Shown here: in pieces, positions 1-64,000 of the stretch
Layout: every line of letters begins with the position of its first letter
How positions within the stretch are numbered: position 1 is the stretch's first letter
Assembly (NCBI GenBank): GCA_905178155.1
Contig: CAJINV010000016.1
Location: 1,331,386-1,395,385, forward strand
Reading direction: 5' to 3'
Length of the DNA: 64,000 bases
From: Amoebophrya sp. A120
Lineage: Eukaryota; Protista; Dinoflagellata
Notes under the pieces: model-generated
Databases searched by the model: none
What the model was told of the DNA's origin: nothing
Seen by the model: only the letters and a program-made list of their open reading frames with translations
Program-made: the position numbers and the translations under genes

Positions 1-807
1 CTCGTCTCCGAAAAGTAGTAGCGGTCAGGCGCCTTTGGACCACGGGACTTCTACTGCTTCAGGTTCGTTATATCTGCAGGTGCGATGCCCTCAATGCATC
101 ATCATGTCGCCTGGTGACCAGAGCACCATCAGCATCTCCGACGGCACTACACAATGGTCGTCGACGTGTGGTAGTTTTCGTGTCTATTACAAATATCACT
201 GTACCAAGATCTGCTTCTGCTGATCCATGCCTCTGCCCACTCTTACGCTCCCGAGGTGTGATCGTGAAGAAAGAAAGTGAAAACAGATGAGGAATAAAGC
301 TGCTTCTCCGCTCTTCCACTTAATAATAATAGTCTCTCTGTCGAAGCGAATGCCTGCTCTTGATATGAAAAAAAAGGGCTGCGTTGCTCTTGTCTCCCGT
401 CGAAGGGGCTGTGTAAACAAATGGCACCGAAGATGACCCACGAAGAGTGGCCCATCAAAGGCAGCACGACTTGCCAAGAAGCAAGACCGGTGGAAAACCT
501 CGGCACATCAAGGCTGGCTGCAAAAGCAGGAGGTCGTGGTCCTCCTGTTGAGCGATAGTTTATACGTTTTCGTCAGTAGTTCTTCCCGTTGCACTACCAT
601 TCTTGAAACATAGATCTGATGAACTTCCCGCGTTCAGACAATATCCTACAAGTTGAAAAACCAAATAAAAAATCGTCTTCGCTTTACGTTTGGTAAAAGC
701 CTTATTTGCGTAGTTTCATTTTCCGTCGTTCTTCGAACTCCAACTTCCAACAGTCGCCGCACTACGGAGTAGACTCCCAATGAAATAACTGATCTCCCTC
801 CTATCCT

Positions 808-3800
808 CTATCTCGCCACCAGATTCATGAACGCGTCGTGGTTACTCGCCGGGGGCAGCTCCACCAGCGGGTCGTGCTTTGCGTAGTAGGTTTTCAAGAT
901 GGCCGAAGATATGCATTGCAAAAGTTAGTATCAAGGCTTGCACTAATACTAATTGCAGCACAGCATGACGAATCTGAATCTCGCTGCTCAGCTCATGCAG
1001 CATTACAAGTGTCTCATTCTTCCTCCTGGAGATGAAACTTGTGATGCTATTCCGACTAGTACGATACTTTTGCAATGCATAGACCCGATAAACTCCCCAT
1101 TTTTCGACGGATCGGTCACAGTCAGCTCGTACCGATGCGGGATATCCTCCAGAGGGGGGCAAAACGTGCCGAAATCCATCTTACTTCCCCCGACGGGTTG
1201 TTGGAAGGGGGTGAGCAACTTCGTGTTCCGCAGGTTGTAATCTGCGTCCCACAATACCTCGTTACCCTCTGACAAATCTTCCAAATGCACGTGGATCATG
1301 TCCCGGCGGTCTTTCAGTTCGAGCAACGGGTGCTGTGCGCGTACCACGTTCCCCTTCGTGCTCGCACCGAACAACTTCTGTTGCATCTCGGTGATCCCTT
1401 GTTGTCCGGGAATATTTGTCGTCCTGGAGGACCCTTGTGACCCAGAAACCACGGGCATAGACCGCCGGAGCTTCCCGCAGGCGAAAAGGTCGGGGTTGTT
1501 GATGTCGGTGTGGGTGATTTGGTCTGATTGGTAATCCGTCATGATCTGCATGTCTGTCTCTTTCACGCCCAAACTGCTCGAAGGTTCCTTCGCCAATTGC
1601 CGCATGGAAAACAGAAAAATCGCCGTGAGGAAGGTCCGGAGTAAATCCGGCAGCCAGAGCTTGGGCAGCCCGGGGAGCTCGGGCAGCATCGGGGGAAAGG
1701 TCAGCGGGAAAGGCCAGGGAGGGCAGAGCTGTTGCGGTGTCGTGTTTTTGGAATTTATGTAGCTACAGGAAGTATAACGCATCGCAAAGTAGGTCGTGTG
1801 TAGCTTAAGTTTTTTCTGTGCGTGACCTAGGCTAAGCATGTAGGCCAGATTGGGTTATGAAGTCGTCTGTCTAAAATTTATGAGACAAATTACTTGATTA
1901 ATTCAATTTCGATTCAAAAATCAGCTTTTGCATTTTGAAAGAGGCCAGTATAGCCTCAAAAAGGTGACGCAAAAACGGCGCCCATTCCAGCACTGCGACG
2001 CGGCGGCACAGGTTGCCTCTTTTTGGAATGTGTTTTGGTGATCTAAAATAGGCTCCAATGTGAGCTAGCTAGATAAGGAGTAGGGTACTTAGGAAGGCGG
2101 CTGGAGACCGCTACGATGGTGGCGCTTTGCCATCGCGGAACCACGGCTGGAGGCGGCATTTGGCGACCCCTTCTGGCTGACGTAGTGCTGCCCCCAAAAA
2201 GGTGACGCAGAAACGACGCCCGTTCCAGCACTGCGACGCAGCGATACAGGTTGCCTCTTTTTGGAATGTGTTTCCTTCGGTGCTCTAAAATAGACTCCAA
2301 TGTGAACCAGCTAGATAAGGAGTGAGGTAGGAAATTAGCGTAATGCTGCCGGGGCCCCGTCCGGGGCTCCGGCAGCATTACGCCAGCCAGAAGGGGTGGC
2401 CCAATGCCGCTTCCAGCCGTGGCCCTACGATGGGAAAGCGCCACCACCATAGCGGTCTAAAGCCACCTTCCTACCTTACTCCTTATCTACTAGCTAGTTC
2501 ACATTGGAGCCTATCTTGGTTCACATTCATTGGATCCACGACGGTATTCTTAATCTTCCACGGTACCATGCGGATTAGCAATCTGCGACCCCCCCGAGAG
2601 GGGTCTCCAGAAAGGGCCCCCTGCTTTGCTTTCGCCGATGCTATGCTGTAGAAAAGAGGGGGGTTTTTTTGGCGTCTTCCTGGAGAGGTTTCGGCCACCT
2701 CTTGAATCGTTAATCTGAGTTTCTCAATAGAGCTCCATGCGACTGCATGCTACGATGGACTTTCCATCACAAAAAGAGGCAATTTTACTTCAGAGCTCCG
2801 TCAACACGCTACCAAGATGTCAGGGCCCCGCCCGGGGCCCCGGCAGCATTGCCATTACGTCAGCCATAAGGCGCCAAATGCGGGCAGTTTAACGGCGGCA
2901 GCAGTGGGCAGGCCTGGCTCTCTTCCGCGGAGCCTTCAGGAGCCTCATTGAAGCATCGCCTGAACTAGTTCAGATTGGAGCCTGAGCTAGTTCTCCACTT
3001 CCGACATCGCATCTTATCAGATTCCCCGGATCTTCATCTGCGACGGCGAAGCAACATTGCAAAAAGGATGCGAATCGAAATGAAAAGCAGGCTTACGTCA
3101 GCCACAAGGCACCAAATGCGGGCAGTACAACGGCGGTAGCAGTGAGCAGGATGGCAGTCTTCCGCGGAGCCTCTTAAGGAGTCTCATTAAAGCACTACCT
3201 TAACTAGTTCACATTGGGGCCCTGACTGGTTCATCACTGTCAACGTCAAATCTTACCAGGCGGCCCGGACCTTCAGCTGCGGCGACGAAACAACATTGGA
3301 AAAAGGACGCAAATCTGAATGAAAAGCAGCCCATTTGAAAATTGCAAAGCTGATTTTTGAATCGTTTTTGAATTAATCAAGTAATTTGTCTCATAAAATT
3401 GGTGTTTGATTATAATCTTAATGTCAGAAACAGAAGAACATGAAGAGACAACGCAACAGGGTGGAGAGTAGGACAACACTTCAGCCCGTAACGTCCACAT
3501 GAGACAGACCACGCTGAAGTCGTCTGTCTAAAAACAAAAGAACGCTCGCTAGGCATAAGTACCTCCGGCACCGCGTCACAGAGTCCCGGTATGTGAATCC
3601 CGGGGATAGATGGCAAGCTGATTCCCGGCAACTATCACGGGAAAAAGTGTTAATGTTAACGGAATTTGTCATGCAGTAACGCATCGCAAAACGTGCCCAA
3701 ATTTGTCATGCATAGTATACATTCTAGGCACAATTTGTCATGCGTATTTGCAGTCTATGAAAACCGTTAACGTTAACACTTTTTCGTTTGATAGCAGCCC

Positions 3801-4445
3801 TGGAATCGCAATGGTCAGTGCCGGCATCTTCACCTCCGGCATGGGTGGCGCCCGTATTTCCGGCATAATCGGCACGAACGGGGGCTCTATTGCCGGGGGA
3901 GAGGGGAGTGCTCCGAGATCCGGCAAGGCTGGAACCTCCACCGCCGGGGGGTAAATCGCCGGTGGCTGCGCCACGGCTAGCGCCACATCTGCAGCCATCA
4001 CCCCGCCGACACCAGCACCGATGCCCTTACCGACTTTCTTCCCCGTTACGAAAGAGGTGGCGATAAACAACGAGGAGTGACTGGACGACGAGATCGTCCT
4101 CGTGTTGTTACCCGGTGCCCTCGGTGTAAACGAGTCAGCATGTTGTACATGTTCGCTCAGCTGCACGACCGCACTGCCTTCATGTGCAACTGAAGACAGA
4201 AACGAGCTACTCGTCCTGCGCACCCGATGCAGAAGGTCCGCACAGGCTTGGTGCCATGGTGCGAGGACTACATTACTGCTCGTCATGTTAGTACCGGCGC
4301 AAGAAGAAGAACTACAACTACCTCGGGGCCGCTGCACACGGTGCCGTGCGAAGACTGCTTGGTGACCTTCACTGTAGGCTTCAGATGGCACCACCAGCGG
4401 ATCGCTCACTTCGCCGACACTCGAGAGAAGGGAGGAGAGACGCAT
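808..4445 (-). CDS. Pro-rich protein with degenerate C-terminal PEBP/YbhB-like domain; 3 introns (3633-3793 TIR, 1729-3562 GT-AG, 910-1081 TIR)
   Basis: ORFs 3738-4511, 3410-3631 and 1003-1839 join in frame (IPGL|PGISLP; VPE|LCPPWP; GEFIGS|AILKTYYAK). The C-terminal FCPPLEDIPHRYELTV resembles the PEBP CPP..HRY motif. Start codon uncertain (ATG 4445 used). Confidence 0.55.
910..1081. mobile_element. TIR introner, family B (TATGCATTGCAAAAG...CTTTTGCAATGCATA), degenerate TSD gaaga/gaccc
   Basis: Terminal inverted repeat visible; removing it plus 5 nt restores the frame to the stop at 808. Confidence 0.8.
1729..3562 (-). other. Canonical GT-AG intron hosting a 1.5-kb TIR element
   Basis: Donor GAG|GTACTT at 3562, acceptor CAACAG|CTC at 1729; the join continues the Pro-rich frame. 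Confidence 0.65.
1879..3395. mobile_element. Long non-autonomous TIR element (~60-70 bp TIR starting TATGAGACAAATTACTTGATTAATTCAA), TSD aaatt
   Basis: The two ends are reverse complements; aaatt at 1874-1878 and 3396-3400. Interior made of direct duplications (~1957-2100 vs ~2196-2340; ~2865-3075 vs ~3095-3330) and an inverted copy (~2045-2160 vs ~2395-2515). No transposase ORF. Confidence 0.9.
3633..3793. mobile_element. TIR introner, family F (TATCACGGGAAAAAGTGTTAA...), TSD gcaac/gcagc
   Basis: TIR plus 4/5 direct repeat; removal restores GLPGISLP. Confidence 0.85.
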
Positions 4446-4956
4446 TTTTGGACAAGCGCGACGGCGCTTCCGAACTATTGTATCTACTGTCGTGACGAGA
4501 AGTAAGGTCACATAAAAAGGTTGCTCCTTTCATTGTTCTTGGGCGGAGCTGTTCAAAATCCAAGCTGGCTTGACGTTTTCGACGTAAGTTCGATAGGGCT
4601 CAGCAAGGTGAACAGCTCTGCGTCCTCTGCCTCTCAATACCAAGCGAAGTCGGGCACCCTTTTAGCAGGAGTTGTAGCTCTCTCATCCACATCTACAACA
4701 CGACTCACCGAGCAAAAACAAGGATCAACTCGAAGAAAGGGTCGATGGGGTACCGTGATTATCGCAAAACAAAACTATGGCCTAGATCAAGAACGACTAC
4801 GACAATAGGAACAACAAGGAAAAACGATAATGTGCGACAGGCGTGTTTGGCGCAACGACCACGAACTCGTGCCCGTTCGGGAAAGAAAAGATGAATTCGG
4901 GTAGTTGTCGTGGAGCGGGGAAAGATTGATTTTCATACTGCTCTTCATCATCATGC

Positions 4957-7900
4957 CTATGCCAGCAAGGCTTGCACTTCCGTGTCCTCCATGAGATCGA
5001 TGTTGCACAAGTCGTAACTTGGGCTCTGCGGATGCAAACGCACCACGTACATCTCGGTCACTTTCACATTGTCGTAGTTTTTCTCCAAAATGTATCGATA
5101 AATGTTCAATTGGTTGCGGTAAATCTGCTTTTTCACCTGCTTCGTCCGTTTCCAATCGATAAGAATGACTTCTTGCTTCTTATTCGCTGTGGTAATGGAA
5201 CCAACACTGTCTGATGTTGTTGCAACGCTGTCCCTTGGCTCTTTCTCACTGGACGTAGTGCTTGGCTCCTCGTCTGCAGCGGGAGGACTCACAGTGTCGG
5301 TTGCATTCCCATTTTGCGCTGCAACAGAGGGGCGTTTTGTTGAGCTTGGCTCCTGATCTTGCTGCTCCTCTTCTGTCGTGTCGAAGAAATCTTCTGGCCG
5401 TGGTGTTGCCTCGCCTTTGGCAGTGGGAGTTGTTTTGTTTTTACCAGCGGCATCTAGAACTTGCTGCTGCTCAGATGGATCCTCGGTCTCCGAGGCAGAA
5501 GCGGTCGATCCCTTCCTTCGCGACGTTGTCGCCGCTCCCGAACCGGCCTTTGCCTTGCTAGTTGCTCTACTTGTTTTCGACGCAGTTGTAACAGCAGACG
5601 AGTTCATCTTCTTCGTCACCGCCGGCACGACCGGTTGACTCGCTTGACCAACAAACCGATCCGCAATGACGACAAAATCAATGGTCCCCGCGATGCCCAG
5701 GTCCGCGTCGAAGATTCTCCATTCGGTGCGGTAGGGTTTCCACTTCCGCGTCTCCATCACGTCTTTGAGGAAAGCGAGGAAGTAGGTGCGCTCGATAAAC
5801 TCCTCCGGCATTTTGGAGAGGTGCTGTGGTTGCTGAGTGGATGAGGAGGATGATGATGCCGGCTTTACTGCTGCTGTCATCGTGTTCATCTCTTTCGCGC
5901 CCTGCAGCTCCGATGCTTGCCCACCTCTCTCCTTTGGTTCAAAGCCGGCAACGCTAGTGTCAAATCTGGGCTGTGCGCTAGTCGGAGGAGGTTGGAAACC
6001 GAATGATCCGTTCGTGGAAGTAGAAGCTGGCTCCGGGGGTGCTTCAAACCCCATAGGATACGCCGACGAGGAGCCACTGCTGCTTCCAAAAGGCGGCACT
6101 GCTGCAAAAGTCCCGAACGCCTGCGTCCCGAATGAGGAGGGGCGGGAGGAGGCAGACGCAATGGAGGTTGTGACGGAAAAGGGAGTGGAAATGAACTGCG
6201 ACGTCGAGGCTGGAGCAAGCGGCTTCACTGGAACAGGCGAGGGAGCTCCACCCGCAGGTGCTCCTGTATTTGCTACAGCAGCAGGCGAGCAAGACGCTGA
6301 TACTTGTTCCGCTTGTTGTTCCTTCTTCTTCGCACAAGAACTACTCCCTCCTTCCAGCTGAATACTCGTGCTCAGCTGCCGTTGGAGAAATCGTTCAAGA
6401 CAGCTTAGACGGTTTTCGAAATTTTCAACAGAATTTTTTTTTAAGCCCCCGATGGGCATTTCGAACAGCCATAGGCGACAAGGGCCGCGCCTCTAGCTCC
6501 TGCGGAGTCTCAACGCAGCTGGGCCGGCAGCACTTCGCTAGTGCAAATAGTGAGAGCTCGCGGAGTAGGCGGCGCTGGGTTGCGACCTATTATCGCACCT
6601 TTTTCGCGGCGGTGCCTGTGTTCTTTCCGCGTTAGCCTCTTTGCAACTCCTCCGCGCCTTCCCCTTCTGCCTTCTCAGCCGCTGCCATCCGGGCGCCCTC
6701 CGCCCCGCCGGGCAGGTGGTGGACCCATGGCGCCCGGCAGCCAGTGTCTGGGCCGAGGCTCTTTTGTCCACACGTTCACCACCCCAACAAAGCGCCACCG
6801 CTGCCGACATGAGCGATCGGCCAGCCTAGAGCAGGCTAAAACGTCCATGCCATGCAGTCTAGATGTCATGTAGACGGTTTTTGGGGGTCTGGCCCAGATC
6901 GGAGGAAAATCTTGCTCATCTGGCATCATTTTGAGCCCAAAAAGTTGGCATCTTCCAAAAACCGTCTACATCGCATTTAGACTGCATGCTATGGTGGGTT
7001 CAGACGGTCCAAAACGGGGTCCCCGAGGTGGGAACCGTTTTGGATCGGCCAAATCGATCAAGCCGTGCAGATTAAATGCGATGTAGACGGTTTTTCTGTG
7101 GTATTTGCATGGTTTTGCCCACTTTTTCACCGTCTACATCGACCATAGCATGCGGGCTAGATGCATTGTAGACGGTTTTTGGGGCACCTCCAAAATTTGG
7201 CCTCAAGGTCAGGCGGGCCATCTTACGCAGATCTTGGCGCCCCTGTGCAATAGCGAGAGAACAGCTTGCATTGGCTAGCCCAGGCGCGTGCAGCTACTCT
7301 GGGACCCCATACAGCATCGCAGCATGGTGACCGTTTCACACGCTGCCCGTGATCTACTTCGGAGGACTTAAAATTTTTTTTTGTTGCAAAATTTCAAAAC
7401 CGTCTACGGCTACACTTTTTCTTGTGATATCCCTCCTTCCAGCTGAATACTCGTGCTCAGCTGCCGCTGGAGAAAGGAGTCTTCCAAATACCCCTTCCGG
7501 TTCAGAAACAGCTCGATGTCGCGGTGAAGCTCGGTGCCCAGGTCCCTCGCAAAGTCCCAGGTCTTCAGGATTTCCTCTTTGGTCTTCTGGTAGTATTCGT
7601 AACTCGGGTCGTTCGCCCAACGGTCGGACTTGATGATCTGTGATGTGGAGTTTGTATTGCGAGATCGCTCTACAGAACAAAATTTGTCATGCTCGTGCAC
7701 GCGGCCATCGCCATGAAATGCGAAAGGCAGCACCTGTTCTTCACCAAACTGTATGCAAATGTAGCAGACTTTTTAATACCTTGCTCGCAATCATGTTTCC
7801 GTTAAACCCCGGCCCCGAGTCGCAACAGGCTGTGACGGACCGGAATCCGCCACCAGCTTTACCCGTAAGAGCTGCATTTCCACCATTTGCCAACGAGTAC

Positions 7901-8340
7901 TTATGTTCCTTCTCGTCGAAGTTTAGCAATTTGTCCCGTTCGTGGGCGTTTTTTACCGCCAAATAGTTGTCCGACGCATCGTCGAAGACTAATTCCTTGG
8001 ATTTTTCCAACTCTGCTATCGGCAACACCGCGAAACCATTCCTGTTCGCTAGTTTCTCGAGTGCTTGCTCGAAGTTTTGTTTGGATTTTTCCAGATCAGG
8101 GGAAAAATCGTGCTGATTATTCGGCTTCACTTGCTGCAGAAAAGCCTCGATGCACGCTATGCGGTTGATCAGGTCGAAGCTGAAATCGGCATCTTGTTCC
8201 GTTGGATCGGCAGCTAGGGTAGTGTAATTCGTGTTGCAGAAACTCCCGCTCTGTGGAAGCGCACCAGAGGAAGAAGACCGGGATTTGGTGCTATTGCGCT
8301 GTTGCGCGACAAGCAAACTTTGCAGCATGGAAGAGGACAT
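4957..8340 (-). CDS. PD-(D/E)XK superfamily nuclease with long low-complexity insertions; introns 7638-7779 (GT-AG) and ~6345-7429 (TIR element plus one repeat copy)
   Basis: Motifs FDEKEHKY..SVT, GTELHRDIE, PYRTEWRIFDADLGIAGTIDFV, ILIDWKRTK and QLNIYRYILEKNY; exons join in frame (ASK|IIKSD; EGG|SSSCA). Confidence 0.75.
6391..7429. mobile_element. ~1-kb GC-rich TIR element acting as an intron; left end degenerate; flanked by a 46-bp direct repeat
   Basis: Right end ...TTTTTCTTGTGATA; inverted arms share TAGACGGTTTT(C)GAAATTTT; repeat tccctccttccagctgaatactcgtgctcagctgccgYtggagaaa at 6345-6390 and 7430-7475. Confidence 0.85.
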
Positions 8341-9049
8341 GTCGGCCAAGACCTTGAAAATGCCGTCTCACTTTACATGGAAGCCGCTAATCAAATGGAA
8401 CGAATACAAGGAGGAGGATAATCACAGTTATACATCTCTGACTCTCACATATTTTAATTTTTTTCTGGTGACACCTCCTGAAAAAATAGTCACGCAGCGG
8501 ATGAAGCGGCGCGCCGTATAAGTAGTTGTGAGCATACCAGGGGACGACTTTGTGGTCCTGCTTTCGAATTTTTGAAAGAAAATGGACGAAAAGGATAATG
8601 AGCCAAGGCGAACCTACCATGAATCTCAGCATGGACAAAGAACTAAAAGAACTGATTCATCAGATTCTGTTTCTTACTCACTTTTGCATTGCTCGAACTG
8701 TTGACGTATTGTCGGAAGCACCGTGAAGATACAAACATAAGGATAAAGGAAATCCGCTCTCAGAACGGCTTCCTGGTGGGGTAATAGGGGGGCCTCTGAC
8801 GGATGCATATTGCCCTGAACCTCTCTGCCATTCACCTCCACAGCGACGTCTTCTGGAGGTTTAAGTTACAACCCGCACTTCTCACGTCGCCGAACAGACA
8901 ATCACCACCACGACCAAAACCTGCAAGGCTTCCTCGACGGCCAAAACTGCCACCTGCCTTCTTGCTCTTCCACCAGGCCGAGCAGAGTAAGTAAGTCGAC
9001 TGTCGCCAATGCATCGCCAGCCTCATTCCACCATCGGCCTTCGTCTTTT

Positions 9050-9880
9050 GCGCATCCCCAGCACCATGGCAACCACGCCCGCGCCCACGTCCGCGTGAGC
9101 GGCCACGCCGGGCAGCAATCAATGCAAAGGCAGGAGGCGAAGAGCGCGGCACCCCCTGCCCGGCGCGCGCCTTCCTTGGCCCCACGGCTTGCGGGTACAC
9201 GTACATACCTCGCGCCCACCTGTCTTTGGCCCACGCGCCCCCGCCCCGGCCGGTGCGCAAAATTCGGAGCAAGAGCGGCGGGCGCCATCGTGCCATCAGG
9301 CAATGATCGGTCGCCCCGGAGAAGGTTGGGACGGGAACGGGGGCGAGGCGCCCGCTGGTGGCCAGAAGCCGCGCCGCGGGTAGTTGTTTCGTTGACAAAC
9401 CACGCGGCCGGCCCGACTCAGACAGGCAGCCGGAAGCGCGCAGGCGCAAACATCGACACACAGCGGGCCGGGAACGAGCGAAGAAGACAGAACGAAGCGG
9501 CGCCGGGCGGCATCGTCGGGCGCTGTCTTTTTCTCGCGCAGCTCCGGGGCGTCGCCGTTTCTTTGGGCCCTCGCTGCATCATCTGCCCAGGGTCCGCCAG
9601 CATGAGCAAGCGCGCGGCGCGGGGCAACCCAGCGCACGGGATCGGTGGACGAAGCCGAAGGGGCGGCCCCCTATGCGAAGGGGCCCACGAAAAACGCCAG
9701 GCCTTTGCTTTCCCTTGTTTCTCTCCTTCGTCCACGCACATCTTCACCTGCGCGGGCGAAAACAAACACGCTCGCGCGCACCGGAGGCATCCGCTGGCAA
9801 GCGGTTCCTACTGGGTTGGTGACGCGCAAAACGCTACGGCCGGGCCCTGCAATACCAACCTGGACAAAAAGAGAGACGGG
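9050..9880. repeat. GC-rich non-coding block resembling the cores of the long TIR elements; termini not found
   Basis: Abrupt shift to very GC-rich sequence with Arg/Ala/Gly/Pro ORFs in all frames, similar in character to 34760-35900 and 37250-38450. Confidence 0.35.
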
Positions 9881-11431
9881 ACGCGCCACCACACATCAAA
9901 TTGAAACTATCGAGGAGAAATTGCAGCTCAGCCTGCTCCCTACTATTTCTCCAAGAGCAAACGCAACCACTCAAGCTCTTCCTGACGGAAAATCTCTTAC
10001 CACAAGAATCTCTCCACTTCTCGTGCCTGAGGTCCTCCGCACTTAAACACCAAGAAAGAGAGTTCATCATGCTGGAGGTTGTGGTATTAATTTCACTTCT
10101 CCTTCTCGTTCTCCGTCGCTCTGCACAAGAAGGGTGGAGCTGAGCACGACTGTCCAAATCAAACACACGACATCATGGAATTTCATCCGGCGCAGCTCCA
10201 GGTGCAGCTAGTGTCACTACCACGACACCGGCAGCTGCGTGCACCTCCCACCTCGGTAGTAGAAGTAGTCTACTTTTTATTTCATTTTTCTCGCCAGTTG
10301 CTAATGGGGCGTAGCAACAACACACATAAAAATATCAAGGAGTCCAGAATTCTGAGTCCTGAGGTGTTTTATTTGTAGTTGTTCACTTATTTGTAGTTGT
10401 GCTCTCGCTCTCAAAATCATGTGGATCATGAGGAAGGCACCACTTCTACTATGATGGCACCACTTCTCCTGGAACTTCTAATTGTAATTTGATGGTGGTT
10501 GCCATACCATCATGATCATGGGCTGCGGCACGCACCGCATTATTGCGTAGGCGTAGCATAGTGTTCGTTTTCTAGAACGTACAAGACCTGAGTCCTTGTC
10601 TATGTATACCTAGAGTTGTGTTTGTGCAAAAAAAAGTATTTACTTTGTGGTTTTGCTACAGCATCAACTTTTGAGTTTCTGAAAAATGAGCTTGTGCTTG
10701 GAGCATCCTCCTCCGTCTCGCATTGTTGTCACATGGTACTCCTAAAACCCCAGGATCAGAATCATAAGGTTGGTAGATAAGGTATGTGAATTTCTAGGTT
10801 GTTCTACTCTTTTGTACGAGTCAGCATGGTTTTACCGCAAATAATTGCACAGAGCTGGTGAACCGTAAGCAGCTACAATACGTCACCCGCATCGTGCGCT
10901 ACCGGCTCCAGTCCGTTTTGTCCTGCGGAAAACTACTAGACGCTGAAAATAGAGGGTTAAAAATCTCGACGGAGTTTCTTTGTTCGCCCGTTTGTCTAAC
11001 GGTTAGCGATACAGCTATGTGCAGGAGCAGGTGATCCTTGGAAAAAAAAAAGTTTCCTCGGCTCTCTGCATCAGGTCGAGTCACTAAGTTTCTTCCAAAG
11101 TAACTATACCTGTTGAAGATCTATCTATCCTTAGGGGTACTAAGGTCCACCACTTCGATGAATCTCCACGACTTGCTGGATAAAGCATTCCTGACGTCGC
11201 ACTCGAAGATGAAGTGCAACTACAGAAAAACCAACAACAAGACATCAAAAGAGGAGAAAGAACTATAAATATCGCTATGGTATCAAGGGTAGGGACTTCA
11301 GTACTATACTTTTTTTTTGTCTTGCATCGACCCCGATGAAAACAAAAAATCCTGCGCCAAAAAATCTTGTGCAGCACAAAAGCAAGAAAGGCTGTCCTTT
11401 CTCGCACCAAAAGAGCTATTAGGCGGAGTTA

Positions 11432-11737
11432 TATGGATGTGTCAGGATCGAAATCGACAAAGTCGAAAAATTTGTGATGCATAAAATGTAGGGCACTGCA
11501 GGCCTGTATTGGGGAGCAGGCAAATGAGACCGATTGTAAGCCTGCTTAGGGGTATGCAATGTGCTGCCAGAGTAGCATGGCGGGAGCAGTCGTCTTTGCC
11601 CAAACAGCGTGACAGACTGGATTTGGGTTCTCCCGAAATTTGTCATGCGCCGCTTGCAAACTGAGGCTCAAACTGGTATCGATTTTATGCATCGCAAGTT
11701 TTTCGATTTTGTCAATTTCGATTCTGACGCCTCCATA
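11432..11737. mobile_element. TIR element, family E (TATGGA..GTCAGGATCGAAAT.GACAAA), TSD agtta
   Basis: Perfect 5-bp direct repeat; inverted homolog of 13336-13644. Confidence 0.92.
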
Positions 11738-11775
11738 AGTTATGCTGGGTGCATAAATTGGACTATGACCCGTAT

Positions 11776-12037
11776 TATCAAATGTAAAAATGTCTGGGTC
11801 TGGACGATTGCAATTTGTCATGCTAAATCTGCAGCATGCAAAAATCTGTGTTGCATGATTACCAAAAGTCGTCCAGTTTTGACCAACTCGGGAGGGAGTT
11901 TCTCATGCAGAATAGGCATGAGAAAGGTCCCGCAGAATCTGTCATGCTAGGTCCTGCATTCCAAACCTCACGGGTCATGGAAAAGCAGCATGACAAGTCG
12001 CGCATTCTTCCAGACCCAGACATTTTTGCATTTGATA
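11776..12037. mobile_element. TIR element, family A (TATCAAATGYAAAAATGTCTGGGTCTGG), TSD cgtat
   Basis: ~28-bp TIR and perfect 5-bp direct repeat. Confidence 0.92.
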
Positions 12038-12708
12038 CGTATACCACAAGCTCCTGCGGAAAAAAGAGAGCCTCAAGTGATCGCACTGACAAGAAGATGT
12101 TGTGCCGAATATGCATATAACTGGGATGAATTCGGTACGAAAGAACATGCTTGTATTGTTCCTCATCGTGATTGAGCTATTCATACGTTTACGAGGATCT
12201 TCACGAGTTGATCTTCCTTCTCAACATAAATCCCCGGAATGTGCCTTAAACAAAGTCATTAGTTTGTGTGTTGTGATGTCACGCCCTGCTGCTCTACGGA
12301 TAAATAAATAATAGTCGCGCGACTGTTTTTTGTAAATATAAGAAAATCGATGTGGTCTTAATCTTAGCGGTACAACAGAGAAAGTAAATTTGGTTGACAT
12401 CATTGACCACCACAGAGTATGTGTATGTTAGTCACAACACTGCGGTCGACATCTGATGCTGTTGCCGCGCCCCCCTGTAATTTTTTTGAAGGAGGTACAG
12501 CATTTTGTCTGCAGAAGCAAACCAGTGAACGCGTAGAACAGCCTGTTGCGAAGCATTCAGCCGAACTGCGAATTCACCGCGACGACCTCTTTACTGTACA
12601 ACTATCTAGGTACCCAAATTCATCTAAAGCTGCGTCATTATTTGAAGATCATGCCTTGTCATACTATTACAGAGCCTCGAGTTCCACTACTGACTTGTAA
12701 ACTAAAAC

Positions 12709-15700
12709 TTACGAAGATTCGACAGGAAAAGCAGCGACCTGCTCTCGTGCTTCTTCTTCATCTTGCTGTTTCTTCTCTGCTCCCATTCCCAAGGAGGTTT
12801 TTAACATCATTTTCGCACTTTCCGAATCTGCGTCGATTTGTTTTTCCACCTTCTCCAAAACTTTCTCCACCGCCTGGCAGCAGCCTTCCAGCATGCCACA
12901 CCATTCAGTCGCCGCCTCGGAAGACGCAAACCAGATGCGGCGGTTGTGAATCTTCTGCTGAACAACATTGATGTCCGAAGCACTACTACCAGAATTCGCC
13001 GTCGAGGCTCCCGAGTCTTTGCTGGTATGAACTGCAAAAGTATCGCACTCGTATAAATGCATTACAAATTTTCTCAGCATGAGAAATAAAATTTGTAATG
13101 TAGATTAACATTAAAAAAAAGATCTGTAATGCAAGACTTGCATTTATACGAGTACGAGACTTTTGCACTGCATAGCTGGCAGTCTTGGACAACTTTCCTG
13201 TCTCCGCTGATTTATTACCCATTGCTGGCAAAACCACCGTGCTATTCAAATCGTGGATCGGCCGCGGTTGGATCGGAAACACTTCCGGCGCACCGATCAC
13301 GTTCACCGTGCCGTCCCGACGCCAGTTTTTGAAAATATGGAAGTGTCAGAATCGAAATTGACAAAATCGAAAAACTTGTGATGCATAAAATCGATACCAG
13401 TTGGAGCCTCAGTTTCCAAGTGGCGCATGACAAATCTTGGAAGCACTAATAAAATCCAGTCTGTCATGCTGTTTGGGCAAAGAAGACTGCTCCTGTCATG
13501 GTACTCTGGCAGCGCAACGCCTTCCCTTAAACAGGCATGCCACCGGTCTCATTTGCTTGCTCCCCAACACAGGCCATACGTGCTCTACATTTCACGCATT
13601 ACAAATTTTTCGATTTTGTCAATTTCGATCCTGACAGTTCCATAGAAAAAAACGCCCTCGTACTCCTTCACCTGCTCCCTCGAGATACCGTCTGGGAGAG
13701 GCATGGAATTCAGAACCTGATCGCGATATTAGGAGAGAGTTTATTTTTCAGCTCGTTCAACAGCAACGCAAATTCCCGGCATAGAAACGACGCACAAAAT
13801 GCATCACAAATTTCAGTTTCACCAACTCGTCGGAGCATAAAAACTACTGGGGTCATCCTGAATTACAGAAACTTTTGTCATGCAGAAGCCGCACGATGCT
13901 GCTGAAAGCAAAACGCATTCCGAGATGAAGTACCTGATGCACGATCTGGTCCGCCACCTGTGTGTTGGTCAAATGCGCCGAGCACCGGCCAACCGTAATC
14001 GTGAACCCCAAGGCGTACAGCTTGACTTTGCTTGTAGAAGCCTTCGAACTAGCTGAAAGAGATTGACCAGTGGCACCACTGCGTCTTTCCCTTTCCTTCG
14101 CAGCATCTGCCACCGCGACCGGATTTCTGCTCACCGAGGCGACGTCTTCGGAGTCATCAATCAAACGAGGATTGTTCTTGGAACCGGTACCCGATGAACT
14201 ACCACTCCCCTTGATCGTACTCCTTGAAGAGGAAGACCGGCTTTTCCGGCTCCCAGACCCGGACCCGGACTGCGACAAAGTTCCCTTGTTATCTTCCCCG
14301 CAGTCCTCGGCAAATTCGGACACGTGCATCACCACCTCCCCCGCGTCGAAGACCTGCATTGCGTTGACCTTCGTGTTGTCTTGTGGTTGTGTCAAGGGCG
14401 TGCCCATCAGGCCCGCCTTGATTGATTGCGCGGTGGGGGATCTTTTCGTGTTTGGGTTCGGCGAGTTGTTGTCGGTGAGTTTGATTTTCCCGATGGTCTC
14501 GGAATTCCACCACTTTTCGGAATAAAGCAACACCGCCTTCCCGCAGCAACTCATCCAGATCGGCTGCGAGGCCATTTTCTGGCGGATGTTGTCGAGCGGG
14601 AGGTATTTCGGGTAGGACCAATAAGGGCCAAACTTCACGTCGGTCAAGACCTTCTTCGGCGGCACGGCGAGGATCACCTGCTTGCACGTGTAGCTGTGCG
14701 TCGGCGCGACCAGCTCTCCGGCTGCGTTCGTTAAAGCCGTGGTGGCTTTCTTCGTGTTGGTGATCCGGTCGAGGAGAGAAGTCGTCGTGATGAAGACTCT
14801 GGATTTTTCCGGGTCGCAATGTTGAGTGCTTGAAGAAGATGGAGATGCGGTTGTACCTTTTTTGTCCTTGTTTTCGACGTGGTCGCCTAACATGTTGTCC
14901 AACTTAATATCAGTTGACGACGAGGAGGCAGAAGTACTAGACGATGCGCGACCATCATCCTTCTCCTTGCTCATCTTCATCATCACATTCTCCTCCACAC
15001 AGCTCAGTAATTGCTCGCCCATCTTGATTTCCACTTTCCCCTCAATCGCTTTCCGTAATTTCTTCACTAATCGCTCCATACCGCCTTCCACCCGTTCCTC
15101 CCCCGTGAACGACCCCGGTTGGGGGACGGTCTTCACCTGAAACTCATCCAACAGCCCCTTGATCCGGTGCTGTTCCTCCGGCCAGACCCAGGTCGCGCCC
15201 ATATCCAGATTCGGGGCGGATAGAAAAGACTTGCATCTGCCGCCGAGGCTACTCGGGTTCTGCTCAATCAGGAGGATTTTCAACGCAGGCTTTGGCTTAA
15301 CAGCGTTTGCGCTAGCGTCGTCACCACCTGCTACTTCTTTGTCCTGGCTGTTTCTCTGCACCAGGCGATACGCCGACAACAGCCCGGAGACCCCGCCGCC
15401 CACGATGACAATGTCGTAGTCGTTGGCGGCTTTCTTCAGATTCGATTCCTTTTGAAAAGCTTCCGTGTCGAAGAAGAATTTCTCTTCCTTCTTGAACAAA
15501 TCGTAGCTGTATTTCAACTTCTTCTGCTGCAGCTGCTGCAGTTGAAGCAAATACGCGGACTGCTTCTTCTGCTGCGCTATCAAATGCAAATATGTCTGGG
15601 TCTGGAAGATGAGAAGACTTGTCATGCACATTTGGCATGGCCCATGATGTCTGTAATGTATGCGGTAGCATCACTGATTTCCTGAGGGCCTCCTGATGCC

Positions 15701-18700
15701 CATACTGCATGAGAAATACCCCCTCCGCGTAGCAAAACAGTCGACTTCTCTTGCTGCTTACGCAATACAGATGTTTTTAGAATTCAAGGACAGCATGACA
15801 AGTTGCATCTATCCAGACCCAGACATATTTGCATTTGATATGCGCGGAAGCCAGAGCTCGTTCCTTCTCAAAATGCGCCTTTTCGCGCAGTTTCGACGCG
15901 AAGGAGCTGATATGCATTGCAAAAGTATCGTACTAGTATGGATTGCAATACAAATTTCCTCAGCATGGGAAATAAAATTTGTAATGCGGATTTAACTTGA
16001 GAAAGAAATTTGTAATGCATGAATGGGGTTACTACGAGTACGATACTTTTGCACAGGATAGCTGACGGAAGAGGTGGCGGACAACGCTTCTTGCGGCGTT
16101 CCTGCACCGGAGGACGACGAGAGCTTCGCCTTTATGGAAGCGTCAGGTTTGAAATCGTCAAAGTTGAAATGATTTGCCATGCATAAAATGCGATTACAAA
16201 AAGTGACTCTATTGCCGAGGACGCAAGGGAAGCAGATTATAGTCCTGGTAAGGGTCTTCAAAAGTTGGACTGCTAACTAGCATGACAGAAGGCAGCTCTT
16301 TTGCCCTAAACCGCATGACAGACTCCTTTCCAGGACCGAGAAGATTTGTCATGCACCGACTACAAACTGTAGGTCTGACTGGTATCCGTTTTATGCATGG
16401 CAAACTATTTCAACTTTGACGATTTTAAACCTGACGCTTCCATAGCCTTCGCATTAACATTATTCTGCTCTTTGAGTTGATGACGTTTTCCCTCCTTGAT
16501 ATGAACTGCAAAAGTATCGCACTAGTATAAATCGCATGACAAATTAGCTCAGCATGACAAATGGAATTTGTCATGCTGTTTTGCCTTGGGATGAAGATTT
16601 GTAATGCATGACTGCGATTACTACGAGTACGATACTTTTGCACAGGATACTTGATCTCTTTCGACAAAACCGCACTCGACGCGGAGGCGGAGGACCCCAC
16701 GCTGCTGCGACCGGCACTGATGCTAGCGCTGTTATCAAGTGTAAAAATGTCTGGGTCTGGAAGGATGTAACCTGTGATGCGCATTTCAGAACACACAAAA
16801 ATCTCTCATGCATAGCTAGCAAAAGCTGCCCACTTTCTGTCACCAAAATGGGGGATTTGTCATGCGGGTCCGGCATTGCGGAAGCTTCTCGAAACTTGTG
16901 ATGCTAGAGCTTCATGCCAGACCTTCTGTGTCATGCAGAAACAGCATGACTCTTCCAGACCCAGACATTTTTACATTTGATAGCTGTGGCCGCTGTGCAA
17001 GAGACCTGCGGCTTTCGCTGCTTTGTGAAAGGCACGCATATCAAGCACATCCGCGCCGGGTGATGCTGGCATGCTGGGCGGAAAGAAAGGCGAGACTGGC
17101 GTAGAGCTACCCGTAGTACCCGCTGGGGAAGCAGCAGCAGTAGCGGAACCCGAGGATCCACCCGCGGTCGCGGATAGCGTGCTTGCATACGACATCGTCA
17201 GCGCCACCTGGTGCTGGAACAACGCCGCGTGATATCAAATGCAAAAATGTCTGGGTCCGGAAGAATGCAACTTGTGATGCTGCATTTGGATTCCAAAAAA
17301 AATTGTATTGCGTGAGTAGCAAATGCAAAGGGAATGTAATTTTTGCTACGCGGATCAGGCATTTGTCATGCGAAATAGGCTTCAAGAACCCCTCGAAAAA
17401 TCTGTGATGCTACGGCGTGCATCACAGACATCATGGCTCATGCAAAACGTGCATGACAAGTCTGAGAATCTCCCAGACCCAGACATTTTTGCATTTGATA
17501 CGTGAACCGCCAAATCCATTTGCTCCTGAGAAGGCAGCATCATGTGCAAAAGTATCGTACTCGTATTGCAAATAATGCATTACAAATCTTTTCACTATGT
17601 CAAATCCGCATTACAAATTTTATTTCTCATGCTGAGGAAATTTGTAATGCATTCATACGAGTACGATACTTTTGCAGTTCATAGGCAGCATCATGTGGTG
17701 AGGCACTGCAGCTCCTGGGGTCGCGGTTTGTTGTTCTAGAATCGGCGGCAAAGGCAAAGGCAAAGGCGGGGAAATCGGCGGAAAGGTCATCCCAAGTTGG
17801 CCGGGAGTTGTAGTAGTTGCCGCGGCAGCAGCAGCAGCAGTAGCTGCTGCATAATACTGGTCCTCGAAAGAAATGTGTTTTGTCGACGATGAAGATGCAG
17901 CAGTTTTTCCCAGCGCCAATTTTTGCTGCGTGCTGCTACCCTTTGCCTTTCTTGTTTTCCCGCCAGCAACCGGTGACGCGAAGGAGCCAGCGGAGCTGTG
18001 AGGAGACGTGGTGGTTGACGGGTAGTATGCAGCTCCACCAGAAGACATAGTCGTGGAGAACGTCGTTGTATCCGGTCGAGCGGTACTCCTAGTCGTTATG
18101 AGAGTGCACAACTCCCCCTCCCCCTCATTTGTCTGGCATGCACAGCAATACAAGCGTCGGCAAGAATGCAGGTTTTGCATGACAAATTCACCCAGGATTG
18201 TAGTGCTGTTTGAGGTTCCAGAACTTGTCATGCATAAAGTCCCAAGGGGCAAAGAATGGATTTGGAATTTTGCATTACAAATGAGGGGGAGGGGGAGTTG
18301 TGTAGTCTCATAGTCGTGTCCTCACCCGCAGTAGTCGACGGGGTCTGGTCATGATCCGAAGAAGAAGACAGGTCCAGACCCGGCGGAGCGCTGACTTTCT
18401 TATGGGAAGTAGTAGACCCCGTAGGGGTCGTGGTCTTCCGAAACCGAAACGTCGTCACTGCTTGTTTCGTTTCGCCGCTCTGCTCCTCCAGCTCAAAGAA
18501 CTTTTGAGACGAACTACTCGACGTAGAACCTCCTTTGTAATTATTCTTTCCAGCAACAACTACCGGCTCTTGTTGTTCCGCCGTTTCTTTATTACCCTTT
18601 CCCTTCTGCGCGGCAAGCAGGGCGGTTGCGAGTTGATCCATTAAGTGTTTCTCATGCGTCGTGGTTCGGGCTAGTTCCGAACTCGTCCCACGAGAAATTT

Positions 18701-19157
18701 GCTCCGAAGTACAAGAGCCCCCGAACGACGCGACGGCGCCCAAGGAGGAGGACTTCTTGGAGCTCCTGGTGGAATTTTTGTCCTGCTTCGTTGGTTCTTG
18801 TGGCTCTGCTTCTGCCATCGTCGTTGGTTCTACTTTGGGCGTCGACGGGGACATCACAAGCTCTTCCAGAGACAAAACCTGCTTGCGTTGTCCTCCTGTA
18901 GTTCCGCCTTTGTTCATCGCCGACAGGTAACTGTCGTCAGACGACCCGTTACGAGACGAAGCACTCCGCTCCGAATGCCCGGCCACGGTAGGTAAGACGG
19001 CCTGCTCCAACGGCAAAACACGTTTGCGCGGCCCCGCCATCGGAGATGGCAGCCGATTAGAAGCAGCACCGTGGTCTACACGACGGGGAGAGGACGAGGA
19101 GGGCATATTGCAAGACGAACCTTGCGAAAACTGTTGTTGGTGTCTGTATTCTGGCAT
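12709..19157 (-). CDS. Flavin-containing amine oxidase (MAO-like) with ~630-aa Ser/Thr-rich N-terminal extension; 12 exons, ~1,322 aa
   Basis: DIVIVGGGVSGL Rossmann motif, LGGR..LDMGATWVW, and C-terminal RIWFASSEAATEWCGMLEG. Removing 10 TIR introners (+1 TSD each) and one GT-AG intron (13717-13933) gives a 3,969-nt stop-free frame. Confidence 0.85.
13026..13174. mobile_element. TIR introner, family B, TSD gctgg
   Basis: Perfect TSD; join KTAS|KDSG in frame. Confidence 0.93.
13336..13644. mobile_element. TIR introner, family E, TSD gaaaa
   Basis: Perfect TSD; join EGVFF|KNWRR in frame. Confidence 0.93.
15578..15840. mobile_element. TIR introner, family A, TSD tgcgc
   Basis: Perfect TSD; join ASAQ|QKKQ in frame. 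Confidence 0.93.
15911..16060. mobile_element. TIR introner, family B, TSD gctga
   Basis: Perfect TSD; join SSVS|SFASK in frame. Confidence 0.93.
16133..16444. mobile_element. TIR introner, family G (TATGGAAGCGTCAGGTTT.AAATCGTCAAAGTTGAAAT), TSD gcctt
   Basis: ~38-bp near-perfect TIR; perfect TSD; in-frame join NAKA|KLSS. Confidence 0.93.
16500..16649. mobile_element. TIR introner, family B, TSD cttga
   Basis: Perfect TSD; in-frame join KEIK|EGKR. Confidence 0.93.
16733..16982. mobile_element. TIR introner, family A, TSD gctgt
   Basis: Perfect TSD; interior homologous to 58032-58283; join SGHS|ASIS. Confidence 0.93.
17233..17500. mobile_element. TIR introner, family A, TSD cgtga
   Basis: Perfect TSD; join LAVH|AALF. 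Confidence 0.93.
17538..17683. mobile_element. TIR introner, family B (inverted), TSD ggcag extended to a 14-bp repeat
   Basis: ggcagcatcatgtg at 17533-17546 and 17684-17697; left end CAT instead of TAT. Confidence 0.9.
18097..18312. mobile_element. TIR introner, family I (TATGAGA.T.CACAACTCCCCCTCCCCCTCATTTGT), TSD gtcgt
   Basis: ~36-bp TIR; perfect TSD; join EDTT|RSTA. Confidence 0.93.
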
Positions 19158-20882
19158 TCTGAGCAGGTTTTCGATCAGTTGCAAGATTTTTGAAGGTGAT
19201 GAAGATGTTGAGAAGAAATTTTTTATAGAGGGAGTTTTGTTTCGATTTCGATAGAAATACGATGTGTAATTGTGTCAACAGACGAGGAGAGGTTATTTGC
19301 GAAAAAGAAAGGGTCCAAAACCAAATAAACTTCTGGCGATGTTGTACTTGTTTGGTGCAGAGGAAAAAAAAGTAAATTTACAAGTGTTGTCGTGGTCGAA
19401 GCTAGACACAACTTCTTGGGGTCAACACAACTACTTCAGCAACTGTAGATTGTGAGATGAACTGTAACAGGGTAAAACTGCTAGATAGTTGTACTCTATT
19501 GAGGTAGCTTGGTGCAAAAAAATATCGAAAACTTCACCTTAGCAGGTGAATAAACGTCGACTATCGATTTTGGTTAGCAGCTTGAAGAACCAAAAATTGG
19601 GCGGTTGTATTTATGACGATGAAAAAGCCACTTGCAATCCGGGGTTTAACTCTTTAGGGGATTTGAGGAATAAGGATAAGCTATTTATTTCCGAGCACGA
19701 AGGAGGAACAATTCAAGGTCACTGTTTTTAGATTTATTGCAGGAGGCAGGATAATGATTTTCGATCTTGGTTGCCACGTATACTTATAGTTTGAAGATCC
19801 AGAATCCAACATTCGACCAGCGCTCCTCTTCGACATTAGCTATTGATATCCGATGTACGACTTCTACGATCTTGTTCAGAATTTCACGATCATCACGACC
19901 TTCCTTGCCGATTGTTCCAAAAAGTCACGTAGCTTCAGCCCCAGAGCTACTATCCACATCTGTCCAAAGTTGTACAAGTAGAGATCCAGCACCAGAAGTG
20001 ATTCTGCGACCGACACTCACGCTTTTCTTTATTTTCAAGTGCAATTGATCTGTTGTCGACTTTGTTTTTTTCACAGACACGGGGGATACGGAGACTTTTA
20101 CTACTTCTCTCACGATTTTTTTTTGCCGCATCGCTACAACTTAATTCGCAACTACCGATGAATTAAAATTATGCCTTTTTGCCTTGATCATTTTTGATTT
20201 TCATCTTGTTGCTGAGATTTATCATTTTCACTGACAGATGTGAGTCCGAGCCAAGTGACCAAGAGAGCAAGGTCCGCAGATCGAGATGAGCAATGTCTAT
20301 TTTTTTTGTTTCGAACAATTCAAACCAACAAATTGTGTTGGTCCACCTCGTTCAAGATTTTACTTTCCTCGTCATTTTGGATTTTCATTTTTCTTGAAAC
20401 CAACCATCAATTTCCTGTTTCTCGTTTCAAGCCGAAGCCGCTTGTAGCTGCCATTCCGCGGCGTCATAAGAACTACTTCGCATGATCTACTAGTACAACA
20501 TGCGACTTTGGATGATGTGAACGTGAAAATCATTGTTCTATGCGGCGCCATCAATTATGTGCTATGTTGTGTTTTTATGTCCATGATGAATAGGGTCAAA
20601 TCCTGTCGAAAGAAGTAACTTTGAGAAGATGCGCGTATGCATATAACTCAAAATTCTTCATCTCCCATTGTGTAAACAGGAGCTCCATATCATCTCATCA
20701 TACCTTCGGTGATGTAGTTAGTTTTCGAAAGATTTTGATAGCAAGCTGCATTTAGTTCTTCGCTGCATTCTATCGGAAATGTTTTTTCTTGGCCTTGCGT
20801 CTTGTGTGACGTAATTCTAAATTGTTCGAAGAGGATGTTGTGTTAGCGTCTGGTGCGCAATTACGCCGATGCTCCGCTATGT

Positions 20883-23800
20883 TTACTTCCCGCTTCCTTC
20901 GGGAGAGGATTTACTGTCCATGATACTCTGCTGCATCATTTTCAGGGGCGTCGCAAACAGTTTTGCGCACGAGTCGGCGAAGGTTTTCAGGGCGGGTTCA
21001 TCAACCAACTCGTTCGGAACAAGGTCCATCTCCAGGTATCTCTCGAACTTCTGAAAGTGCTCGAACGGGCCCCAGGAGGCTGATTTTTGTGTAGCGGTAT
21101 TGAATGAAGATCATCTTGAGGAAGAAAAAATAGACAGTGAGTGTCGACGTCTCCCGTACTGGCAAAAATTTCAACTTCCCACACCTCTAGTCGACAAATT
21201 TCATTCATCAATAAGCCTCAGAAACAAATAATCTAAAACAAACTTCATACCTTCCGGGTTCTTCAATTTCCTCAACTCCGCGTTGAAGAAATCCTTCGAT
21301 TTTCCCATCGCCTTCCAAATCTTGAATCGCGCCTCGTGCTCCTTAATTGTGCTGACCTTCATTCCCTCAATTTTCGACACAATCGCCGCCAGCTCCTTTT
21401 TCGCATCATCCACCGAGTTGATTTTCACATCGTTCTTCCCGCTTATTATGCCGAAAACTTCCGACAGGATGGAGAACAGCTCCTGCCTTAAGACCTCCAA
21501 ATCTAATTCCACTTTGCTCAATTCCGGATTGGACAGGTACTTGCTGACGAAATGTGTCAAGCAGGGCAACACCTCGGACAGCAAATAACTGTTCCGACTC
21601 GGCCTGGTTTGAAACGGTATCGCCTCGAGCTTTTCGTACTCCCCAGTGTCCGCACAAGTGGTTACAAAATTTTCTTCCATCTTCCTCTCCAAATTCGCCA
21701 ACTTCTGCAACAACTTTGCGCAGGTGATCGCTTTTTGCCCCTGCCGACAGAACGCTTGGTAAGAGAGCGAAAACGTGTGCGGGTCTTGCGGAGCGTATTT
21801 CTGGAGTTTCAACGCGGTGTCTTGCGCCTCCTTTTGCAGGTCGAACTTCTCGAGGTATTCGGTTCCGTTCGGATCGACGGACTTCGCGACTGTGCAGGGA
21901 AGGACGGTCGCTGCCTCGTGCTGTTTCGACTGCTCCTTCTCAACTTCAGCCTGATAAAGTTTATCATTATTTCGCTTTTCGTTGAAAATTTTTCGTGTGT
22001 GAAGGGACAAATGTGCACTCTTGGAGATAGCAATGTATGTTTCGTTCCAACATGGAAGATCGTTGCACTTTGTGCTTGGAAAAACAACGAATACAAATTC
22101 CTTCACCTTCTTCCCTTGTCTTTTCGCTGCGTGCTTCAGTTTCTTTTTCTCCGCAGCGGTTAATTCCCTGTTTGGATCCTCCGCCTCGGCACTACCAGCT
22201 TCGCCCTTCCCGCCCCCAACATTCGTTCCGGTGCTCCCCTTCTTGCCAATGTCTAGCAGCAAAACGCAGAGCTGGATCATGTCCTTCGCGGCTCGGCGGT
22301 AGAATTTGTGGGAAAACAATTTGTCCTGCAGTTGGAGCATGGAGACGTAGGTTGTCAAGCCGTTTTTCCTTATGCAGTAGTTGTGGAAGTCAAACTGGTC
22401 GTCGTTCATATCTTGGAAATGGCTAATGGTCGCCTTCATGTAGCGCAACGCCCGCCCGTAGATCTTTTGTCTTACGTAGGAGCGCGAAACCTCGGCTTCA
22501 TACCTGAGTTCGATGGTTGGGACAGGAAAATGTAAGTGTGAAAGGGAATCATGGCAACTCACGGCTCTCATGTTGCGTCAGATGTTGTATGTTACGAAGC
22601 AAAAAAAAAAATTCTGAAGGCGTAAAACTAAAATCAAAAATCCTCGCAGGAGTACCACATGCACTGCATGTCGTGCAGGTTTGTCGCTGCCTCGCTTGGT
22701 TTTTCTGTGGCACCCTCCCCCGCTGCGGCGCTGTCTCTTGAGAAAAGAATCATCGTTGGCTGCGCTTTCTTGCAGTCGTCGATTCGCAGCATCGCCTTCA
22801 CGGCACGGGTGTTGAGATACCTGTTGAACGTTTTGTATTGCATCACAAAGATCAGCTGTCGCTTCTTCTTCGGGCTGATACTGGATTCATCGCGCGATGA
22901 TGATGAAGCTGCATGTACTATTCGTGTGCTGTTTATCCTTATACGTTGCGCGTGCTGAGGATCTATTGGCGCATCACAACTATTTTTATTCTCGTTGAGT
23001 ACCTGTCCGCCAAGTCCAGTTCCCTAGCGGTGTTGTAGAATTCCGCGGCCTTCCACAAATCGCCGCTGTCCTTCAAAATCTTGCCCTTAATCATCATCAA
23101 TTCCGGGTGCGTTGGCGCCATTTCGATGGCCTTCTCGATAAATTGAAGCGCTTTTCCAAAGTCGCCGAGGATGTTGAAATGCTCCGCGATTAATTGGTAG
23201 AGGAAGAGGAGGGACGTGGGGGTGGTGCTGTCGACAGAATCGGAACCGTCGAAAGAGTAGTACTTCTCGAGTGGGTCTGTGGTTGATGTCGTTTTTGCGA
23301 TTACATCAAAGAACAGCTGCATGCTGGAATTCTGAGAGAGGAAGTAGTTGTGCATGGCACGACATCTATGCTTGTTCCAATTCATGGGCAACATCATGCC
23401 AAATCTGCAACACAAAAAAGCGTAAATATCAAATTCATACCTAGCAGGCTCAGCAGTGCTTCCTCGATGAGACTCCATCTGCTTGAGTCGTAGAAGTAAA
23501 AGGGCTTCAGCAGTCGGAAAAGCGATGGCAATCCCTTCTGCAGCCGTGGGCGAAGGAATTTCTGTTTAGTATTGAGATGAATATATTTCTTTTGGTACGT
23601 GGCAAGACAAACTTGGCGTAGCCAGCACTCATTGCATTGCAAACTGAAAAATTCATTCCCAGGTAGTACAAGAATCCACGCACTACTATACCTTCAGCTT
23701 TTCCTGGAAAAACGTTCCGCTGAGGAAGAACAGTCCTATTCTTTCCGCGGATTCCGACTTTTTCTGGTCTCTTAACTCGCCGAGGTACTCCAGTAGCTCC

Positions 23801-25718
23801 TTCTGTTTCTCCCCACTCAGTTCTCCGCCGACGGGAAAGCTCAAGTATGGCCTTTTCTGCTTCATCATTCGCTTCCCGATTCTTTTGTAACACGCTTTCT
23901 GCAAAAAGCTATTCTTTTCCGGGCAGAGCCAGCCGAAGACCGGGGACCCTGCTGGGTGCATTTCTGGCGGAAATGCCTGTGCGTTGCTCGTCGGGACTGT
24001 GCCAAACGGGATGGTTGAGAAGTCGATGTCTTTTACGTAGTTGCAGCTACTACTTGAGGATTTTTCGCATTTCTTAGAATCTTTGTCCTTCGGTGTCTCT
24101 TCCCCGGCGGTGGTTGAGCCCTCAGAATCCTCCTTCTTCGCTGCCTCAACTGCTTTTGCCGGCTCAACATCGCAGCACCCCTTTTGGCAAGCGGATGTTG
24201 GCTCCTCCTTTTTGGCTACTGGGGAGATGATTATTGGTGCTGGTAGTGGTGGCCAGAACTCGCGAAATCGCGGGTCAGTGGCGATCAGGCAGAGGATGTA
24301 GATGTGATTCTCTGGGTTTTTCATATACAGCTCCTTGTAAAGCGAATTCGCTTCCTGCATTTTGCCACAGTACCTGATGTTTTTGGGATGATCGTATAGT
24401 GATATCCACTTCAACACTTTCACTTTGTCATGCACCAAAAGATACCCGAACCGCAACGCACTTTCTTTGTCATGCTCATCCATACTGCTAACGGAAAAAG
24501 AAAAACTCGTTCGATCAGTGAAGAAGATGAAATGTCTATACATCAGAATCCTCCCCCTAATTTCCCGCAATTTCGTCTTATCCATGATTTTCTGTTCCTG
24601 GTCCGCTAACATCTCCAATAGTTCCTTCCACTGCCCTGACTGCTCTAACAGTGCCGCTTTGTACAGGACAAACTCCGATCGCTCCACCTTAGAGAAATCG
24701 TCGGCGAGCTTGGACTGATCGCATAAAGCTTCCAAGGCGCCGGCTGCGTTTCCGTTCATGTGGGCTGTCACTGCGTAGCCCACGATATTGATGTTGTTGG
24801 GCTTCATCTCTGTTTTTTGTGATTGTTTCATCGAGTTTGCGGCTTTGAACTTTTACTTTATCATGCGCTTCCACACGTCGAAGTCGAACGGTTGATGCGC
24901 TGTCTCTGCGCCTCGTCAACATGCATGAATAGAACAAGGTCCGACTCTAAACTCAGCATTGCAAATTGAGGAAGTTTAAGCAATACCCATAAGCTTTTTC
25001 CTGGTATCCACGGCGCCAGGAAATTCCCTCTCGTGAAGTTGAAGCAACGCCAGATCCCGAATAATCTGCAGGTTGTGCGGCTCGAATTTCAGGGCGCTTT
25101 CTGTGTTGCATTTGCATTTCAGTCCTGTAGTTCTAGTTCTTGGAAGTTTCTTTCGGTTCATTGTCTCTACGACCATGTGGTCGGCTAGCGGCTAGGACCT
25201 AGAAAGTTTACCACGCTAAACCTAAGGTTACATTTGTTTTATTGACATTGAAAGTTTACCACGCTAACACTTTACGACTGTCATGCCAAATCATGCAGCA
25301 GCGCAACACAGTCATCATGTTCTATACTGTAGCATTTTATTGCTTCGACGTAATTTTTGTCGTGCCTGTGCAGCAACCCGTATACGTGCCAACATACGTA
25401 GCTTTTTGTGTGCAGGCTTAATCCTAATTTCACCAGCTCGTAAGCCTCGTCTGTCTTCCCCGTGTATCGGAGCGTCAGCCCTTTCAGACCTGTGGTTTTT
25501 GGTGTAAGACTTGCGATTGTGAAGCTCAGCGACGAGGTGGAAGAGGAACTACGCATCGGCATGAAGTCAACATTGAGCGATCAAATTCATGCAAAAATTA
25601 TACAAAGTGTCTCCCCATGTTTCGAGTGCTTCTTCAGGATTTGATCGGACGCTCGCAGTGCTTTCTTGTACTGCTTTGTCTCGATTAGCTCCGCGATTGA
25701 TCGGGTTGAGACGTCCAT
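20883..25718 (-). CDS. NAA15: N-alpha-acetyltransferase NatA auxiliary subunit (NAA15/NAT1), TPR protein; GT-AG introns where traced
   Basis: ETKQYKKAL..HGETL, KGLTL..EAYELVKLGL..KSYVCWHVYGLL..EAIKCY, NLQIIRDLALLQ, ARELDLADRYLNT, NLHDMQCMWY, DDQFDFHNYCIRK: hallmark NAA15 segments in the correct order. Not every intron boundary was traced. Confidence 0.93.
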
Positions 25719-27797
25719 TTTGTCTTAGATAGGTGCTGTTCCTGCAGGAAAAATGTACGTTGAAAGTGAAGAAGGCGTAAAGACCTTAGAGAGGAAAGGA
25801 TAAAAGCCTAAAACTGCTTATCCTTACAGACCGAGGCCGACATTGTAAAAAGGAGTAAAAAACTACTTGTCGCTGCAAACATATAGGTCGCTGGTGTGCC
25901 GCTGTTGGTTTGGAAAGATAGAAATCAAATAAAAGATCAAGCAATGGCATCATGATCGTTCTATAGTTGGACCTTTCAGATCTACGGCACCGCTAGAAAA
26001 AAGAGGCGGAGGCCAAAAAGCTGTAACTAAAATTGGAAATGCGTAGGTAGATGACCAAAGAGTGATCCTGGGTGAGCGCCAAGACCTTTGTCTTTCACGT
26101 TCGTTGTGCTCTCCAAAAGTCGTGAGCGCGAACTTCAATATCTTGTCTCCCGCACCTCCAACAGGAGGAAGGATGTTGAAAATCAAACAACAACAATAGG
26201 AGGTGCTCGGGAGAGCAAAATCTGGACCGTTAAACGGGGCGTCTTCAACATCGTCTTTTCAAAAAACAAAAAATCTGCTCAATGGCAGGGCGATCCAGCA
26301 GTTGCGCTTTGTTACAGAAACACTTGTTCTACTTTTGAGTCACCTTAAAATCTTCCCATGTGCCAGTGCTGAAGCGAGGTAGAACAGTCGTGGCGTTGAC
26401 GTCCTTCTAATAGAAGTAGATCATATGCTCATTCCTGTTTTCCACAAAAATCCAAGGTTTTTCTTTTCTCTGACTCTGGCATGTACACATGTGAAGCTGC
26501 CATAGAGATTCTAACTCGGATTTGCTGCATTTGAGTTTGACCACCTCCTCACTGAAATATCATTGATTTCATGAAGATTATGGAGGTGGTGGCAACACAA
26601 ACTTTGTACTGTACATTTGGAAAATCGGAGATCGCTCTCAAAATCAACTAATTTGGATTTGTTGAGAGTATCAATTGGTGTTATGCCCCAACTTCGAGCT
26701 AACCACCTTTGTGGTTGCACTTGCGACAAAATAAGAAGACATCGAAATCTGCATATTTTCGTGATAGATATGCCTCATTAGAGCGGTGCATTTTGCACGC
26801 CGCAATTTCGCGACCACAAGAGCATGCGTCATATCAATTTAAAGAAAAAAAACTATCCAACTACGAGCAAGCACGTCGGTGTTCCTTTTGGAAATCTGGA
26901 TCTGCATTGCTGCTGCACAAGAACCTGACACTTCTTCGTCATCTCGTGCTGTTAATGTTGGATTTTAGTGAAAGCAGAGGCACAGTTGCCTCGTCTTCAA
27001 CATTCCAAGTCTTTTGAAGACCCACCACAATAATATAAATATTGAGTACCGCTTGATTTCAGCCGTTGAACTTGGCGCTCTGACGGCCTACGCACAAGCG
27101 AAGGCGCTGCGGTCTAATTTGTACAAGAGTTCAAGCAAGTTGGTACAGGTCTCGTTGGTACAATTTTAAACTTGATTTTTCTGTCTCAGTTGCTGCAGCT
27201 CCTGCTTCTGCGTAGAAGTTGAGTTTGTAAATGCTAGATCGTCCTAGCCGGTTGTTCGGTACTGTGTGTGTACTTGCAGATGCAGCGGTTTTGTTGATTT
27301 TTGCCTTTAAGATCCTGCAATGCCATCGCGCCTATGCCTAAGAGCAAGAGGCTGGACGTGACTCTTGTTTTGATGCTACTTTATTTACTTATTTTTTTAC
27401 AGGAATATCAACTCGAAAAGGAATTTCTTTGTTTCTTTGTCCTGTCTGGGCATGACTCAAGCATGTCTTTGGCTCGGTCAAAGCTTGTTCAGTTCGTTCG
27501 GTAGTGCTTTCAACTTCTCGCGCTCGCAGGCGGAAACAACACAACTTTGCTCGAGTGAATAGATCTTCAGAAAACTAGTAGGCAGCGAAGAGCACTTTTG
27601 AGACAACTCTGCAACTAAAATATTTCTCTGTTGGAAAAGCCAAAAGAAACTCAAGGAACGAGGAAAACAAAGAGAATAAGGCTGAAGATGAACTTTTCCA
27701 GAAAAGAAATTTACGAAATCAAAAAGAAACGTACAAAATAAAGTGCTCCACAACTCACAGAGGACATATTTTTCCTCATCTTCCAAAAAATACAATT

Positions 27798-29937
27798 TCA
27801 CGCCCCCACGAAGCCCATGTCCGGGGAAACCATCGTCGATGTGTTCCCTACATCAACGCCTTTCTCATTTTGCCACGCCAATTCCGCGTCCTGCAACCGC
27901 ACCTCGCCGCATCCTTCTTCCAATTTCCCGATGTCAAAAACACTCTCGTTAAATTCGTTTTTCAAAGTCAGTTTCACGTAGTCCACGTCCTCCGGCTTCA
28001 CGAAGATCGCCATCCCAATGCCGATATGCATTGCAAGAGTAATATCGCACTCATTGTAGTAATTTTTGCAGTCATGCATGTCAAAACTCTTTCCGAACCT
28101 GAAACGACATTACAAATTCTATTTCTTCTACTTCAAGTTTTCATCTTCTTTCCGAAATTTGTGATGCTATTTGCACAAAGTGCGATACTTTTGCAATGCA
28201 TATCCGCAATTGAACGTCCGCGCCATTTCCATGGGGTCCAACCCGCCGGAGGAGAACAGCCAGTGCAGAATCGGGGGTAAAGTCCAGTTCGCCGCGGAGA
28301 GTTTCGCGTCAATGTTGTCCGGTAGAATTCTCGGGATGTTCTCCAACAGACCCCCGCCGGTGATGTGCGCCGCGGCCAGAATTTTCTCCTCCTGCATGAG
28401 TTTCAGCAGTTGCTTCACGTAGATTTTTGTCGGTAACAGCAAGTAATCGCCCAGTGACATCAAGGGGTCGAAGGGCGCTGGGTCCTGGAACGTGAACGGT
28501 TTCGCGGTCTCCGGGTTCAAAGTGGAAGACACGATTTTCCGTGCTAACGATAATCCGTTGCTGTGGACGCCGGACGAGCCCAAGCCTAAAATGCAAACCC
28601 CCGGTTTGAGTTCGCTCGTTCTCGGCAGAATCTTACTCCTCTCCACAATCCCGACGGAAAACCCAGCGACGTCGTATTCCCCAGGACTGTACAACCCCGG
28701 CATCTCCGCCGTCTCCCCGCCGATCAATGCGCAGTTCGCCTGCTTACACCCGATATCAAATGTAAAAGTGTCTGGGTTTGGAAAAGTGTAGGCTTGTCAT
28801 GCAGATTTTCCATGGCCCATGAGGTCTGGAGTGCGGGACTTAGCATGACAGACTCTGCGAGGTCTCTGCCATGCCTATCCTGCATGAGAAACTCCCCTCC
28901 AACTTGGTCAGAAGTGTACAGCTTTTGGCACTCATGCAACACAGATTTTCGCATGCTTCAGATTTACCATGACAAGTTGGAATCTTCCAGACCCAGACAT
29001 TTTTGCAATTCATGCCCGATCGTCACCCCCTTGATCACTTCCGTCGCTTGCTCGACGGATAACTTCCCGGTCGCGAATATCCTGAGTAAAAACGTCCCCA
29101 CGCCAGAGTTGTAATGCAGATTTGCAAAGACAGGAAGACTTGTAATGCGCATCCCCATGAGAGCCATTTCCAATCGTGTTTTGGAATTTGTGATGCTGTG
29201 AACAGGATGAGCAGATGAATCTGCGATGCGGCTGCACTTGCTGACCTGCACTACACTGCGGAGTGCAACTTGTCATGCGTGACTCACAAAACTCCTAGGT
29301 TTGTGTTGCAAAATCCCCATCCTGACTCTGGTGTGGGGACGTTTTTACTCAGGATAGCGAAGTAATCTAGGAAATACAGCGGTTCCGCACCGTGAACCAA
29401 GCAGTCGTTGACACACATCGCGACCAAATCAATGCCGATCGTGCCGTGCTTGTTCAGATTGTTCGCGATGAGTAACTTCGTCCCCACCCCATCCGTCCCG
29501 GAAACTAGGACTGGGTCCTTGTAGTTCACCGATTTCAAATCGCAGAAGCCGCCAAAGGATAATTCCTTGCCGAATTCGCAGCCCGGTCTTGCCTATCAAA
29601 TGTAAAAATGTCTGGGTCTGGAAGAATTCATGTTTGTCATGTTTGTCTGGCATGACTCTTAAATCTGTCATGCACGTTACGCAAGAGCTCCGCTTTTCAT
29701 TTTCTGTGATGCAGGAACGCAGTTTGTCATGCAGAATAGGCAACACCTAGAAGCTCAGAAACTTGTCATGCTGAGCCAGCATTTGTGGCCTCCCCATCAT
29801 GCGCCACCCAGCATCACAAGTTTCCAGACCCAGACATTTTTACATTTGATATTGCCGTCTGCTTCAAAAACGGTTTGATGTTTTCAACCAACGCATTCCC
29901 GGCGTCGATATCGACCCCCGCCGCTTTGTAGGTCAAT
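27798..29937 (-). CDS. purM: AIR synthetase domain of the fusion
   Basis: [61 protein letters not shown] (after splicing). Confidence 0.96.
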
Positions 29938-32900
29938 TTCTGTTGCTGATTCGCACCGGAACTGCTAGAAGAAGCTCCAGAGGAGCTACTTCCGCAAGAT
30001 GGTGTGATGAACCGGTGCTGCCTCGTGCCCATGGCAGCGATATCGGACCGGTAGAAAGCGTTTTCGAATTGCACTTGCTCCACCCCGAGATACGCGAGTT
30101 TGATAGCATGTTCTAAAGTGCGGCCAAGAGCAGAAACGGCTAAAACCCTGCCGCCGGACGTCACAGTCTCCGTGTTCTTCTGCTTGTTCTGGTGGGTGTT
30201 CACAGAAGAGGAAAATGTGGTCGGAGACGCGTTGGGACTGGTGTTGCTCTGTTTCGAGTTTTCCCGGCTAACCGCGGCTTCCGATGCCGTGGTGGAAGCG
30301 GAGCCGGAAGTAGATCCATTCGACGTTGACACCACTTTCGTCCCGGCATGGAAGGTCCAGATGGACGGCATCGACGTCAACTTCTCCAACCCGGAAATCG
30401 TTTTGTTTTTCTCGTAACTATTCGGATACCCGCCGGACGCGACGACAACGGACACGCAGTACCCCTTCGCAACCACCAACGCCGCCTGATCCAGGCGTCC
30501 CTGGCAGCAGAGAACCAACGCCTGGTAGAAATCCCCTTCTAATAGCGGCATCATATCGCAAGGAAAAATCCTCCCTCCCCATATTGAAGGGGTAGGCTTT
30601 CGAAAATTTGTGTTGCTGATTTGAGGTCACAAATCACGTTTGTGTTGCAAGAAGACAAGGGCAGCAGCTTCCGTCCCATTATGGAGGCGGTTTGTCATGC
30701 TGTTGAGCCAACATCACGGACGCTTCTCATGCTAAGCGCCTAAGTCAAAGCATCTCTGCTCAGGCTTGATATGGGTCTGCAGTCCACTCTAGCAAGACAG
30801 ATGTGATTTGTGTACTCAAATACAGCAACACAAATTCCGCTTTCGCTATGGGGAGGGGGGATTTTTCCTCACAATACATCACCGCCTGCGTTTCCGGATC
30901 CCCGAATCGGCAGTTGTAATATCCCGTGCAAAAGTATCGTACTCGTAGTAATTGCGTTTATGCATTACAAATCCGATTCTCAAGGTAAACCAGCATTACA
31001 AATGCAATTTGTAATGCTGGGGGAATTTGTAATGCGATTTATACTAGTACGATACTTTTCCAGTTCATATGTACTCCAAGACGTTGATAACCGTTTTGCT
31101 TTCGTCCTGCAAATCCCCCGACAACATCAAGCCCGCGAACAAAACCCCTACAAACGGCCTCCCCTCCTCCCGCATCCCGTCGACGCAGGGGGTTAAGCAG
31201 GTCTGTTTAATCCGCTCTAATAAACCCGAAGAGATGTCGTTCACGGGCGCAAACGCCCCCATGCCGCCAGTGTTCGGCCCCTCGTCGTTGTCGAAGGCGC
31301 GCTTGTGATCCTGCGCTAATGGTAAGATTTTGATGTTTTTGCCATCGGAGAGAGCTAGGACTGATAATTCCCTTCCCGGCAGCATCTTCTCCACCACGAC
31401 TTCTTCCCCCGCAGAGCCGAAATCGTTCTTCATCAACATCCCAGTCAGCGCCTCCTTCGCCTCCTCAACTGATTTCGGCACGATCGCTCCCTTCCCCGCG
31501 GCTAGGCCAGATGCCTTCACTACTACTGGCCAGTGTTTGTCGATGTAGTTCTTCCCGTGTTCCAGACCTTCTTCTCCTTCTTTCCGTCGGAAAATCTCGT
31601 ATTCCGCTGTTGGAATGTATGCAATGCAAATTTTCCGCACATGTACAAAATGCATGACAAATTCCGCCACTTTGGAGTTTCCAAGAACTTCATCTGAACT
31701 TGTCAAGCTAACGAAGAATGTTGAGGGAAAGTTTTGTGATGCAGAAACAGCATCTTTACTGGACAATCGGCGCAGCTGATGAAAAATTTCGTCCGGATTT
31801 CGTCCGTTTTTTTGATATTTTTTTTGAAAATTTTTTTTTTGCCCCTTTGGAGGCAGCCGGCTTTGTGCCCTCTCCAGCATCTATTAGCGCAGTGGGGCGT
31901 GCTCTGGGCCTGAATGTTCCCGGCCCTCGCTCCCTAACCCACGGCCACACCGCGGGCGTCGGCAGGATGTTTCGCGCGGCTCTTCACTCGATCACAGCCG
32001 CTAGATCACAGGTCGCCGGACCTTAGGCGCCCAAGAGCTTGCCGCAGCCTGCTCACGCATCCTCTCGAAGAGGCCCAAAAGCCTGCCATTGCCTAGGGCT
32101 TTTCATGTGGGTGCCCATGCAGTGGCCCCTCATTGCTTTGAGAAGGCGGCGCCGCATCTTTTGAGAAGGAAGCGACAAGCGATCAGCCCCCGGCCTTTGT
32201 CTGTGGGTGGGTTGGTGGGTTCGCGCCTTCACAAATCGGGGGGTTTTCTTCTAGCAAAGACGGACAACAAAGACGAAGGCCAAAAATAGCTTTTTTTTTG
32301 TTTCCGAAATATCTTTTTTTTGGCTTCCGAAATATCTTTTTTTCGTCTCCCAAAATATCTCCGGATTTTCCCGAAATATCTCCGCGAGCGACGAGGAAAG
32401 CAAAAAAAACTATCTCAAAAGTTATTTTAGCGCCGATGCTATGGAGATATTTCGGGAGATATTTCTGGAAATATTCCGAGATACTTCCGCGGAGCTTTCC
32501 GCGACACTTTCTGGCCAAAAAGGCGTCGCCCAAAATATCTTTTTTCGGCTTCCGAAAATATCTTTTTTTGGCTTCCCAAAATATCTTTTTTCGGCTCTTC
32601 AAAATAGCTTTTTCCTTCTAGACCTTTTGGTCTGCGGATAAGGAGGGGGAAAAAGAGGGACAATCAAGATGCCCGAGGCGGCTACTTAGGGCTCCGTCAG
32701 GGTGCGCGCAGCAGGTGCGTGCCCAATGTTGCGTTGCCCTCAGGGTATCAGCGGCGCCCACCTAGGCGGGACGCCCGCTCGCAGGGCCGGCGCGGGCAAC
32801 TTAAAAACCGCTAGGGAGAATGGGGGCCGGGGCGTGACACCTAGAGCTCGCGCAGCATAGTGCAGGGAAGCAGCGCGCAGCGTGTCATGCCGCCTGTGCC

Positions 32901-35900
32901 TTAGGACGCCGCGCAATCGCGCGGGCTCTATGCGCTAGAACAGGCGATGCGCCTCGCGGGGAATACCGCCGCCGCGCCAAGCAAAGGCTCCCCGGCTTTG
33001 GCAGGGCGGGCGTGCAGCATTTTATCGAAGCAAAATTTTTTTTTGAAAAAAAAAATCTTAAAAAAATCGGAGATAATTTCAGATTGGGTCCCATCGCCAT
33101 CCAGGAGCGCCCGTGATAACGTTTACGTGTACGGGAAAAACTCTGGATAGAATGTTCCACCGCTTCATGAAATCTTTCGACCACGCTTTGGATTCCTCGA
33201 GTATCACGCCCTTCTTCGTCGGACCGAAAACTAGGATTTTCTCTTTCGTCAATGAATCCGTAATGCCATCAACCAAAGGTTGCTCCGGGCCAACGACGAC
33301 CAAAGAGATTTGCTTTTGCTTGCAGAAATCCCGCAATTCCTGGAAGTCGGTTTTGCTGTTGATCGGAACATCAGATCCTACGTTGAGAATCTTCCGACCG
33401 CTTCCTCCGTTCCCCGGAATGACATAAACCTTCTTCACCTGCTTCGACTGGGACAAGCGCCAGGCTAAAGCGTGCTCCCTCCCTCCAGACCCAATCACCA
33501 CCACCTGCTCCCGCTCCGACCCGCGGGTCGAGTAAGACCTTGTCTGCCTCCCCTCGTAGAAGTTCACGAACGCTTGCAAACTACATCTAATCCCCCCAAT
33601 CGTCGGGAAATCGCCGGTAAAGACCCAATCGCCGGTCGAGTCCGGAATCGCGCGGCGCATGCCCTCGACCGTTTGGTACAGCATGGTGACTGGCGTTTTG
33701 ATATCCTTGTCCGTGACGAGTTCCGCGATCTTCGCGGATATTTCCTCTTCGCTAAACGGAGAATAAATGTCCTTCACGTGATTGTAAAAGCTGCCGCCGG
33801 AAATCTGTTGTTGGTAAAAGCTGCTGTTTTGATTGTAGATCTCCTCTTCAGTCGACCGGAGCGTCTCGACGCATTTCCGGTAGGTTTCCTCCAAAACGTG
33901 CTCCATTTTCTTATCTTTCAACAGTTCCACTGCCGCCCGGAACGCGACTAGATTGTCCAGTCTGCTCATGTCAATCCCGTAGCAATCCGGGAACCGGATT
34001 TGCGGTGCGGAAGACACGAATAAAATCCTCTTCGGCTGCAACGCGTCTAATCTCGGGATCATCGACATCTTCAGCGTAGTCCCGCGGACAATACTATCGT
34101 CGATCGTCACTAAAGTCGTCTCCCCCCGTTTCACGATCCCCGGCGTCATCTCATACGCGGTAGATGCGAGTTGACACCTGCCCTCGTCTTTGCTGATGAA
34201 CGTTCGGAGCTTCGCGTCCTTGAAAATCAGTTTTTCCACCGGGATCTGGCACTGCTGTCGTTGGTTGATGGAATTGGAGCTGTTTGTCGCATTCGATGCT
34301 GTGTTGCTCGAGAAGTTGAACCCGAATTCCGCGTTGGTTGGACTAGAAGACTTCATCCGCTGCCAGATCAAGTTGTTAATCTCGATCGACAAACCGGTCA
34401 AAGCGATTTCGGCCGTGTTGGGAACGAAATTCAAAACCGAAGTTTCCCAGCAGTTCGCGATGGAGTCCAGGACCGGCGCGGCTAGCTCCCGACCGAGAGC
34501 GAGCCGCTCTCTGTAGATGTCCGGGTCGTTGGCCCTTGAAAAGTAGATTCTTTCAAAGACGCACTTTCTTGGAGTTTCCGGTTGCAAAATGCAGCGCTCG
34601 ATGGGGAGAGAATTCTGCTCGTTGGCTTTTAGGAGAAGCTTACGCACGGACCGCCCGTGATCAGAGGGGGTCTGGAAATGCCTCAGGAATGCTCCAGGAA
34701 TCTGCTCAGAAATGTCCCGACTTTGCATATATCGCCGCGCATCGGAGTCATCGCCTTGGTCGCATTTATACGTCGCACATCACTGATGCGCGACACGATG
34801 GGCACGCCATAGCAGCGGAATGACGGGCCACGGGAATTATCTGCGCCGTCCTGGACGACCTACATTGGCGGACCGCCGGCCGGCGCGAAGATTGGGCGCG
34901 GGCAATAGATATAGACCCAAAACCACAGACCCGGCGAACCCCCGGGGCGCGCGCCCTACGCCACCACGCTGCAAAACTGAAGCGCATGCCGCTCGCGTCA
35001 CACGCGTGACACGATGGCGCCACGGTTCGGAAAAACGGGGAGCGCCCCTCGGAGGGTGTTGCGCGCTGGTTAGGACAAAGGTGGTCGCCCAGCGCGCAAA
35101 GCTGGTGGCCGGCTGGCAATCCGTGCGACGGCTGGTGGCCGGCTGACAGGGCGCGCATGCGAGCGCGCGGCCCACACAGTGCGGCCCGCCCGTCCGAGCA
35201 CGCGCCGCGGCCTGCGTCTGTTGCGCGGGCCGTGTTTCCTAGTTTCTTTCTGCGAAAATACAAACCAGCGCGCCGGCGCGCCTTTGCTTGTGCGCTTGTA
35301 AGAAACACGCCAAGCAGGTTTCCTTGGGGAAAACCGAGAGGGGCCCTGGCTTCTTCCCCCCAATACGATTTCCCTGAAGAAAGAAAAACCGGGCCCAACC
35401 CTCCCCAGGCCCCCCAATCGGCGGCCTTGCCTTGGGTGCCCAGCTAGGTAGCGCGCCGGGCCAGCGGCCTGCCCCTGCAAAGGCACACACCGGGCCGCCT
35501 ACCATCAAAGCAGTGCGGTAGGTGTCGCCGGCCAAGGTCGCACGCGACAGCTGCGGCGCGCGAAGCTTCTACAAACATCCTGAGCCCGGCGGCCGGGCCG
35601 GCCGGGCTTCCACAGCCCTACTCTTTACCCGCAAAAACCTGCACAACCCTGCGCCGGACTCTCCGCCCGCCACAGTTCTTCGCCCCTTCGTTCGCTGCGT
35701 GCTCACTGGCCGCGCCCAAATCCCGAAGAACTGCCCGAAGCGCCGGCCGCCCATTCCGGCCCCCCTCCGTCGGACCGGCCGACAGTATTCACGTGCCCAG
35801 TCTTAGCAATCGGCCTGGGCGTGCTCTGCAGGACATCCATCCGAGATATCAAAAGCGCGAGGAGCGCTCTGGGCCTGCTCTGTAGATCACTCCGCAACTG

Positions 35901-38900
35901 CTCTGGAGATGCCGCGGCCTTGCAACATAACACCGGAAAAGACGGCAATACTGCCGCGCCGCGGATCTTCTTCGCAGTTTCGCAGAAATTTTGAGCCTTT
36001 GCAGCCTTCACGCAAAGGCATCTTTTTCACAGGGTCGGACTCGTTCGCCACGGCGCAACGGCCCGCGCCCGAGATCGGTCGCATCAATCTCGGACGGATT
36101 TGCCATCGGTTCCCTTACTCTCGGGTCGCTGTGGCGATCGTTATGAACTTGATCCGCGCGGCAATTCTTGCCGAATATATGAGACGAATGAGGGGCATCC
36201 TGAAAAGCTGAAAAAAAACCAGCAAGGGCACTGCGAAACCCGCAAAAAAGCAACACCAGAAAAAGCCGAAACGCGGAAAACCGTGGCGCCATTTCTGCTA
36301 TTGGGGAAAAAATTTCGCGGCTTTTGCATTTTTCTCCTTCAGAAAAAAACCTGAAAGCTTTTGCATTTTTTTCCTTCAGGGAAAAACCTAAAAAAGTTCG
36401 CGCGATTTTCTTCTAGAAAAAACCCAAAAAAGCTGCGCGCGATTTTCTATTACAAAAAAACCAAAAAAGTTGCGCGCGATTTTCTATTACAAAAAAACCC
36501 AAAAAGCTGCGCGCGATTTTCTAAAGGCCAGAAATGTGAAAAATCGCCGGCCTGATCGGCCTCATGCCATCGGGGAAAGGCAGAGAAAATGGCCCGTCTT
36601 CGGTTTTGGTTTTTTTCGAGGGGGGATTCCCGCGCAACTTTTTTGGGTTTCTTTTTTTGTAGTAGAAAATCGCGCGCAACTTTTTTGGTTTTTTTGTAGT
36701 AGAAAATCGCGCGCAGCTTTTTTGGTTTTTTTGTAATAGAAAATCGCGCGAACTTTTTTAGGTTTTTCCCTGAAGGAAAAAAATGCAAAAGCTCTCAGGT
36801 TTTTTCCCCAAAGAAAAAAATGCGAAGGCCTCGGCATTTTTCCTCCCTTTACAGAAATGCGGCACCCGGCAGCGCGTGTGGCTTCGCTTTGGCCTTTTTT
36901 TTTGCCTACTTTCTTGGCCCGGTCCTTTCAATTTTCTTCGCTTCATTCGCGATCTTTTTACTACCGTAGCCCGATTCAGATTCACCATGATTCTGATTCT
37001 CATTCGCGACGTTTCTGATTCTGATTCACAACATGTGGCCTCCACAAGCCAAATAGCTTACAACATGTGGCCTCCACAAGCCAAATAGAGTTTTGCTCTA
37101 CGCAATATCCACAAAGGGCCAGCTGTAATCGGGGCGCTGAAGCTCCTCAACGCTCATCATCGTCGGACTCTGGGTCTTGGGGCCGCGCTCGCGAACTCCG
37201 GCGGCTGCTGCTTCATCCGGCTGCTGGCCGCCGCTCTCGTTGGTGAAGGAGTGCCTAAGTCGTGCCGAGGGAGAGGAGCGGCGCCACACATGGCGCCAGT
37301 GGCTGCGCCAATGAGTTCAGCAGCCCCATTAACTTCATACGTTTCGGCTTTGCCTAGAAGCCGCTGCAACGCCTTCGCCGGCACTTGCATCCAAGCAAGG
37401 CCAACACGGCCCGCGCGGGGGCGCCTGCCTGGTTGTCGGCCGGCGGCCGGTCCGGCTGGCAGAAGCCAGGAAGGGCTCGCGGGCTGAGGCAGGCCCTCGC
37501 CCCAGGTCCAAGACTGCCTTGGATGCCAATCATAGACGCACACACGTGGCAGTCCCCTGGGCTTTGGCGGTAGAAGCGAAGGGAAACTGACTGAAGCAAT
37601 TCTGCTTGCCACCAAACCACCCAAGACCAGCAAGAGACGAGAAAAAACGAAGCCGGGTCCGCCCGTGTCACGCGCGTGACACGGTGGCCCTGTCTGTGAT
37701 CTAGAGAAGCAGGGCAGCATCCCCCTCGCGCCAAGGGGCGCGCCTGCGCGTGCGAAAGCAATGCGCCACGACAATGGGCTGACGAGGCGCCCGGCTGTGG
37801 CCAAGCGGCGCCGGCAGGCGGCCAACCAATGGGAGGCCGGCAGTTGGTTGCTTGCCCTCCCGGGTGAGGCCGGCCGTGCCTGCCGCCCACAAGGGAGGAG
37901 GGCCAGAATAGCAGTCCGCCGCGCAGAAAGCAAGGCCGGGCCCGTGCCTGGCTGCCACAGAAACAAAGAAAGGAACAGCGGCAAGGCCAGCACACTGCCT
38001 TCTTACAGAGGCAGCCCCGCTGAAGGTCCCAACCTGTCAGAGCAGGCACTGAACCGCCGGGGCGGCGGAAATGCAGGGGCAGACGGGGCGCCTGCAATGC
38101 TTCGAACCGGGCTGCGGACAAGACGCCGGCGCGCCTGCGACAAAACGAAAGCGGGCACAGATAGGCCCGACACAAGTGTGGCGCTGCGGCACTTCGCGTC
38201 CATATATGCAAGGGGAGGCCGGCAAAGGGATAAGGGGCAAACGGGCGGCGCCCGAACGTCAACGCCAGCCGCGGCCCGCATTGCGCGCCACAAAAATGCG
38301 CCAAATACGGCAGCGGGCGCCGCGTCTCGAGGAAGCTGCTTTGCGATGGCCCGGCTCGACGCCTTGTGTGCCCCTCTTCCCTGCAACCACAATGAGGGGC
38401 GCCGGCGTTGTGGGAATTGCCTCCGCCTTACATTCCCGAGGCCATTTCTGAGACATTTTTAAAGATGGCGGGATCACGGGCGTGGCAGTGCATAAGAAGC
38501 GCGTGCCCGGGGGTTAGCTCGTGGATTTCCGCATGGTCTTTCACCTGATGTTGTCATGCGGAGGAAAGTAATCGCACAATGTTGATCAGAGCGTGATCGA
38601 GTTTGACTTTCAACATCAAGAAGTGAGACCTGGAAAAACAAAGGTCTGTCATGCAGCTACTCAGCGCGACCAGTTGTCATGTTGATGTTTAGCATAAGTA
38701 GCAGAAGCTGCACTCTAATCTACCTGAAAAGCGCTCGCAATGACCCCTCGTTCGCTCGCCACCACGATGAATTCCTCGTCCATCCAGTAGAAACACGGCC
38801 GGATCTATCCACAAGGAACTGACCATCCCCATCCAATTTGTCATGCGCCACATGTATGAAGTCCTGTGTTTGTCATGCCTAAAATGCACGAGGATGCTTG

Positions 38901-41900
38901 TTTTTTCCTGGATAGGATCCCGTGCCTATCCCGAATTGCGAACGCATCTCCCGTCCCAAGCGTCCCGACCATCGCAAACCCGCCATCCCAGTCCTTCGCT
39001 GCTTCCTGTAAGACGAACCCTAAGTCCAAATTCTCCTCCACCAGCTCCTGACACTTCTTCGCGACATGTCCCTGCGAGCTAAAGTTCACGTACCTTCTGT
39101 TGTGCTCCGCGTCCAGCTCCTGTCCGATGATCTCCAGGCAGGTCACCGTGTCGGATTTCGCCCGTGGGTGCTGGCCGGACTCGACCAAACGGTCGAACAA
39201 GTAGTCGGAATTCGTCAAATTGAAGTTCCCGGCCAGTAGCGCGCATTTGCTCCGCCAATTGGATTCGCGCAAAAAGGGGTGTAGTTGGTCAATGGAGTGA
39301 GAACCGAAAGTCCCGTACCGCACGTGTCCCAAATACAACTCACCTACGAATGACTTCTGCGACTCCGGCACCGTGGTTTCGAACAGATGTTCAATCGCGT
39401 TTTTGTCGCAGGATTTGCACACATCGACGTATGGTTCCCCCGGATCCGCGTCGGTTCTCACACAGGCAATCCCCGCGCCGTCCTGTCCCCGGTTCCGTTG
39501 CTTCTCGAGCATGACATACATCAAATCCACCCCGACCTTGCTGTCGATGCCGTACTTTTTCTGGTAGTACTCCTGCGGCTTCCGTAGTTTGATCATCGCG
39601 ATCCCGCACTCGTTATGAACTGCAAAAGTATCGCACTCGTATAAATGCATTTGATTTCCATTTCCTCAGCATGAGAAATAAAATTTGTAATGCTGATCTG
39701 CCTCAAGAAAAAGATTTGTAACGCATGATTGCAATACGAGTACGATACTTTTGCACAGGATACTCGTGTTTGGGCCGGTCGTCCGCGATTTCCGTTGTGG
39801 ATTTCCCGATTTGATAAGGAGCCGCTTCAGAATCGGTGGTGGGTTCCTTCGTGGAGATGGAGGAAGCGGGCTGTTTGGAAGAAGATTTGGAAGCTATTCC
39901 CTGCTCCCCCGCGACGATACTAGCCACCGTTTCCACACCGAGGTCCGAACAGCACTTAATCACCTGGATCAAGGCTTTCCGCTCCAATGCTTGGACTTTG
40001 TCCCGGACTGTGACACAAGTATCCTTCTCCGGATCGATCCCCGAAGCGATTTTTTGCAGAATCACCGGCCCCTCGTCATACCCCCCGTTCGTGACAAAAT
40101 GCACCGTGCAGCCGGATTCGGTTCTTTTATTGTCCAAAACGGCTTGGTGCACGTGATCGCCGTACATGCCCTTCCCGCCGAACTCGGGGAGCAAACTCGG
40201 GTGCACGTTGATCACTTTGTTCTGAAGTTGTTCGGGAATGAGGAATTTGCACATGTAGCCGGCGAGGACGATCAAGTCGACTTGGTAGTTGGAATTGAGG
40301 ATTTCGATCACGTCTTGCGACATTTTTTCCCATTTATCCTCATCTGTAGCATTTCCTTTGTACTTCCTGCTCTCCACAACATGGACCGGAATCCCAGCTT
40401 TCTCCGCCCGTTGAATTCCCTTCGCGTCTTTCCGCGAAGCGATGACGACGGAAACGGAGCAGGAGGGAAGGGTTTTGTCTTCGATTTTGTCCAAAATGTT
40501 TTGCAAGGTAGTACCAGAACCGGAGAGGAGGACAGCCATGCGGAGGATCGGAGGTGCCGCAACTGCAACTTGCGCATCTACGTCAGAAATTTCGTCCGCT
40601 TTCTCGTAGAATCGCTTGATCGAAGTTGTGGTTGCTAGTCTTCCAGTCGCAATCGCACCGTTCTCCGACTCCGGACTGGTGGCAATCAAACCGGCCTTTT
40701 TCGTCGGAGATGGGATCTCCGAATCCGAGATGATCTGCAGCAGCGATTTTTTCTCACAACCAGCCTCCGCTTTCCTCGTTTTCAAAGCCCACTCGTAAGC
40801 GTTCCGGAACAACTTCACCCACGGTGTGTAGCTCACGTTTTCATTCACCTCGGACGCGATGGTCGGCATGCCGCCACAGTTGTTGATCGGAACCTGCCAG
40901 GAGATGAAGCTCCTCTCCGGGTGCGGCATGAAGGCCAAATGCCGGCCGTCGGAAGAGAGAACACCAGCAACCCCGTTTTTCGACCCATTCGGGTTCATCG
41001 GGTACGTCTCCGTCGGCTTCCCCTCGTCGTCCACATAGGAGAAACACGGCTTGCACTTCTCACCAACAGCGTTGCCCTCCTGTTCAATCTCAAACTGCCC
41101 TTCCCCGTGGGAAATCCAAACTCCTAAAACCGAATCAGTCAGCCCGTCTAACCAAACAGAGTTCGTCTTCGTTGTTTCCTCCGGTGCGTCTTCTTGGAAA
41201 GAGCATTTCACCGAGCAAAACCGGGACTCGAACCGGCCGGATTTGTTGTGCTTCAGTTTTACCCCCTGCCCGAGCCAATCCAGTTGGCTCATGAGTTGGC
41301 ACCCGTTGCAAATTCCCAGGGAAAACGTGTCGGGTCTGGATTTGAACAAATCAAACTGCTTCTTCAACGCTTCATCACAGTTGATTTTCATCGCCCAGCC
41401 GGTAGCGGAACCGAGCGTGTCCGCGAAAGAAAAACCGCCGACGAAAATCACACCCTGAAACCGGTTCAGTTGAATCTTTCCGGATTGCAGATCAGACATG
41501 GTGACGTCCCACGGCTCAAAACCGACTGCGGATAAAGCCCAGGACATCTCCCGTTCCCCGTTGGAACCTTCTTCGCGCAGAACAGCGACGGGGATTTTCG
41601 GCGATTCGTCGGTTGATTTCTTCAAAAAGTCGAAATCCAACTTCTCAAAGTTATCAATTTTGAACTTCGGTCCGGTTCTCGTCAGCAATCCCATCCTTTC
41701 CTCTTCCACACAGGTTTTCTCGCACTGCTGCTTCTCCAACTCGAACGAAGTGGACTCCCAGGTGTCGCGGAGTTGGCGCATGGAGGTTGCGGGGAGCAGC
41801 TCCTGTTCGCGCGTCGTTTTAACGATGATCACGTCGTCCTCTAATGTTCTTCCAACCGTGACGGCGTTCAATGCGTCAATGACTTCAAACGCGTCTTCGT

Positions 41901-44900
41901 CGTCAACTTCGAGGAGTAGACCGGGTGCTTCGGAAAACAGGAAACCGAGGGCCTGATGAGATGACGATGAATTTGATGTATCTATTTATATTTTTGCATT
42001 TCAACGAGCATTCTGACTTCAAGCATGCTTACTACACAACACTGCAAGAGAAATCATGCACCCGCATCTTCAATTCCAAATCTTACCTCCGATTCTGAGC
42101 AATTCACACTCACGTCCGCCCCGAAGTTCCCCGCGAAACACATCTCCAGCAAACAGGTCAAAAACCCACCGTCGGAAATGTCGTGGACGGAAAGAATTTT
42201 GTCAAACACCTTGTCCGTCTGGAAAATTTCAAAAACCTTCTTCAACTTCTCCAAATCCACATCGCACGCCCCGCAAACGTTCCAGTCGTAGACCTGCGCG
42301 AGCGCCGTCCCGGCCAACTTCCACTTCATTTCCCCCTTCACCAAAGGGGAACTGGAATCGATTCTCTCCATCCCGAGATCCACAAAGAGAATCCGTGACC
42401 CCGCCTTCTTGAACTCCGGCGTAATCTTTCTCCGCACGTCCGGCACCTTCGCGTAGCAGGTTAAGACCACCTCCCCCGGGCACTTCACGACGCCGTTGGT
42501 TTTCGTTCGCGTCGCCATGGATAACGAGTCCTTCCCGCCGTCGATTGCGAGGCCCAGGTACTCGATAGAGCTGCACAGGGCCTCACACACGTCGTACATT
42601 CGCGCCCCTTCGCCGGGAAACTTCGCCGGCCACATCCAATTCCCACTTGCGCGGACGTTGTCTAACCCACCTTCAATCTGTACGCCGATGAGATTCAAAA
42701 CTGCCTCCGCAACAGTGAGTTTCGCCTGCTTCTGGAGGTCGGAAATGGTCCCGGAAAGACCTTTTAGCGGCTGCTCCCCGATCGAAACCGCAGCGCCGTC
42801 CGTCGTTAACGGGGAATGCGCCACGACCGCACAATCCGCGAGAGGTGTGTATGGCGTTCTCAACTGTTACATAATTCTCAACTATTACATAAATTTGTGA
42901 TGCAAGAATGGCAAAAGTGAAAGGGGTGACCTTGCGCGTCTTGCATGACAGATTCGGCCCAGATTCTCAGCCTGTTTGGCTCTTCGAGAATTTGATGTCA
43001 TGCAAAGCAGCTTGATCGTGTCAATTCTGAGTGTAATTTTGCATGACAAAAAATCGTGTAACAGTTGAGAATGTAACATTTGAGAACGCCATAGTGTGTG
43101 CAGGGGTCCAACGCATTGCTGTTGCGCGACTAAGCCGGTGACGGAGCGGTCGACTTTGTTGGTTAAGAACCTCTTCGACCCGACGGAAATCAAGCGTAAA
43201 ATGCGATCCAACGCCGCTCCGACGGAAGCGGTTGGGGAGGGTTTGACCGTGATGTTTTCACCAGATGAATCCTTCTCCGCCAACTCCGCCGCCAGGGACT
43301 TCGCTGGCACATCCGTCGGCGGCGTGCCGCAGAAGGGGAGCGGGGGTTGCAGACTGTCGATCGGGTAGGGGAATCGCGGTTTGATCCGGTCGGAGACAAA
43401 AGTTTTCTGCGGCATCTTCCCCAAAACCGCTTCTAATGGTAAATCCACGATTTTCTCCTCCCCGTAGTGGACCACGATTTTTCCATCCCCCGTGATTTCC
43501 CCGACACAAGAGAAGGACAATTGCTCCCGTTTACAGATCTTTTCAAACAAATCCAGATTTTTGCTGTCTATCAACAACGCGTCGTTCTCCTGGAATTCCG
43601 CGACCCACAGCTCCAACGCCGTCATGGTGTTGTCGCCGATCAACATTTTGTCCAACTGGATCTTCGCCCCAGCTGGGTACGCGATTTCCTTCAAAACGTT
43701 CCCAGATCCCCCCGCGCCCTGGTCGTGGATGGACAAAATCGGATTTTTCTCCCCCAATTCCAAGCACGCCCGGATCACACACTCGCACTTCCGCGCCATC
43801 TCTGCGTCAGCTCGTTGCACCGCGTTGAAATCCAGCTCGGCTTTGTTGTCGCCCGCCACCATGGAGCTGGCCGCGCCACCGCCAACCCCGATCCGGTACG
43901 CCGGGCCGCCGATTTTGATGATCAGGTTCCCCGGTGCTGGCTCGTGTTTTTTCACGTGCCGGTGGAGCATCCGGCCCAAACCGCCGGAAAACATAATCGG
44001 TTTGATCCACTCGACGCGCTCGGTTGTGGGTTTATTTCCCCCAACATCTTCTTCTGAAGCAGGACTTTCGACGATCGATCCGTAACTCCTGGTAAACCCC
44101 GCAACCAGTGGTTCGCCGAACTTGTTCCCGTAGTCCGATGCGCCATTCGAGGCGGAGACCAAAATGTCCAGCGGTTTCGCCATGTTTTCCGGGTAAAGCG
44201 GCTCGTTTTTCGACGTTTTATCGGAGATTGACAATTCGCTACACTTTTCCAACACTTCCTTTTCCCACACACAACCGGCGTAATTCTCCGTCTTCGGGAG
44301 ATCTAAATTCCCCACACAGTACCCCGCAATCCCCGCTTGCACGTACGCGCCGCAGCCCGTCGAGTGGTTGTCCCGGATCCGCCCGCCTGACCCCGTTTCC
44401 GCACCGGGAAGAGGGGCGATCCCGCAGGGGAAGTTGTGCGTCTCCGCGGTGAGGGTGATGTCTAAATCCTGTTCGGTCAATTTGTAGTATCCAAAGCAAA
44501 TTTCCCGTACGCACCACACAAATCGAAATCAATGCGGTCTCCGCATGACAAAATTTGCCTTCAATCCTACTCAGCATGACAGACAGCGAACTCTAAGTTA
44601 GCCAAGTTGTCATGCAATTTGAAAGAGTACAGGAAATTTGTATTGCATATGTACGGAGCGGAGATCATCCCGTTTCCTCCCAGCGGCAGGGGGATTTTCA
44701 CCTTCGCACCCCGCTGCGCGGAACTGTTGTCTTCGAACGCGATGGTGGAGCAATCGAGTTCCTCGTTTTTTTGCTTCAATTTGTACGCGTTTTTCACGAT
44801 TTGGAACAAAGTTTTCTCCTTCTCAATACCGTCAATCATCATTTTCCCGCCGAAAAACCAATGTCGACTGTGCTCCGAATTCCCCTGCGCCAGGTCGAAG

Positions 44901-45733
44901 AGCTCGATGTCGGTCGGGTCCCGTTTCAGATTCTCGGTGTACAAGCTGTAGTAGTAGGAGAGGTCGTTCTCGTCAAAACCAAGGGACTGTTCCTCGGAGA
45001 AAGCTTTCAAAACGGCGATCCCGGCATCCTTTGTACCCGCGGAGAGGACCCGGATGGATTTGACACCGGAGGAAGATGTGGAGGGGGTTGTGGTGTCAGA
45101 GTCGGTCGTCGCTTCAGAAGACGAGCTGGAGAACAGCGTAGCAGCAGCATCTTTGTCCTCAAACTCGTACACACATTCTGTCATGCGGTCGTGGACCAAG
45201 GACTCGAAAAATTTCTTCGCTGCAGCACCATCGCCAGCGCTTGAGGTCTCTGGTGCCTTCACCAGAAACCGTTTCGTCACTTCGATCCGCTCCACATCTG
45301 CTAGCCCGCACCCCTTCGCAATGCTCACCGAGTGCGTGCTCTGCGCGGAGGTGAATTGTTGCCGCGGCCCAACTTCGACGAGTATCCAGGAAAAAACACC
45401 CGTCGCCATCCAATTTGTCATGCATAACACGCATAAAATCCAGTCTTTGTCATGCATAAAATGGATGGGGACGATGGGTTTCTTTCTGCGAATAACGAGG
45501 AAGCTGCTCGTACTACTTCCACTGTTCTTTATCGAAGTTCCTGCACAGTTTGTGATTTGTAGGATTTTGTTCAAAATGTCGTTCGTTTCGTCAATGCCCA
45601 AAACGTGGTAACAGAGTTCAGATTCCAAAATTTCAAATCCGGCGGTGGAGACGGCGTTCTTCTGGGCGAAAGAAATAGGCGGTGCTTCGGCTTTGCGAAA
45701 CAGCTTCAGGGACTTCTTGATGTGCTCCACCAT
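27798..45733 (-). CDS. Pentafunctional de novo purine biosynthesis protein FGAMS-GART-GPAT-GARS-AIRS (PurL-PurN-PurF-PurD-PurM), 16 exons, ~3,314 aa
   Basis: Removing 13 TIR introners (+1 TSD each) and 2 GT-AG introns (41953-42086, 38545-38723) gives a 9,945-nt frame from ATG 45733 to TGA 27798. PurL-PurN, PurF-PurD and PurD-PurM are each joined within single stop-free exons; PurN-PurF join in frame across 39614-39762. Confidence 0.88.
28025..28202. mobile_element. TIR introner, family B, degenerate TSD gccga/tccgc
   Basis: Removal plus 5 nt gives the conserved FNCG|IGM. Confidence 0.9.
28754..29014. mobile_element. TIR introner, family A (right end ATG), TSD cccga
   Basis: Join TIG|[16 protein letters not shown]. 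Confidence 0.92.
29078..29356. mobile_element. TIR introner, family C (TATCCTGAGTAAAAACGT.CCCAC.CCAGAGT), TSD gcgaa
   Basis: 279 bp; near-identical copy at 56645-56923; join DYFA|TGKL. Confidence 0.95.
29594..29851. mobile_element. TIR introner, family A, TSD ttgcc
   Basis: Perfect ~30-bp TIR and TSD; join QTA|RPGC. Confidence 0.94.
30035..33510 (-). CDS. purD: GAR synthetase domain of the fusion
   Basis: [66 protein letters not shown] (after splicing), TSGGRVL. Confidence 0.96.
30554..30876. mobile_element. TIR introner, family D (TAT...AAAAATCC.CCCTCCCCATA), TSD catca
   Basis: Homologous to 53554-53875; join QAVM|PLLE. Confidence 0.93.
30920..31069. mobile_element. TIR introner, family B (inverted), TSD tgtaa/tgtac
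   Basis: Splits the PurD signature LEY|NCRFGDPE. Confidence 0.93.
31618..33149. mobile_element. 1.5-kb composite introner (family J-like ends) with a nested insertion, TSD gaatg
   Basis: Perfect TSD; join RWNI|PTAEY. Interior ~31760-33105 has degenerate T-tract/A-tract inverted arms, GC-rich blocks and tandem TTTTTCGGCTTCCGAAAATATC units (32285-32615). Confidence 0.9.
33545..39608 (-). CDS. purF: Amidophosphoribosyltransferase (Ntn glutamine amidotransferase + PRTase) domain of the fusion
   Basis: KHE|[66 protein letters not shown]. Confidence 0.95.
36300..36850. repeat. Long foldback palindrome built from ~30-bp tandem A-tract/CGCGCG units
   Basis: 36359-36411 is the reverse complement of 36739-36790 (the same peptide [17 protein letters not shown] appears on both strands); centre ~36575. 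Confidence 0.9.
37030..37088 (+). repeat. Tandem duplication of caacatgtggcctccacaagccaaatag
   Basis: Two adjacent identical copies. Confidence 0.85.
38806..38914. mobile_element. Short TIR introner, family H (109 bp), TSD ggatc
   Basis: Join RHGI|RPCFY; homologous to 45383-45494. Confidence 0.92.
39614..39762. mobile_element. TIR introner, family B, TSD ctcgt, immediately before the PurF catalytic Cys codon
   Basis: Perfect TSD; join PKHE|CGIA. Confidence 0.94.
39955..40545 (-). CDS. purN: GAR transformylase domain of the fusion
   Basis: [55 protein letters not shown]. Confidence 0.95.
40790..45733 (-). CDS. purL: FGAM synthetase domain (large-type PurL with glutaminase) of the fusion
   Basis: [78 protein letters not shown]. 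Confidence 0.96.
42850..43093. mobile_element. TIR introner, family K (TATGGCGTTCTCAA.TGTTACA), TSD gtgtg
   Basis: Join GPLHT|PLADC (conserved FGAMS motif). Confidence 0.94.
44488..44649. mobile_element. TIR introner, family J (TAT.CAA..CAAATTTCC.GTAC), TSD tgtag/tgtac
   Basis: Join SAPY|KLTEQ leading into AETHNFP. Confidence 0.9.
45383..45494. mobile_element. Short TIR introner, family H (112 bp), TSD acgag
   Basis: Join SFLV|EVGPR; element+TSD is 117 nt and stop-free, so it is hidden inside ORF 44567-45742. Confidence 0.9.
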
Positions 45734-46847
45734 TGTGGGCAAAGCAGTGGAAGGCTGCGGTCTTCCGGTAATGTAGAAATAGAATCAGTATCAGATACAA
45801 CTTTTTGACGAAAACACAAAACCAAAACTGAAGTCGGAAACAACAAACAAAACGTTCGATCTTGCTACAATTCGTTTTTTGTGGTCATGACGTGAATTTC
45901 ATGATCTTGCCAGCACATCCATGATGATATCATGGCCCGGTGCCAGTGCTGGGAGCAAGAGCTACTTCTATCTTGCGCTTGTTTTCCCGCCCTGTCCACC
46001 AGTGTAACCACTACAAGTACAAGCTGAAGTCTTTGTAAGTGCATCATGTTGCGCATGGCTTTGATAGTCCGCTCTCGCTTTTGATTTCCACCGCTCTAAA
46101 GACCAACCAGCACAGACATAGGCTCTTCCTGATGAAAAGAAGACCTCTCTTCACTCCGCAATCCATCCTACCCGCCTTGCGAACAGGAATCCCCGCGCTC
46201 TTTCCTCAGAAGTTGCGCGAACAAAGCACCCTGCAATCAAACCGGGCGGAGGTCACGAGCTTTTTTTTTCCTATTTCTCTACAGCATTCAACTCAAATGT
46301 CGTGTGTTTGTGTTGGTGTGTGTTTTTTTCAGAAACGCCAATGATTTTGTTGTTCTTGTTACTCTAATTGAAAAGTTGCTGACTTCTCTGCATACTCTGC
46401 TATGAATGTAGCTGAGAAAGCACAAGCTCTACAGTTGCTTTTGCAGCAGACCTAGGCTGTGCTAATCAAAGCAAAAAATCCGACTCAGCAAGAAATATTA
46501 CGACGAGAAAGTGCAGCTTTTACTTTGGTGTACTTAATTTTGAAGATTTTGTCTGCGCAAAAATGTGACACCTCTCATGAGCGTGGGCGTCTTTCTTTGG
46601 TAGAATAACTGTAGAAACAGTCAACTGGAACTGACAAAACTGTAGGTCTTCGAAAAGAACTCTGTACAATGAAGAATCTCTGTACATGGATGAGGTTTCT
46701 TTGGGGGAGAAACGACTTACTGTAAAAGCTACTCAGTTTGAAAACTAGTACCGGGTTGGGGTACAATATGAATATCTAAAAGAAGTGGTAGTTCAAACAA
46801 AAATGCGTGCTGTGAAAAAACTTTAATTGTCGTCGTGCTTATGATTT

Positions 46848-49800
46848 TTACACCATATTACCAGCGTTTGCGTTAGCGCCTTTGGGACTGGGCCGACCAG
46901 TGGCAGGAGAGCCAGGAGATGCGGTTTTGGAGCCGGGTGGGCGCTTTGGCTGCGTCGAGGGCGAAGAACTCGACGAACCAGCCGAAGGACTCGATCCGCC
47001 TGAGCTTCTTGACCGTGACGTCATCGCGAAATGCTGCCCCTCATCAATACTGCCAATGCTCTCATAGCTGTCCCTCCCCCCAGATGCCCACTGCAGGCCG
47101 AACTCGCTGTCCCGGTTCATGTTCGTGGTCCGCTCGCCCATATTCATGGAAGCGACGTTCCTGCGTTGAACCGGCTCGGTTGTCGCTCTTGTCACGTCCT
47201 CCATCCCTTCCGGCTCATCCAGTGTCGAAACCATCCGCTTCGGCCTGGCTACCGGCCGGCTCGTGTCATCATCGGCATTCATCATGGAAATCGTGTTTCC
47301 CCTGGTCATGCCCCTGCCCATGCTCGGCCTGGCCGTCGGCGGCTTGTCCATAATGGCTGGCAAAGGGTCGTTTTCCTGATCGTGATCCGGGGTTCGATGC
47401 CCGGTTGGGGTGCCTGGTTCCGGTTCCGCTGTGGTTCGAGCGTCTTTCTCAGCTTTTTCCTTCGCCATGCGCTCTTCCTGCTCCTTCGCTTCCTTCAACT
47501 TCTTCTCGATGTGCTCCTGCATCAAGCTGTCCGGAAGCTCAATAGCATTTTTCAAATCCCCGTCTTTGGACTTGGGGGAATTATCGCCGTCTTTCTTGTT
47601 CCCTTCTGAACCGTCGTCACCTTCACCCTCCTTGTCCGGCACTTCAAACCCGAGCTGCATCATCTTCGTTGCGTACCACCTGTCAACCACGTTCGCATAC
47701 TCATTGTCCGCGTAGTAGAAATCCACTAACCCGAACGGCTTGAACGCCTTCTGCCACAGGAACAAAACGGACCCGATCAACCCCGTGTACCCCGCCATCG
47801 CACCGAGTAACGCCAAGAAGTCACTAAACGACAGCAGCGGCAACTCCTGAAACCTTTGGCTCGCGGCGTCGATCTCGAAGATGATACGCACACTCGCCGC
47901 GGACTTCATCGTGTAGTCCGCTTGCTGAAAGGAAATGTCCAGAGCGGAAATTGAGTTCAGCCACCTGGTGAGTTTAATCGTCCCGGTCCACTTGTTCACG
48001 TTGTAGACCGGGTTGACCTGCCAGACGAGCTTTATCAGAATCTTCGTCATCGGCTTAAGTCCGATGTAACCGTCCTCAGCACTAGTCAACTGACGCAAAC
48101 CCGGCATGATGTCCAAGTCGAGGTTGTCTAATTCCTCCAACAGCAATTCGTACTGCGGGGTCGTGGTCAACGGCCAATGCAAGGGCGCCACCTGTTTCAC
48201 CATGCTGGTCGTTTTCTCCTTGTTCACCCGGATCGACACCCCGGGAAGGATCATAGGGGGGTTCGCGGGGATTCCCTCTGCACACCCTTTGATCGCGTCG
48301 GTGCACACCGCCCGTCCCCTCGCCATCGCTTCCGCGGCCCATAATCTCGGTTGGCCGTCCTTGAAGTCTTTTTGCCCGGCTTTGTACTCTTTCTCGACTG
48401 CGAGGAATTGGGAATCGATCGTCATTTGATACAGCATCTCCACATCGAGAATGTATTCTGGCTTATTATTTTCGTATTCTGTGCTGGCTCTGACGTCCGG
48501 GCTCATCCAGTGCCCGGTTAAGCCGCCTTCGACTTGGAATTCCATAACATTTGCTGGTAAAAAATCTTCCATGCAAAACAGCCGGTATCTGTCTACCGAG
48601 TCGGTTTGCATTTGCTCCTTGGTTTTGCACCGGTTGCCTCCCGGACTGTCCTTGAACGGCGTAATTTTACACGACTTCACGGCTAAGTTATCCGCCTCGT
48701 GGAAGGTCAGCTTGTCCCAAAAGGAGGCGTCGGCAGATTGTGCGGTCCCGAAGAAATTCGTGAGGCGCTCGTTTGCAATGTGGGTCGAGGGGCACAAGTC
48801 TGCGATCGGCACTCTCCGCGGCATCACAAACATGGCCACATGCGCATCCAGCATCGTGGGAGACGAAAATGTTTCCAGAGGCGTTTCGCCCGACCGGTCC
48901 CGAGGCAAGTAAGTCGCACTGGCGTCGCGGAAGAGGTTTATTTGCGATATCGTTTGCACGACAAAGGAAACCACCTTCTTGCTCGGGATCAAAGCGGCGA
49001 CAGAAGCTGCGAACTGGGACACTGCTTCTTTGACGTCGCCTGTGACCGCGGTCAAATGGATTTGGTCGAAGAACCCGAGTTGCTCTAGCTGCGCCTGGGA
49101 CAATAACCCATGCGCGCATTGCGGGACATCCGTGATTCGTGCGTTTGGCGGCCAGTTGGATTCATCAGTCCAATCCTTCGTGCAGTCAGTCTGGTTCAAG
49201 ACCCAGGTTGTAGTGGTTGTGTTGGTGCTGTTGACGGTGAGGAATCTTCTGATTTGTCCCGCGGAAGCAGTGGCGGCGAAATTTTCTGGCTGAAGCTGTT
49301 GCATCGTTGTCGCGTACTCCTCCACAACGTCGTTTAACTGCCGCCACTGGTCTTGACTCAACTTGTAGTTCAAAACGTCTTCGTTTTCTTTCGCCAGCAT
49401 GTGCCGGTAGTTCCGCTTCGTGAACTCCCGCTCAATCGCCATCCAGTCGGTTTGGAGCTGTTCCAACGAGGGGGTGCGTTTGTAGTTCTGTTTTTTCTTG
49501 TATTTTTGTCTTTGTTCCTTCGTAGTAGAGGTTTCGGCTGTGGTCGTTTTCTCCGTGACTTCCACATCGTTTGGATCAGTCATCTCGTCATAGTCGTCGA
49601 CAGAGTAGGGCCTTTCCACCACCTCCTCCCCCGCAGAGGAACTATCAACCCGCCCCGGCCGACCCGTTTTCGGATCGAAGCTCCTGATCCTATCCCGCTT
49701 CTTCCGCTTTGCCATCAAATCATGCGCCGGCCTGCCGTGCCCATCTCGTAGCTCGGAAGAAGACGGCTGGTTCATCTGGTTTTCGCCAGTAGCAGGGAAA

Positions 49801-52800
49801 TTCGAGTTGTCCTCCTCCGCGGCAGAAATTGCAGAATTCGAATTCGCACTCGCAGAGTCACTCCCAGTTGCTTTTATCCTCTTCCGCACAATCTCATCCG
49901 GCCCCTCGTTCATCGCCTGATGGCCCGCGGCAGATTGCAGCCACATCTTGTGCGCCGCTCTTACCCGCTGAATGCTGTTCTTCAAAGTCGCGTGCTGGTC
50001 CCGGTTGTCAAATCTCTGCGGATCCAAGATCGATTCGAGATTCAGCTCCCCACTCAACACCGCTTCCCGCAACCGCCTCCGATGATTGTTGCCCTGCTCC
50101 GCGTGTAGTAAGCGTTTTTGGATTTCCTTTTCCGTCAAAGGGCGGTTGAAGTGGGGGAGTTCCTCGCCGAGCGAGCGAAGGTCGGAAGAGGGGATGCCGT
50201 GTTTTTTGTTCAAAGCGAGGAAATCTTTATCTTGATAGACGTCGCGGAGATTCTCCGCCATGGACAAAGCATCTGGAATGGCTGGCGTGGATTGCGTTTT
50301 CCGGTCCATGTGCGTGATTTCTTCCTTCATCCACGGGTACTTCGACGCGAGTTGCTTGAACAACTCATCGACCGTTTTCGAATTCCGATCAACATGTTCC
50401 TGACGCGCGCCGATAGGAGCTGCTGGAGCAGTACTTCCTTCCGGATCATTTTTGTAGGAACTCAATCCCAAGTTGTACGCGTAGTCGGACAATGAGCCTG
50501 TGCTATCGTAGAGACTCCTGTCTGTTCTTTGCTGTTCCGCCTCCTCCACTGATTTCAACGACGCAGTGGATTCCTGGCTGAACTGAATTTTCTTGAACTT
50601 GATCAAGTCCGGCCGGGCGAGTCGCGGCTCGGAGAAAAGCTGCTCAGACTCGGGATTTGCAAGAACTATTCCTGGGCCGACAGAGAGCTGCCGACGGACG
50701 CGTTCTCTTCTTGGGTAATCCGCTTTGCAGCAGGGTTGGAACCCGACCGTGTTGGTGCAGCACGTGTTTCTGGTGGCCAAGTCGGTGGACTCTGCGCCGT
50801 AGCAGCACTTGCCCGGCTCCACGTAAAACGGGTCATCGAAAGGGGAGATGTAGCCCCAGTCGGTGTAAGAGGTGTAGGCGGTACCTGTGAAAATGGTCAT
50901 TTAGGAGTTTGTGCTGCGCAGAATAGAAAGAAGAAAAAACGAGGCTACGTTTGACGCATGACAAAAGCTCACGCTCAGTACAAAAAACAAAAAGCAACAG
51001 TACGTGTCTCCCGTCCATTCGGGCAGCATTCCGCGCTGGTCATTTTCCACGTTTCCTGTGCACAGCTGGCCATCTCCGCGTCTGTCGGCTTGAAGCAGCA
51101 CTCGTCGAAGCAAGTCGCGAAATTCGACGAAGCGCCTGCACTACCACCAGCAGCTGCCGGCGCCGCCGGCGCTTGTGTCGCCGCCCCGGCGAACAGATTC
51201 GCACCACCGCCAGGGGCTGAACCGGCGGAACTGTCTTCAAAGATGGTCTGGTCAAACCCTGGGATGTCTTTCACCAGGTTTTTCAGCTTGGTAATGTCTT
51301 CCGGCGTCATCCCGGACAGTTTGGCCTCGATCAACTGCTCCAGCGCTTTGTTGTCCGGGCGCTTTATCCTCGCTTCTACGGGCGAGGCCGCCGTCGGCGC
51401 AACGTAAATCGCGTACTGGGGGAGAGAATTTGCCTCTTGCATGGAACCAACATGTTCCTGAAACGTTTCCAGCAGCATCGCAGTCGGCGTGGTTTTCACC
51501 TTGCTGTACAGTTTGAGTGTTTGATCATACGTCCTTTGCGCGATTTCGAACTGCACTAGCAATTTCTGCGCCGTGTGGGAGTTTGTGGATAGTTCTCGTC
51601 TCCTTTTCACGGCCTCCGGGTTGGACAACAGTTGGCTGTTCCTGATTTGTTTTATCCGAGCGATGTTCTCCTTCTCGGCGGGAAGCAATCTTTCGAAGTC
51701 CATTTTGTCATGCTGATCAACCATTTCCATCTGTCGTTTCCACCGCTCGGACAGCTGCCTGGGGTTTGCCAACGTGAAGGAGAGAATCCGAATCTCGTAG
51801 GACTTCACCCCAAACGCCGTGGAAAACGCGTTTTGAAAGCCGGTGATCACGTCCTCATCTCTTAACAAGTCATCCGCGAGCACTGCCCCACCGGCTAACC
51901 CCTGGCCAAACACATTCGCAGTCAAAACGGTCCTCGCCCGGACCACCGGCTGGGTTTGCACTTTCGTCCCATCGATTTCCACCGCGCCACCCGCGCAAAA
52001 CGGGGGCGGGTCGTCCTCAACGAGACAAGCCGGGTCGATGCTGTACCCCTCGCCCGCAGGCTCCTCGGTGTCGTAGTCCATGGTGAGCAACTGCTGGTCG
52101 ACGTACTTTTCGGTCACTGCTCTCGACTCCGCTTTATACACATTCTCTGTCGTCTGCGTCACACCTAAAGTCTCGACCACAGTCCCCATATCCCTGTTCT
52201 GGATCAGCGGGCAGTCCAGCTCCAAGACTTCCCAGAGGTATTTCAAGTAGTCTGGCGCTTTCTGCATCGAAGTGCCGTTGAACCCATCGGGTTCATAGGT
52301 GAACGCGTTCTCCCGGATGCTTGTTGGTAATCCAGTTTTGTACTGACAATACGCATAGACATCCGGATTCGCTTTTATTTGCCCACACGTCGGCGGCATA
52401 CTACCGGAGGCGAGTTCGGGGATCGGGACTAATTGCTCATCCCCGTCCGGGCAGTTGATGTTCACCGCAACGGGGGAGTTCGGATTATCCAGCTGTTCCG
52501 TCACATACCGCTCCGGCATCCCTTTATCTCCCATGCAGTCCCAGTCCGCGCGACCGCAGTTGCAATCACAAACCCCGTCGGACCACTGGCTCGCTTCGCA
52601 CTTCCAGATCCCGACTCTGTCTTCCGTGATTTTCCCAGTTGTCGCGTCCACCGTCGGCCAGAGCCACTGGTAGGCCCGCTGCAATGTTCTGACCTCCATC
52701 ATGGAAGGGGTCGCGGAGTCGGCGGAACCGCCCCGGACAATGATTTTCATCTCAATGTCTGGCGGCACGAGCAACGGGTCGGAGAATCCCGCGTAATTCA

Positions 52801-55800
52801 CGATCAAAGCACCATCATGCAGCCCGTCGCAGAAAATGCTGTTCCTACCCAAATAGAGTGTCCCGTCCTCCGCCATCCCGGGGGAACCCGATTCCGTCGA
52901 ATAATCGCACCAGGGCTTGTCCTCCTTGACAGTACTAAACCCAGTGATTGTCGTGTCGAAATCTTGTTTCGGCGGACTCCTGTCCCGACTCTCCATCACC
53001 TGCGGGGCTAAAGTCTCGTGCCCAAAGGTGATAGAGTCCACCGATTGGACCCAGGGATAATCCGCTGCGAATTTCGCGGTGAAAGCCGTTGTCCAAGTAT
53101 CGTTCGCGGTCACCGTCGCTAAATAGGGCCCGTCCCCGGAGTACCGACTAATCGCGAAAACGAACCGGAAAACCGCTTTCAAATTATCACCATCTACATC
53201 CTGTCCATACGTGTTCAACACCAGATTGTCCAACCCGTTCGGTGAGTCGATCGCAATCCCGTGCTCTTCTGTGGCGTAAATGAAAGACGTCATTCCGACG
53301 GTGGAAAACGTGCTGTACGCAGCGATCGTGGCAGCGGACGTGGCGGTGAGATTAGACAATTTCGTCGCCTCGATTTTGTAGTCAGCTAAGTAGTCGTAGA
53401 GCTTGACGTTGTCATCTGTCGCGGCATTCACAGCTTGAGAAGTTGTTGTCAAATGCCGGAGAATCTTCTGCATGTTGTTCACATCTACTTCCGCTGCGAG
53501 GTCCCTGCTCGTCCCGGTTGAAGTTCCAGTTGTTCTGGTTAGCAAGGATTGCTTATCAAAAGCAAAAATCCCCCCTCCCCATATCGAAAAGGTATGCTTC
53601 CGAAAATTTGTGTTGCTGATTTGAGGTCTCAAATCACATTTGTACTGCAAGAAGACAAGGGCAGAAGCTTCCGCCCCCCTATGGAAGCGATTTGTCATGC
53701 TGTCGGGTCTAAAGGGGAGCCGCTTGCCATGCTGAACAACTAGACGCATACGCCCCTACCTAGCCTGGGGATCTGACTGCAATGCTTTCCTGCAATACAA
53801 ACCTGATTTGTGTACTCAAATCCAGCATCAGAAATTTCCTTTTGATATGGGGAGGGGGGATTTTTCATTTTGATATTGCTGTGTAGTTGAGGCCGCTCCT
53901 GCGTTCTGCAACACTGCGCCGTTTTCATCGTAATCTCCAGAACTACTGGCCTGCTGCAGCCTTCTTGCTACAGTAGTTGTTGTGCTGCTCAAATCGGCGA
54001 GTTCTCCGGCGTGCTTCAGCACAAACCCCTGCGCCGCGTCGTTTTTCGGATTTATCCCGGCGTTGTTCGCATCGTACTGCGTTGCGGCATAGAGACTCGC
54101 CATCGCAGTGGCTAACTGCGCATCCACGTTGGTCTTCAACGTCGCCTCCGGAAAGGCAGTGATGTTCCCCCCGTTCCCCGTGATATACTGGTCGAAGATT
54201 TTATTGATGGTGTACCACTGCCTCGTTCGGAACTTCACCTCGAGCAAAACCTTATCAAATGCAAATATGTCTGGGTCTGGAAGATTGCTACATTTGTCAT
54301 GCTAAACAGAAGTGCGGCACACTTTGCCATTTGTCATGCATGTCCATACAATGCTACATTTGTCATGCATGTCTGACATGACTCAAGAATCTGTGACGCA
54401 TGGGCACGAAGCGGCGCTCCTTTCTGTCGTGCAAAAACGCAGTCTGTCATGCGGAACACGCAACACATAGGAGCCCAAAAATTTGTCATGCTTGGCTCCG
54501 TATTGCAGTGGGCCTTTCATTCACTTCTAGCATTACAAGTTTCCGGACCCAGACATGTTTGCAATGCATAAACCTCTCTGGACCCGCCCGTCACCTTGCT
54601 GGTCCAATCGTAGCCCGCCGCCGGGTTTGCTGGCGGCGCTAGCACCATCGCGGTCCCGCCGGCAGTAGCGTCGTTCAACGCGACTAGGTCCGGCTTGATC
54701 ACGCTGGAATCCATCCCGGTGAGGCCAAACGTTTGGCCAATGGCGATGCGGATCGCTTCTTTGACCGAATCCGAGTTGTAACCAACATCAGCGTTGGAAA
54801 CATCCTTCGCACCGGTCAAAGCGGCCCAGGCGGTATTTGCATCGAGAGTCCCGGAAGAACTGCTGGGTGGGGTTTGGAGAACAAAGTACATCCCATATAA
54901 CCTCGCGTTGACCTTACACACGGATTTAAACGGGTCGTCGTAGATGTCTACGAAGCAATTTGTGCTGCCCGGGACGGTGTTCACGCCCGAATCCAGATAG
55001 TCTAAACTCCTAGCATCGGTTAAATCCCCATCCGTTTTGCTCGGGTAGTTGTAAATCGACTTCGATGCGTCTAATGACCCCGTGTACTGCCTCGCTAAAA
55101 TCGACTTCACGCCCGCGGACTCCAAGCCGTTCGCGTAGCCCGAGATGTCCAATCGCTGCCTTTCAGCCATGAGATTGACAGCGCAACTGGAGGTGGTATT
55201 TGTCTGGTTCGAAAGTGCACTCGAAAGTGTTGTGAGTCTTCTCCTTTTCTCCTCGTACTCTGCGGAATTTTGCAGCGGGTGCTGCCCGCTTTCCGTTTCG
55301 AGAATCAAACCCATGTCGTCCATCATGTTCTGCGCAGCGGTCAAAGCGTTTTCTAGCCTGCGTTGCTTGGACTCCAGAACCTCTAAATTGGATCGCTTTT
55401 TCATATTTTTCGCGTACCGCTTCTCTGTTCTTTTGCTTTTCGAGACTTTTGGAAGTTGCTTGCTCTTCGGGTCACCTATCTCGACAAAGGCCGCGTTAGC
55501 TGCGTCGTTTTCCTCAAACGCAGATCTGTGGTAGACATAACCTTCACTGCCTTCGTCTTTCAACTGGCGCTGTCTCGGCGCCGCAGTTGTGGTTGTCGTG
55601 GTTGTCGTAGTGGAAGTAGCCCCGGTGCTACCGGTGCGGATCTGCATCTCGGACGAATCTATCATGATCCTGTACGGCCCGGCCTGGGAGAAGGGCTGAT
55701 TTGGGTTGTCCAACTGCAGAATGGTGTCGGTGTAATCCCCTGCGAGAGACGACACCATCGTCCCAGACGCGAAGTGGTTGTAGCGGTAGGACGGACCCGT

Positions 55801-58800
55801 GGACCGGATGTGCAAGATTTGCGTTTTTGTTTTCGTATCCACCGGCTCGGACACGATGCCGGAAACTAATTCCGTGATCCCCTGCCCGAAGTTCAACTCT
55901 GCCGTGAAATTCTGCCCCGCGAGATCTGCGGCCGGGAACCCCGCTTTCGGCCCGAGGAACACCTTCACTATTCTCGTTGATTGTAGTGCTGTTGTATCTG
56001 TTCCATTCGCACCATACGTCTGCATGACAGTCGTGTCATACGCCAATGCCCCCTCCTTCGCCGGAATGTCCCCCGTCGGCTTGTACTGACAGACGTACTC
56101 GTTGTTCTCGTTCCGGCTGGTCCTGCCGCCATACAACACGTCGTACGGACAGACCCAGCAGGCGTTCCCGCCCTCCGCCTGGAAATCTTCATTGTGACCG
56201 ATATACCCGTTTAACAACAATTCCCCCGGCATGGTCATGCTAGTACAGGGTTCGGACACCGCAACATCCAATCCACTGCTATCATAGATCGGCGTGGTGC
56301 ACCGGCCTAGAGGACTGCAGATTTCCATGTCCGCACAGTACTTAACCGGAAGGGTGCCTGATAAACAGTCCGGATCTGCCATACCACAGTTACAATCACA
56401 GAACTCCCCGTCCATGTATCTTGAAACTGGACACACCCACAATCCTTCGGTCGCAACCGGCGGGTAACTCGTCGGCCGGTCGGTTTTGAAGTTCAACCGC
56501 GTGGATCCAATGCTCGTCCCTCTTGTGACTTTCACCCGGTAAGAATCCACTTTGCTTGTCACCAACATCCTTTCCATTCCCATATCGCCCGTTACTTGGA
56601 TGTAGAAGGGAAACGGCCTGGTCCACAAGACCATCGGACTCTTCTATCCTGAGTAAAAACGTACCCACGCCAGAGTTGTAATGCAGATTTGCAAAGACAG
56701 GAAGACTTGTAATGCGCATCCCCATGAGAGCTCTTTCCAATCGTGTTTTGGAATTTCTGATGCTGTGAACAGGATGAGCAGATGAGTCTGTGATGCGGCT
56801 GCACTTGCTAACCTGCACTACACTGCAGAGTGCAACTTGTCATGCGTGACTCACAAAACTCCTAGGTTTGTGTTGCAAAATCCCCATCCTGACTCTGGTG
56901 TGGGTACGTTTTTCCTCAGGATATCTTCAAGATCAAGGTCCGCGCATACTTCGTCGGCGGCTCCGCTCTTAGTAATGCCGGGTTGAAATAAGTCCCGAGT
57001 TTCCCGTCGCAGACGATCTGCTCCGCGGAATACTGGAAGTTGTTGACGTAGTTCAAAAACAGCATCCAGTCCGTGAACACGACCGGCACGGTTACATCGG
57101 TGTTGGTCACCACGCCCGTGCTTATGGATTGTAAAAGTGTCTGGGTCTGGAAGGTTGGAACTTGTAATGCTAGCTTTCCATACCTAGAAAATCTGTATTG
57201 CATAACCACAACAAAAGTCGCAGCCTCTTTTGTCACGCAAAAACGCAGTTTGTCATGCGGATTGCCTTTGAGAAAGCGTTTTGGGAAGTTGTCATGCCGG
57301 ACTGCATTCGGAAGGTTTTTCATTATGCACATTTCAGCATCACAAGTTTCCAGACCCAGACACTCTTGCATTTCATAGTGCTGGAATTCACGCCCGTTTC
57401 GAACCCAAAGTCTCGCATCCGCCTTTCCACGTTCACCTGATACCTCCCATACGCTACGTTCTGCATGAACTGCCGGATTTGGGCGGCGGTCCAGGAAGAC
57501 TCCATGATCATCAGGTTGTTCTGCGAGGAGCGTCTTCTCCAAGTTCCGGACTCTGTGTTCGTGTAGAAATCCGGGTGCCAAGACCAGTTCCCGGTGACCA
57601 TCGTGTCCATCATGGTCTTCCTTTGGTATTCCCGGTCGTATTTTAGCAGATAAGGTCTCAACGCGTCGTACTGGTACCGGGAGACTAATCCTACTTGCAC
57701 CTGACAGCTCTTCACATTCCGCAGTTGCTTTGGATCGAACCGGACAAATGCGACGACGTCATGATCGAAAAATTCGTCCGAGGCACCCATTAAGCCCAAA
57801 TCTGAGTACGCGTAACGGAGCGACTCGTCGAAGTTGTGGGTGGAGGAAGTGACTGCCATCTCACGGAGGTAACGGGTCGCGTTCGGCATTGGGGATTCAA
57901 TGGAAGACCCTCCGTAACTGTAGGAGTTGAACATGATCGGGACTTTTTCGTGCGCCGCGAACGCGACCTGGACGTTGTTGTTCGTGGATGTTCCGCCGAA
58001 ATGGATCCCGTTTTTGTCCTTCCACTCGACCTATGAACTGCAAAAGTGTCTGGGTCTGGAAGAATACAAACTTGCGATGCGCATTTCAGAACACAGATAA
58101 ATCTGTCACGCATAGGTAGCAAAAGCTGCCCACTTTCTGCCAGCAAAGTGGGGGATTTGTCATGCGAATTCGGCATCGCGGAAGCTTCTCGAAACCTGTG
58201 ATGCTAGATCTCCCATGCCCGACCTTCTGTGTCATGCAAAAACAGCATGATTCTTCCAGACCCAGACATATTTGCAATTGATACGACCTTCGCGACCGAA
58301 GATTTCCCGTCTTCCTCGTAGAATTCAATCCGGGATTTCCACAAAAACTCCAGCGCCGGCACATCCAAATACGGTTTCACGGCGAACCGGGGGAAGTCCG
58401 TGTAGTAGAGTGGGTTGAACTCACACCCTCTTGTCTCAAAGGCGTTCGCGTCGGTGTTGTTGAACGGGTCCGTGAACTCTTTCCGGTACTCTCGGGTGAC
58501 ACCGACACCAGAGTACATACTGTTCTGGTAGCAGATGTAGTCCACGTTGAGAGCCACGTTGCCCCACCCGGAGAGGGTGACGTTTGCGGAGAATAAGCGG
58601 TTCACGCTGTTGTACAGCAGCATCGTCGCTAACCCAGTGAACAGAACTGAAGTAATAGCGCCGCACCACGTTGGCGGTAAGTCGCCCGGCATGGTCTCGC
58701 CCGCCTTGTCCATGCGCCGGGCAAATTTATCGGTGTACTTGATATACCACGGCGGATTGTAGTACTCGATATCGGTTCTCTGGATCTCCTCATCGAAGGG

Positions 58801-59256
58801 CCCGTAGCGGCCAAAGTGGACGTTTCGATACAGCCACGCGCGCCACCACACTGGTTTCACGTTCTTAAACGCGTCGTCCGCGGCGGTCTTCGCCTCTTCC
58901 CTTCTCTTCTCGTCCGCTTCCCTCTCCTCATCCGTTGTGTTCAAGGCGTGCTTTGTCTTAAACGGCATTGCAACGGGGAGCTTCACCGGGATGTTGGGGA
59001 CGAATTTCTTCGTCCACTTAAACGTCCCCGAAACGCCATTGCCCGCGTTGCTTACTTTCTGTTTGAACCCGCCCGCCATCACTGTCATCCCACCGGATAA
59101 CCGGCCAAAAGTCGCGCCGGGCGCCGCCATCATCCCGCCGACGGAATGGAACATCCCGCCCGCCTCATCCCCGTGGTGGCCCCTGCCCGCCTCGTGGTGC
59201 TCGCGGTCCCGGGGGTGGTGGTGCTCTCCTCCTTCGTGATTCTGATTCTCCGCCAT
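46848..59256 (-). CDS. Very large (~3,612 aa) membrane protein: N- and C-terminal TM helices flanking a ~3,000-aa Cys-containing ectodomain; 7 exons
   Basis: Removing five TIR introners and one GT-AG intron (50885-51003) gives a 10,839-nt frame. Hydrophobic segments CGAITSVLFTGLATMLLY and FLALLGAMAGYTGLIGSVLFLW; two DG..CDCNCG..D.DC modules; repeated RRL motifs. Confidence 0.8.
53554..53875. mobile_element. TIR introner, family D, TSD ttgct
   Basis: Perfect TSD; join TTQQ|SLLT. Confidence 0.93.
54253..54570. mobile_element. TIR introner, family A with an internal duplication, TSD aacct
   Basis: Perfect TSD; join SREV|LLEV; interior related to 29594-29851. Confidence 0.93.
56645..56923. mobile_element. 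TIR introner, family C, TSD tcttc
   Basis: Near-identical to 29078-29356; join ILK|SPMV. Confidence 0.95.
57123..57377. mobile_element. TIR introner, family A, TSD gtgct
   Basis: Perfect TSD; join NSST|GVVT. Confidence 0.93.
58032..58283. mobile_element. TIR introner, family A with a B-like outer left end, TSD cgacc
   Basis: Perfect TSD; join VAKV|EWKD. Confidence 0.93.
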
Positions 59257-60704
59257 TGTCGCTGGCTTCGAGATGAAAAGGCGATTGCAATTGAGGGGAT
59301 AGGACTTTTTAGGCTCGTCGAATAGAAGAGTTCTTGTTGTAGAGGATTTATTCCGCTCGCTGTCGCTGAGTTTTTACTGCAGCAGATCTTCTGCTTTCGA
59401 AAATCTCAGCTAACAGCGAAAAATCCGAGATAAAAAAGGGTAGGTAAAAAAGCCACACCCGCGTGTTTCAGCGGGGTGGGAAATGAAATCCTGAAAAACA
59501 ACTACTGGCTCGTCTAGAAAAAGAACTACGTAAATCGCCAGCAGAAATTTTCTATCGCTTTGTCAAAACGGGTGTGCTCTGAAGCCGGAACGAATTCGAA
59601 GACACCGATGTTTGTTTAGCGACAAAAATTTTGATCACAACACTCTTGGATTACACAGCTGGCGATTTAAAGGGTTGTAAATTGGAATAAACAAAGAGAC
59701 AATACTGAAACTATTTCTTAACACGATGCTTGAAATATTTGATCCGCTTGAGGTAAACAAAACTGCTGCCAAAATGGTCGCTTATATTCCTATGACGCTA
59801 TGCTTGAATGATAACAAAAAAAGAGATGGCGGTTGTTGAAATGAAATCGAAAATGGTAGATGTGACAAACGCTCTATTCGTAATTCGAAATGTAAATAGG
59901 CAATAACGCTGAAACTACTAGTGAACTCACTGCACAGCAGTACTCCTTGATGCTGTTCATCCACCTTTTAAAACAAATACTGCCATTTTCACTGACTAGA
60001 TCCGATACCAATGCCACCAATATCAAAATATGTTGTGCGGGGGTGATATTTTGTTTTCTCCTCCTCGTGGTGACTGTTTCAGTTTGAAAATTTGAAAGGT
60101 TTTTATCATGATTCACAGCTGATGTTGTGGTGAGCTTACGCTTTTTACGAGAGCGGGCAATGCAGCTCTTTAGTCGTTCTTGCACGAGAGATGCACGAAG
60201 CTATTCTGGTTGTACGTTGTTACGATGTCACACAGTGTGCACGGAGAGCTACCGACTTTTAGTTTCTTGTTTCTTTCACTGCACGACCGACAATTGAAAT
60301 TGTTCCACCTTCAGAATTTATTATCGCAATGCACGGCGTACGTATGTTAAAATCCGATATGATCATCTGCTGCATGCAACATTCATCTCGAACGATTATC
60401 TTCCTACAGGTTGTAGACTGTGCGTTTTTCAAGCAAATCCGAAATCATGCGGACGACGAACACAAAATTGATCTATCCTACCTCTCATTCAGTGTAAAAA
60501 GTGCTGAGCCGCACGTTACGATCATACCATGCGCGAAAATGATCATTTTCGTTTTGATTTACAAGCGAGGGGAAAGCAAAACTCTCTTCAATCTAGTAGA
60601 TTACAGCCTAGGGAAAAATGCAAATAGGCATACCTGGGCTAAAATAGAAGGCTGGGTAGATCTAAAAACACATATATGATCTTGTCCTTTTGTGATGTAG
60701 CTCG

Positions 60705-61928
60705 TCACCACTGGTCCCACTGCGACGGCTTGCCAAGGACTTCTGCTTGGCTGTGCGCCGCCGGAAGATGGCCTTTACTCTTTTTACCTGCTCCTTCTTG
60801 TGCTTTTCCTTTACTTCCACTACCCGCTGGCTGATGCCCTGCTTTACCTTTCGTTTCATGACCCGCCTTTGGGTGGTGGTCCACATGATGGTCTGCTCCA
60901 TTATGCTGGTGAGCTGCTGGCGGTCCATGCTTTTGCTGTCCACTGTCTTCCCCGCCGGCGCCCCACTCTAATGCAAGTTGTGCTTGTGACGGAGCAGGCT
61001 GCTCATCGTGATGCTCGGACTCCTTGCCTTTCCCCTTGATGATGCCCTTTTTGCTAGAATTGGATCCCTTCCCGGCACTACTTCTACGTTGGTCTTTCCC
61101 ACCTTTGCTCTTATTTGTTGCAGCACCAACAATTGCAGGCGGAGGCGAAGGGTAGTTCTCGTAATAGCTAGCATCGCCTCCATCCCACTCGAGTGACAAC
61201 GGCTGCGCGGGCCCTGCTTCCAATTGAAGTTGCTTGCCAGAGGTAGAGGAAACTTTTTTCTCCCTACTGCTGCCCCGCGAGGATGACGCTGCCCCCGCAG
61301 CTGTAGCTGAACCCGGCCCTGGCGCCAAATGGCTCCAGTCATCCGGGTCGCTCATCGCCGCGTGGATATCCTCATGATGCTCCCGCGCTCGGTGGTGCAC
61401 GTTCTTTTCCCGTTTCTTTTGAAGCCACTGGTGCGCGAGCGAGTTTTTTCCCGCAAAATAGGTGAAGTAGACGACGATCAAGACCAGCACGATCGTCCAG
61501 AAAACGAGCCAGAAGACCAACGTAGTTGCCCCGGTAGTTTTTTCTTCCACGCTGACCGTGCTCTCGTAGACCGGGCGGGGGGTTGTGGTGGTGAGGAGTG
61601 TTTCGGTTATCGCGACCTGAGCGCCGAGTCCTCCGGCTACAAGGGTTGTCGTGGAGGTCGTTGTAGTGGTCGTGGTCACCGTGACATTACTTGTGAGTAA
61701 ACGCAACGACCCGCCTTCTATTTCGTCGAGAGTCGATTGCTCCGATGAAAAATCGCCCTGTAGATGGATAAAGTCGAAGAAGTTCCCGGCGAAGCAAATC
61801 AGAAAGACGCCGCCGAGGAGGATGGCCTTTGCTCCCGTTTTCGCCCAAGAACTGGCTGCGGCTGTCGCTGGCAGCTCCGCGGAGCTGGAGGAGGAATCCA
61901 TGCACATGTTCCGGTGGGAAGGCTGCAT
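60705..61928 (-). CDS. Hypothetical membrane protein (N-terminal hydrophobic segment, Thr-rich stalk, TM helix, low-complexity tail)
   Basis: 407-aa ORF; AILLGGVFLICFAG and LVFWLVFWTIVLVLIVVYF hydrophobic segments; LRLL motif. Confidence 0.6.
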   Translation of the reverse strand: MQPSHRNMCMDSSSSSAELPATAAASSWAKTGAKAILLGGVFLICFAGNFFDFIHLQGDFSSEQSTLDEIEGGSLRLLTSNVTVTTTTTTTSTTTLVAGGLGAQVAITETLLTTTTPRPVYESTVSVEEKTTGATTLVFWLVFWTIVLVLIVVYFTYFAGKNSLAHQWLQKKREKNVHHRAREHHEDIHAAMSDPDDWSHLAPGPGSATAAGAASSSRGSSREKKVSSTSGKQLQLEAGPAQPLSLEWDGGDASYYENYPSPPPAIVGAATNKSKGGKDQRRSSAGKGSNSSKKGIIKGKGKESEHHDEQPAPSQAQLALEWGAGGEDSGQQKHGPPAAHQHNGADHHVDHHPKAGHETKGKAGHQPAGSGSKGKAQEGAGKKSKGHLPAAHSQAEVLGKPSQWDQW

Positions 61929-63149
61929 TTTGAGAACCGATTCTGATTCGAGAAATTCAAATTACATCACCATGAGAGCTACCAAAGTACAAGATTCATT
62001 TTTTCCATCTCTTCAAAATCAATAAACAGGTTCGTTGGAGGAGGAAGGAGCAATTTGGGTAATTATTGTGAGGGTTTCGGAATGCGAATGTGGTGCTCAC
62101 AGATGAGTTCCTGCATGTGCATCAATTTGGTTATTCTGTTCGAGTTCGGCTCGGGGGAGAGGTTCTCGTCACATAGAAAGCATAATAAGTGCTACCGATT
62201 TTTTTCACCAAGACGCACGAAGATGGGCGCGACCGCATTTGTTGTGCAACGAAAAAATAATGAGACGGTTGTACGAAGACGGATAGTTGAATGCACTTGT
62301 GATGAAAACAGAATGGAGCTGAAGTGTAAGCGACTTGTACGAAACGGCTTTGAACGACAACCACGATGAAAACGTAAGCGGCACGGCTGAAGTGGCCACG
62401 ATTAGATAACCGAAAGACACGACCTCCACAGAGACCGACGCATGCTCATGCAGAAGTCCGGACAATCATCCACCGAAGTGCCATCGACATGCTGAGTCAG
62501 CTGTCTGCGCGACCGATTCCGATGCTAGGCTGTGACATCAAAGCAATCGTTTCATTCTTTGACGAACCTGATGACACGAGACCAAAGAGGAGCAGGACTG
62601 ACACGACACGCGTGGTCGTACAGGAGTGCTAAAGATACTGATATTCATCTCGACAAAGAAAGTTCGCGCATATCTTTTCGTAGAGAGACGATCTGTACTA
62701 GTTATTTTTGTTCGTCCTTCTCGTGAAAAGCGAAAGCGGCACTGCATGTAACAAATGCTTCTATCACGCTGTGGAGGCTGCCATGGGTCACACAAAAGTG
62801 GATCGGCAAGATGATATGTGTTGAAATAATTGTGGCTCTGATTCACGAAAAGGCGTAGCTGTACTCATGCAAAAGTGGTGGCGAATCTTGTATGGTGGTA
62901 GGTAAGGAGGGGATCTCAACCAGCGAAACATTTATTCTGTTAGTTCAATTCTACAAAAAATCGATTTTGAAAAAAAGTCTTCTATCTCTTGATGAAGGCA
63001 TCGCTATCAACATTCTTCGAAACTGAAATTCCTCGTGTAAGCCTGTGCGAAAACTTACTTAATGCGTCGATGTTGTTTTGGTGCAAGAGCTGCAGCGTTC
63101 TTTCTCCTCTTGTGGTTTTCTTTGCCGTGTTCTTCGATTGCAACCGCCA

Positions 63150-63891
63150 TTACCCCGCCTGCGCGGTCGAGCTCGAAATCTCCGACAAATTCGATCCTTG
63201 TTTCCGGAAGGATTTCTGCCTGACACTCGTCAACCAAAATCCAAAGGACCAGGTCGCGACGTAATCCTCCCCCGCGACCTTCCAGTTCCTCTTGCACACG
63301 ATGAACGCCGACTCGTGTAACACCTCCGAGACAAACGTGTGCACGAGTTGCAGATTCGAGATGTTCCGGAGCTCCTTTTCGGAGAGCGAGTTCGGATTCA
63401 AATTTGAGGTTGCTGGTTTCTTCAAAGTATTATCGGTTTGCTGTTGAACAACCGCAGTTAGTGGCGATTTCATCACGCTTGTAGTTTTATTCCCGACAGA
63501 AGTCCGCAACACCTCGAGCTCCAGCTGTTGGCTCAAGCGGGAGAGAAATTCCGCTTTCGGTAAAATCTTGTTGTCGCACTTACACGCCGCCGCCGCGTGG
63601 TAGATCGCGGAAATGCCGACGAACAAGCCCCGGACGTCTTTTGGGAGTTTGCTGTCTTCAATCGCTTGCTTGATGATTTTCGCCCAATCGTGGAGCATCT
63701 CGGTGGTTATGAACTGCAAATAAAGTATCGCATTCGTATAATAAATGCAATTTCCTTAGCATGAGAAATAAAATTTGTAATGCTGATTCACCTTGTAATG
63801 CAAGACTTGGTTATTTTATACGAGTGCGATACTTTTGCAATGCATAGTGGTGACGGTGGAGCAGTGCTTGTCCCAGACAGGATTGCAGAGA
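63150..63891 (-). CDS. 3' part of a hypothetical protein gene extending beyond the window
   Basis: ORF 63150-63719 joins an upstream exon (WDKHCSTVT|TEMLHDW) across introner 63708-63846; probable AG acceptor near 63892. Confidence 0.55.
63708..63846. mobile_element. TIR introner, family B, TSD gtggt
   Basis: Perfect TSD; interior similar to 13026-13174. Confidence 0.92.
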
Positions 63892-64000
63892 CCTGAAATT
63901 TTCATTTGTTTTTGAAACTCCGGAAGACCACATAAGACACTCCAAAGCGACAGACCATGGACAGAACAACTTCTACATGCTAAGAGCATCAAATGTAGTA

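What the first reader, a model, noticed from the sequence alone, without database searches (positions are those of the whole stretch)
7638..51003. Canonical GT-AG introns look like domesticated introners: TSD ..AGG + TA(T) creates both splice sites
Seen: several GT-AG introns carry the same 5-mer at both ends followed by TA at the donor: 13717-13933 (tcagg-TAC / tcagg), 38545-38723 (tcagg-TAG / aca-tcagg), 22821-23002 (acagg-TAC / acagg), 24374-24541 (tgatg-TAT / aca-tcagg). Many other donors are GTAT (7779 and several in NAA15). Their TIRs are gone. Inference: insertion at an NNAGG target gives G+TAT = GT donor and the second TSD copy supplies AG, letting the spliceosome take over and the TIRs decay. 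This would be a visible route from transposon to conventional intron.
Basis: partly seen in the sequence, partly recalled or inferred. Interest (0 to 1): 0.72.

Follow-up and report, generated by a model that had tools for sequence, protein, structure and literature searches.

The report
Mixed-age introns sharing a transposon motif
The ordinary-looking introns of this parasitic dinoflagellate appear to be a mix of old introns and a few younger ones that may be worn-down transposons made by an already published route, and several share with the genome's transposon-introns a short internal motif that is possibly a splicing signal.

Summary
The window is Amoebophrya sp. A120, known for transposon-derived introns (introners). 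Three of the four flagged GT-AG introns have the 5-mer repeat; 24374-24541 does not. Among 15 GT-AG introns, 3 show it against 1.0 expected (p=0.03), while overall end repeats show no excess (p=0.45). None of the three starts GTAT, and none of the 15 keeps the ATA end, inverted repeats or clear family homology. GTAT is probably the host donor: two GTAT introns sit where relatives' ORFs also break, with GT-compatible codons. Two flagged introns (24374, 38545) are read through in two relatives each, so some may be decayed introners. The proposed NNAGG geometry is published for Polarella class 12 elements. By-product: a GCAW[GCT]ACA motif occurs on the sense strand in 30 of 30 short introners and in 6 of 15 GT-AG introns, and is nearly absent from exons and intergenic DNA; it may be a splicing signal. 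The scan noted non-canonical introners in other genomes before, not this claim.

The parts
13717..13933 (-). GT-AG intron, GTAC..TCAG, 7-nt junction repeat ATCAGGT; one sense and one antisense motif copy
   Evidence: RNA-type contig joint
38545..38723 (-). GT-AG intron in the PurF part of a 3315-aa purine-synthesis fusion gene; GTAG..TCAG, TCAGG repeat, 3 sense CATGACA; position read through in two relatives
   Evidence: joint; ORF and relatives P0031, P0032
22821..23002 (-). NAA15 intron 7 (codon 579, phase 2), GTAC..ACAG, 7-nt repeat ACAGGTA; the AT5.2 gene model has a splice acceptor at the same place
24374..24541 (-). NAA15 intron 4 (codon 220, phase 2), GTAT..TCAG, no 5-mer repeat, 2 sense CATGACA; read through in two relatives
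23562..23691 (-). NAA15 intron 5 (after codon 447), GTAT donor; relatives P0160 and P0162 lose homology at the same codon, followed by Val
23277..23440 (-). NAA15 intron 6 (codon 488, phase 1), GTAT donor; relative P0313 loses homology at the same codon, followed by Gly
24810..24986 (-). NAA15 intron 3 (codon 131, phase 1), GTAT donor; P0313 homology begins within a few codons
20880..25718 (-). NAA15 gene, 1064 aa, ten GT-AG introns and no introner
7638..7779 (-). GT-AG intron, GTAT donor, no repeat, 2 sense motif copies
   Evidence: RNA-type piece ends at 7780
41953..42086 (-). GT-AG intron in the PurL part, GTAA donor, no repeat
   Evidence: ORF continuity
50885..51003 (-). GT-AG intron, GTAC donor, 4-nt repeat GTAC
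   Evidence: joint
24426..24475 (-). two GCATGACA motif copies 42 nt apart in NAA15 intron 4
38552..38654 (-). GCATGACA motif copies in intron 38545-38723
17233..17500 (-). intact introner for comparison: TAT..ATA inverted repeats, 5-bp duplication TCACG, GT-AC in the N|TAT register
30554..30876 (-). intact introner with duplication TGATG (GT-AT in the N|TAT register), the same 5-mer that precedes NAA15 intron 4
54253..54570 (-). intact introner with duplication AGGTT; allows a GT-AG reading in another register (as does 58032-58283)

Best explanation
The GT-AG introns here are likely of mixed age: most follow the host's own splice consensus (GTAY donor, ACAG/TCAG acceptor) and some appear to predate the introner wave, while a few younger ones, best 38545-38723 and 24374-24541, are likely decayed introners. 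Shown: intron borders, 5-bp duplications and TAT..ATA ends of intact introners, the consensus, and the shared motif. Inferred: an element landing in an NNAGG target (38545), or in an NNNNG target whose intronic copy later mutated to CAG (24374: TGAT to TCAG), became a normal intron and lost its hairpin. It would have kept the GCATGACA motif if that motif helps splicing. The introner's TAT end would match the host donor because the host already preferred GTAT, not the reverse.
For: Old class: relatives' exon-like ORFs lose homology exactly at NAA15 codon 447 (P0160 then Val-Leu, P0162 then Val-Phe: GT donor with a pyrimidine at +4) and at codon 488 (P0313 then Gly); both A120 introns start GTAT. 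snRNP27 was not detected in A120 and its loss is associated with +4U donors in yeasts (abstract). Published: about 19% of A120 introns share positions with A25, 98.6% of them canonical. Young class: 38545 is read through by P0031 and P0032, 24374 by P0313 and P0160. Both are followed by exon G, end ACA-TCAG (one change from ATA) and hold 3 and 2 sense CATGACA copies. Register-specific repeat 3 of 15 versus 1.0, p=0.033; all 3 repeat-bearing introns carry the sense motif versus 3 of 12 others, p=0.044. The route is published.
Against: No inverted repeat (p=0.40 gapped), no stable fold (z -1.9 to +1.3, against -1.7 to -12.3 for 12 short introners), and no clear family homology once the motif is masked (p=0.15 versus intergenic, p=0.03 versus exon pieces). 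0 of 3 repeat-bearing introns start GTAT and 0 of 15 end ATA-NNAG. 0 of 33 intact elements have an NNAGG target. All three repeats extend into an exon starting GT, which a 5-bp duplication does not explain. Absence in relatives may be loss: P0313 lacks intron 5, which two other relatives seem to have. The relatives are known only as protein ORFs, without DNA. The p-values near 0.03-0.05 come from about eight tests on 15 introns.
Confidence: 0.45

Rival explanations
1. All the flagged introns are ordinary spliceosomal introns. The repeats are a by-product of the AG|GTAY..WCAG|GT consensus, and the shared motif is a host splicing signal that introners also carry.
For: Repeats of 5 nt or more: 3 versus 3.5 expected; summed length p=0.45. 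7 of 15 downstream exons start GT. No hairpin or clear homology. The AT5.2 gene model has an acceptor at the 22821 position. NAA15 has ten canonical introns and no introner, as reported for conserved genes.
Against: Register-specific excess p=0.033 and co-occurrence with the motif p=0.044. Two introns are read through in two relatives each. Seven antisense motif copies lie in canonical introns against 0.6 expected, which an RNA-only signal does not predict.
Confidence: 0.35
2. One reading: most GT-AG introns here, including those with GTAT donors, are domesticated TAT-type introners inserted at NNAGG targets.
For: 13 of 15 donors are GTAT, GTAC or GTAG and one more is GTAA; the motif is shared with introners; no position was shared with about 45 intron calls in distant metagenome NAA15 loci.
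Against: 6 of 15 downstream exons do not start with G, which the model needs; GTAT introns 5 and 6 appear shared with distant relatives; introner ends are reported to be strain-specific; 12 of 15 lack the repeat.
Confidence: 0.1
3. The younger introns were gained by another route that leaves short repeats, such as duplication of an AGGT site or break repair, and then picked up the motif.
For: All three repeats (6-7 nt) are centred on CAG|GT and extend past the 5-bp register. These routes are recalled, not tested here.
Against: Introner insertion is the dominant source of new introns in this genome; no similarity between these introns and flanking exons was looked for.
Confidence: 0.1

Closest known systems
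Polarella glacialis ILE class 12 (Roy et al., bioRxiv 10.1101/2020.10.14.339549; parts 1-2 of 4 read)
   Same: 5-nt duplication NNAGG supplies the AG; its last G plus the element's first base forms the donor. The paper also reports fading element signatures in older introns and splice-site conversion over time.
   Different: There the donor is GC and the elements are recognisable families; here the flagged introns have no recognisable element left.
Amoebophrya A120 introner elements (Farhat et al. 2021, PMC7789003; sections 11, 12, 16, 36, passages, supplement parts 2-3)
   Same: Same organism; inverted repeats starting TAT, 3-5 nt direct repeats, NT-NN splice sites; 15% of canonical introns carry direct and inverted repeats.
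   Different: In the parts read, the paper does not discuss hairpin-less canonical introns as relics or an internal motif; figures were not visible.
Fungal introner-like elements decaying into regular introns (Collemare et al. 2013, PMC3609843; abstract)
   Same: Idea that mobile introns degenerate until indistinguishable from regular introns.
   Different: Fungal elements are reported to lack target duplications and inverted repeats (PMC9860276, passages).
Introners that co-opt both splice sites (Gozashti et al. 2022 PMC9860276, passages; 2025 PMC12130899, supplement file 8, 22 of 58 A120 rows)
   Same: Many A120 families are listed as TIR DNA elements that 'co-opt both' sites; the within-versus-between intron test used here is the same in kind.
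   Different: Those are young, repeated copies.

Membership tests
A120-type introner (for the four flagged introns) | 5-bp target-site duplication in the NNNN|G register | tested here: inconclusive
   Present in 3 of 4 flagged and 3 of 15 overall versus 1.0 expected, p=0.033; overlaps the splice consensus
A120-type introner (for the four flagged introns) | Terminal inverted repeats, TAT..ATA | tested here: not met
   TAT in 1 of 4, ATA in 0 of 4; gapped end-pairing scores 8-18 versus 22-66 in introners
A120-type introner (for the four flagged introns) | Sequence similarity to other copies (family) | tested here: not met
   Against 30 window elements, with the motif masked, p=0.15 versus intergenic pieces; genome-wide copies could not be searched
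A120-type introner (for the four flagged introns) | Stable hairpin fold | tested here: not met
   z between -1.5 and +0.8 for the four
A120-type introner (for the four flagged introns) | Position absent from orthologues | tested here: inconclusive
   38545 and 24374 read through in two relatives each, from protein ORFs only; 22821 leans shared with AT5.2; 13717 untested
A120-type introner (for the four flagged introns) | Internal GCAW[GCT]ACA motif (found here; not a published criterion) | tested here: met
   All four carry at least one sense copy
Major-spliceosome GT-AG intron | GT and AG ends, removal restores the reading frame | tested here: met
Major-spliceosome GT-AG intron | Branch point and lariat removal by the spliceosome | not testable with these tools
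   No lariat data; A120 snRNA alignments are figures

The most novel reading that the evidence does not exclude
GCATGACA-like motifs are an RNA-level splicing signal (branch site or protein-bound enhancer) common to unrelated introner families and to normal introns in A120. They would license removal of non-canonical introners in an organism with no detected U1 snRNA, filter which way an element may insert, and survive after an introner loses its hairpin and becomes a GT-AG intron, leaving a traceable transposon-to-intron series.
Probability: 0.25. Interest if true: 0.7.

Novelty: new member of a known kind. Interest (0 to 1): 0.38.

Why it matters
The route from transposon to normal intron through an NNAGG duplication is already described, so confirming it in A120 would add an example. 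The shared, strand-biased motif matters more: how A120 removes its roughly 65% non-canonical introns is stated as open, and the motif gives a concrete target for lariat mapping and protein pull-down. It was not found in the listings of two searches or in the parts of PMC7789003 read; its figures and subscription papers were not seen.

Tried and rejected
No whole genome was held, so no genome-wide test. Metagenome NAA15 scan: the best 80 of 430 loci were mostly intronless or intron-poor; about 45 intron calls, some doubtful, matched none of the ten A120 positions; biased, so little weight. An introner-end pattern in viral contigs gave 0 hits; P0031 in viral contigs gave no relative; P0032 in prokaryote genomes gave only bacterial PurF. 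Runs X9 and X10 covered only introner-like stretches, so they say nothing on intron presence. No listed holder is on record as RNA; X3, X4 and X6 are RNA by guess, though they skip introns. Rfam: no match. Better survival of sense than antisense motif copies after insertion: 23 of 31 versus 19 of 32, p=0.29, not supported. The motif as a classical branch point is doubtful: copies lie 9-186 nt from the acceptor. The AT5.2 model's 13-residue gap ending at intron 7 is ambiguous: it is an Augustus prediction and a nearby insertion could give the same gap. Human NAA15 intron positions were only recalled and not used. Huff et al. 2016 was not held. Two putative UTR introns were dropped, and still include them (n=17); neither held the motif.
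Full report
Identity and setting. An exon of the NAA15 gene matches a 1064-aa protein labelled Amoebophrya sp. A120 at 100%, the length of my spliced model. All genes I modelled lie on the minus strand. The window holds about 33 elements with TAT..ATA-type inverted repeats and 5-bp target duplications (two have imprecise ends). RNA-type contigs skip them exactly, and removing 13 of them plus two GT-AG introns gives one 3315-aa purine-synthesis ORF. These are the introners of Farhat et al. (PMC7789003). If the donor is the last base of the duplication plus TAT, the splice sites are NT-NN, as in that paper's Table S4.

The observation. Three of the four flagged introns have the 5-mer repeat; 24374-24541 does not. 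I found 17 candidate GT-AG introns by eye and spliced alignment and dropped two UTR candidates that RNA-type contigs read through, leaving 15; introns in unmodelled genes may be missed. Donors are GTAT 8, GTAC 4, other 3, acceptors are ACAG 8 and TCAG 7, and 7 downstream exons start GT. Permuting ends among introns gives 3 register-specific repeats against 1.0 (p=0.033), but no excess of repeats of 5 nt or more (3 versus 3.5) or of summed length (48 versus 47.5). The signal is weak and sits on the splice consensus.

Relic tests. No intron ends in ATA before the last four bases, none of the three repeat-bearing introns starts GTAT (8 of the other 12 do, p=0.08), and end pairing is at background in the gapped test (p=0.40; ungapped p=0.045). 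Folding is unremarkable. Similarity to the 30 window elements is raised (p=0.0001) but falls to p=0.15 against intergenic pieces and p=0.03 against exon pieces once one motif is masked. No intact element sits in an NNAGG target (0 of 33); two allow GT-AG in another register.

Age of the positions. No relative's DNA was obtained, but exon-like ORFs of relatives are informative. P0160 and P0162 lose homology exactly after FxEKLK, the site of NAA15 intron 5, and continue Val-Leu and Val-Phe, which fits a GT donor with a pyrimidine at +4. P0313 loses homology at codon 488, intron 6, and continues with Gly, which fits G|GT; it begins near intron 3. Introns 3, 5 and 6 all start GTAT in A120, so GTAT is likely the old host donor. 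Loss of snRNP27, undetected in A120, is linked to +4U donors in yeasts (PMC10581693, abstract); applying this to A120 is inference. In contrast, P0313 and P0160 read through the 24374 site, and P0031 and P0032 read through the 38545 site. P0313 also lacks intron 5, so loss in relatives is possible. The AT5.2 model lacks 13 residues ending at the 22821 acceptor, which leans towards a shared intron but is ambiguous. Distant metagenome loci shared no position (biased sample).

A shared motif. GCAW[GCT]ACA occurs 73 times sense and 33 antisense in 30 short introners (6.7 kb), 10 and 7 times in GT-AG introns (shuffles 0.5 and 0.6), 4 and 3 in 28.7 kb of exon, and 1 and 1 in about 10 kb of intergenic DNA. 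All 30 have a sense copy and 11 have no antisense copy (p=0.001; sign test 19:5, p=0.007). The three families seen in both orientations carry the motif on both strands. CATGACA in GT-AG introns is 8 sense to 1 antisense (p=0.04). All four flagged introns carry a sense copy; overall 6 of 15 do. Against a required signal: 9 of 15 lack a strict sense copy, a spliced 3.86-kb element has none, all modelled genes share one strand so strand and transcription are confounded, and sense copies are not significantly better kept (p=0.29). The motif could instead be a transposase-binding site, and I first noticed it by eye.

Reading. The GT-AG set is likely mixed. Old introns show that GTAY..WCAG is the host consensus, which introner ends resemble. 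A few younger introns are plausible decayed introners: 38545 from a TCAGG target, and 24374 from a TGATG target whose intronic copy changed to TCAG (an intact GT-AT element with that same duplication lies at 30554-30876). I put this at 0.45, wholly ordinary introns at 0.35, the broad claim at 0.1 and other gain routes at 0.1.

What is known. Roy et al. (bioRxiv 10.1101/2020.10.14.339549, parts 1-2 read) describe the NNAGG geometry, fading signatures in older introns and boundary conversion. Farhat et al. report direct and inverted repeats in 15% of A120 canonical introns and shared positions for about 19% of introns. Gozashti et al. list A120 families that co-opt both sites. Fungal decay of such elements is in PMC3609843 (abstract), and PMC11282704 reviews the field (parts 1-2 of 5). 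The proposed route is thus not new, and these introns are not shown members of the introner class. The motif was not found in searches; figures of PMC7789003 and preprint supplements could not be seen and may bear on that.

Noticed in passing
window 34640-38495: A 3.86-kb GC-rich element with short inverted ends and a GCTTC duplication splits the PurF exon and is skipped in three RNA-type runs. It is multi-copy in the DNA run (depth about 200-300 versus 43) and lacks the motif.
   Followed up: partly
window 31618-33149: A 1.5-kb element with a CATTC duplication in the PurD part; its removal restores the frame. It looks like a short introner with a GC-rich insert.
   Followed up: partly
window 27800-45733: One 3315-aa ORF fusing PurL, PurN, PurF, PurD and PurM (domain names from sequence likeness); the PurF part is closest to Bacteroidota proteins apart from two relatives.
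   Followed up: partly
L002:2-1018: An Amoebophrya-like NAA15 fragment (56% identity) has 8 in-frame TGA codons and no TCA codon, several in columns with Ala or Ser in relatives; possible UGA recoding other than Trp. P0004 starts just after one such column.
   Followed up: partly
window 39614-39762: The bin holding this 149-nt element has summed contig depth about 44,000 versus 43 for unique DNA in run X1, pointing to a very abundant family.
   Followed up: no
window 6340-7470: An insertion of about 1.1 kb in the first gene is flanked by a duplication of about 38 nt rather than 5 nt.
   Followed up: no
the GT-AG introns, 7638-51003: They are T-rich at the 5' end and A-rich at the 3' end, with no polypyrimidine tract.
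   Followed up: partly
window 25742-25770: A pyrimidine-rich AG just upstream of NAA15, not cis-spliced in the contig seen; possibly a spliced-leader acceptor.
   Followed up: no
window 11776-11862: Run X9, which does not cover the exons at 88% likeness, holds reads of a related introner family with other flanks.
   Followed up: no

Follow-up and report, generated by a model that had tools for sequence, protein, structure and literature searches.

Introner elements lie in both orientations within single genes of Amoebophrya sp. A120 and appear to be removed in a register set by transcription

The window analysed here is a 64,000-nucleotide stretch of DNA whose host is Amoebophrya sp. A120, as its exons mapped onto the deposited gene models P0001 and P0121. 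The two genes and the elements within and near them are as follows (a slash within a motif marks the junction).

27801-45733, minus strand: purine gene, a PurL-PurN-PurF-PurD-PurM fusion (model P0001, 3314 aa, 15 introns; exon-by-exon map, Pfam and A25 orthologue)
28025-28202: distantly related to family B, orientation 2; its repeat is imperfect, and base 1 comes from the upstream copy and yields the Cys in FNCG
28754-29014: family D element in PurM, opposite to 29594; transcript 5' end CAT
29078-29356: element in PurM, 96% identical to 56645-56923
29594-29851: family D element in PurM, one orientation
30554-30876: element in PurD
30920-31069: family B element, orientation 2, interrupting PurD VLEY/NCRFG; imperfect repeat, upstream base 1 kept, giving Glu
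31618-33149: 1.5-kb element with a family-10 end, a large insert and poorly paired ends; the model still omits element+5
38806-38914: element in PurF
39614-39762: family B element, orientation 1, repeat CTCGT, interrupting PurF HE/CGI
42850-43093: element in PurL
44488-44649: element in PurL; imperfect repeat, synonymous
45383-45494: element in PurL
12712-19157, minus strand: "oxidase" gene (model P0121, 1322 aa, 11 introns; NAD_binding_8, an FAD/NAD-binding domain; exon-by-exon map and Pfam)
11432-11737: family E element beyond the oxidase coding model
13026-13174, 15911-16060 and 16500-16649: family B elements, orientation 1, oxidase gene
13336-13644: family E element, oxidase gene
15578-15840: family D element, oxidase gene, opposite to 16733 and 17233
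16133-16444: family E element, oxidase gene, opposite to 13336
16733-16982 and 17233-17500: family D elements, oxidase gene
17538-17683: family B element, orientation 2, oxidase gene; transcript 3' end ATG rather than ATA, flank-like (14-nt repeat)
18097-18312: element of another family, oxidase gene
63708-63846: family B-like element in orientation 1, within a different reading frame

The window elements are the published A120 introner elements (IEs), which belong to the non-canonical introns of this organism and number about 30,000 in A120. Each IE was described as having an inverted repeat that begins with TAT, then 7 variable bases and at least 3 A, with a 3-5 nt direct repeat, a hairpin and RNA-seq support, and the removal mechanism of most Amoebophrya introns was stated as an open question (Farhat et al. 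2021, PMC7789003). Our survey covered the window and 132 related loci (419 locus elements), and 139 copies interrupted coding frames. Both element ends read TAT-N7-AAA, the A run being missing in a minority of families, and are flanked by a 5-bp target repeat; a perfect 5-mer repeat was present in 294 of 384 strong-repeat elements, and repeats of 6-9 nt in none. Family B contributed 207 copies among 447 elements. Strict TAT..ATA/repeat pairs numbered 24 in the window versus 0-1 per shuffle (10 shuffles). With inverted-repeat ends, a 5-bp duplication, many copies and no coding capacity, the elements are miniature DNA transposons (MITEs, non-autonomous TIR elements). No cognate transposase was reported for A120 (Farhat et al. 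2021, PMC7789003), and three frames of the 3.86-kb insert in the purine gene gave no Pfam match; the family B end pattern had 0 matches in viral contigs, and Rfam had 0 matches over the whole window.

Removal was judged from the transcript-based deposited models, the A25 orthologue and frame logic. P0001 and P0121 leave out exactly the element plus 5 nt at each family B site, in both orientations; the A25 orthologue is uninterrupted at the purine-gene junctions (HE/CGI of PurF, VLEY/NCRFGD of PurD), conserved motifs that would be disrupted if the elements stayed in. Frame was restored by element+5 in 118 of the 419 locus elements, versus +4 in 1 and +6 in 4, and an element left in place would disrupt the frame or bring in a stop in 134/139 coding copies. 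The purine gene is intact and 68% identical to its A25 orthologue despite 12 elements and the 3.86-kb insert, repeat mutations sit in the copy that spares conserved residues, and all three codon phases are occupied (35/42/62). These observations argue against a reading in which the elements stay in vivo and the junctions represent reverse-transcriptase template switches over the hairpin and direct repeat, or ribosome hopping; both events typically happen at a hairpin with a short repeat, and the published junctions derive from short-read cDNA, but we regard this reading as extremely unlikely.

The earlier note had claimed that one family is removed in both orientations within one gene. Every B and E pair that it named did align as reverse complements: 39614-39762 and 30920-31069 at 79% (score 162), versus 73% (score 78) aligned the same way; 17538-17683 with 13026-13174 (85%) and 16500-16649 (81%); and, in family E, 11432-11737 with 13336-13644 (85%). 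The claim stands for the B pairs, which lie inside P0001 and P0121, but not for 11432-11737, which lies some 1 kb outside the oxidase model, whose end is at 12712; a valid within-gene inverted pair of family E is 16133-16444 and 13336-13644 (69%). Family D, which the earlier note had overlooked, occurs both ways in both genes (28754 versus 29594, purine; 15578 versus 16733 and 17233, oxidase). Over the window and related loci, family B copies in coding frames divided 31:30 by orientation (29:28 without the window), and two D clusters divided 7:9 and 6:5. The passages of the main text and supplement of the A120 introner paper that use "orientation" do so for gene order, and the present orientation result is absent from them (PMC7789003).

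The proposal that symmetric ends define removal is strengthened by the 31:30 division, by equal divergence of the 5' and 3' arms (92/1849 versus 94/1870), and by the scarcity of GT-AG. It had also been argued that both orientations speak against a strand-polar spliceosome, and this does not follow: a spliceosome is compatible with two-way orientation, since turning an inverted repeat round leaves its 5' and its 3' motif unchanged. In Aureococcus anophagefferens and in classes 2, 3, 6, 7, 8 and 10 of Polarella glacialis, introners are DNA-transposon introns with target duplication that likewise function in either orientation (bioRxiv 2020.10.14.339549); their GT/GC/GA and AG sites are supplied by the element or the repeat, and they are reported to have a strand bias, whereas 86% of the A120 copies are without such sites and family B has no strand bias.

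A canonical U2 intron was rejected by its termini, as GT/GC/GA-AG was available in any register in 19/139 coding copies and 120/139 offered none. The alternative that each orientation carries its own cryptic polar signals fares poorly on these sites, found in just 3/31 and 3/30 family B copies by orientation, and on the arms, where no polar conservation was seen; but the junction itself looks transcription-polar. Among cryptic canonical sites up to 9 nt from the ends, none was in frame for 30920 or 17538, and use of those at 39614, 13026 and 16500 would insert or remove residues relative to the deposited models. A U12 intron with an RTATCC donor was rejected (AT-AC possible in just 12/139; position +5 C or G about equally), as was a CAG acceptor one base further on, base 6 being random. 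In favour of a spliceosome-type machine, A120 has retained almost the full set of spliceosomal proteins along with U2/U4/U5/U6; no U1 was detected, and U11/U12 are reported absent. Also on that side, the GT-AG intron 13717-13933 resembles an element that has decayed and whose repeat lies in the register proposed below (bases 1-4 with the 5' exon); no further decayed elements turned GT-AG were found among 74 missed stretches.

The junction appears to be set by transcription direction, the 5' exon retaining repeat bases 1-4; judged from sequence, the intron would start with the single base that precedes the 5' TAT and run four bases beyond the 3' ATA. Imperfect repeats, present in 30/139 coding copies (22%), carry this register. 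The upstream copy was kept in 5/5 tool-supported imperfect cases: window elements 30920 (Glu) and 28025 (Cys), from the A25 orthologue and the model; two at locus L055, where a Val needs bases 3-4 and a Pro needs base 3; and one at L047, where the downstream copy would give a stop. At L039 the downstream copy was favoured at base 5 (homologue P0124 reads MKAA). The register is thus drawn from six cases, with base 4 and base 5 dependent on one each, and family B taken by itself would formally also allow an element-polar cut after one base. L029, L038, L046 and L064 lean upstream only by eye and were left out of the count; PDB matches name the L046 and L047 genes but do not reach the variable residue, and no long topoisomerase II model spanning the L039 junction was found at E 1e-60 among 805-2295 aa proteins. 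Synonymous changes made up 16/36 repeat mismatches, where one free copy predicts 0.40-0.45, and strong coding constraint on both copies was ruled out for omega up to 0.25. In Table S4 of Farhat 2021 (PMC7789003), the commonest A120 non-canonical donors are GT, CT, AT and TT, as predicted by a cut between repeat bases 4 and 5, although an aligner may choose among equivalent positions. The frequency of imperfect repeats, with mismatches of 5.2% in coding versus 6.4% in non-coding copies, counts against any need for a perfect direct repeat in the excision suggested earlier.

The register also bears on DNA excision in the expressed nucleus after the manner of ciliate IESs. Ciliates are fellow alveolates of Amoebophrya, and their IESs are transposon-derived and orientation-blind, with one flanking repeat copy kept; DNA excision predicts just such features: no preference for orientation, the build of a transposon, and one copy of the repeat left behind. 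Ciliate IESs are removed at the DNA level in organisms with two kinds of nucleus, and TA (Paramecium) or matching pointers are kept, whereas A120 keeps a variable, often imperfect 5-mer with transcription polarity. The kept copy tracks transcription through base 4 and the N4-N5 bias is sense-specific, which argues against DNA excision because a symmetric DNA cut would be blind to transcription direction. Both TAT ends are lost with no TA kept, so that the likeness to TA-bounded IESs drawn previously breaks down and a Paramecium-type IES (TA ends, one TA kept) was rejected; moreover, 22% of repeats are imperfect, and the elements are present in the assembly itself. Amoebophrya is not known to have separate germline and somatic nuclei, and a literature search for programmed DNA elimination gave no match. 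We consider DNA excision very improbable; the elements are likely cut from RNA, at one spot set by transcription direction.

Removal from RNA could proceed by a non-spliceosomal hairpin cut-and-join of the kind proposed for Euglena nonconventional introns, in which an endonuclease would place its cuts by distance from the terminal stem, 1 base away on the 5' side and 4 bases on the 3' side, before a ligase joined the exons, a reading that we hold possible but rather doubtful. The missing GT/GC/GA-AG sites and the irrelevance of A at -2 suit it, as do strong hairpins in both orientations (z -5.4 and -6.8; mean -54.0 versus -53.8 kcal/mol); Euglena requires inverted-repeat pairing, and its spacers are also unequal (3 nt and 5-6 nt). 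Stem positions 8-20 form in 124/139 folds, and the sense strand folds slightly better in 78/139 (p 0.009), but positions 4-7 are fully paired in only 25/139. Raw sense-strand G.U exceeded A.C (130:93, p 0.016), but the excess was non-significant versus the family consensus (76:60 versus interior 288:292, Fisher p 0.22) and missing in the window (38:40), so that selection for RNA pairing as such was not demonstrated. Arms in coding copies were no better conserved than in non-coding ones, extra pairing between repeat copies past the stem was at chance level (31/139), and the 1.5-kb element, in spite of its poorly paired ends, is omitted from the model. Arm-to-arm differences were low at positions 11-14 (6/227) versus positions 15-28 (74/622), which suggests motif reading and speaks for the spliceosome-type machine discussed below. 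Euglena nonconventional introns share with the A120 elements the lack of GT-AG, inverted-repeat ends, a MITE-like origin and unequal cut spacing, and are removed at the RNA level (PMC12501133; PMC11282704), as is likely in A120; the Euglena introns, which yield circular intron RNA, differ in their CAG/CTG motif and in the purine that opens the exon, where A120 has TAT/ATA, an A-tract and no general pyrimidine/purine rule (exon-junction C/A was enriched; C/G, T/A and T/G were not). The Euglena code N3-CDG...CHG-N5-6/R was rejected for the A120 elements, whose ends are TAT/ATA and where a purine at base 5 was found in 90 versus 79 expected (p 0.07).

With the proposed register, the first and last intron bases of the 139 coding copies were A..C or G..G, the pairs accepted by the spliceosome, in 38 versus 21.7 expected (p 3e-4; whole 4x4 table, p 0.012; permutation preserving base composition, p 0.03). 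The bias emerged after a scan of 143 dinucleotide pairs. It was present in both family B orientations, whereas nothing was seen in any of the three remaining registers, for the mirror-image pair or in the non-coding copies (27 versus 22.4). A..C drives it (26 versus 10.6 expected); G..G alone was weak (21 versus 16; relaxed set 2 versus 3.0). The branch-A contact in a yeast structure involves position -2, and A at -2 was no requirement here (15/47 versus 36/130).

We place about even confidence in a relaxed spliceosome-type machine that would recognise the symmetric ends and take the elements out at the RNA level. The end motif would appear identical to the machine whichever way the element faces, and for either orientation the intron would be N-UAU-(G/C)...UUU-N7-AUA-NNNN. 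Its invariant UAU would occupy 5' splice site positions +2 to +4, the terminal stem would join the ends in place of U1 and the normal 3' signal, and a site resembling that of the spliceosome would bring together the first base and the last, with A..C or G..G preferred but not required. Against this spliceosomal reading, the bias covers only 38/139 copies, with G..G weak, no need for A at -2 and no branch point identified in the elements; transposase needs could explain the conserved end motifs, as copies called non-coding keep them too; and the stem in 124/139 and the better sense folding suit a hairpin enzyme equally. Fritillaria borealis has transposon-derived introns without GT-AG on a genome scale, which an adapted spliceosome processes and for which non-Watson-Crick first/last pairs were invoked (PMC13326754); there, preferred termini and U1 are kept, whereas in A120 the termini derive from whatever target sequence the element hit, which is random, and no U1 was detected.

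That the elements are A120 introns is already known from Farhat 2021 (PMC7789003; same organism, same elements), and two-way introners are known elsewhere. Compared to that description, with its 3-5 nt repeat, we find that the repeat is strictly 5 bp and orientation 50:50, and we add a fixed register, as proposed here, and an end-base bias; new are the apparently transcription-fixed junction, the 30/139 imperfect repeats and the A..C/G..G preference. Unbiased orientation without GT-AG, taken with the polar register and this preference, brings the mechanism down to two options. Somewhat short of even confidence, we propose that A120 has a splicing machine without need for U1, GT, AG or a polar branch signal, such that the transposase-binding ends of any TAT...ATA element would make a ready-made intron in either orientation, cut one base before and four after the stem. 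If so, all family insertions would be erased from mRNA and tens of thousands of insertions could be tolerated; the spliceosomal reading, if true, would show the extent of the sequence rules that the machine can shed, and a host route to rendering a transposon family harmless to genes.

Thirty-three elements running TAT...ATA, bearing inverted repeats and flanked by a 5-bp repeat, were identified in the window by scan and inspection (2 of the 33 have a single altered end base); strict TAT..ATA/repeat pairs numbered 24, vs 0-1 in each of 10 shuffles. They fit the A120 introner elements described by Farhat et al. 2021 (PMC7789003). The family letters B, D and E are taken from the earlier reader, D being the label given here to the TATCAAATG group. 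Window exons on the minus strand match two deposited Amoebophrya sp. A120 proteins, P0001 (CAD7969535.1, 3314 aa; the purine gene) and P0121 (CAD7969533.1, 1322 aa; the oxidase gene). Both gene models are products of a transcriptome-based pipeline, and they leave out the element plus one repeat copy (element+5) at 12 and 10 elements, respectively; the purine orthologue of the related Amoebophrya A25 is gap-free at the element sites. That a template-switch artefact or ribosome hopping accounts for the apparent removal is the least probable explanation, and a poor fit with a purine gene that is intact and conserved despite 12 elements.

The 3314-aa model (27801-45733, minus strand) unites PurL, PurN, PurF, PurD and PurM (our labels for the Pfam domains found), covering steps one to five of purine synthesis, and the A25 protein has an identical layout. 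The full domain set was in no other protein among the 120 matches listed, and a literature search found no report of this five-enzyme fusion. Minus-strand region 46851-59373 holds two long open frames, of 2315 aa (five elements removed) and 1350 aa, with no Pfam match in those of their exons that were scanned.

We examined if one family is removed in both orientations within a gene, as the earlier note had claimed. Alignment confirmed this for family B: 39614-39762 and 30920-31069 are inverted, the model omits element+5 at both, and they share a gene, since the five purine enzymes are encoded as a single fusion; 17538-17683 is inverted relative to 13026-13174 and 16500-16649, all within the oxidase gene. 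For family E the claim holds in the oxidase gene through the pair 16133 vs 13336, and not through 11432-11737, which lies beyond the oxidase model end. Family D occurs in both orientations in each gene. Window elements are ~60-75% self-complementary; the interior still gives a clear orientation.

A larger sample of at least 132 loci (478 kb) came from metagenome contigs, whose source strain may differ from the window's. Loci were fetched with an end pattern common to both family B ends and, because both ends match alike, blind to orientation. The detector (1 false match in 340 kb of shuffles; 74 element-like stretches missed) gave 447 distinct elements, 419 in the loci and 28 in the window. 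Across both, the direct repeat is 5 bp, perfect in 294/384 strong cases and 6-9 bp in none. A coding model was trained on window exons; by this model, removing element+5 restored the frame at 118 of the 419 locus elements, vs 1 for element+4 and 4 for element+6; it did so at 21/28 window elements, a count not independent of that training. The resulting strict set holds 139 coding copies (118 from the loci, 21 from the window). Among these, family B orientation was 31:30 (29:28 in the loci alone), and 39:44 after the addition of 38 calls made under looser criteria (8 and 6 in the controls) and the removal of one duplicate. Six short-flank elements were left out. Two D clusters gave 7:9 and 6:5; smaller families (0:5, 1:5, 1:5, 5:3) showed no significant bias.

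Cryptic polar splice signals particular to each orientation, which by the earlier note would have refuted its claim, were not borne out: GT/GC/GA-AG could be placed, in any equivalent register, in just 19/139 coding copies, including 3/31 family B copies in one orientation and 3/30 in the other. Divergence from family consensus was equal for arms in the 5' (92/1849) and 3' (94/1870) position; from the few such sites and the equal divergence, removal is therefore independent of element polarity. Two-way excision nevertheless fails as an argument against the spliceosome, since the inverted repeat offers a 5' motif and a 3' motif that do not change with orientation, and Aureococcus and Polarella introners are reported to form introns in either orientation (bioRxiv 2020.10.14.339549).

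Elements are predicted to fold well as RNA in both orientations, and stem positions 4-7 are completely paired in just 25/139 coding copies. Arm-to-arm differences in the A run (positions 11-14) were 6/227 in coding copies, far below 74/622 at positions 15-28; non-coding copies gave 6/130 vs 49/344. A raw sense-strand excess of G.U over A.C in the 139 copies (130:93, p 0.016) was not significant when measured relative to family consensus (76:60, compared with 288:292 in the interior; p 0.22). The proposal that stem plus direct repeat define removal stands as to polarity independence; exact repeat matching is unnecessary, because 30/139 coding copies have an imperfect repeat, a rate equal to that of non-coding copies. 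A hairpin cut-and-join on the RNA, by analogy with the nonconventional introns of Euglena (PMC12501133; review PMC11282704), might remove the elements; we regard this route as possible, at roughly one chance in three.

Where repeat copies are unequal, the copy that ends up in mRNA reveals the register. The strict set has 36 mismatches, 20 residue-changing; six cases were judged, one from the window list and one from a looser listing, with both family B orientations represented.

Register cases (repeat base; copy 5' (upstream) or 3' (downstream) of the element in the transcript)
Window 30920: base 1, upstream copy kept
Window 28025: base 1, upstream copy kept
Sample locus L047: base 2, upstream copy kept; the downstream copy would give a stop
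Sample locus L055: base 3, upstream copy kept (Pro of PRYATLP)
Sample locus L055: bases 3-4, upstream copy kept (Val of PLAV)
Sample locus L039: base 5, downstream copy favoured, on the basis of one 44% homologue

Read most simply, these cases place the cut between repeat bases 4 and 5, in the transcription direction. DNA excision is highly improbable, being hard to reconcile with the transcription polarity of the kept copy and with the loss of both TAT ends. The elements have MITE anatomy and equal orientation, mostly lack GT-AG, and are dropped as element+5 from the models; removal very probably occurs at the RNA level, in a register that is fixed and transcription-polar.

C|A and G|G together occur at bases 4|5 in 38 of the 139 coding copies, where phase-matched flanks predict 21.7 (p 3e-4); the enrichment is absent at the other three positions, for the mirror pair and in non-coding copies. 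Given a cut at 4|5, they correspond to introns A..C and G..G, which are the two first/last base pairs accepted by the spliceosome. This bias was noticed post hoc, consists mainly of A..C, covers 27% of copies, and has p 0.03 under composition-keeping permutation. With that cut the invariant TAT is at intron positions +2 to +4, and the NT donors in Table S4 of Farhat et al. (PMC7789003) agree with this register. We give about even chances to a relaxed spliceosome-type machine as the remover; end motif and stem would guide it to the element ends, and the pre-mRNA would be cut at bases 4|5, a fixed register set by transcription direction.

Other insertions were seen. A 3.86-kb GC-rich insert in PurF (34633-38493), left out of the model, is another element type. 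Its inverted ends, of ~60 bp, are imperfect, and the repeat on its flanks is 7 bp long (6/7 matching, upstream copy kept); a Pfam scan of its long frames gave no match. GT-AG introns 13717-13933 and 38545-38723 carry the element-typical internal motif and a TCAGG repeat at both ends; the former aligns with family 10 (69% over 107 nt, E 9e-5), which suggests an element turned canonical intron. At one end of 17538-17683, two changes bring the sequence into agreement with the far flank and produce a direct repeat of 14 nt; this may represent local conversion, or chance. A 1.5-kb element at 1879-3395 has a perfect 28-bp inverted repeat, a 5-bp repeat and internal repeats. Family D copies 58032-58283 and 54253-54570 have outer ends of family B type, suggestive of end swapping or a shared transposase. 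Sample loci L037 and L039 hold what we take, by eye, to be a topoisomerase II-like gene, with at least 10 elements and a long C-terminal extension with a weak HMG-box match; in L055:1252-4659 numerous elements split an ETF-beta gene into exons of 20-50 codons.

The A120 elements have already been described in this genome, as have two-way introners in others. A literature search and the text of Farhat et al. 2021 (PMC7789003), with figures and most subscription papers outside coverage, yielded nothing on how Amoebophrya elements are oriented, on their register or on their first/last base. The results on these three points are new constraints on the removal mechanism.

Follow-up and report, generated by a model that had tools for sequence, protein, structure and literature searches.

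How could a PurF domain use glutamine when its nucleophilic cysteine is residue 1769 of the polypeptide that carries it, although the gene product of a class II amidotransferase is expected to have that cysteine N-terminal or behind a short leader? This question is raised by a gene in a 64,000-nucleotide window of Amoebophrya sp. A120 DNA (the window being the whole stretch that was analysed), which occupies positions 27798..45733 of the minus strand, the strand of every feature of this gene given below. When each inverted-repeat element is removed together with one copy of its direct repeat, and both GT-AG introns are removed as well, 16 exons join into a single PurL-PurN-PurF-PurD-PurM frame of 3,314 amino acids with a predicted mass of 361 kDa. 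Thirteen of the 15 introns are inverted-repeat elements and the other two are GT-AG introns; a 5-nucleotide direct repeat is found at all 13 elements and is exact at 10 of them. The spliced model agrees in every letter with the public protein P0123, which bears the label Amoebophrya sp. A120 and the description 'unnamed protein product'.

Translations of the exons match the PurL, PurN, PurF, PurD and PurM families in searches with Pfam and TIGR profiles. PurL (FGAM synthase; 40789..45733, residues 1-1426), whose own glutaminase triad C1253/H1382/E1384 is intact, is followed by PurN (GAR transformylase; 39958..40542, residues 1509-1703; PF00551, E 1e-34; TIGR00639). Beyond a linker come PurF (a Bacteroidetes-type amidophosphoribosyltransferase; 33529..39608, residues 1769-2410), PurD (GAR synthetase; 30024..33513, residues 2416-2905) and PurM (AIR synthetase; 27888..29936, residues 2935-3285). 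The PurF region is interrupted by introns 6-8, and the TIGR01134 profile matches it, with partial exons falling below the cut-off. Once spliced, the linker reads [15 protein letters not shown], and the TGC codon at 39606..39608 encodes Cys1769, which is the nucleophile of PurF and the residue with which the downstream chain is predicted to begin after the cut. An initial sequence-only reading of this DNA had described the same five-domain fusion, with the catalytic cysteine at about residue 1,769 after that linker; the fusion holds as one frame, and the cysteine falls at exactly that residue. The five-enzyme fusion is real.

Contigs from run X1, whose RNA status is presumed, though both GT-AG introns are joined in them too, agree with this model. 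All seven modelled introns within the stretch covered by X1 (introns 1-7) are seen as skips whose sizes agree with the model. One contig of 8,899 nucleotides (depth 40.5) covers 42770-42086, 41951-39762 and 39607-38915 with zero differing letters; it is spliced and spans PurL into PurF with the intron-5 joint inside it, although a contig does not by itself prove that its sequence came from a single molecule. Intron 5 is a 154-nucleotide skip in this contig, with six letters fitting either side of the joint. The contig, the gene model and P0123 agree on a single frame in a single mRNA that crosses the PurN/PurF junction. A contig end at 38495 continues into the next exon, across intron 8, and a further 142-nucleotide skip inside intron 3, one side of which is short, was left out of the analysis. 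X1 contig depth is 4-8 over 43094-45852, the 5' end of the gene, compared with 40.5 over 38915-42770, which is likely due to 3' bias.

Several other features of this DNA are recorded here as separate observations. Intron 8 (34635..38495; 3,861 nucleotides), an inverted-repeat element with a 5-nucleotide direct repeat inside PurF, has inverted repeats that start with TTA, as has been described in strain A25; a second inverted repeat, whose arms measure 208 nucleotides (36290-36859), is nested within the intron. Two elements of 279 nucleotides (29078-29356 and 56645-56923) are 96% identical and form a recent copy pair. The next gene (about 20900-25720, minus strand) may encode an N-terminal acetyltransferase auxiliary subunit, which its product resembles, and an open frame of 1,350 codons at 46848-50900, also on the minus strand, has no Pfam match.

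Relatives of the PurF domain and the end of its leader

The nearest free homologues are PurFs of about 632 amino acids, which come from Bacteroidetes where a source is named. Cys-Gly stands at the start of the domain in 250 of 253 homologues, the remaining three being truncated proteins. In short bacterial-type PurFs the leader residues His(-2), Glu(-1) and Met(-8) are found in 226, 225 and 225 of 226 proteins, respectively. Long eukaryotic-type proteins with an N-terminal PurF, three of them from named dinoflagellates, all have HE|CG (19/19), and their domain order is PurF-PurD-PurM-PurN, in most cases with a second PurM-like domain. Proteins P0124-P0137, P0146 and their relatives are of this core-dinoflagellate type, in which PurF-PurD-PurM-PurN plus a PurM-like domain occupy about 2,150 amino acids and the PurF is Bacteroidetes-type.

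The searches for internal PurF domains covered the Bacteroidetes type. A protein search over lengths of 2,019-5,000 residues gave 17 matches, three of which have an internal PurF: the A120 protein, the A25 protein P0122 (five domains as in A120, Cys1812) and P0121 (PurL end-PurN-PurC-PurF-PurD-PurM, Cys688). P0326 (PurC end-PurE-PurF, Cys252) and the related fragment P0259 came from a profile-free HMMER search, which covered 1.84 billion representatives. Among 80 loci from a metagenome scan, one (L001) is a clade relative and the other 79 carry a free PurF to which neither PurD nor PurM is linked. The upstream neighbours of the domain are PurN in P0123, PurN-PurC in P0121 and PurC-PurE in P0326. 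Protein P0401 was not counted as a clade member, since its PurF-like domain, which follows 157 unrelated residues, has Cys-Ala instead. P0390, which combines a PurF-like glutaminase domain starting Met-Ser with a C-terminal TIR domain, is possibly a defence-type protein.

The clade forms one group beside the dinoflagellate group, with support of 100 in a tree of five rows and 99 in a tree of 11 rows including fragments; these are quick, midpoint-rooted trees that do not prove the donor. We infer that the remaining clade members are Syndiniales. Comparison of the domain orders suggests an ancestral PurL-PurN-PurC-PurE-PurF-PurD-PurM gene that would have been trimmed by internal loss. In L001 the 5' part of PurL (2-991, minus strand) is inverted and lies head to head with PurF (1110-5500, plus strand), with a purine-rich simple repeat between them, an arrangement in which the same fused gene has either been partly inverted or been assembled as a chimera.

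Immediately upstream of Cys1769 lie a Ser/Ala/Thr-rich linker (39784..39951, residues 1706-1761) and then the seven residues DDRPKHE (39763..39783, residues 1762-1768), which fit the D/E-x-x-K-H-E end of free PurF leaders and would form P7-P1 of the predicted self-cleavage site. The A120 and A25 linkers are 18% identical and differ in length; their last seven residues agree at every position (7/7). Linkers of the clade are about 36-95 residues long, Ser/Thr-rich and poorly conserved. PKHE|CG is present in all eight clade members with a visible site (P0123, P0122, P0121, P0001, L001, P0326, P0259 and P0396), and in four it is certainly internal, behind PurN, PurC or PurE. Methionines occur in the linker 19-59 residues upstream in A25 and P0326, and none occurs in the linkers of A120 and P0121. 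An independent start for PurF, which the sequence-only reading had named as evidence against a polyprotein, was rejected for A120, whose product has no Met between residue 1634 (inside PurN) and residue 1769.

The PurF glutamine site is also in place. C1769, R1808, D1811, R1865, T1868, N1896 and D1921 are all present, their equivalence to E. coli PurF (R26, D29, R73, T76, N101 and D127) being taken from alignments, and the position of E. coli G102 is occupied by Phe, as in the free relatives compared. Between A120 and A25 the glutaminase domain has the highest identity (78%, with 61-73% in the other domains). When family-invariant residues are defined as those shared by at least 95% of 70 N-terminal PurFs, the five clade members compared retain 69-74 of the 77 that lie in the glutaminase domain and 73-77 of the 91 that lie in the transferase domain; by this sequence count, glutaminase-domain residues are conserved at least as well as those of the transferase domain. 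A structural model of P0001, built from a 113-sequence alignment (mean pLDDT 80), matches solved PurFs (E 7e-25, TM(target) 0.8). Its predicted architecture is the two-domain PurF fold, glutaminase plus type I PRTase, with the cysteine at the start of strand 1; residues 1-37, leader included, are unplaced (pLDDT < 50).

Possible routes to an active internal PurF

We consider it likely that the polyprotein cleaves itself at HE|CG, between Glu1768 and Cys1769. One spliced mRNA would yield the 361-kDa PurL-PurN-PurF-PurD-PurM precursor, whose internal PurF domain would cut the Glu1768-Cys1769 bond itself to give a 192-kDa PurL-PurN chain and a 169-kDa PurF-PurD-PurM chain, and the N-terminal cysteine freed on the latter would allow glutamine use. 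The chemistry would be the ordinary leader removal of this family, presumably an attack of the cysteine on the preceding carbonyl followed by hydrolysis. The ancestral leader of eight residues, M-S-D-x-x-K-H-E, would then survive as the end of a flexible linker, such that anything fused upstream becomes 'propeptide'.

This reading draws on the conserved leader end, the three upstream enzymes, the kept glutaminase residues, the lack of a Met and the published removal of GPAT leaders. PMC7056826 describes autocatalytic leader removal in eukaryotic GPATs and in many microbial ones, and in the Arabidopsis enzyme even when it is expressed in E. coli. MEROPS family C44 is likewise presented as self-processing, with the cysteine exposed (PMC4756867, PMC9140057), and human PPAT has been observed without its propeptide (PMC13421311). 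For the Bacteroidetes-type PurF clade, a search of structures and literature found no solved structure and no processing study, so leader removal is here assumed from the wider family and would apply by analogy. Documented leaders are about a dozen residues long, and the accessible portions of the sources contain no case with folded enzymes upstream. A point against self-cleavage is variation in the motif: HE|C is present in 57 of the 78 more distant representatives with an alignable start, from 148 new HMMER matches. A second, free PurF might also be encoded elsewhere in the genome. In addition, the glutaminase domain has structural and PRPP-binding roles, which could account for its conservation. 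What the sequence-only reading had said of a self-cleaving protein nevertheless finds comparative support in the motif, the three upstream enzymes and the apparently intact glutamine site, while the special part that it hinted at for the introner is not supported.

We also lean towards a broader proposal, in which linker-PKHE|CG-PurF would be a portable self-cleaving cassette used across this clade of marine parasites. Each gene would hold five to seven purine enzymes, the committed step would be turned on only by the self-cut, and the cargo, PurN, PurC or PurE, would be exchangeable.

Alternatively, the precursor might stay uncut and still use glutamine, with His(-2) or another residue replacing the free alpha-amino base and KHE|CG thereby being a catalytic motif. 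Such an enzyme would agree with the invariance of His(-2) in close homologues and would account for the clade-wide tolerance of an internal position, and it meets no processing data from the Bacteroidetes-type clade in the literature searched. However, some distant members have lost His(-2), and Glu(-1) precedes the cut in processed PurF homologues. Characterised PurFs, moreover, have the cysteine at the mature N-terminus, as the accessible text of PMC7056826, PMC3261824 and PMC13421311 states, and we regard this alternative as unlikely.

An uncut PurF could also work with ammonia only, supplied by the cytosol, by the host or by leakage from the PurL glutaminase, whose triad is intact. There are parallels in the Cys-less E. 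coli PurF, which uses only ammonia, and in archaeal PurF', which is without the cysteine (PMC3261824, in its accessible text). Yet this alternative predicts decay of the cysteine, the leader and the glutamine site, and all of these are kept over long branches, no less well than the site of the transferase. Ammonia made by PurL moves through an internal channel. According to the accessible part of PMC10912719, it is handed to the synthase site of PurL itself. The ammonia-only alternative is weakened by these points, and we judge it quite improbable.

A two-step route has about the same slight probability. A cellular protease would first cut the disordered linker and PurF would then trim the short leader to its cysteine, as happens with a plant transit peptide and propeptide. 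Long, poorly conserved, Ser/Thr-rich linkers would suit such a protease, and the end product would be the same as that of self-cleavage, but no conserved protease site is found upstream of the last seven residues, and one motif closes the linkers behind all three of the upstream domains. Self-cleavage at Glu1768-Cys1769 is the reading that we prefer.

The introner at the PurN/PurF junction

The joint of intron 5 (39609..39762; 154 nucleotides) covers the bond that is predicted to be cut. This intron consists of an introner element of 149 nucleotides (39614..39762) and the downstream copy of a 5-nucleotide repeat (39609-39613), whose upstream copy (39763..39767) comprises the last two bases of the His codon and the Glu codon. 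The element has terminal inverted repeats starting with TAT, an A run and a long hairpin (z = -5.5). Six further copies of its family match over at least 84 nucleotides elsewhere in the window, with 77-86% identity, and each has its own, different repeats. Introners of A120 have been described as non-canonical, multi-copy and hairpin-forming, with inverted repeats that start with TAT, an A run and a direct repeat of 3-5 nucleotides over the boundary; the intron-5 element is alike in all of these features, and no difference was found from that description (PMC7789003). By structure, repeat, family and removal from mRNA, it is an ordinary Amoebophrya introner.

The observed 154-nucleotide skip has no GT-AG register and is a non-GT-AG splice. 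Because of the 5-nucleotide repeat, the joint fits seven equivalent registers, the first of which falls within the His codon and the last within the Cys codon. The claim that the introner sits exactly between the Glu and Cys codons corresponds to one of these seven drawings. Likewise, 39614-39762 had been taken as the intron, but those 149 nucleotides are the element only, and their removal shifts the frame to H-E-T-S-A-G-S-R-stop. Two other excisions were considered. GT/GC-AG splicing offers one in-frame candidate of 148 nucleotides, which would give HEYP-CG and was rejected in view of the observed 154-nucleotide skip, and a 9-mer repeat (39632-39640 = 39605-39613) would remove 127 nucleotides and add nine in-frame residues before the cysteine, a form not seen in the X1 contigs. 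This 9-mer lies in the right inverted repeat of the element and equals the insertion site; other family copies sit in unrelated targets.

If intron 5 were retained, translation would end at a TGA (39703..39705) after 1,768 residues plus 19 intron-coded ones, and the resulting 1,787-amino-acid product would be the PurL-PurN-only protein that had been foreseen from a stop at 39703. No retention of intron 5 was seen in X1, a single contig-level run, and contigs drop rare forms. Position 39722 is C in the window copy and T in the five other family copies compared; all X1 depth at this position (171.6 of 171.6) shows T, and so no X1 contig carries this copy retained.

Could the introner have been co-opted as a switch, in which regulated retention gives PurL-PurN only or an ATG at 39650 starts PurF-PurD-PurM? 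Among the 15 introns, only this one would on retention keep PurL-PurN whole and cleanly drop the downstream enzymes, and if elements fell uniformly, the Glu-Cys bond would be covered by one of the 13 with a probability of about 0.9%, for a site picked afterwards. However, retention leads to an early stop for 14 of the 15 introns, and 7 of the 13 elements contain an ATG from which the frame stays open into the next exon. The ATG of intron 5 is in frame and would give PurF a 14-residue leader with Asn at the invariant His(-2), and it was rejected as a PurF start both for this Asn and because such ATGs are common among the elements. No intron is present at this site in L001, which reads KPKHECG without interruption and appears to be genomic, its frame breaking at a likely intron in PurM, nor in P0001, which lies on a 26-kb contig and was called as a single gene continuing through RPKHECG. 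PMC7789003 describes elements of this kind as recent and specific to a strain, the X1 depth at 39722 comes wholly from the other-copy letter, and PurL-PurN alone would be without evident use when steps 1-2 are missing. With the wrong length, the seven registers, the generic stops, its absence from L001 and P0001 and its splicing in X1, the one informative run, a special role for this introner is not supported; a switch is highly improbable, and the position of the element at the cut site is likely a coincidence.

The elements of this gene occur in conserved motifs more often than chance would have it: mean A120/A25 identity is 0.80 at element sites versus 0.64 overall (P about 0.01), and 7 of the 13 elements, among them that of intron 5, fall in 10-residue windows with an A120/A25 identity of 90% or more, compared with 27% of all windows. 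The element of intron 5 probably inserted recently, at the level of the strain, and thereby duplicated five bases of the His and Glu codons; it is removed exactly and is probably without a regulatory role.

Related systems and implications

Autoprocessing PurF/GPAT enzymes of MEROPS C44 (B. subtilis, Arabidopsis GPRAT2, human PPAT) are alike in Glu-Cys-Gly, fold and glutamine-site residues. The differences are that the leader is about a dozen residues there and 1,768 residues with two complete enzymes here, and that the Amoebophrya domain has the Bacteroidetes-type KHE|CG and a Phe where E. coli has Gly102. Its nearest relatives, the free Bacteroidetes-type PurF (about 632 amino acids) and the core-dinoflagellate fusion, have the same x-H-E|C-G leader end, and the latter also has the same PurF-PurD-PurM order, but in both PurF is N-terminal, mostly with an 8-residue leader, whereas in Amoebophrya it is internal. 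The yeast Arg5,6 precursor is split into two enzymes by a separate peptidase, and in gamma-glutamyl transpeptidase and acid ceramidase internal autoproteolysis exposes the nucleophile, the released part being a subunit of the same enzyme. A split into two or an internal autoproteolysis is thus shared with these systems, whereas the cut predicted here would release other enzymes of the pathway.

Fungal Ade5,7 and animal GART have the PurD-PurM order and a multi-step frame as well, but they combine up to three components (PMC8449271, in its accessible text) and are not cleaved, compared with five here, PurF and PurL among them, and six or more in P0121. The shikimate and tryptophan mega-fusions of Amoebophrya are pathway-wide fusions from the same genus, for which self-cleavage is neither needed nor reported in the accessible text of PMC6482013. 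A full-text literature search, which covered few subscription journals and main texts only, turned up no account of this fusion and none of any internal PurF or of the fused PurF of dinoflagellates, and the accessible portions of PMC10912719 and PMC12017579 hold no precedent.

The introner is ordinary, yet it is removed exactly where no error is tolerated. The comparison also makes testable whether the leader of Bacteroidetes-type PurFs serves processing or catalysis. If self-cleavage proves true, then the N-terminal constraint on class II amidotransferases would be no bar to N-terminal fusion: an enzyme would free itself from folded partners, and a metabolic polyprotein would be processed without a dedicated protease. 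Such a PurF might serve as a self-cleaving tag. The gene would, moreover, represent a natural covalent purinosome for channelling studies of the unstable PRA, since PurF would stay fused to PurD after the predicted cut.
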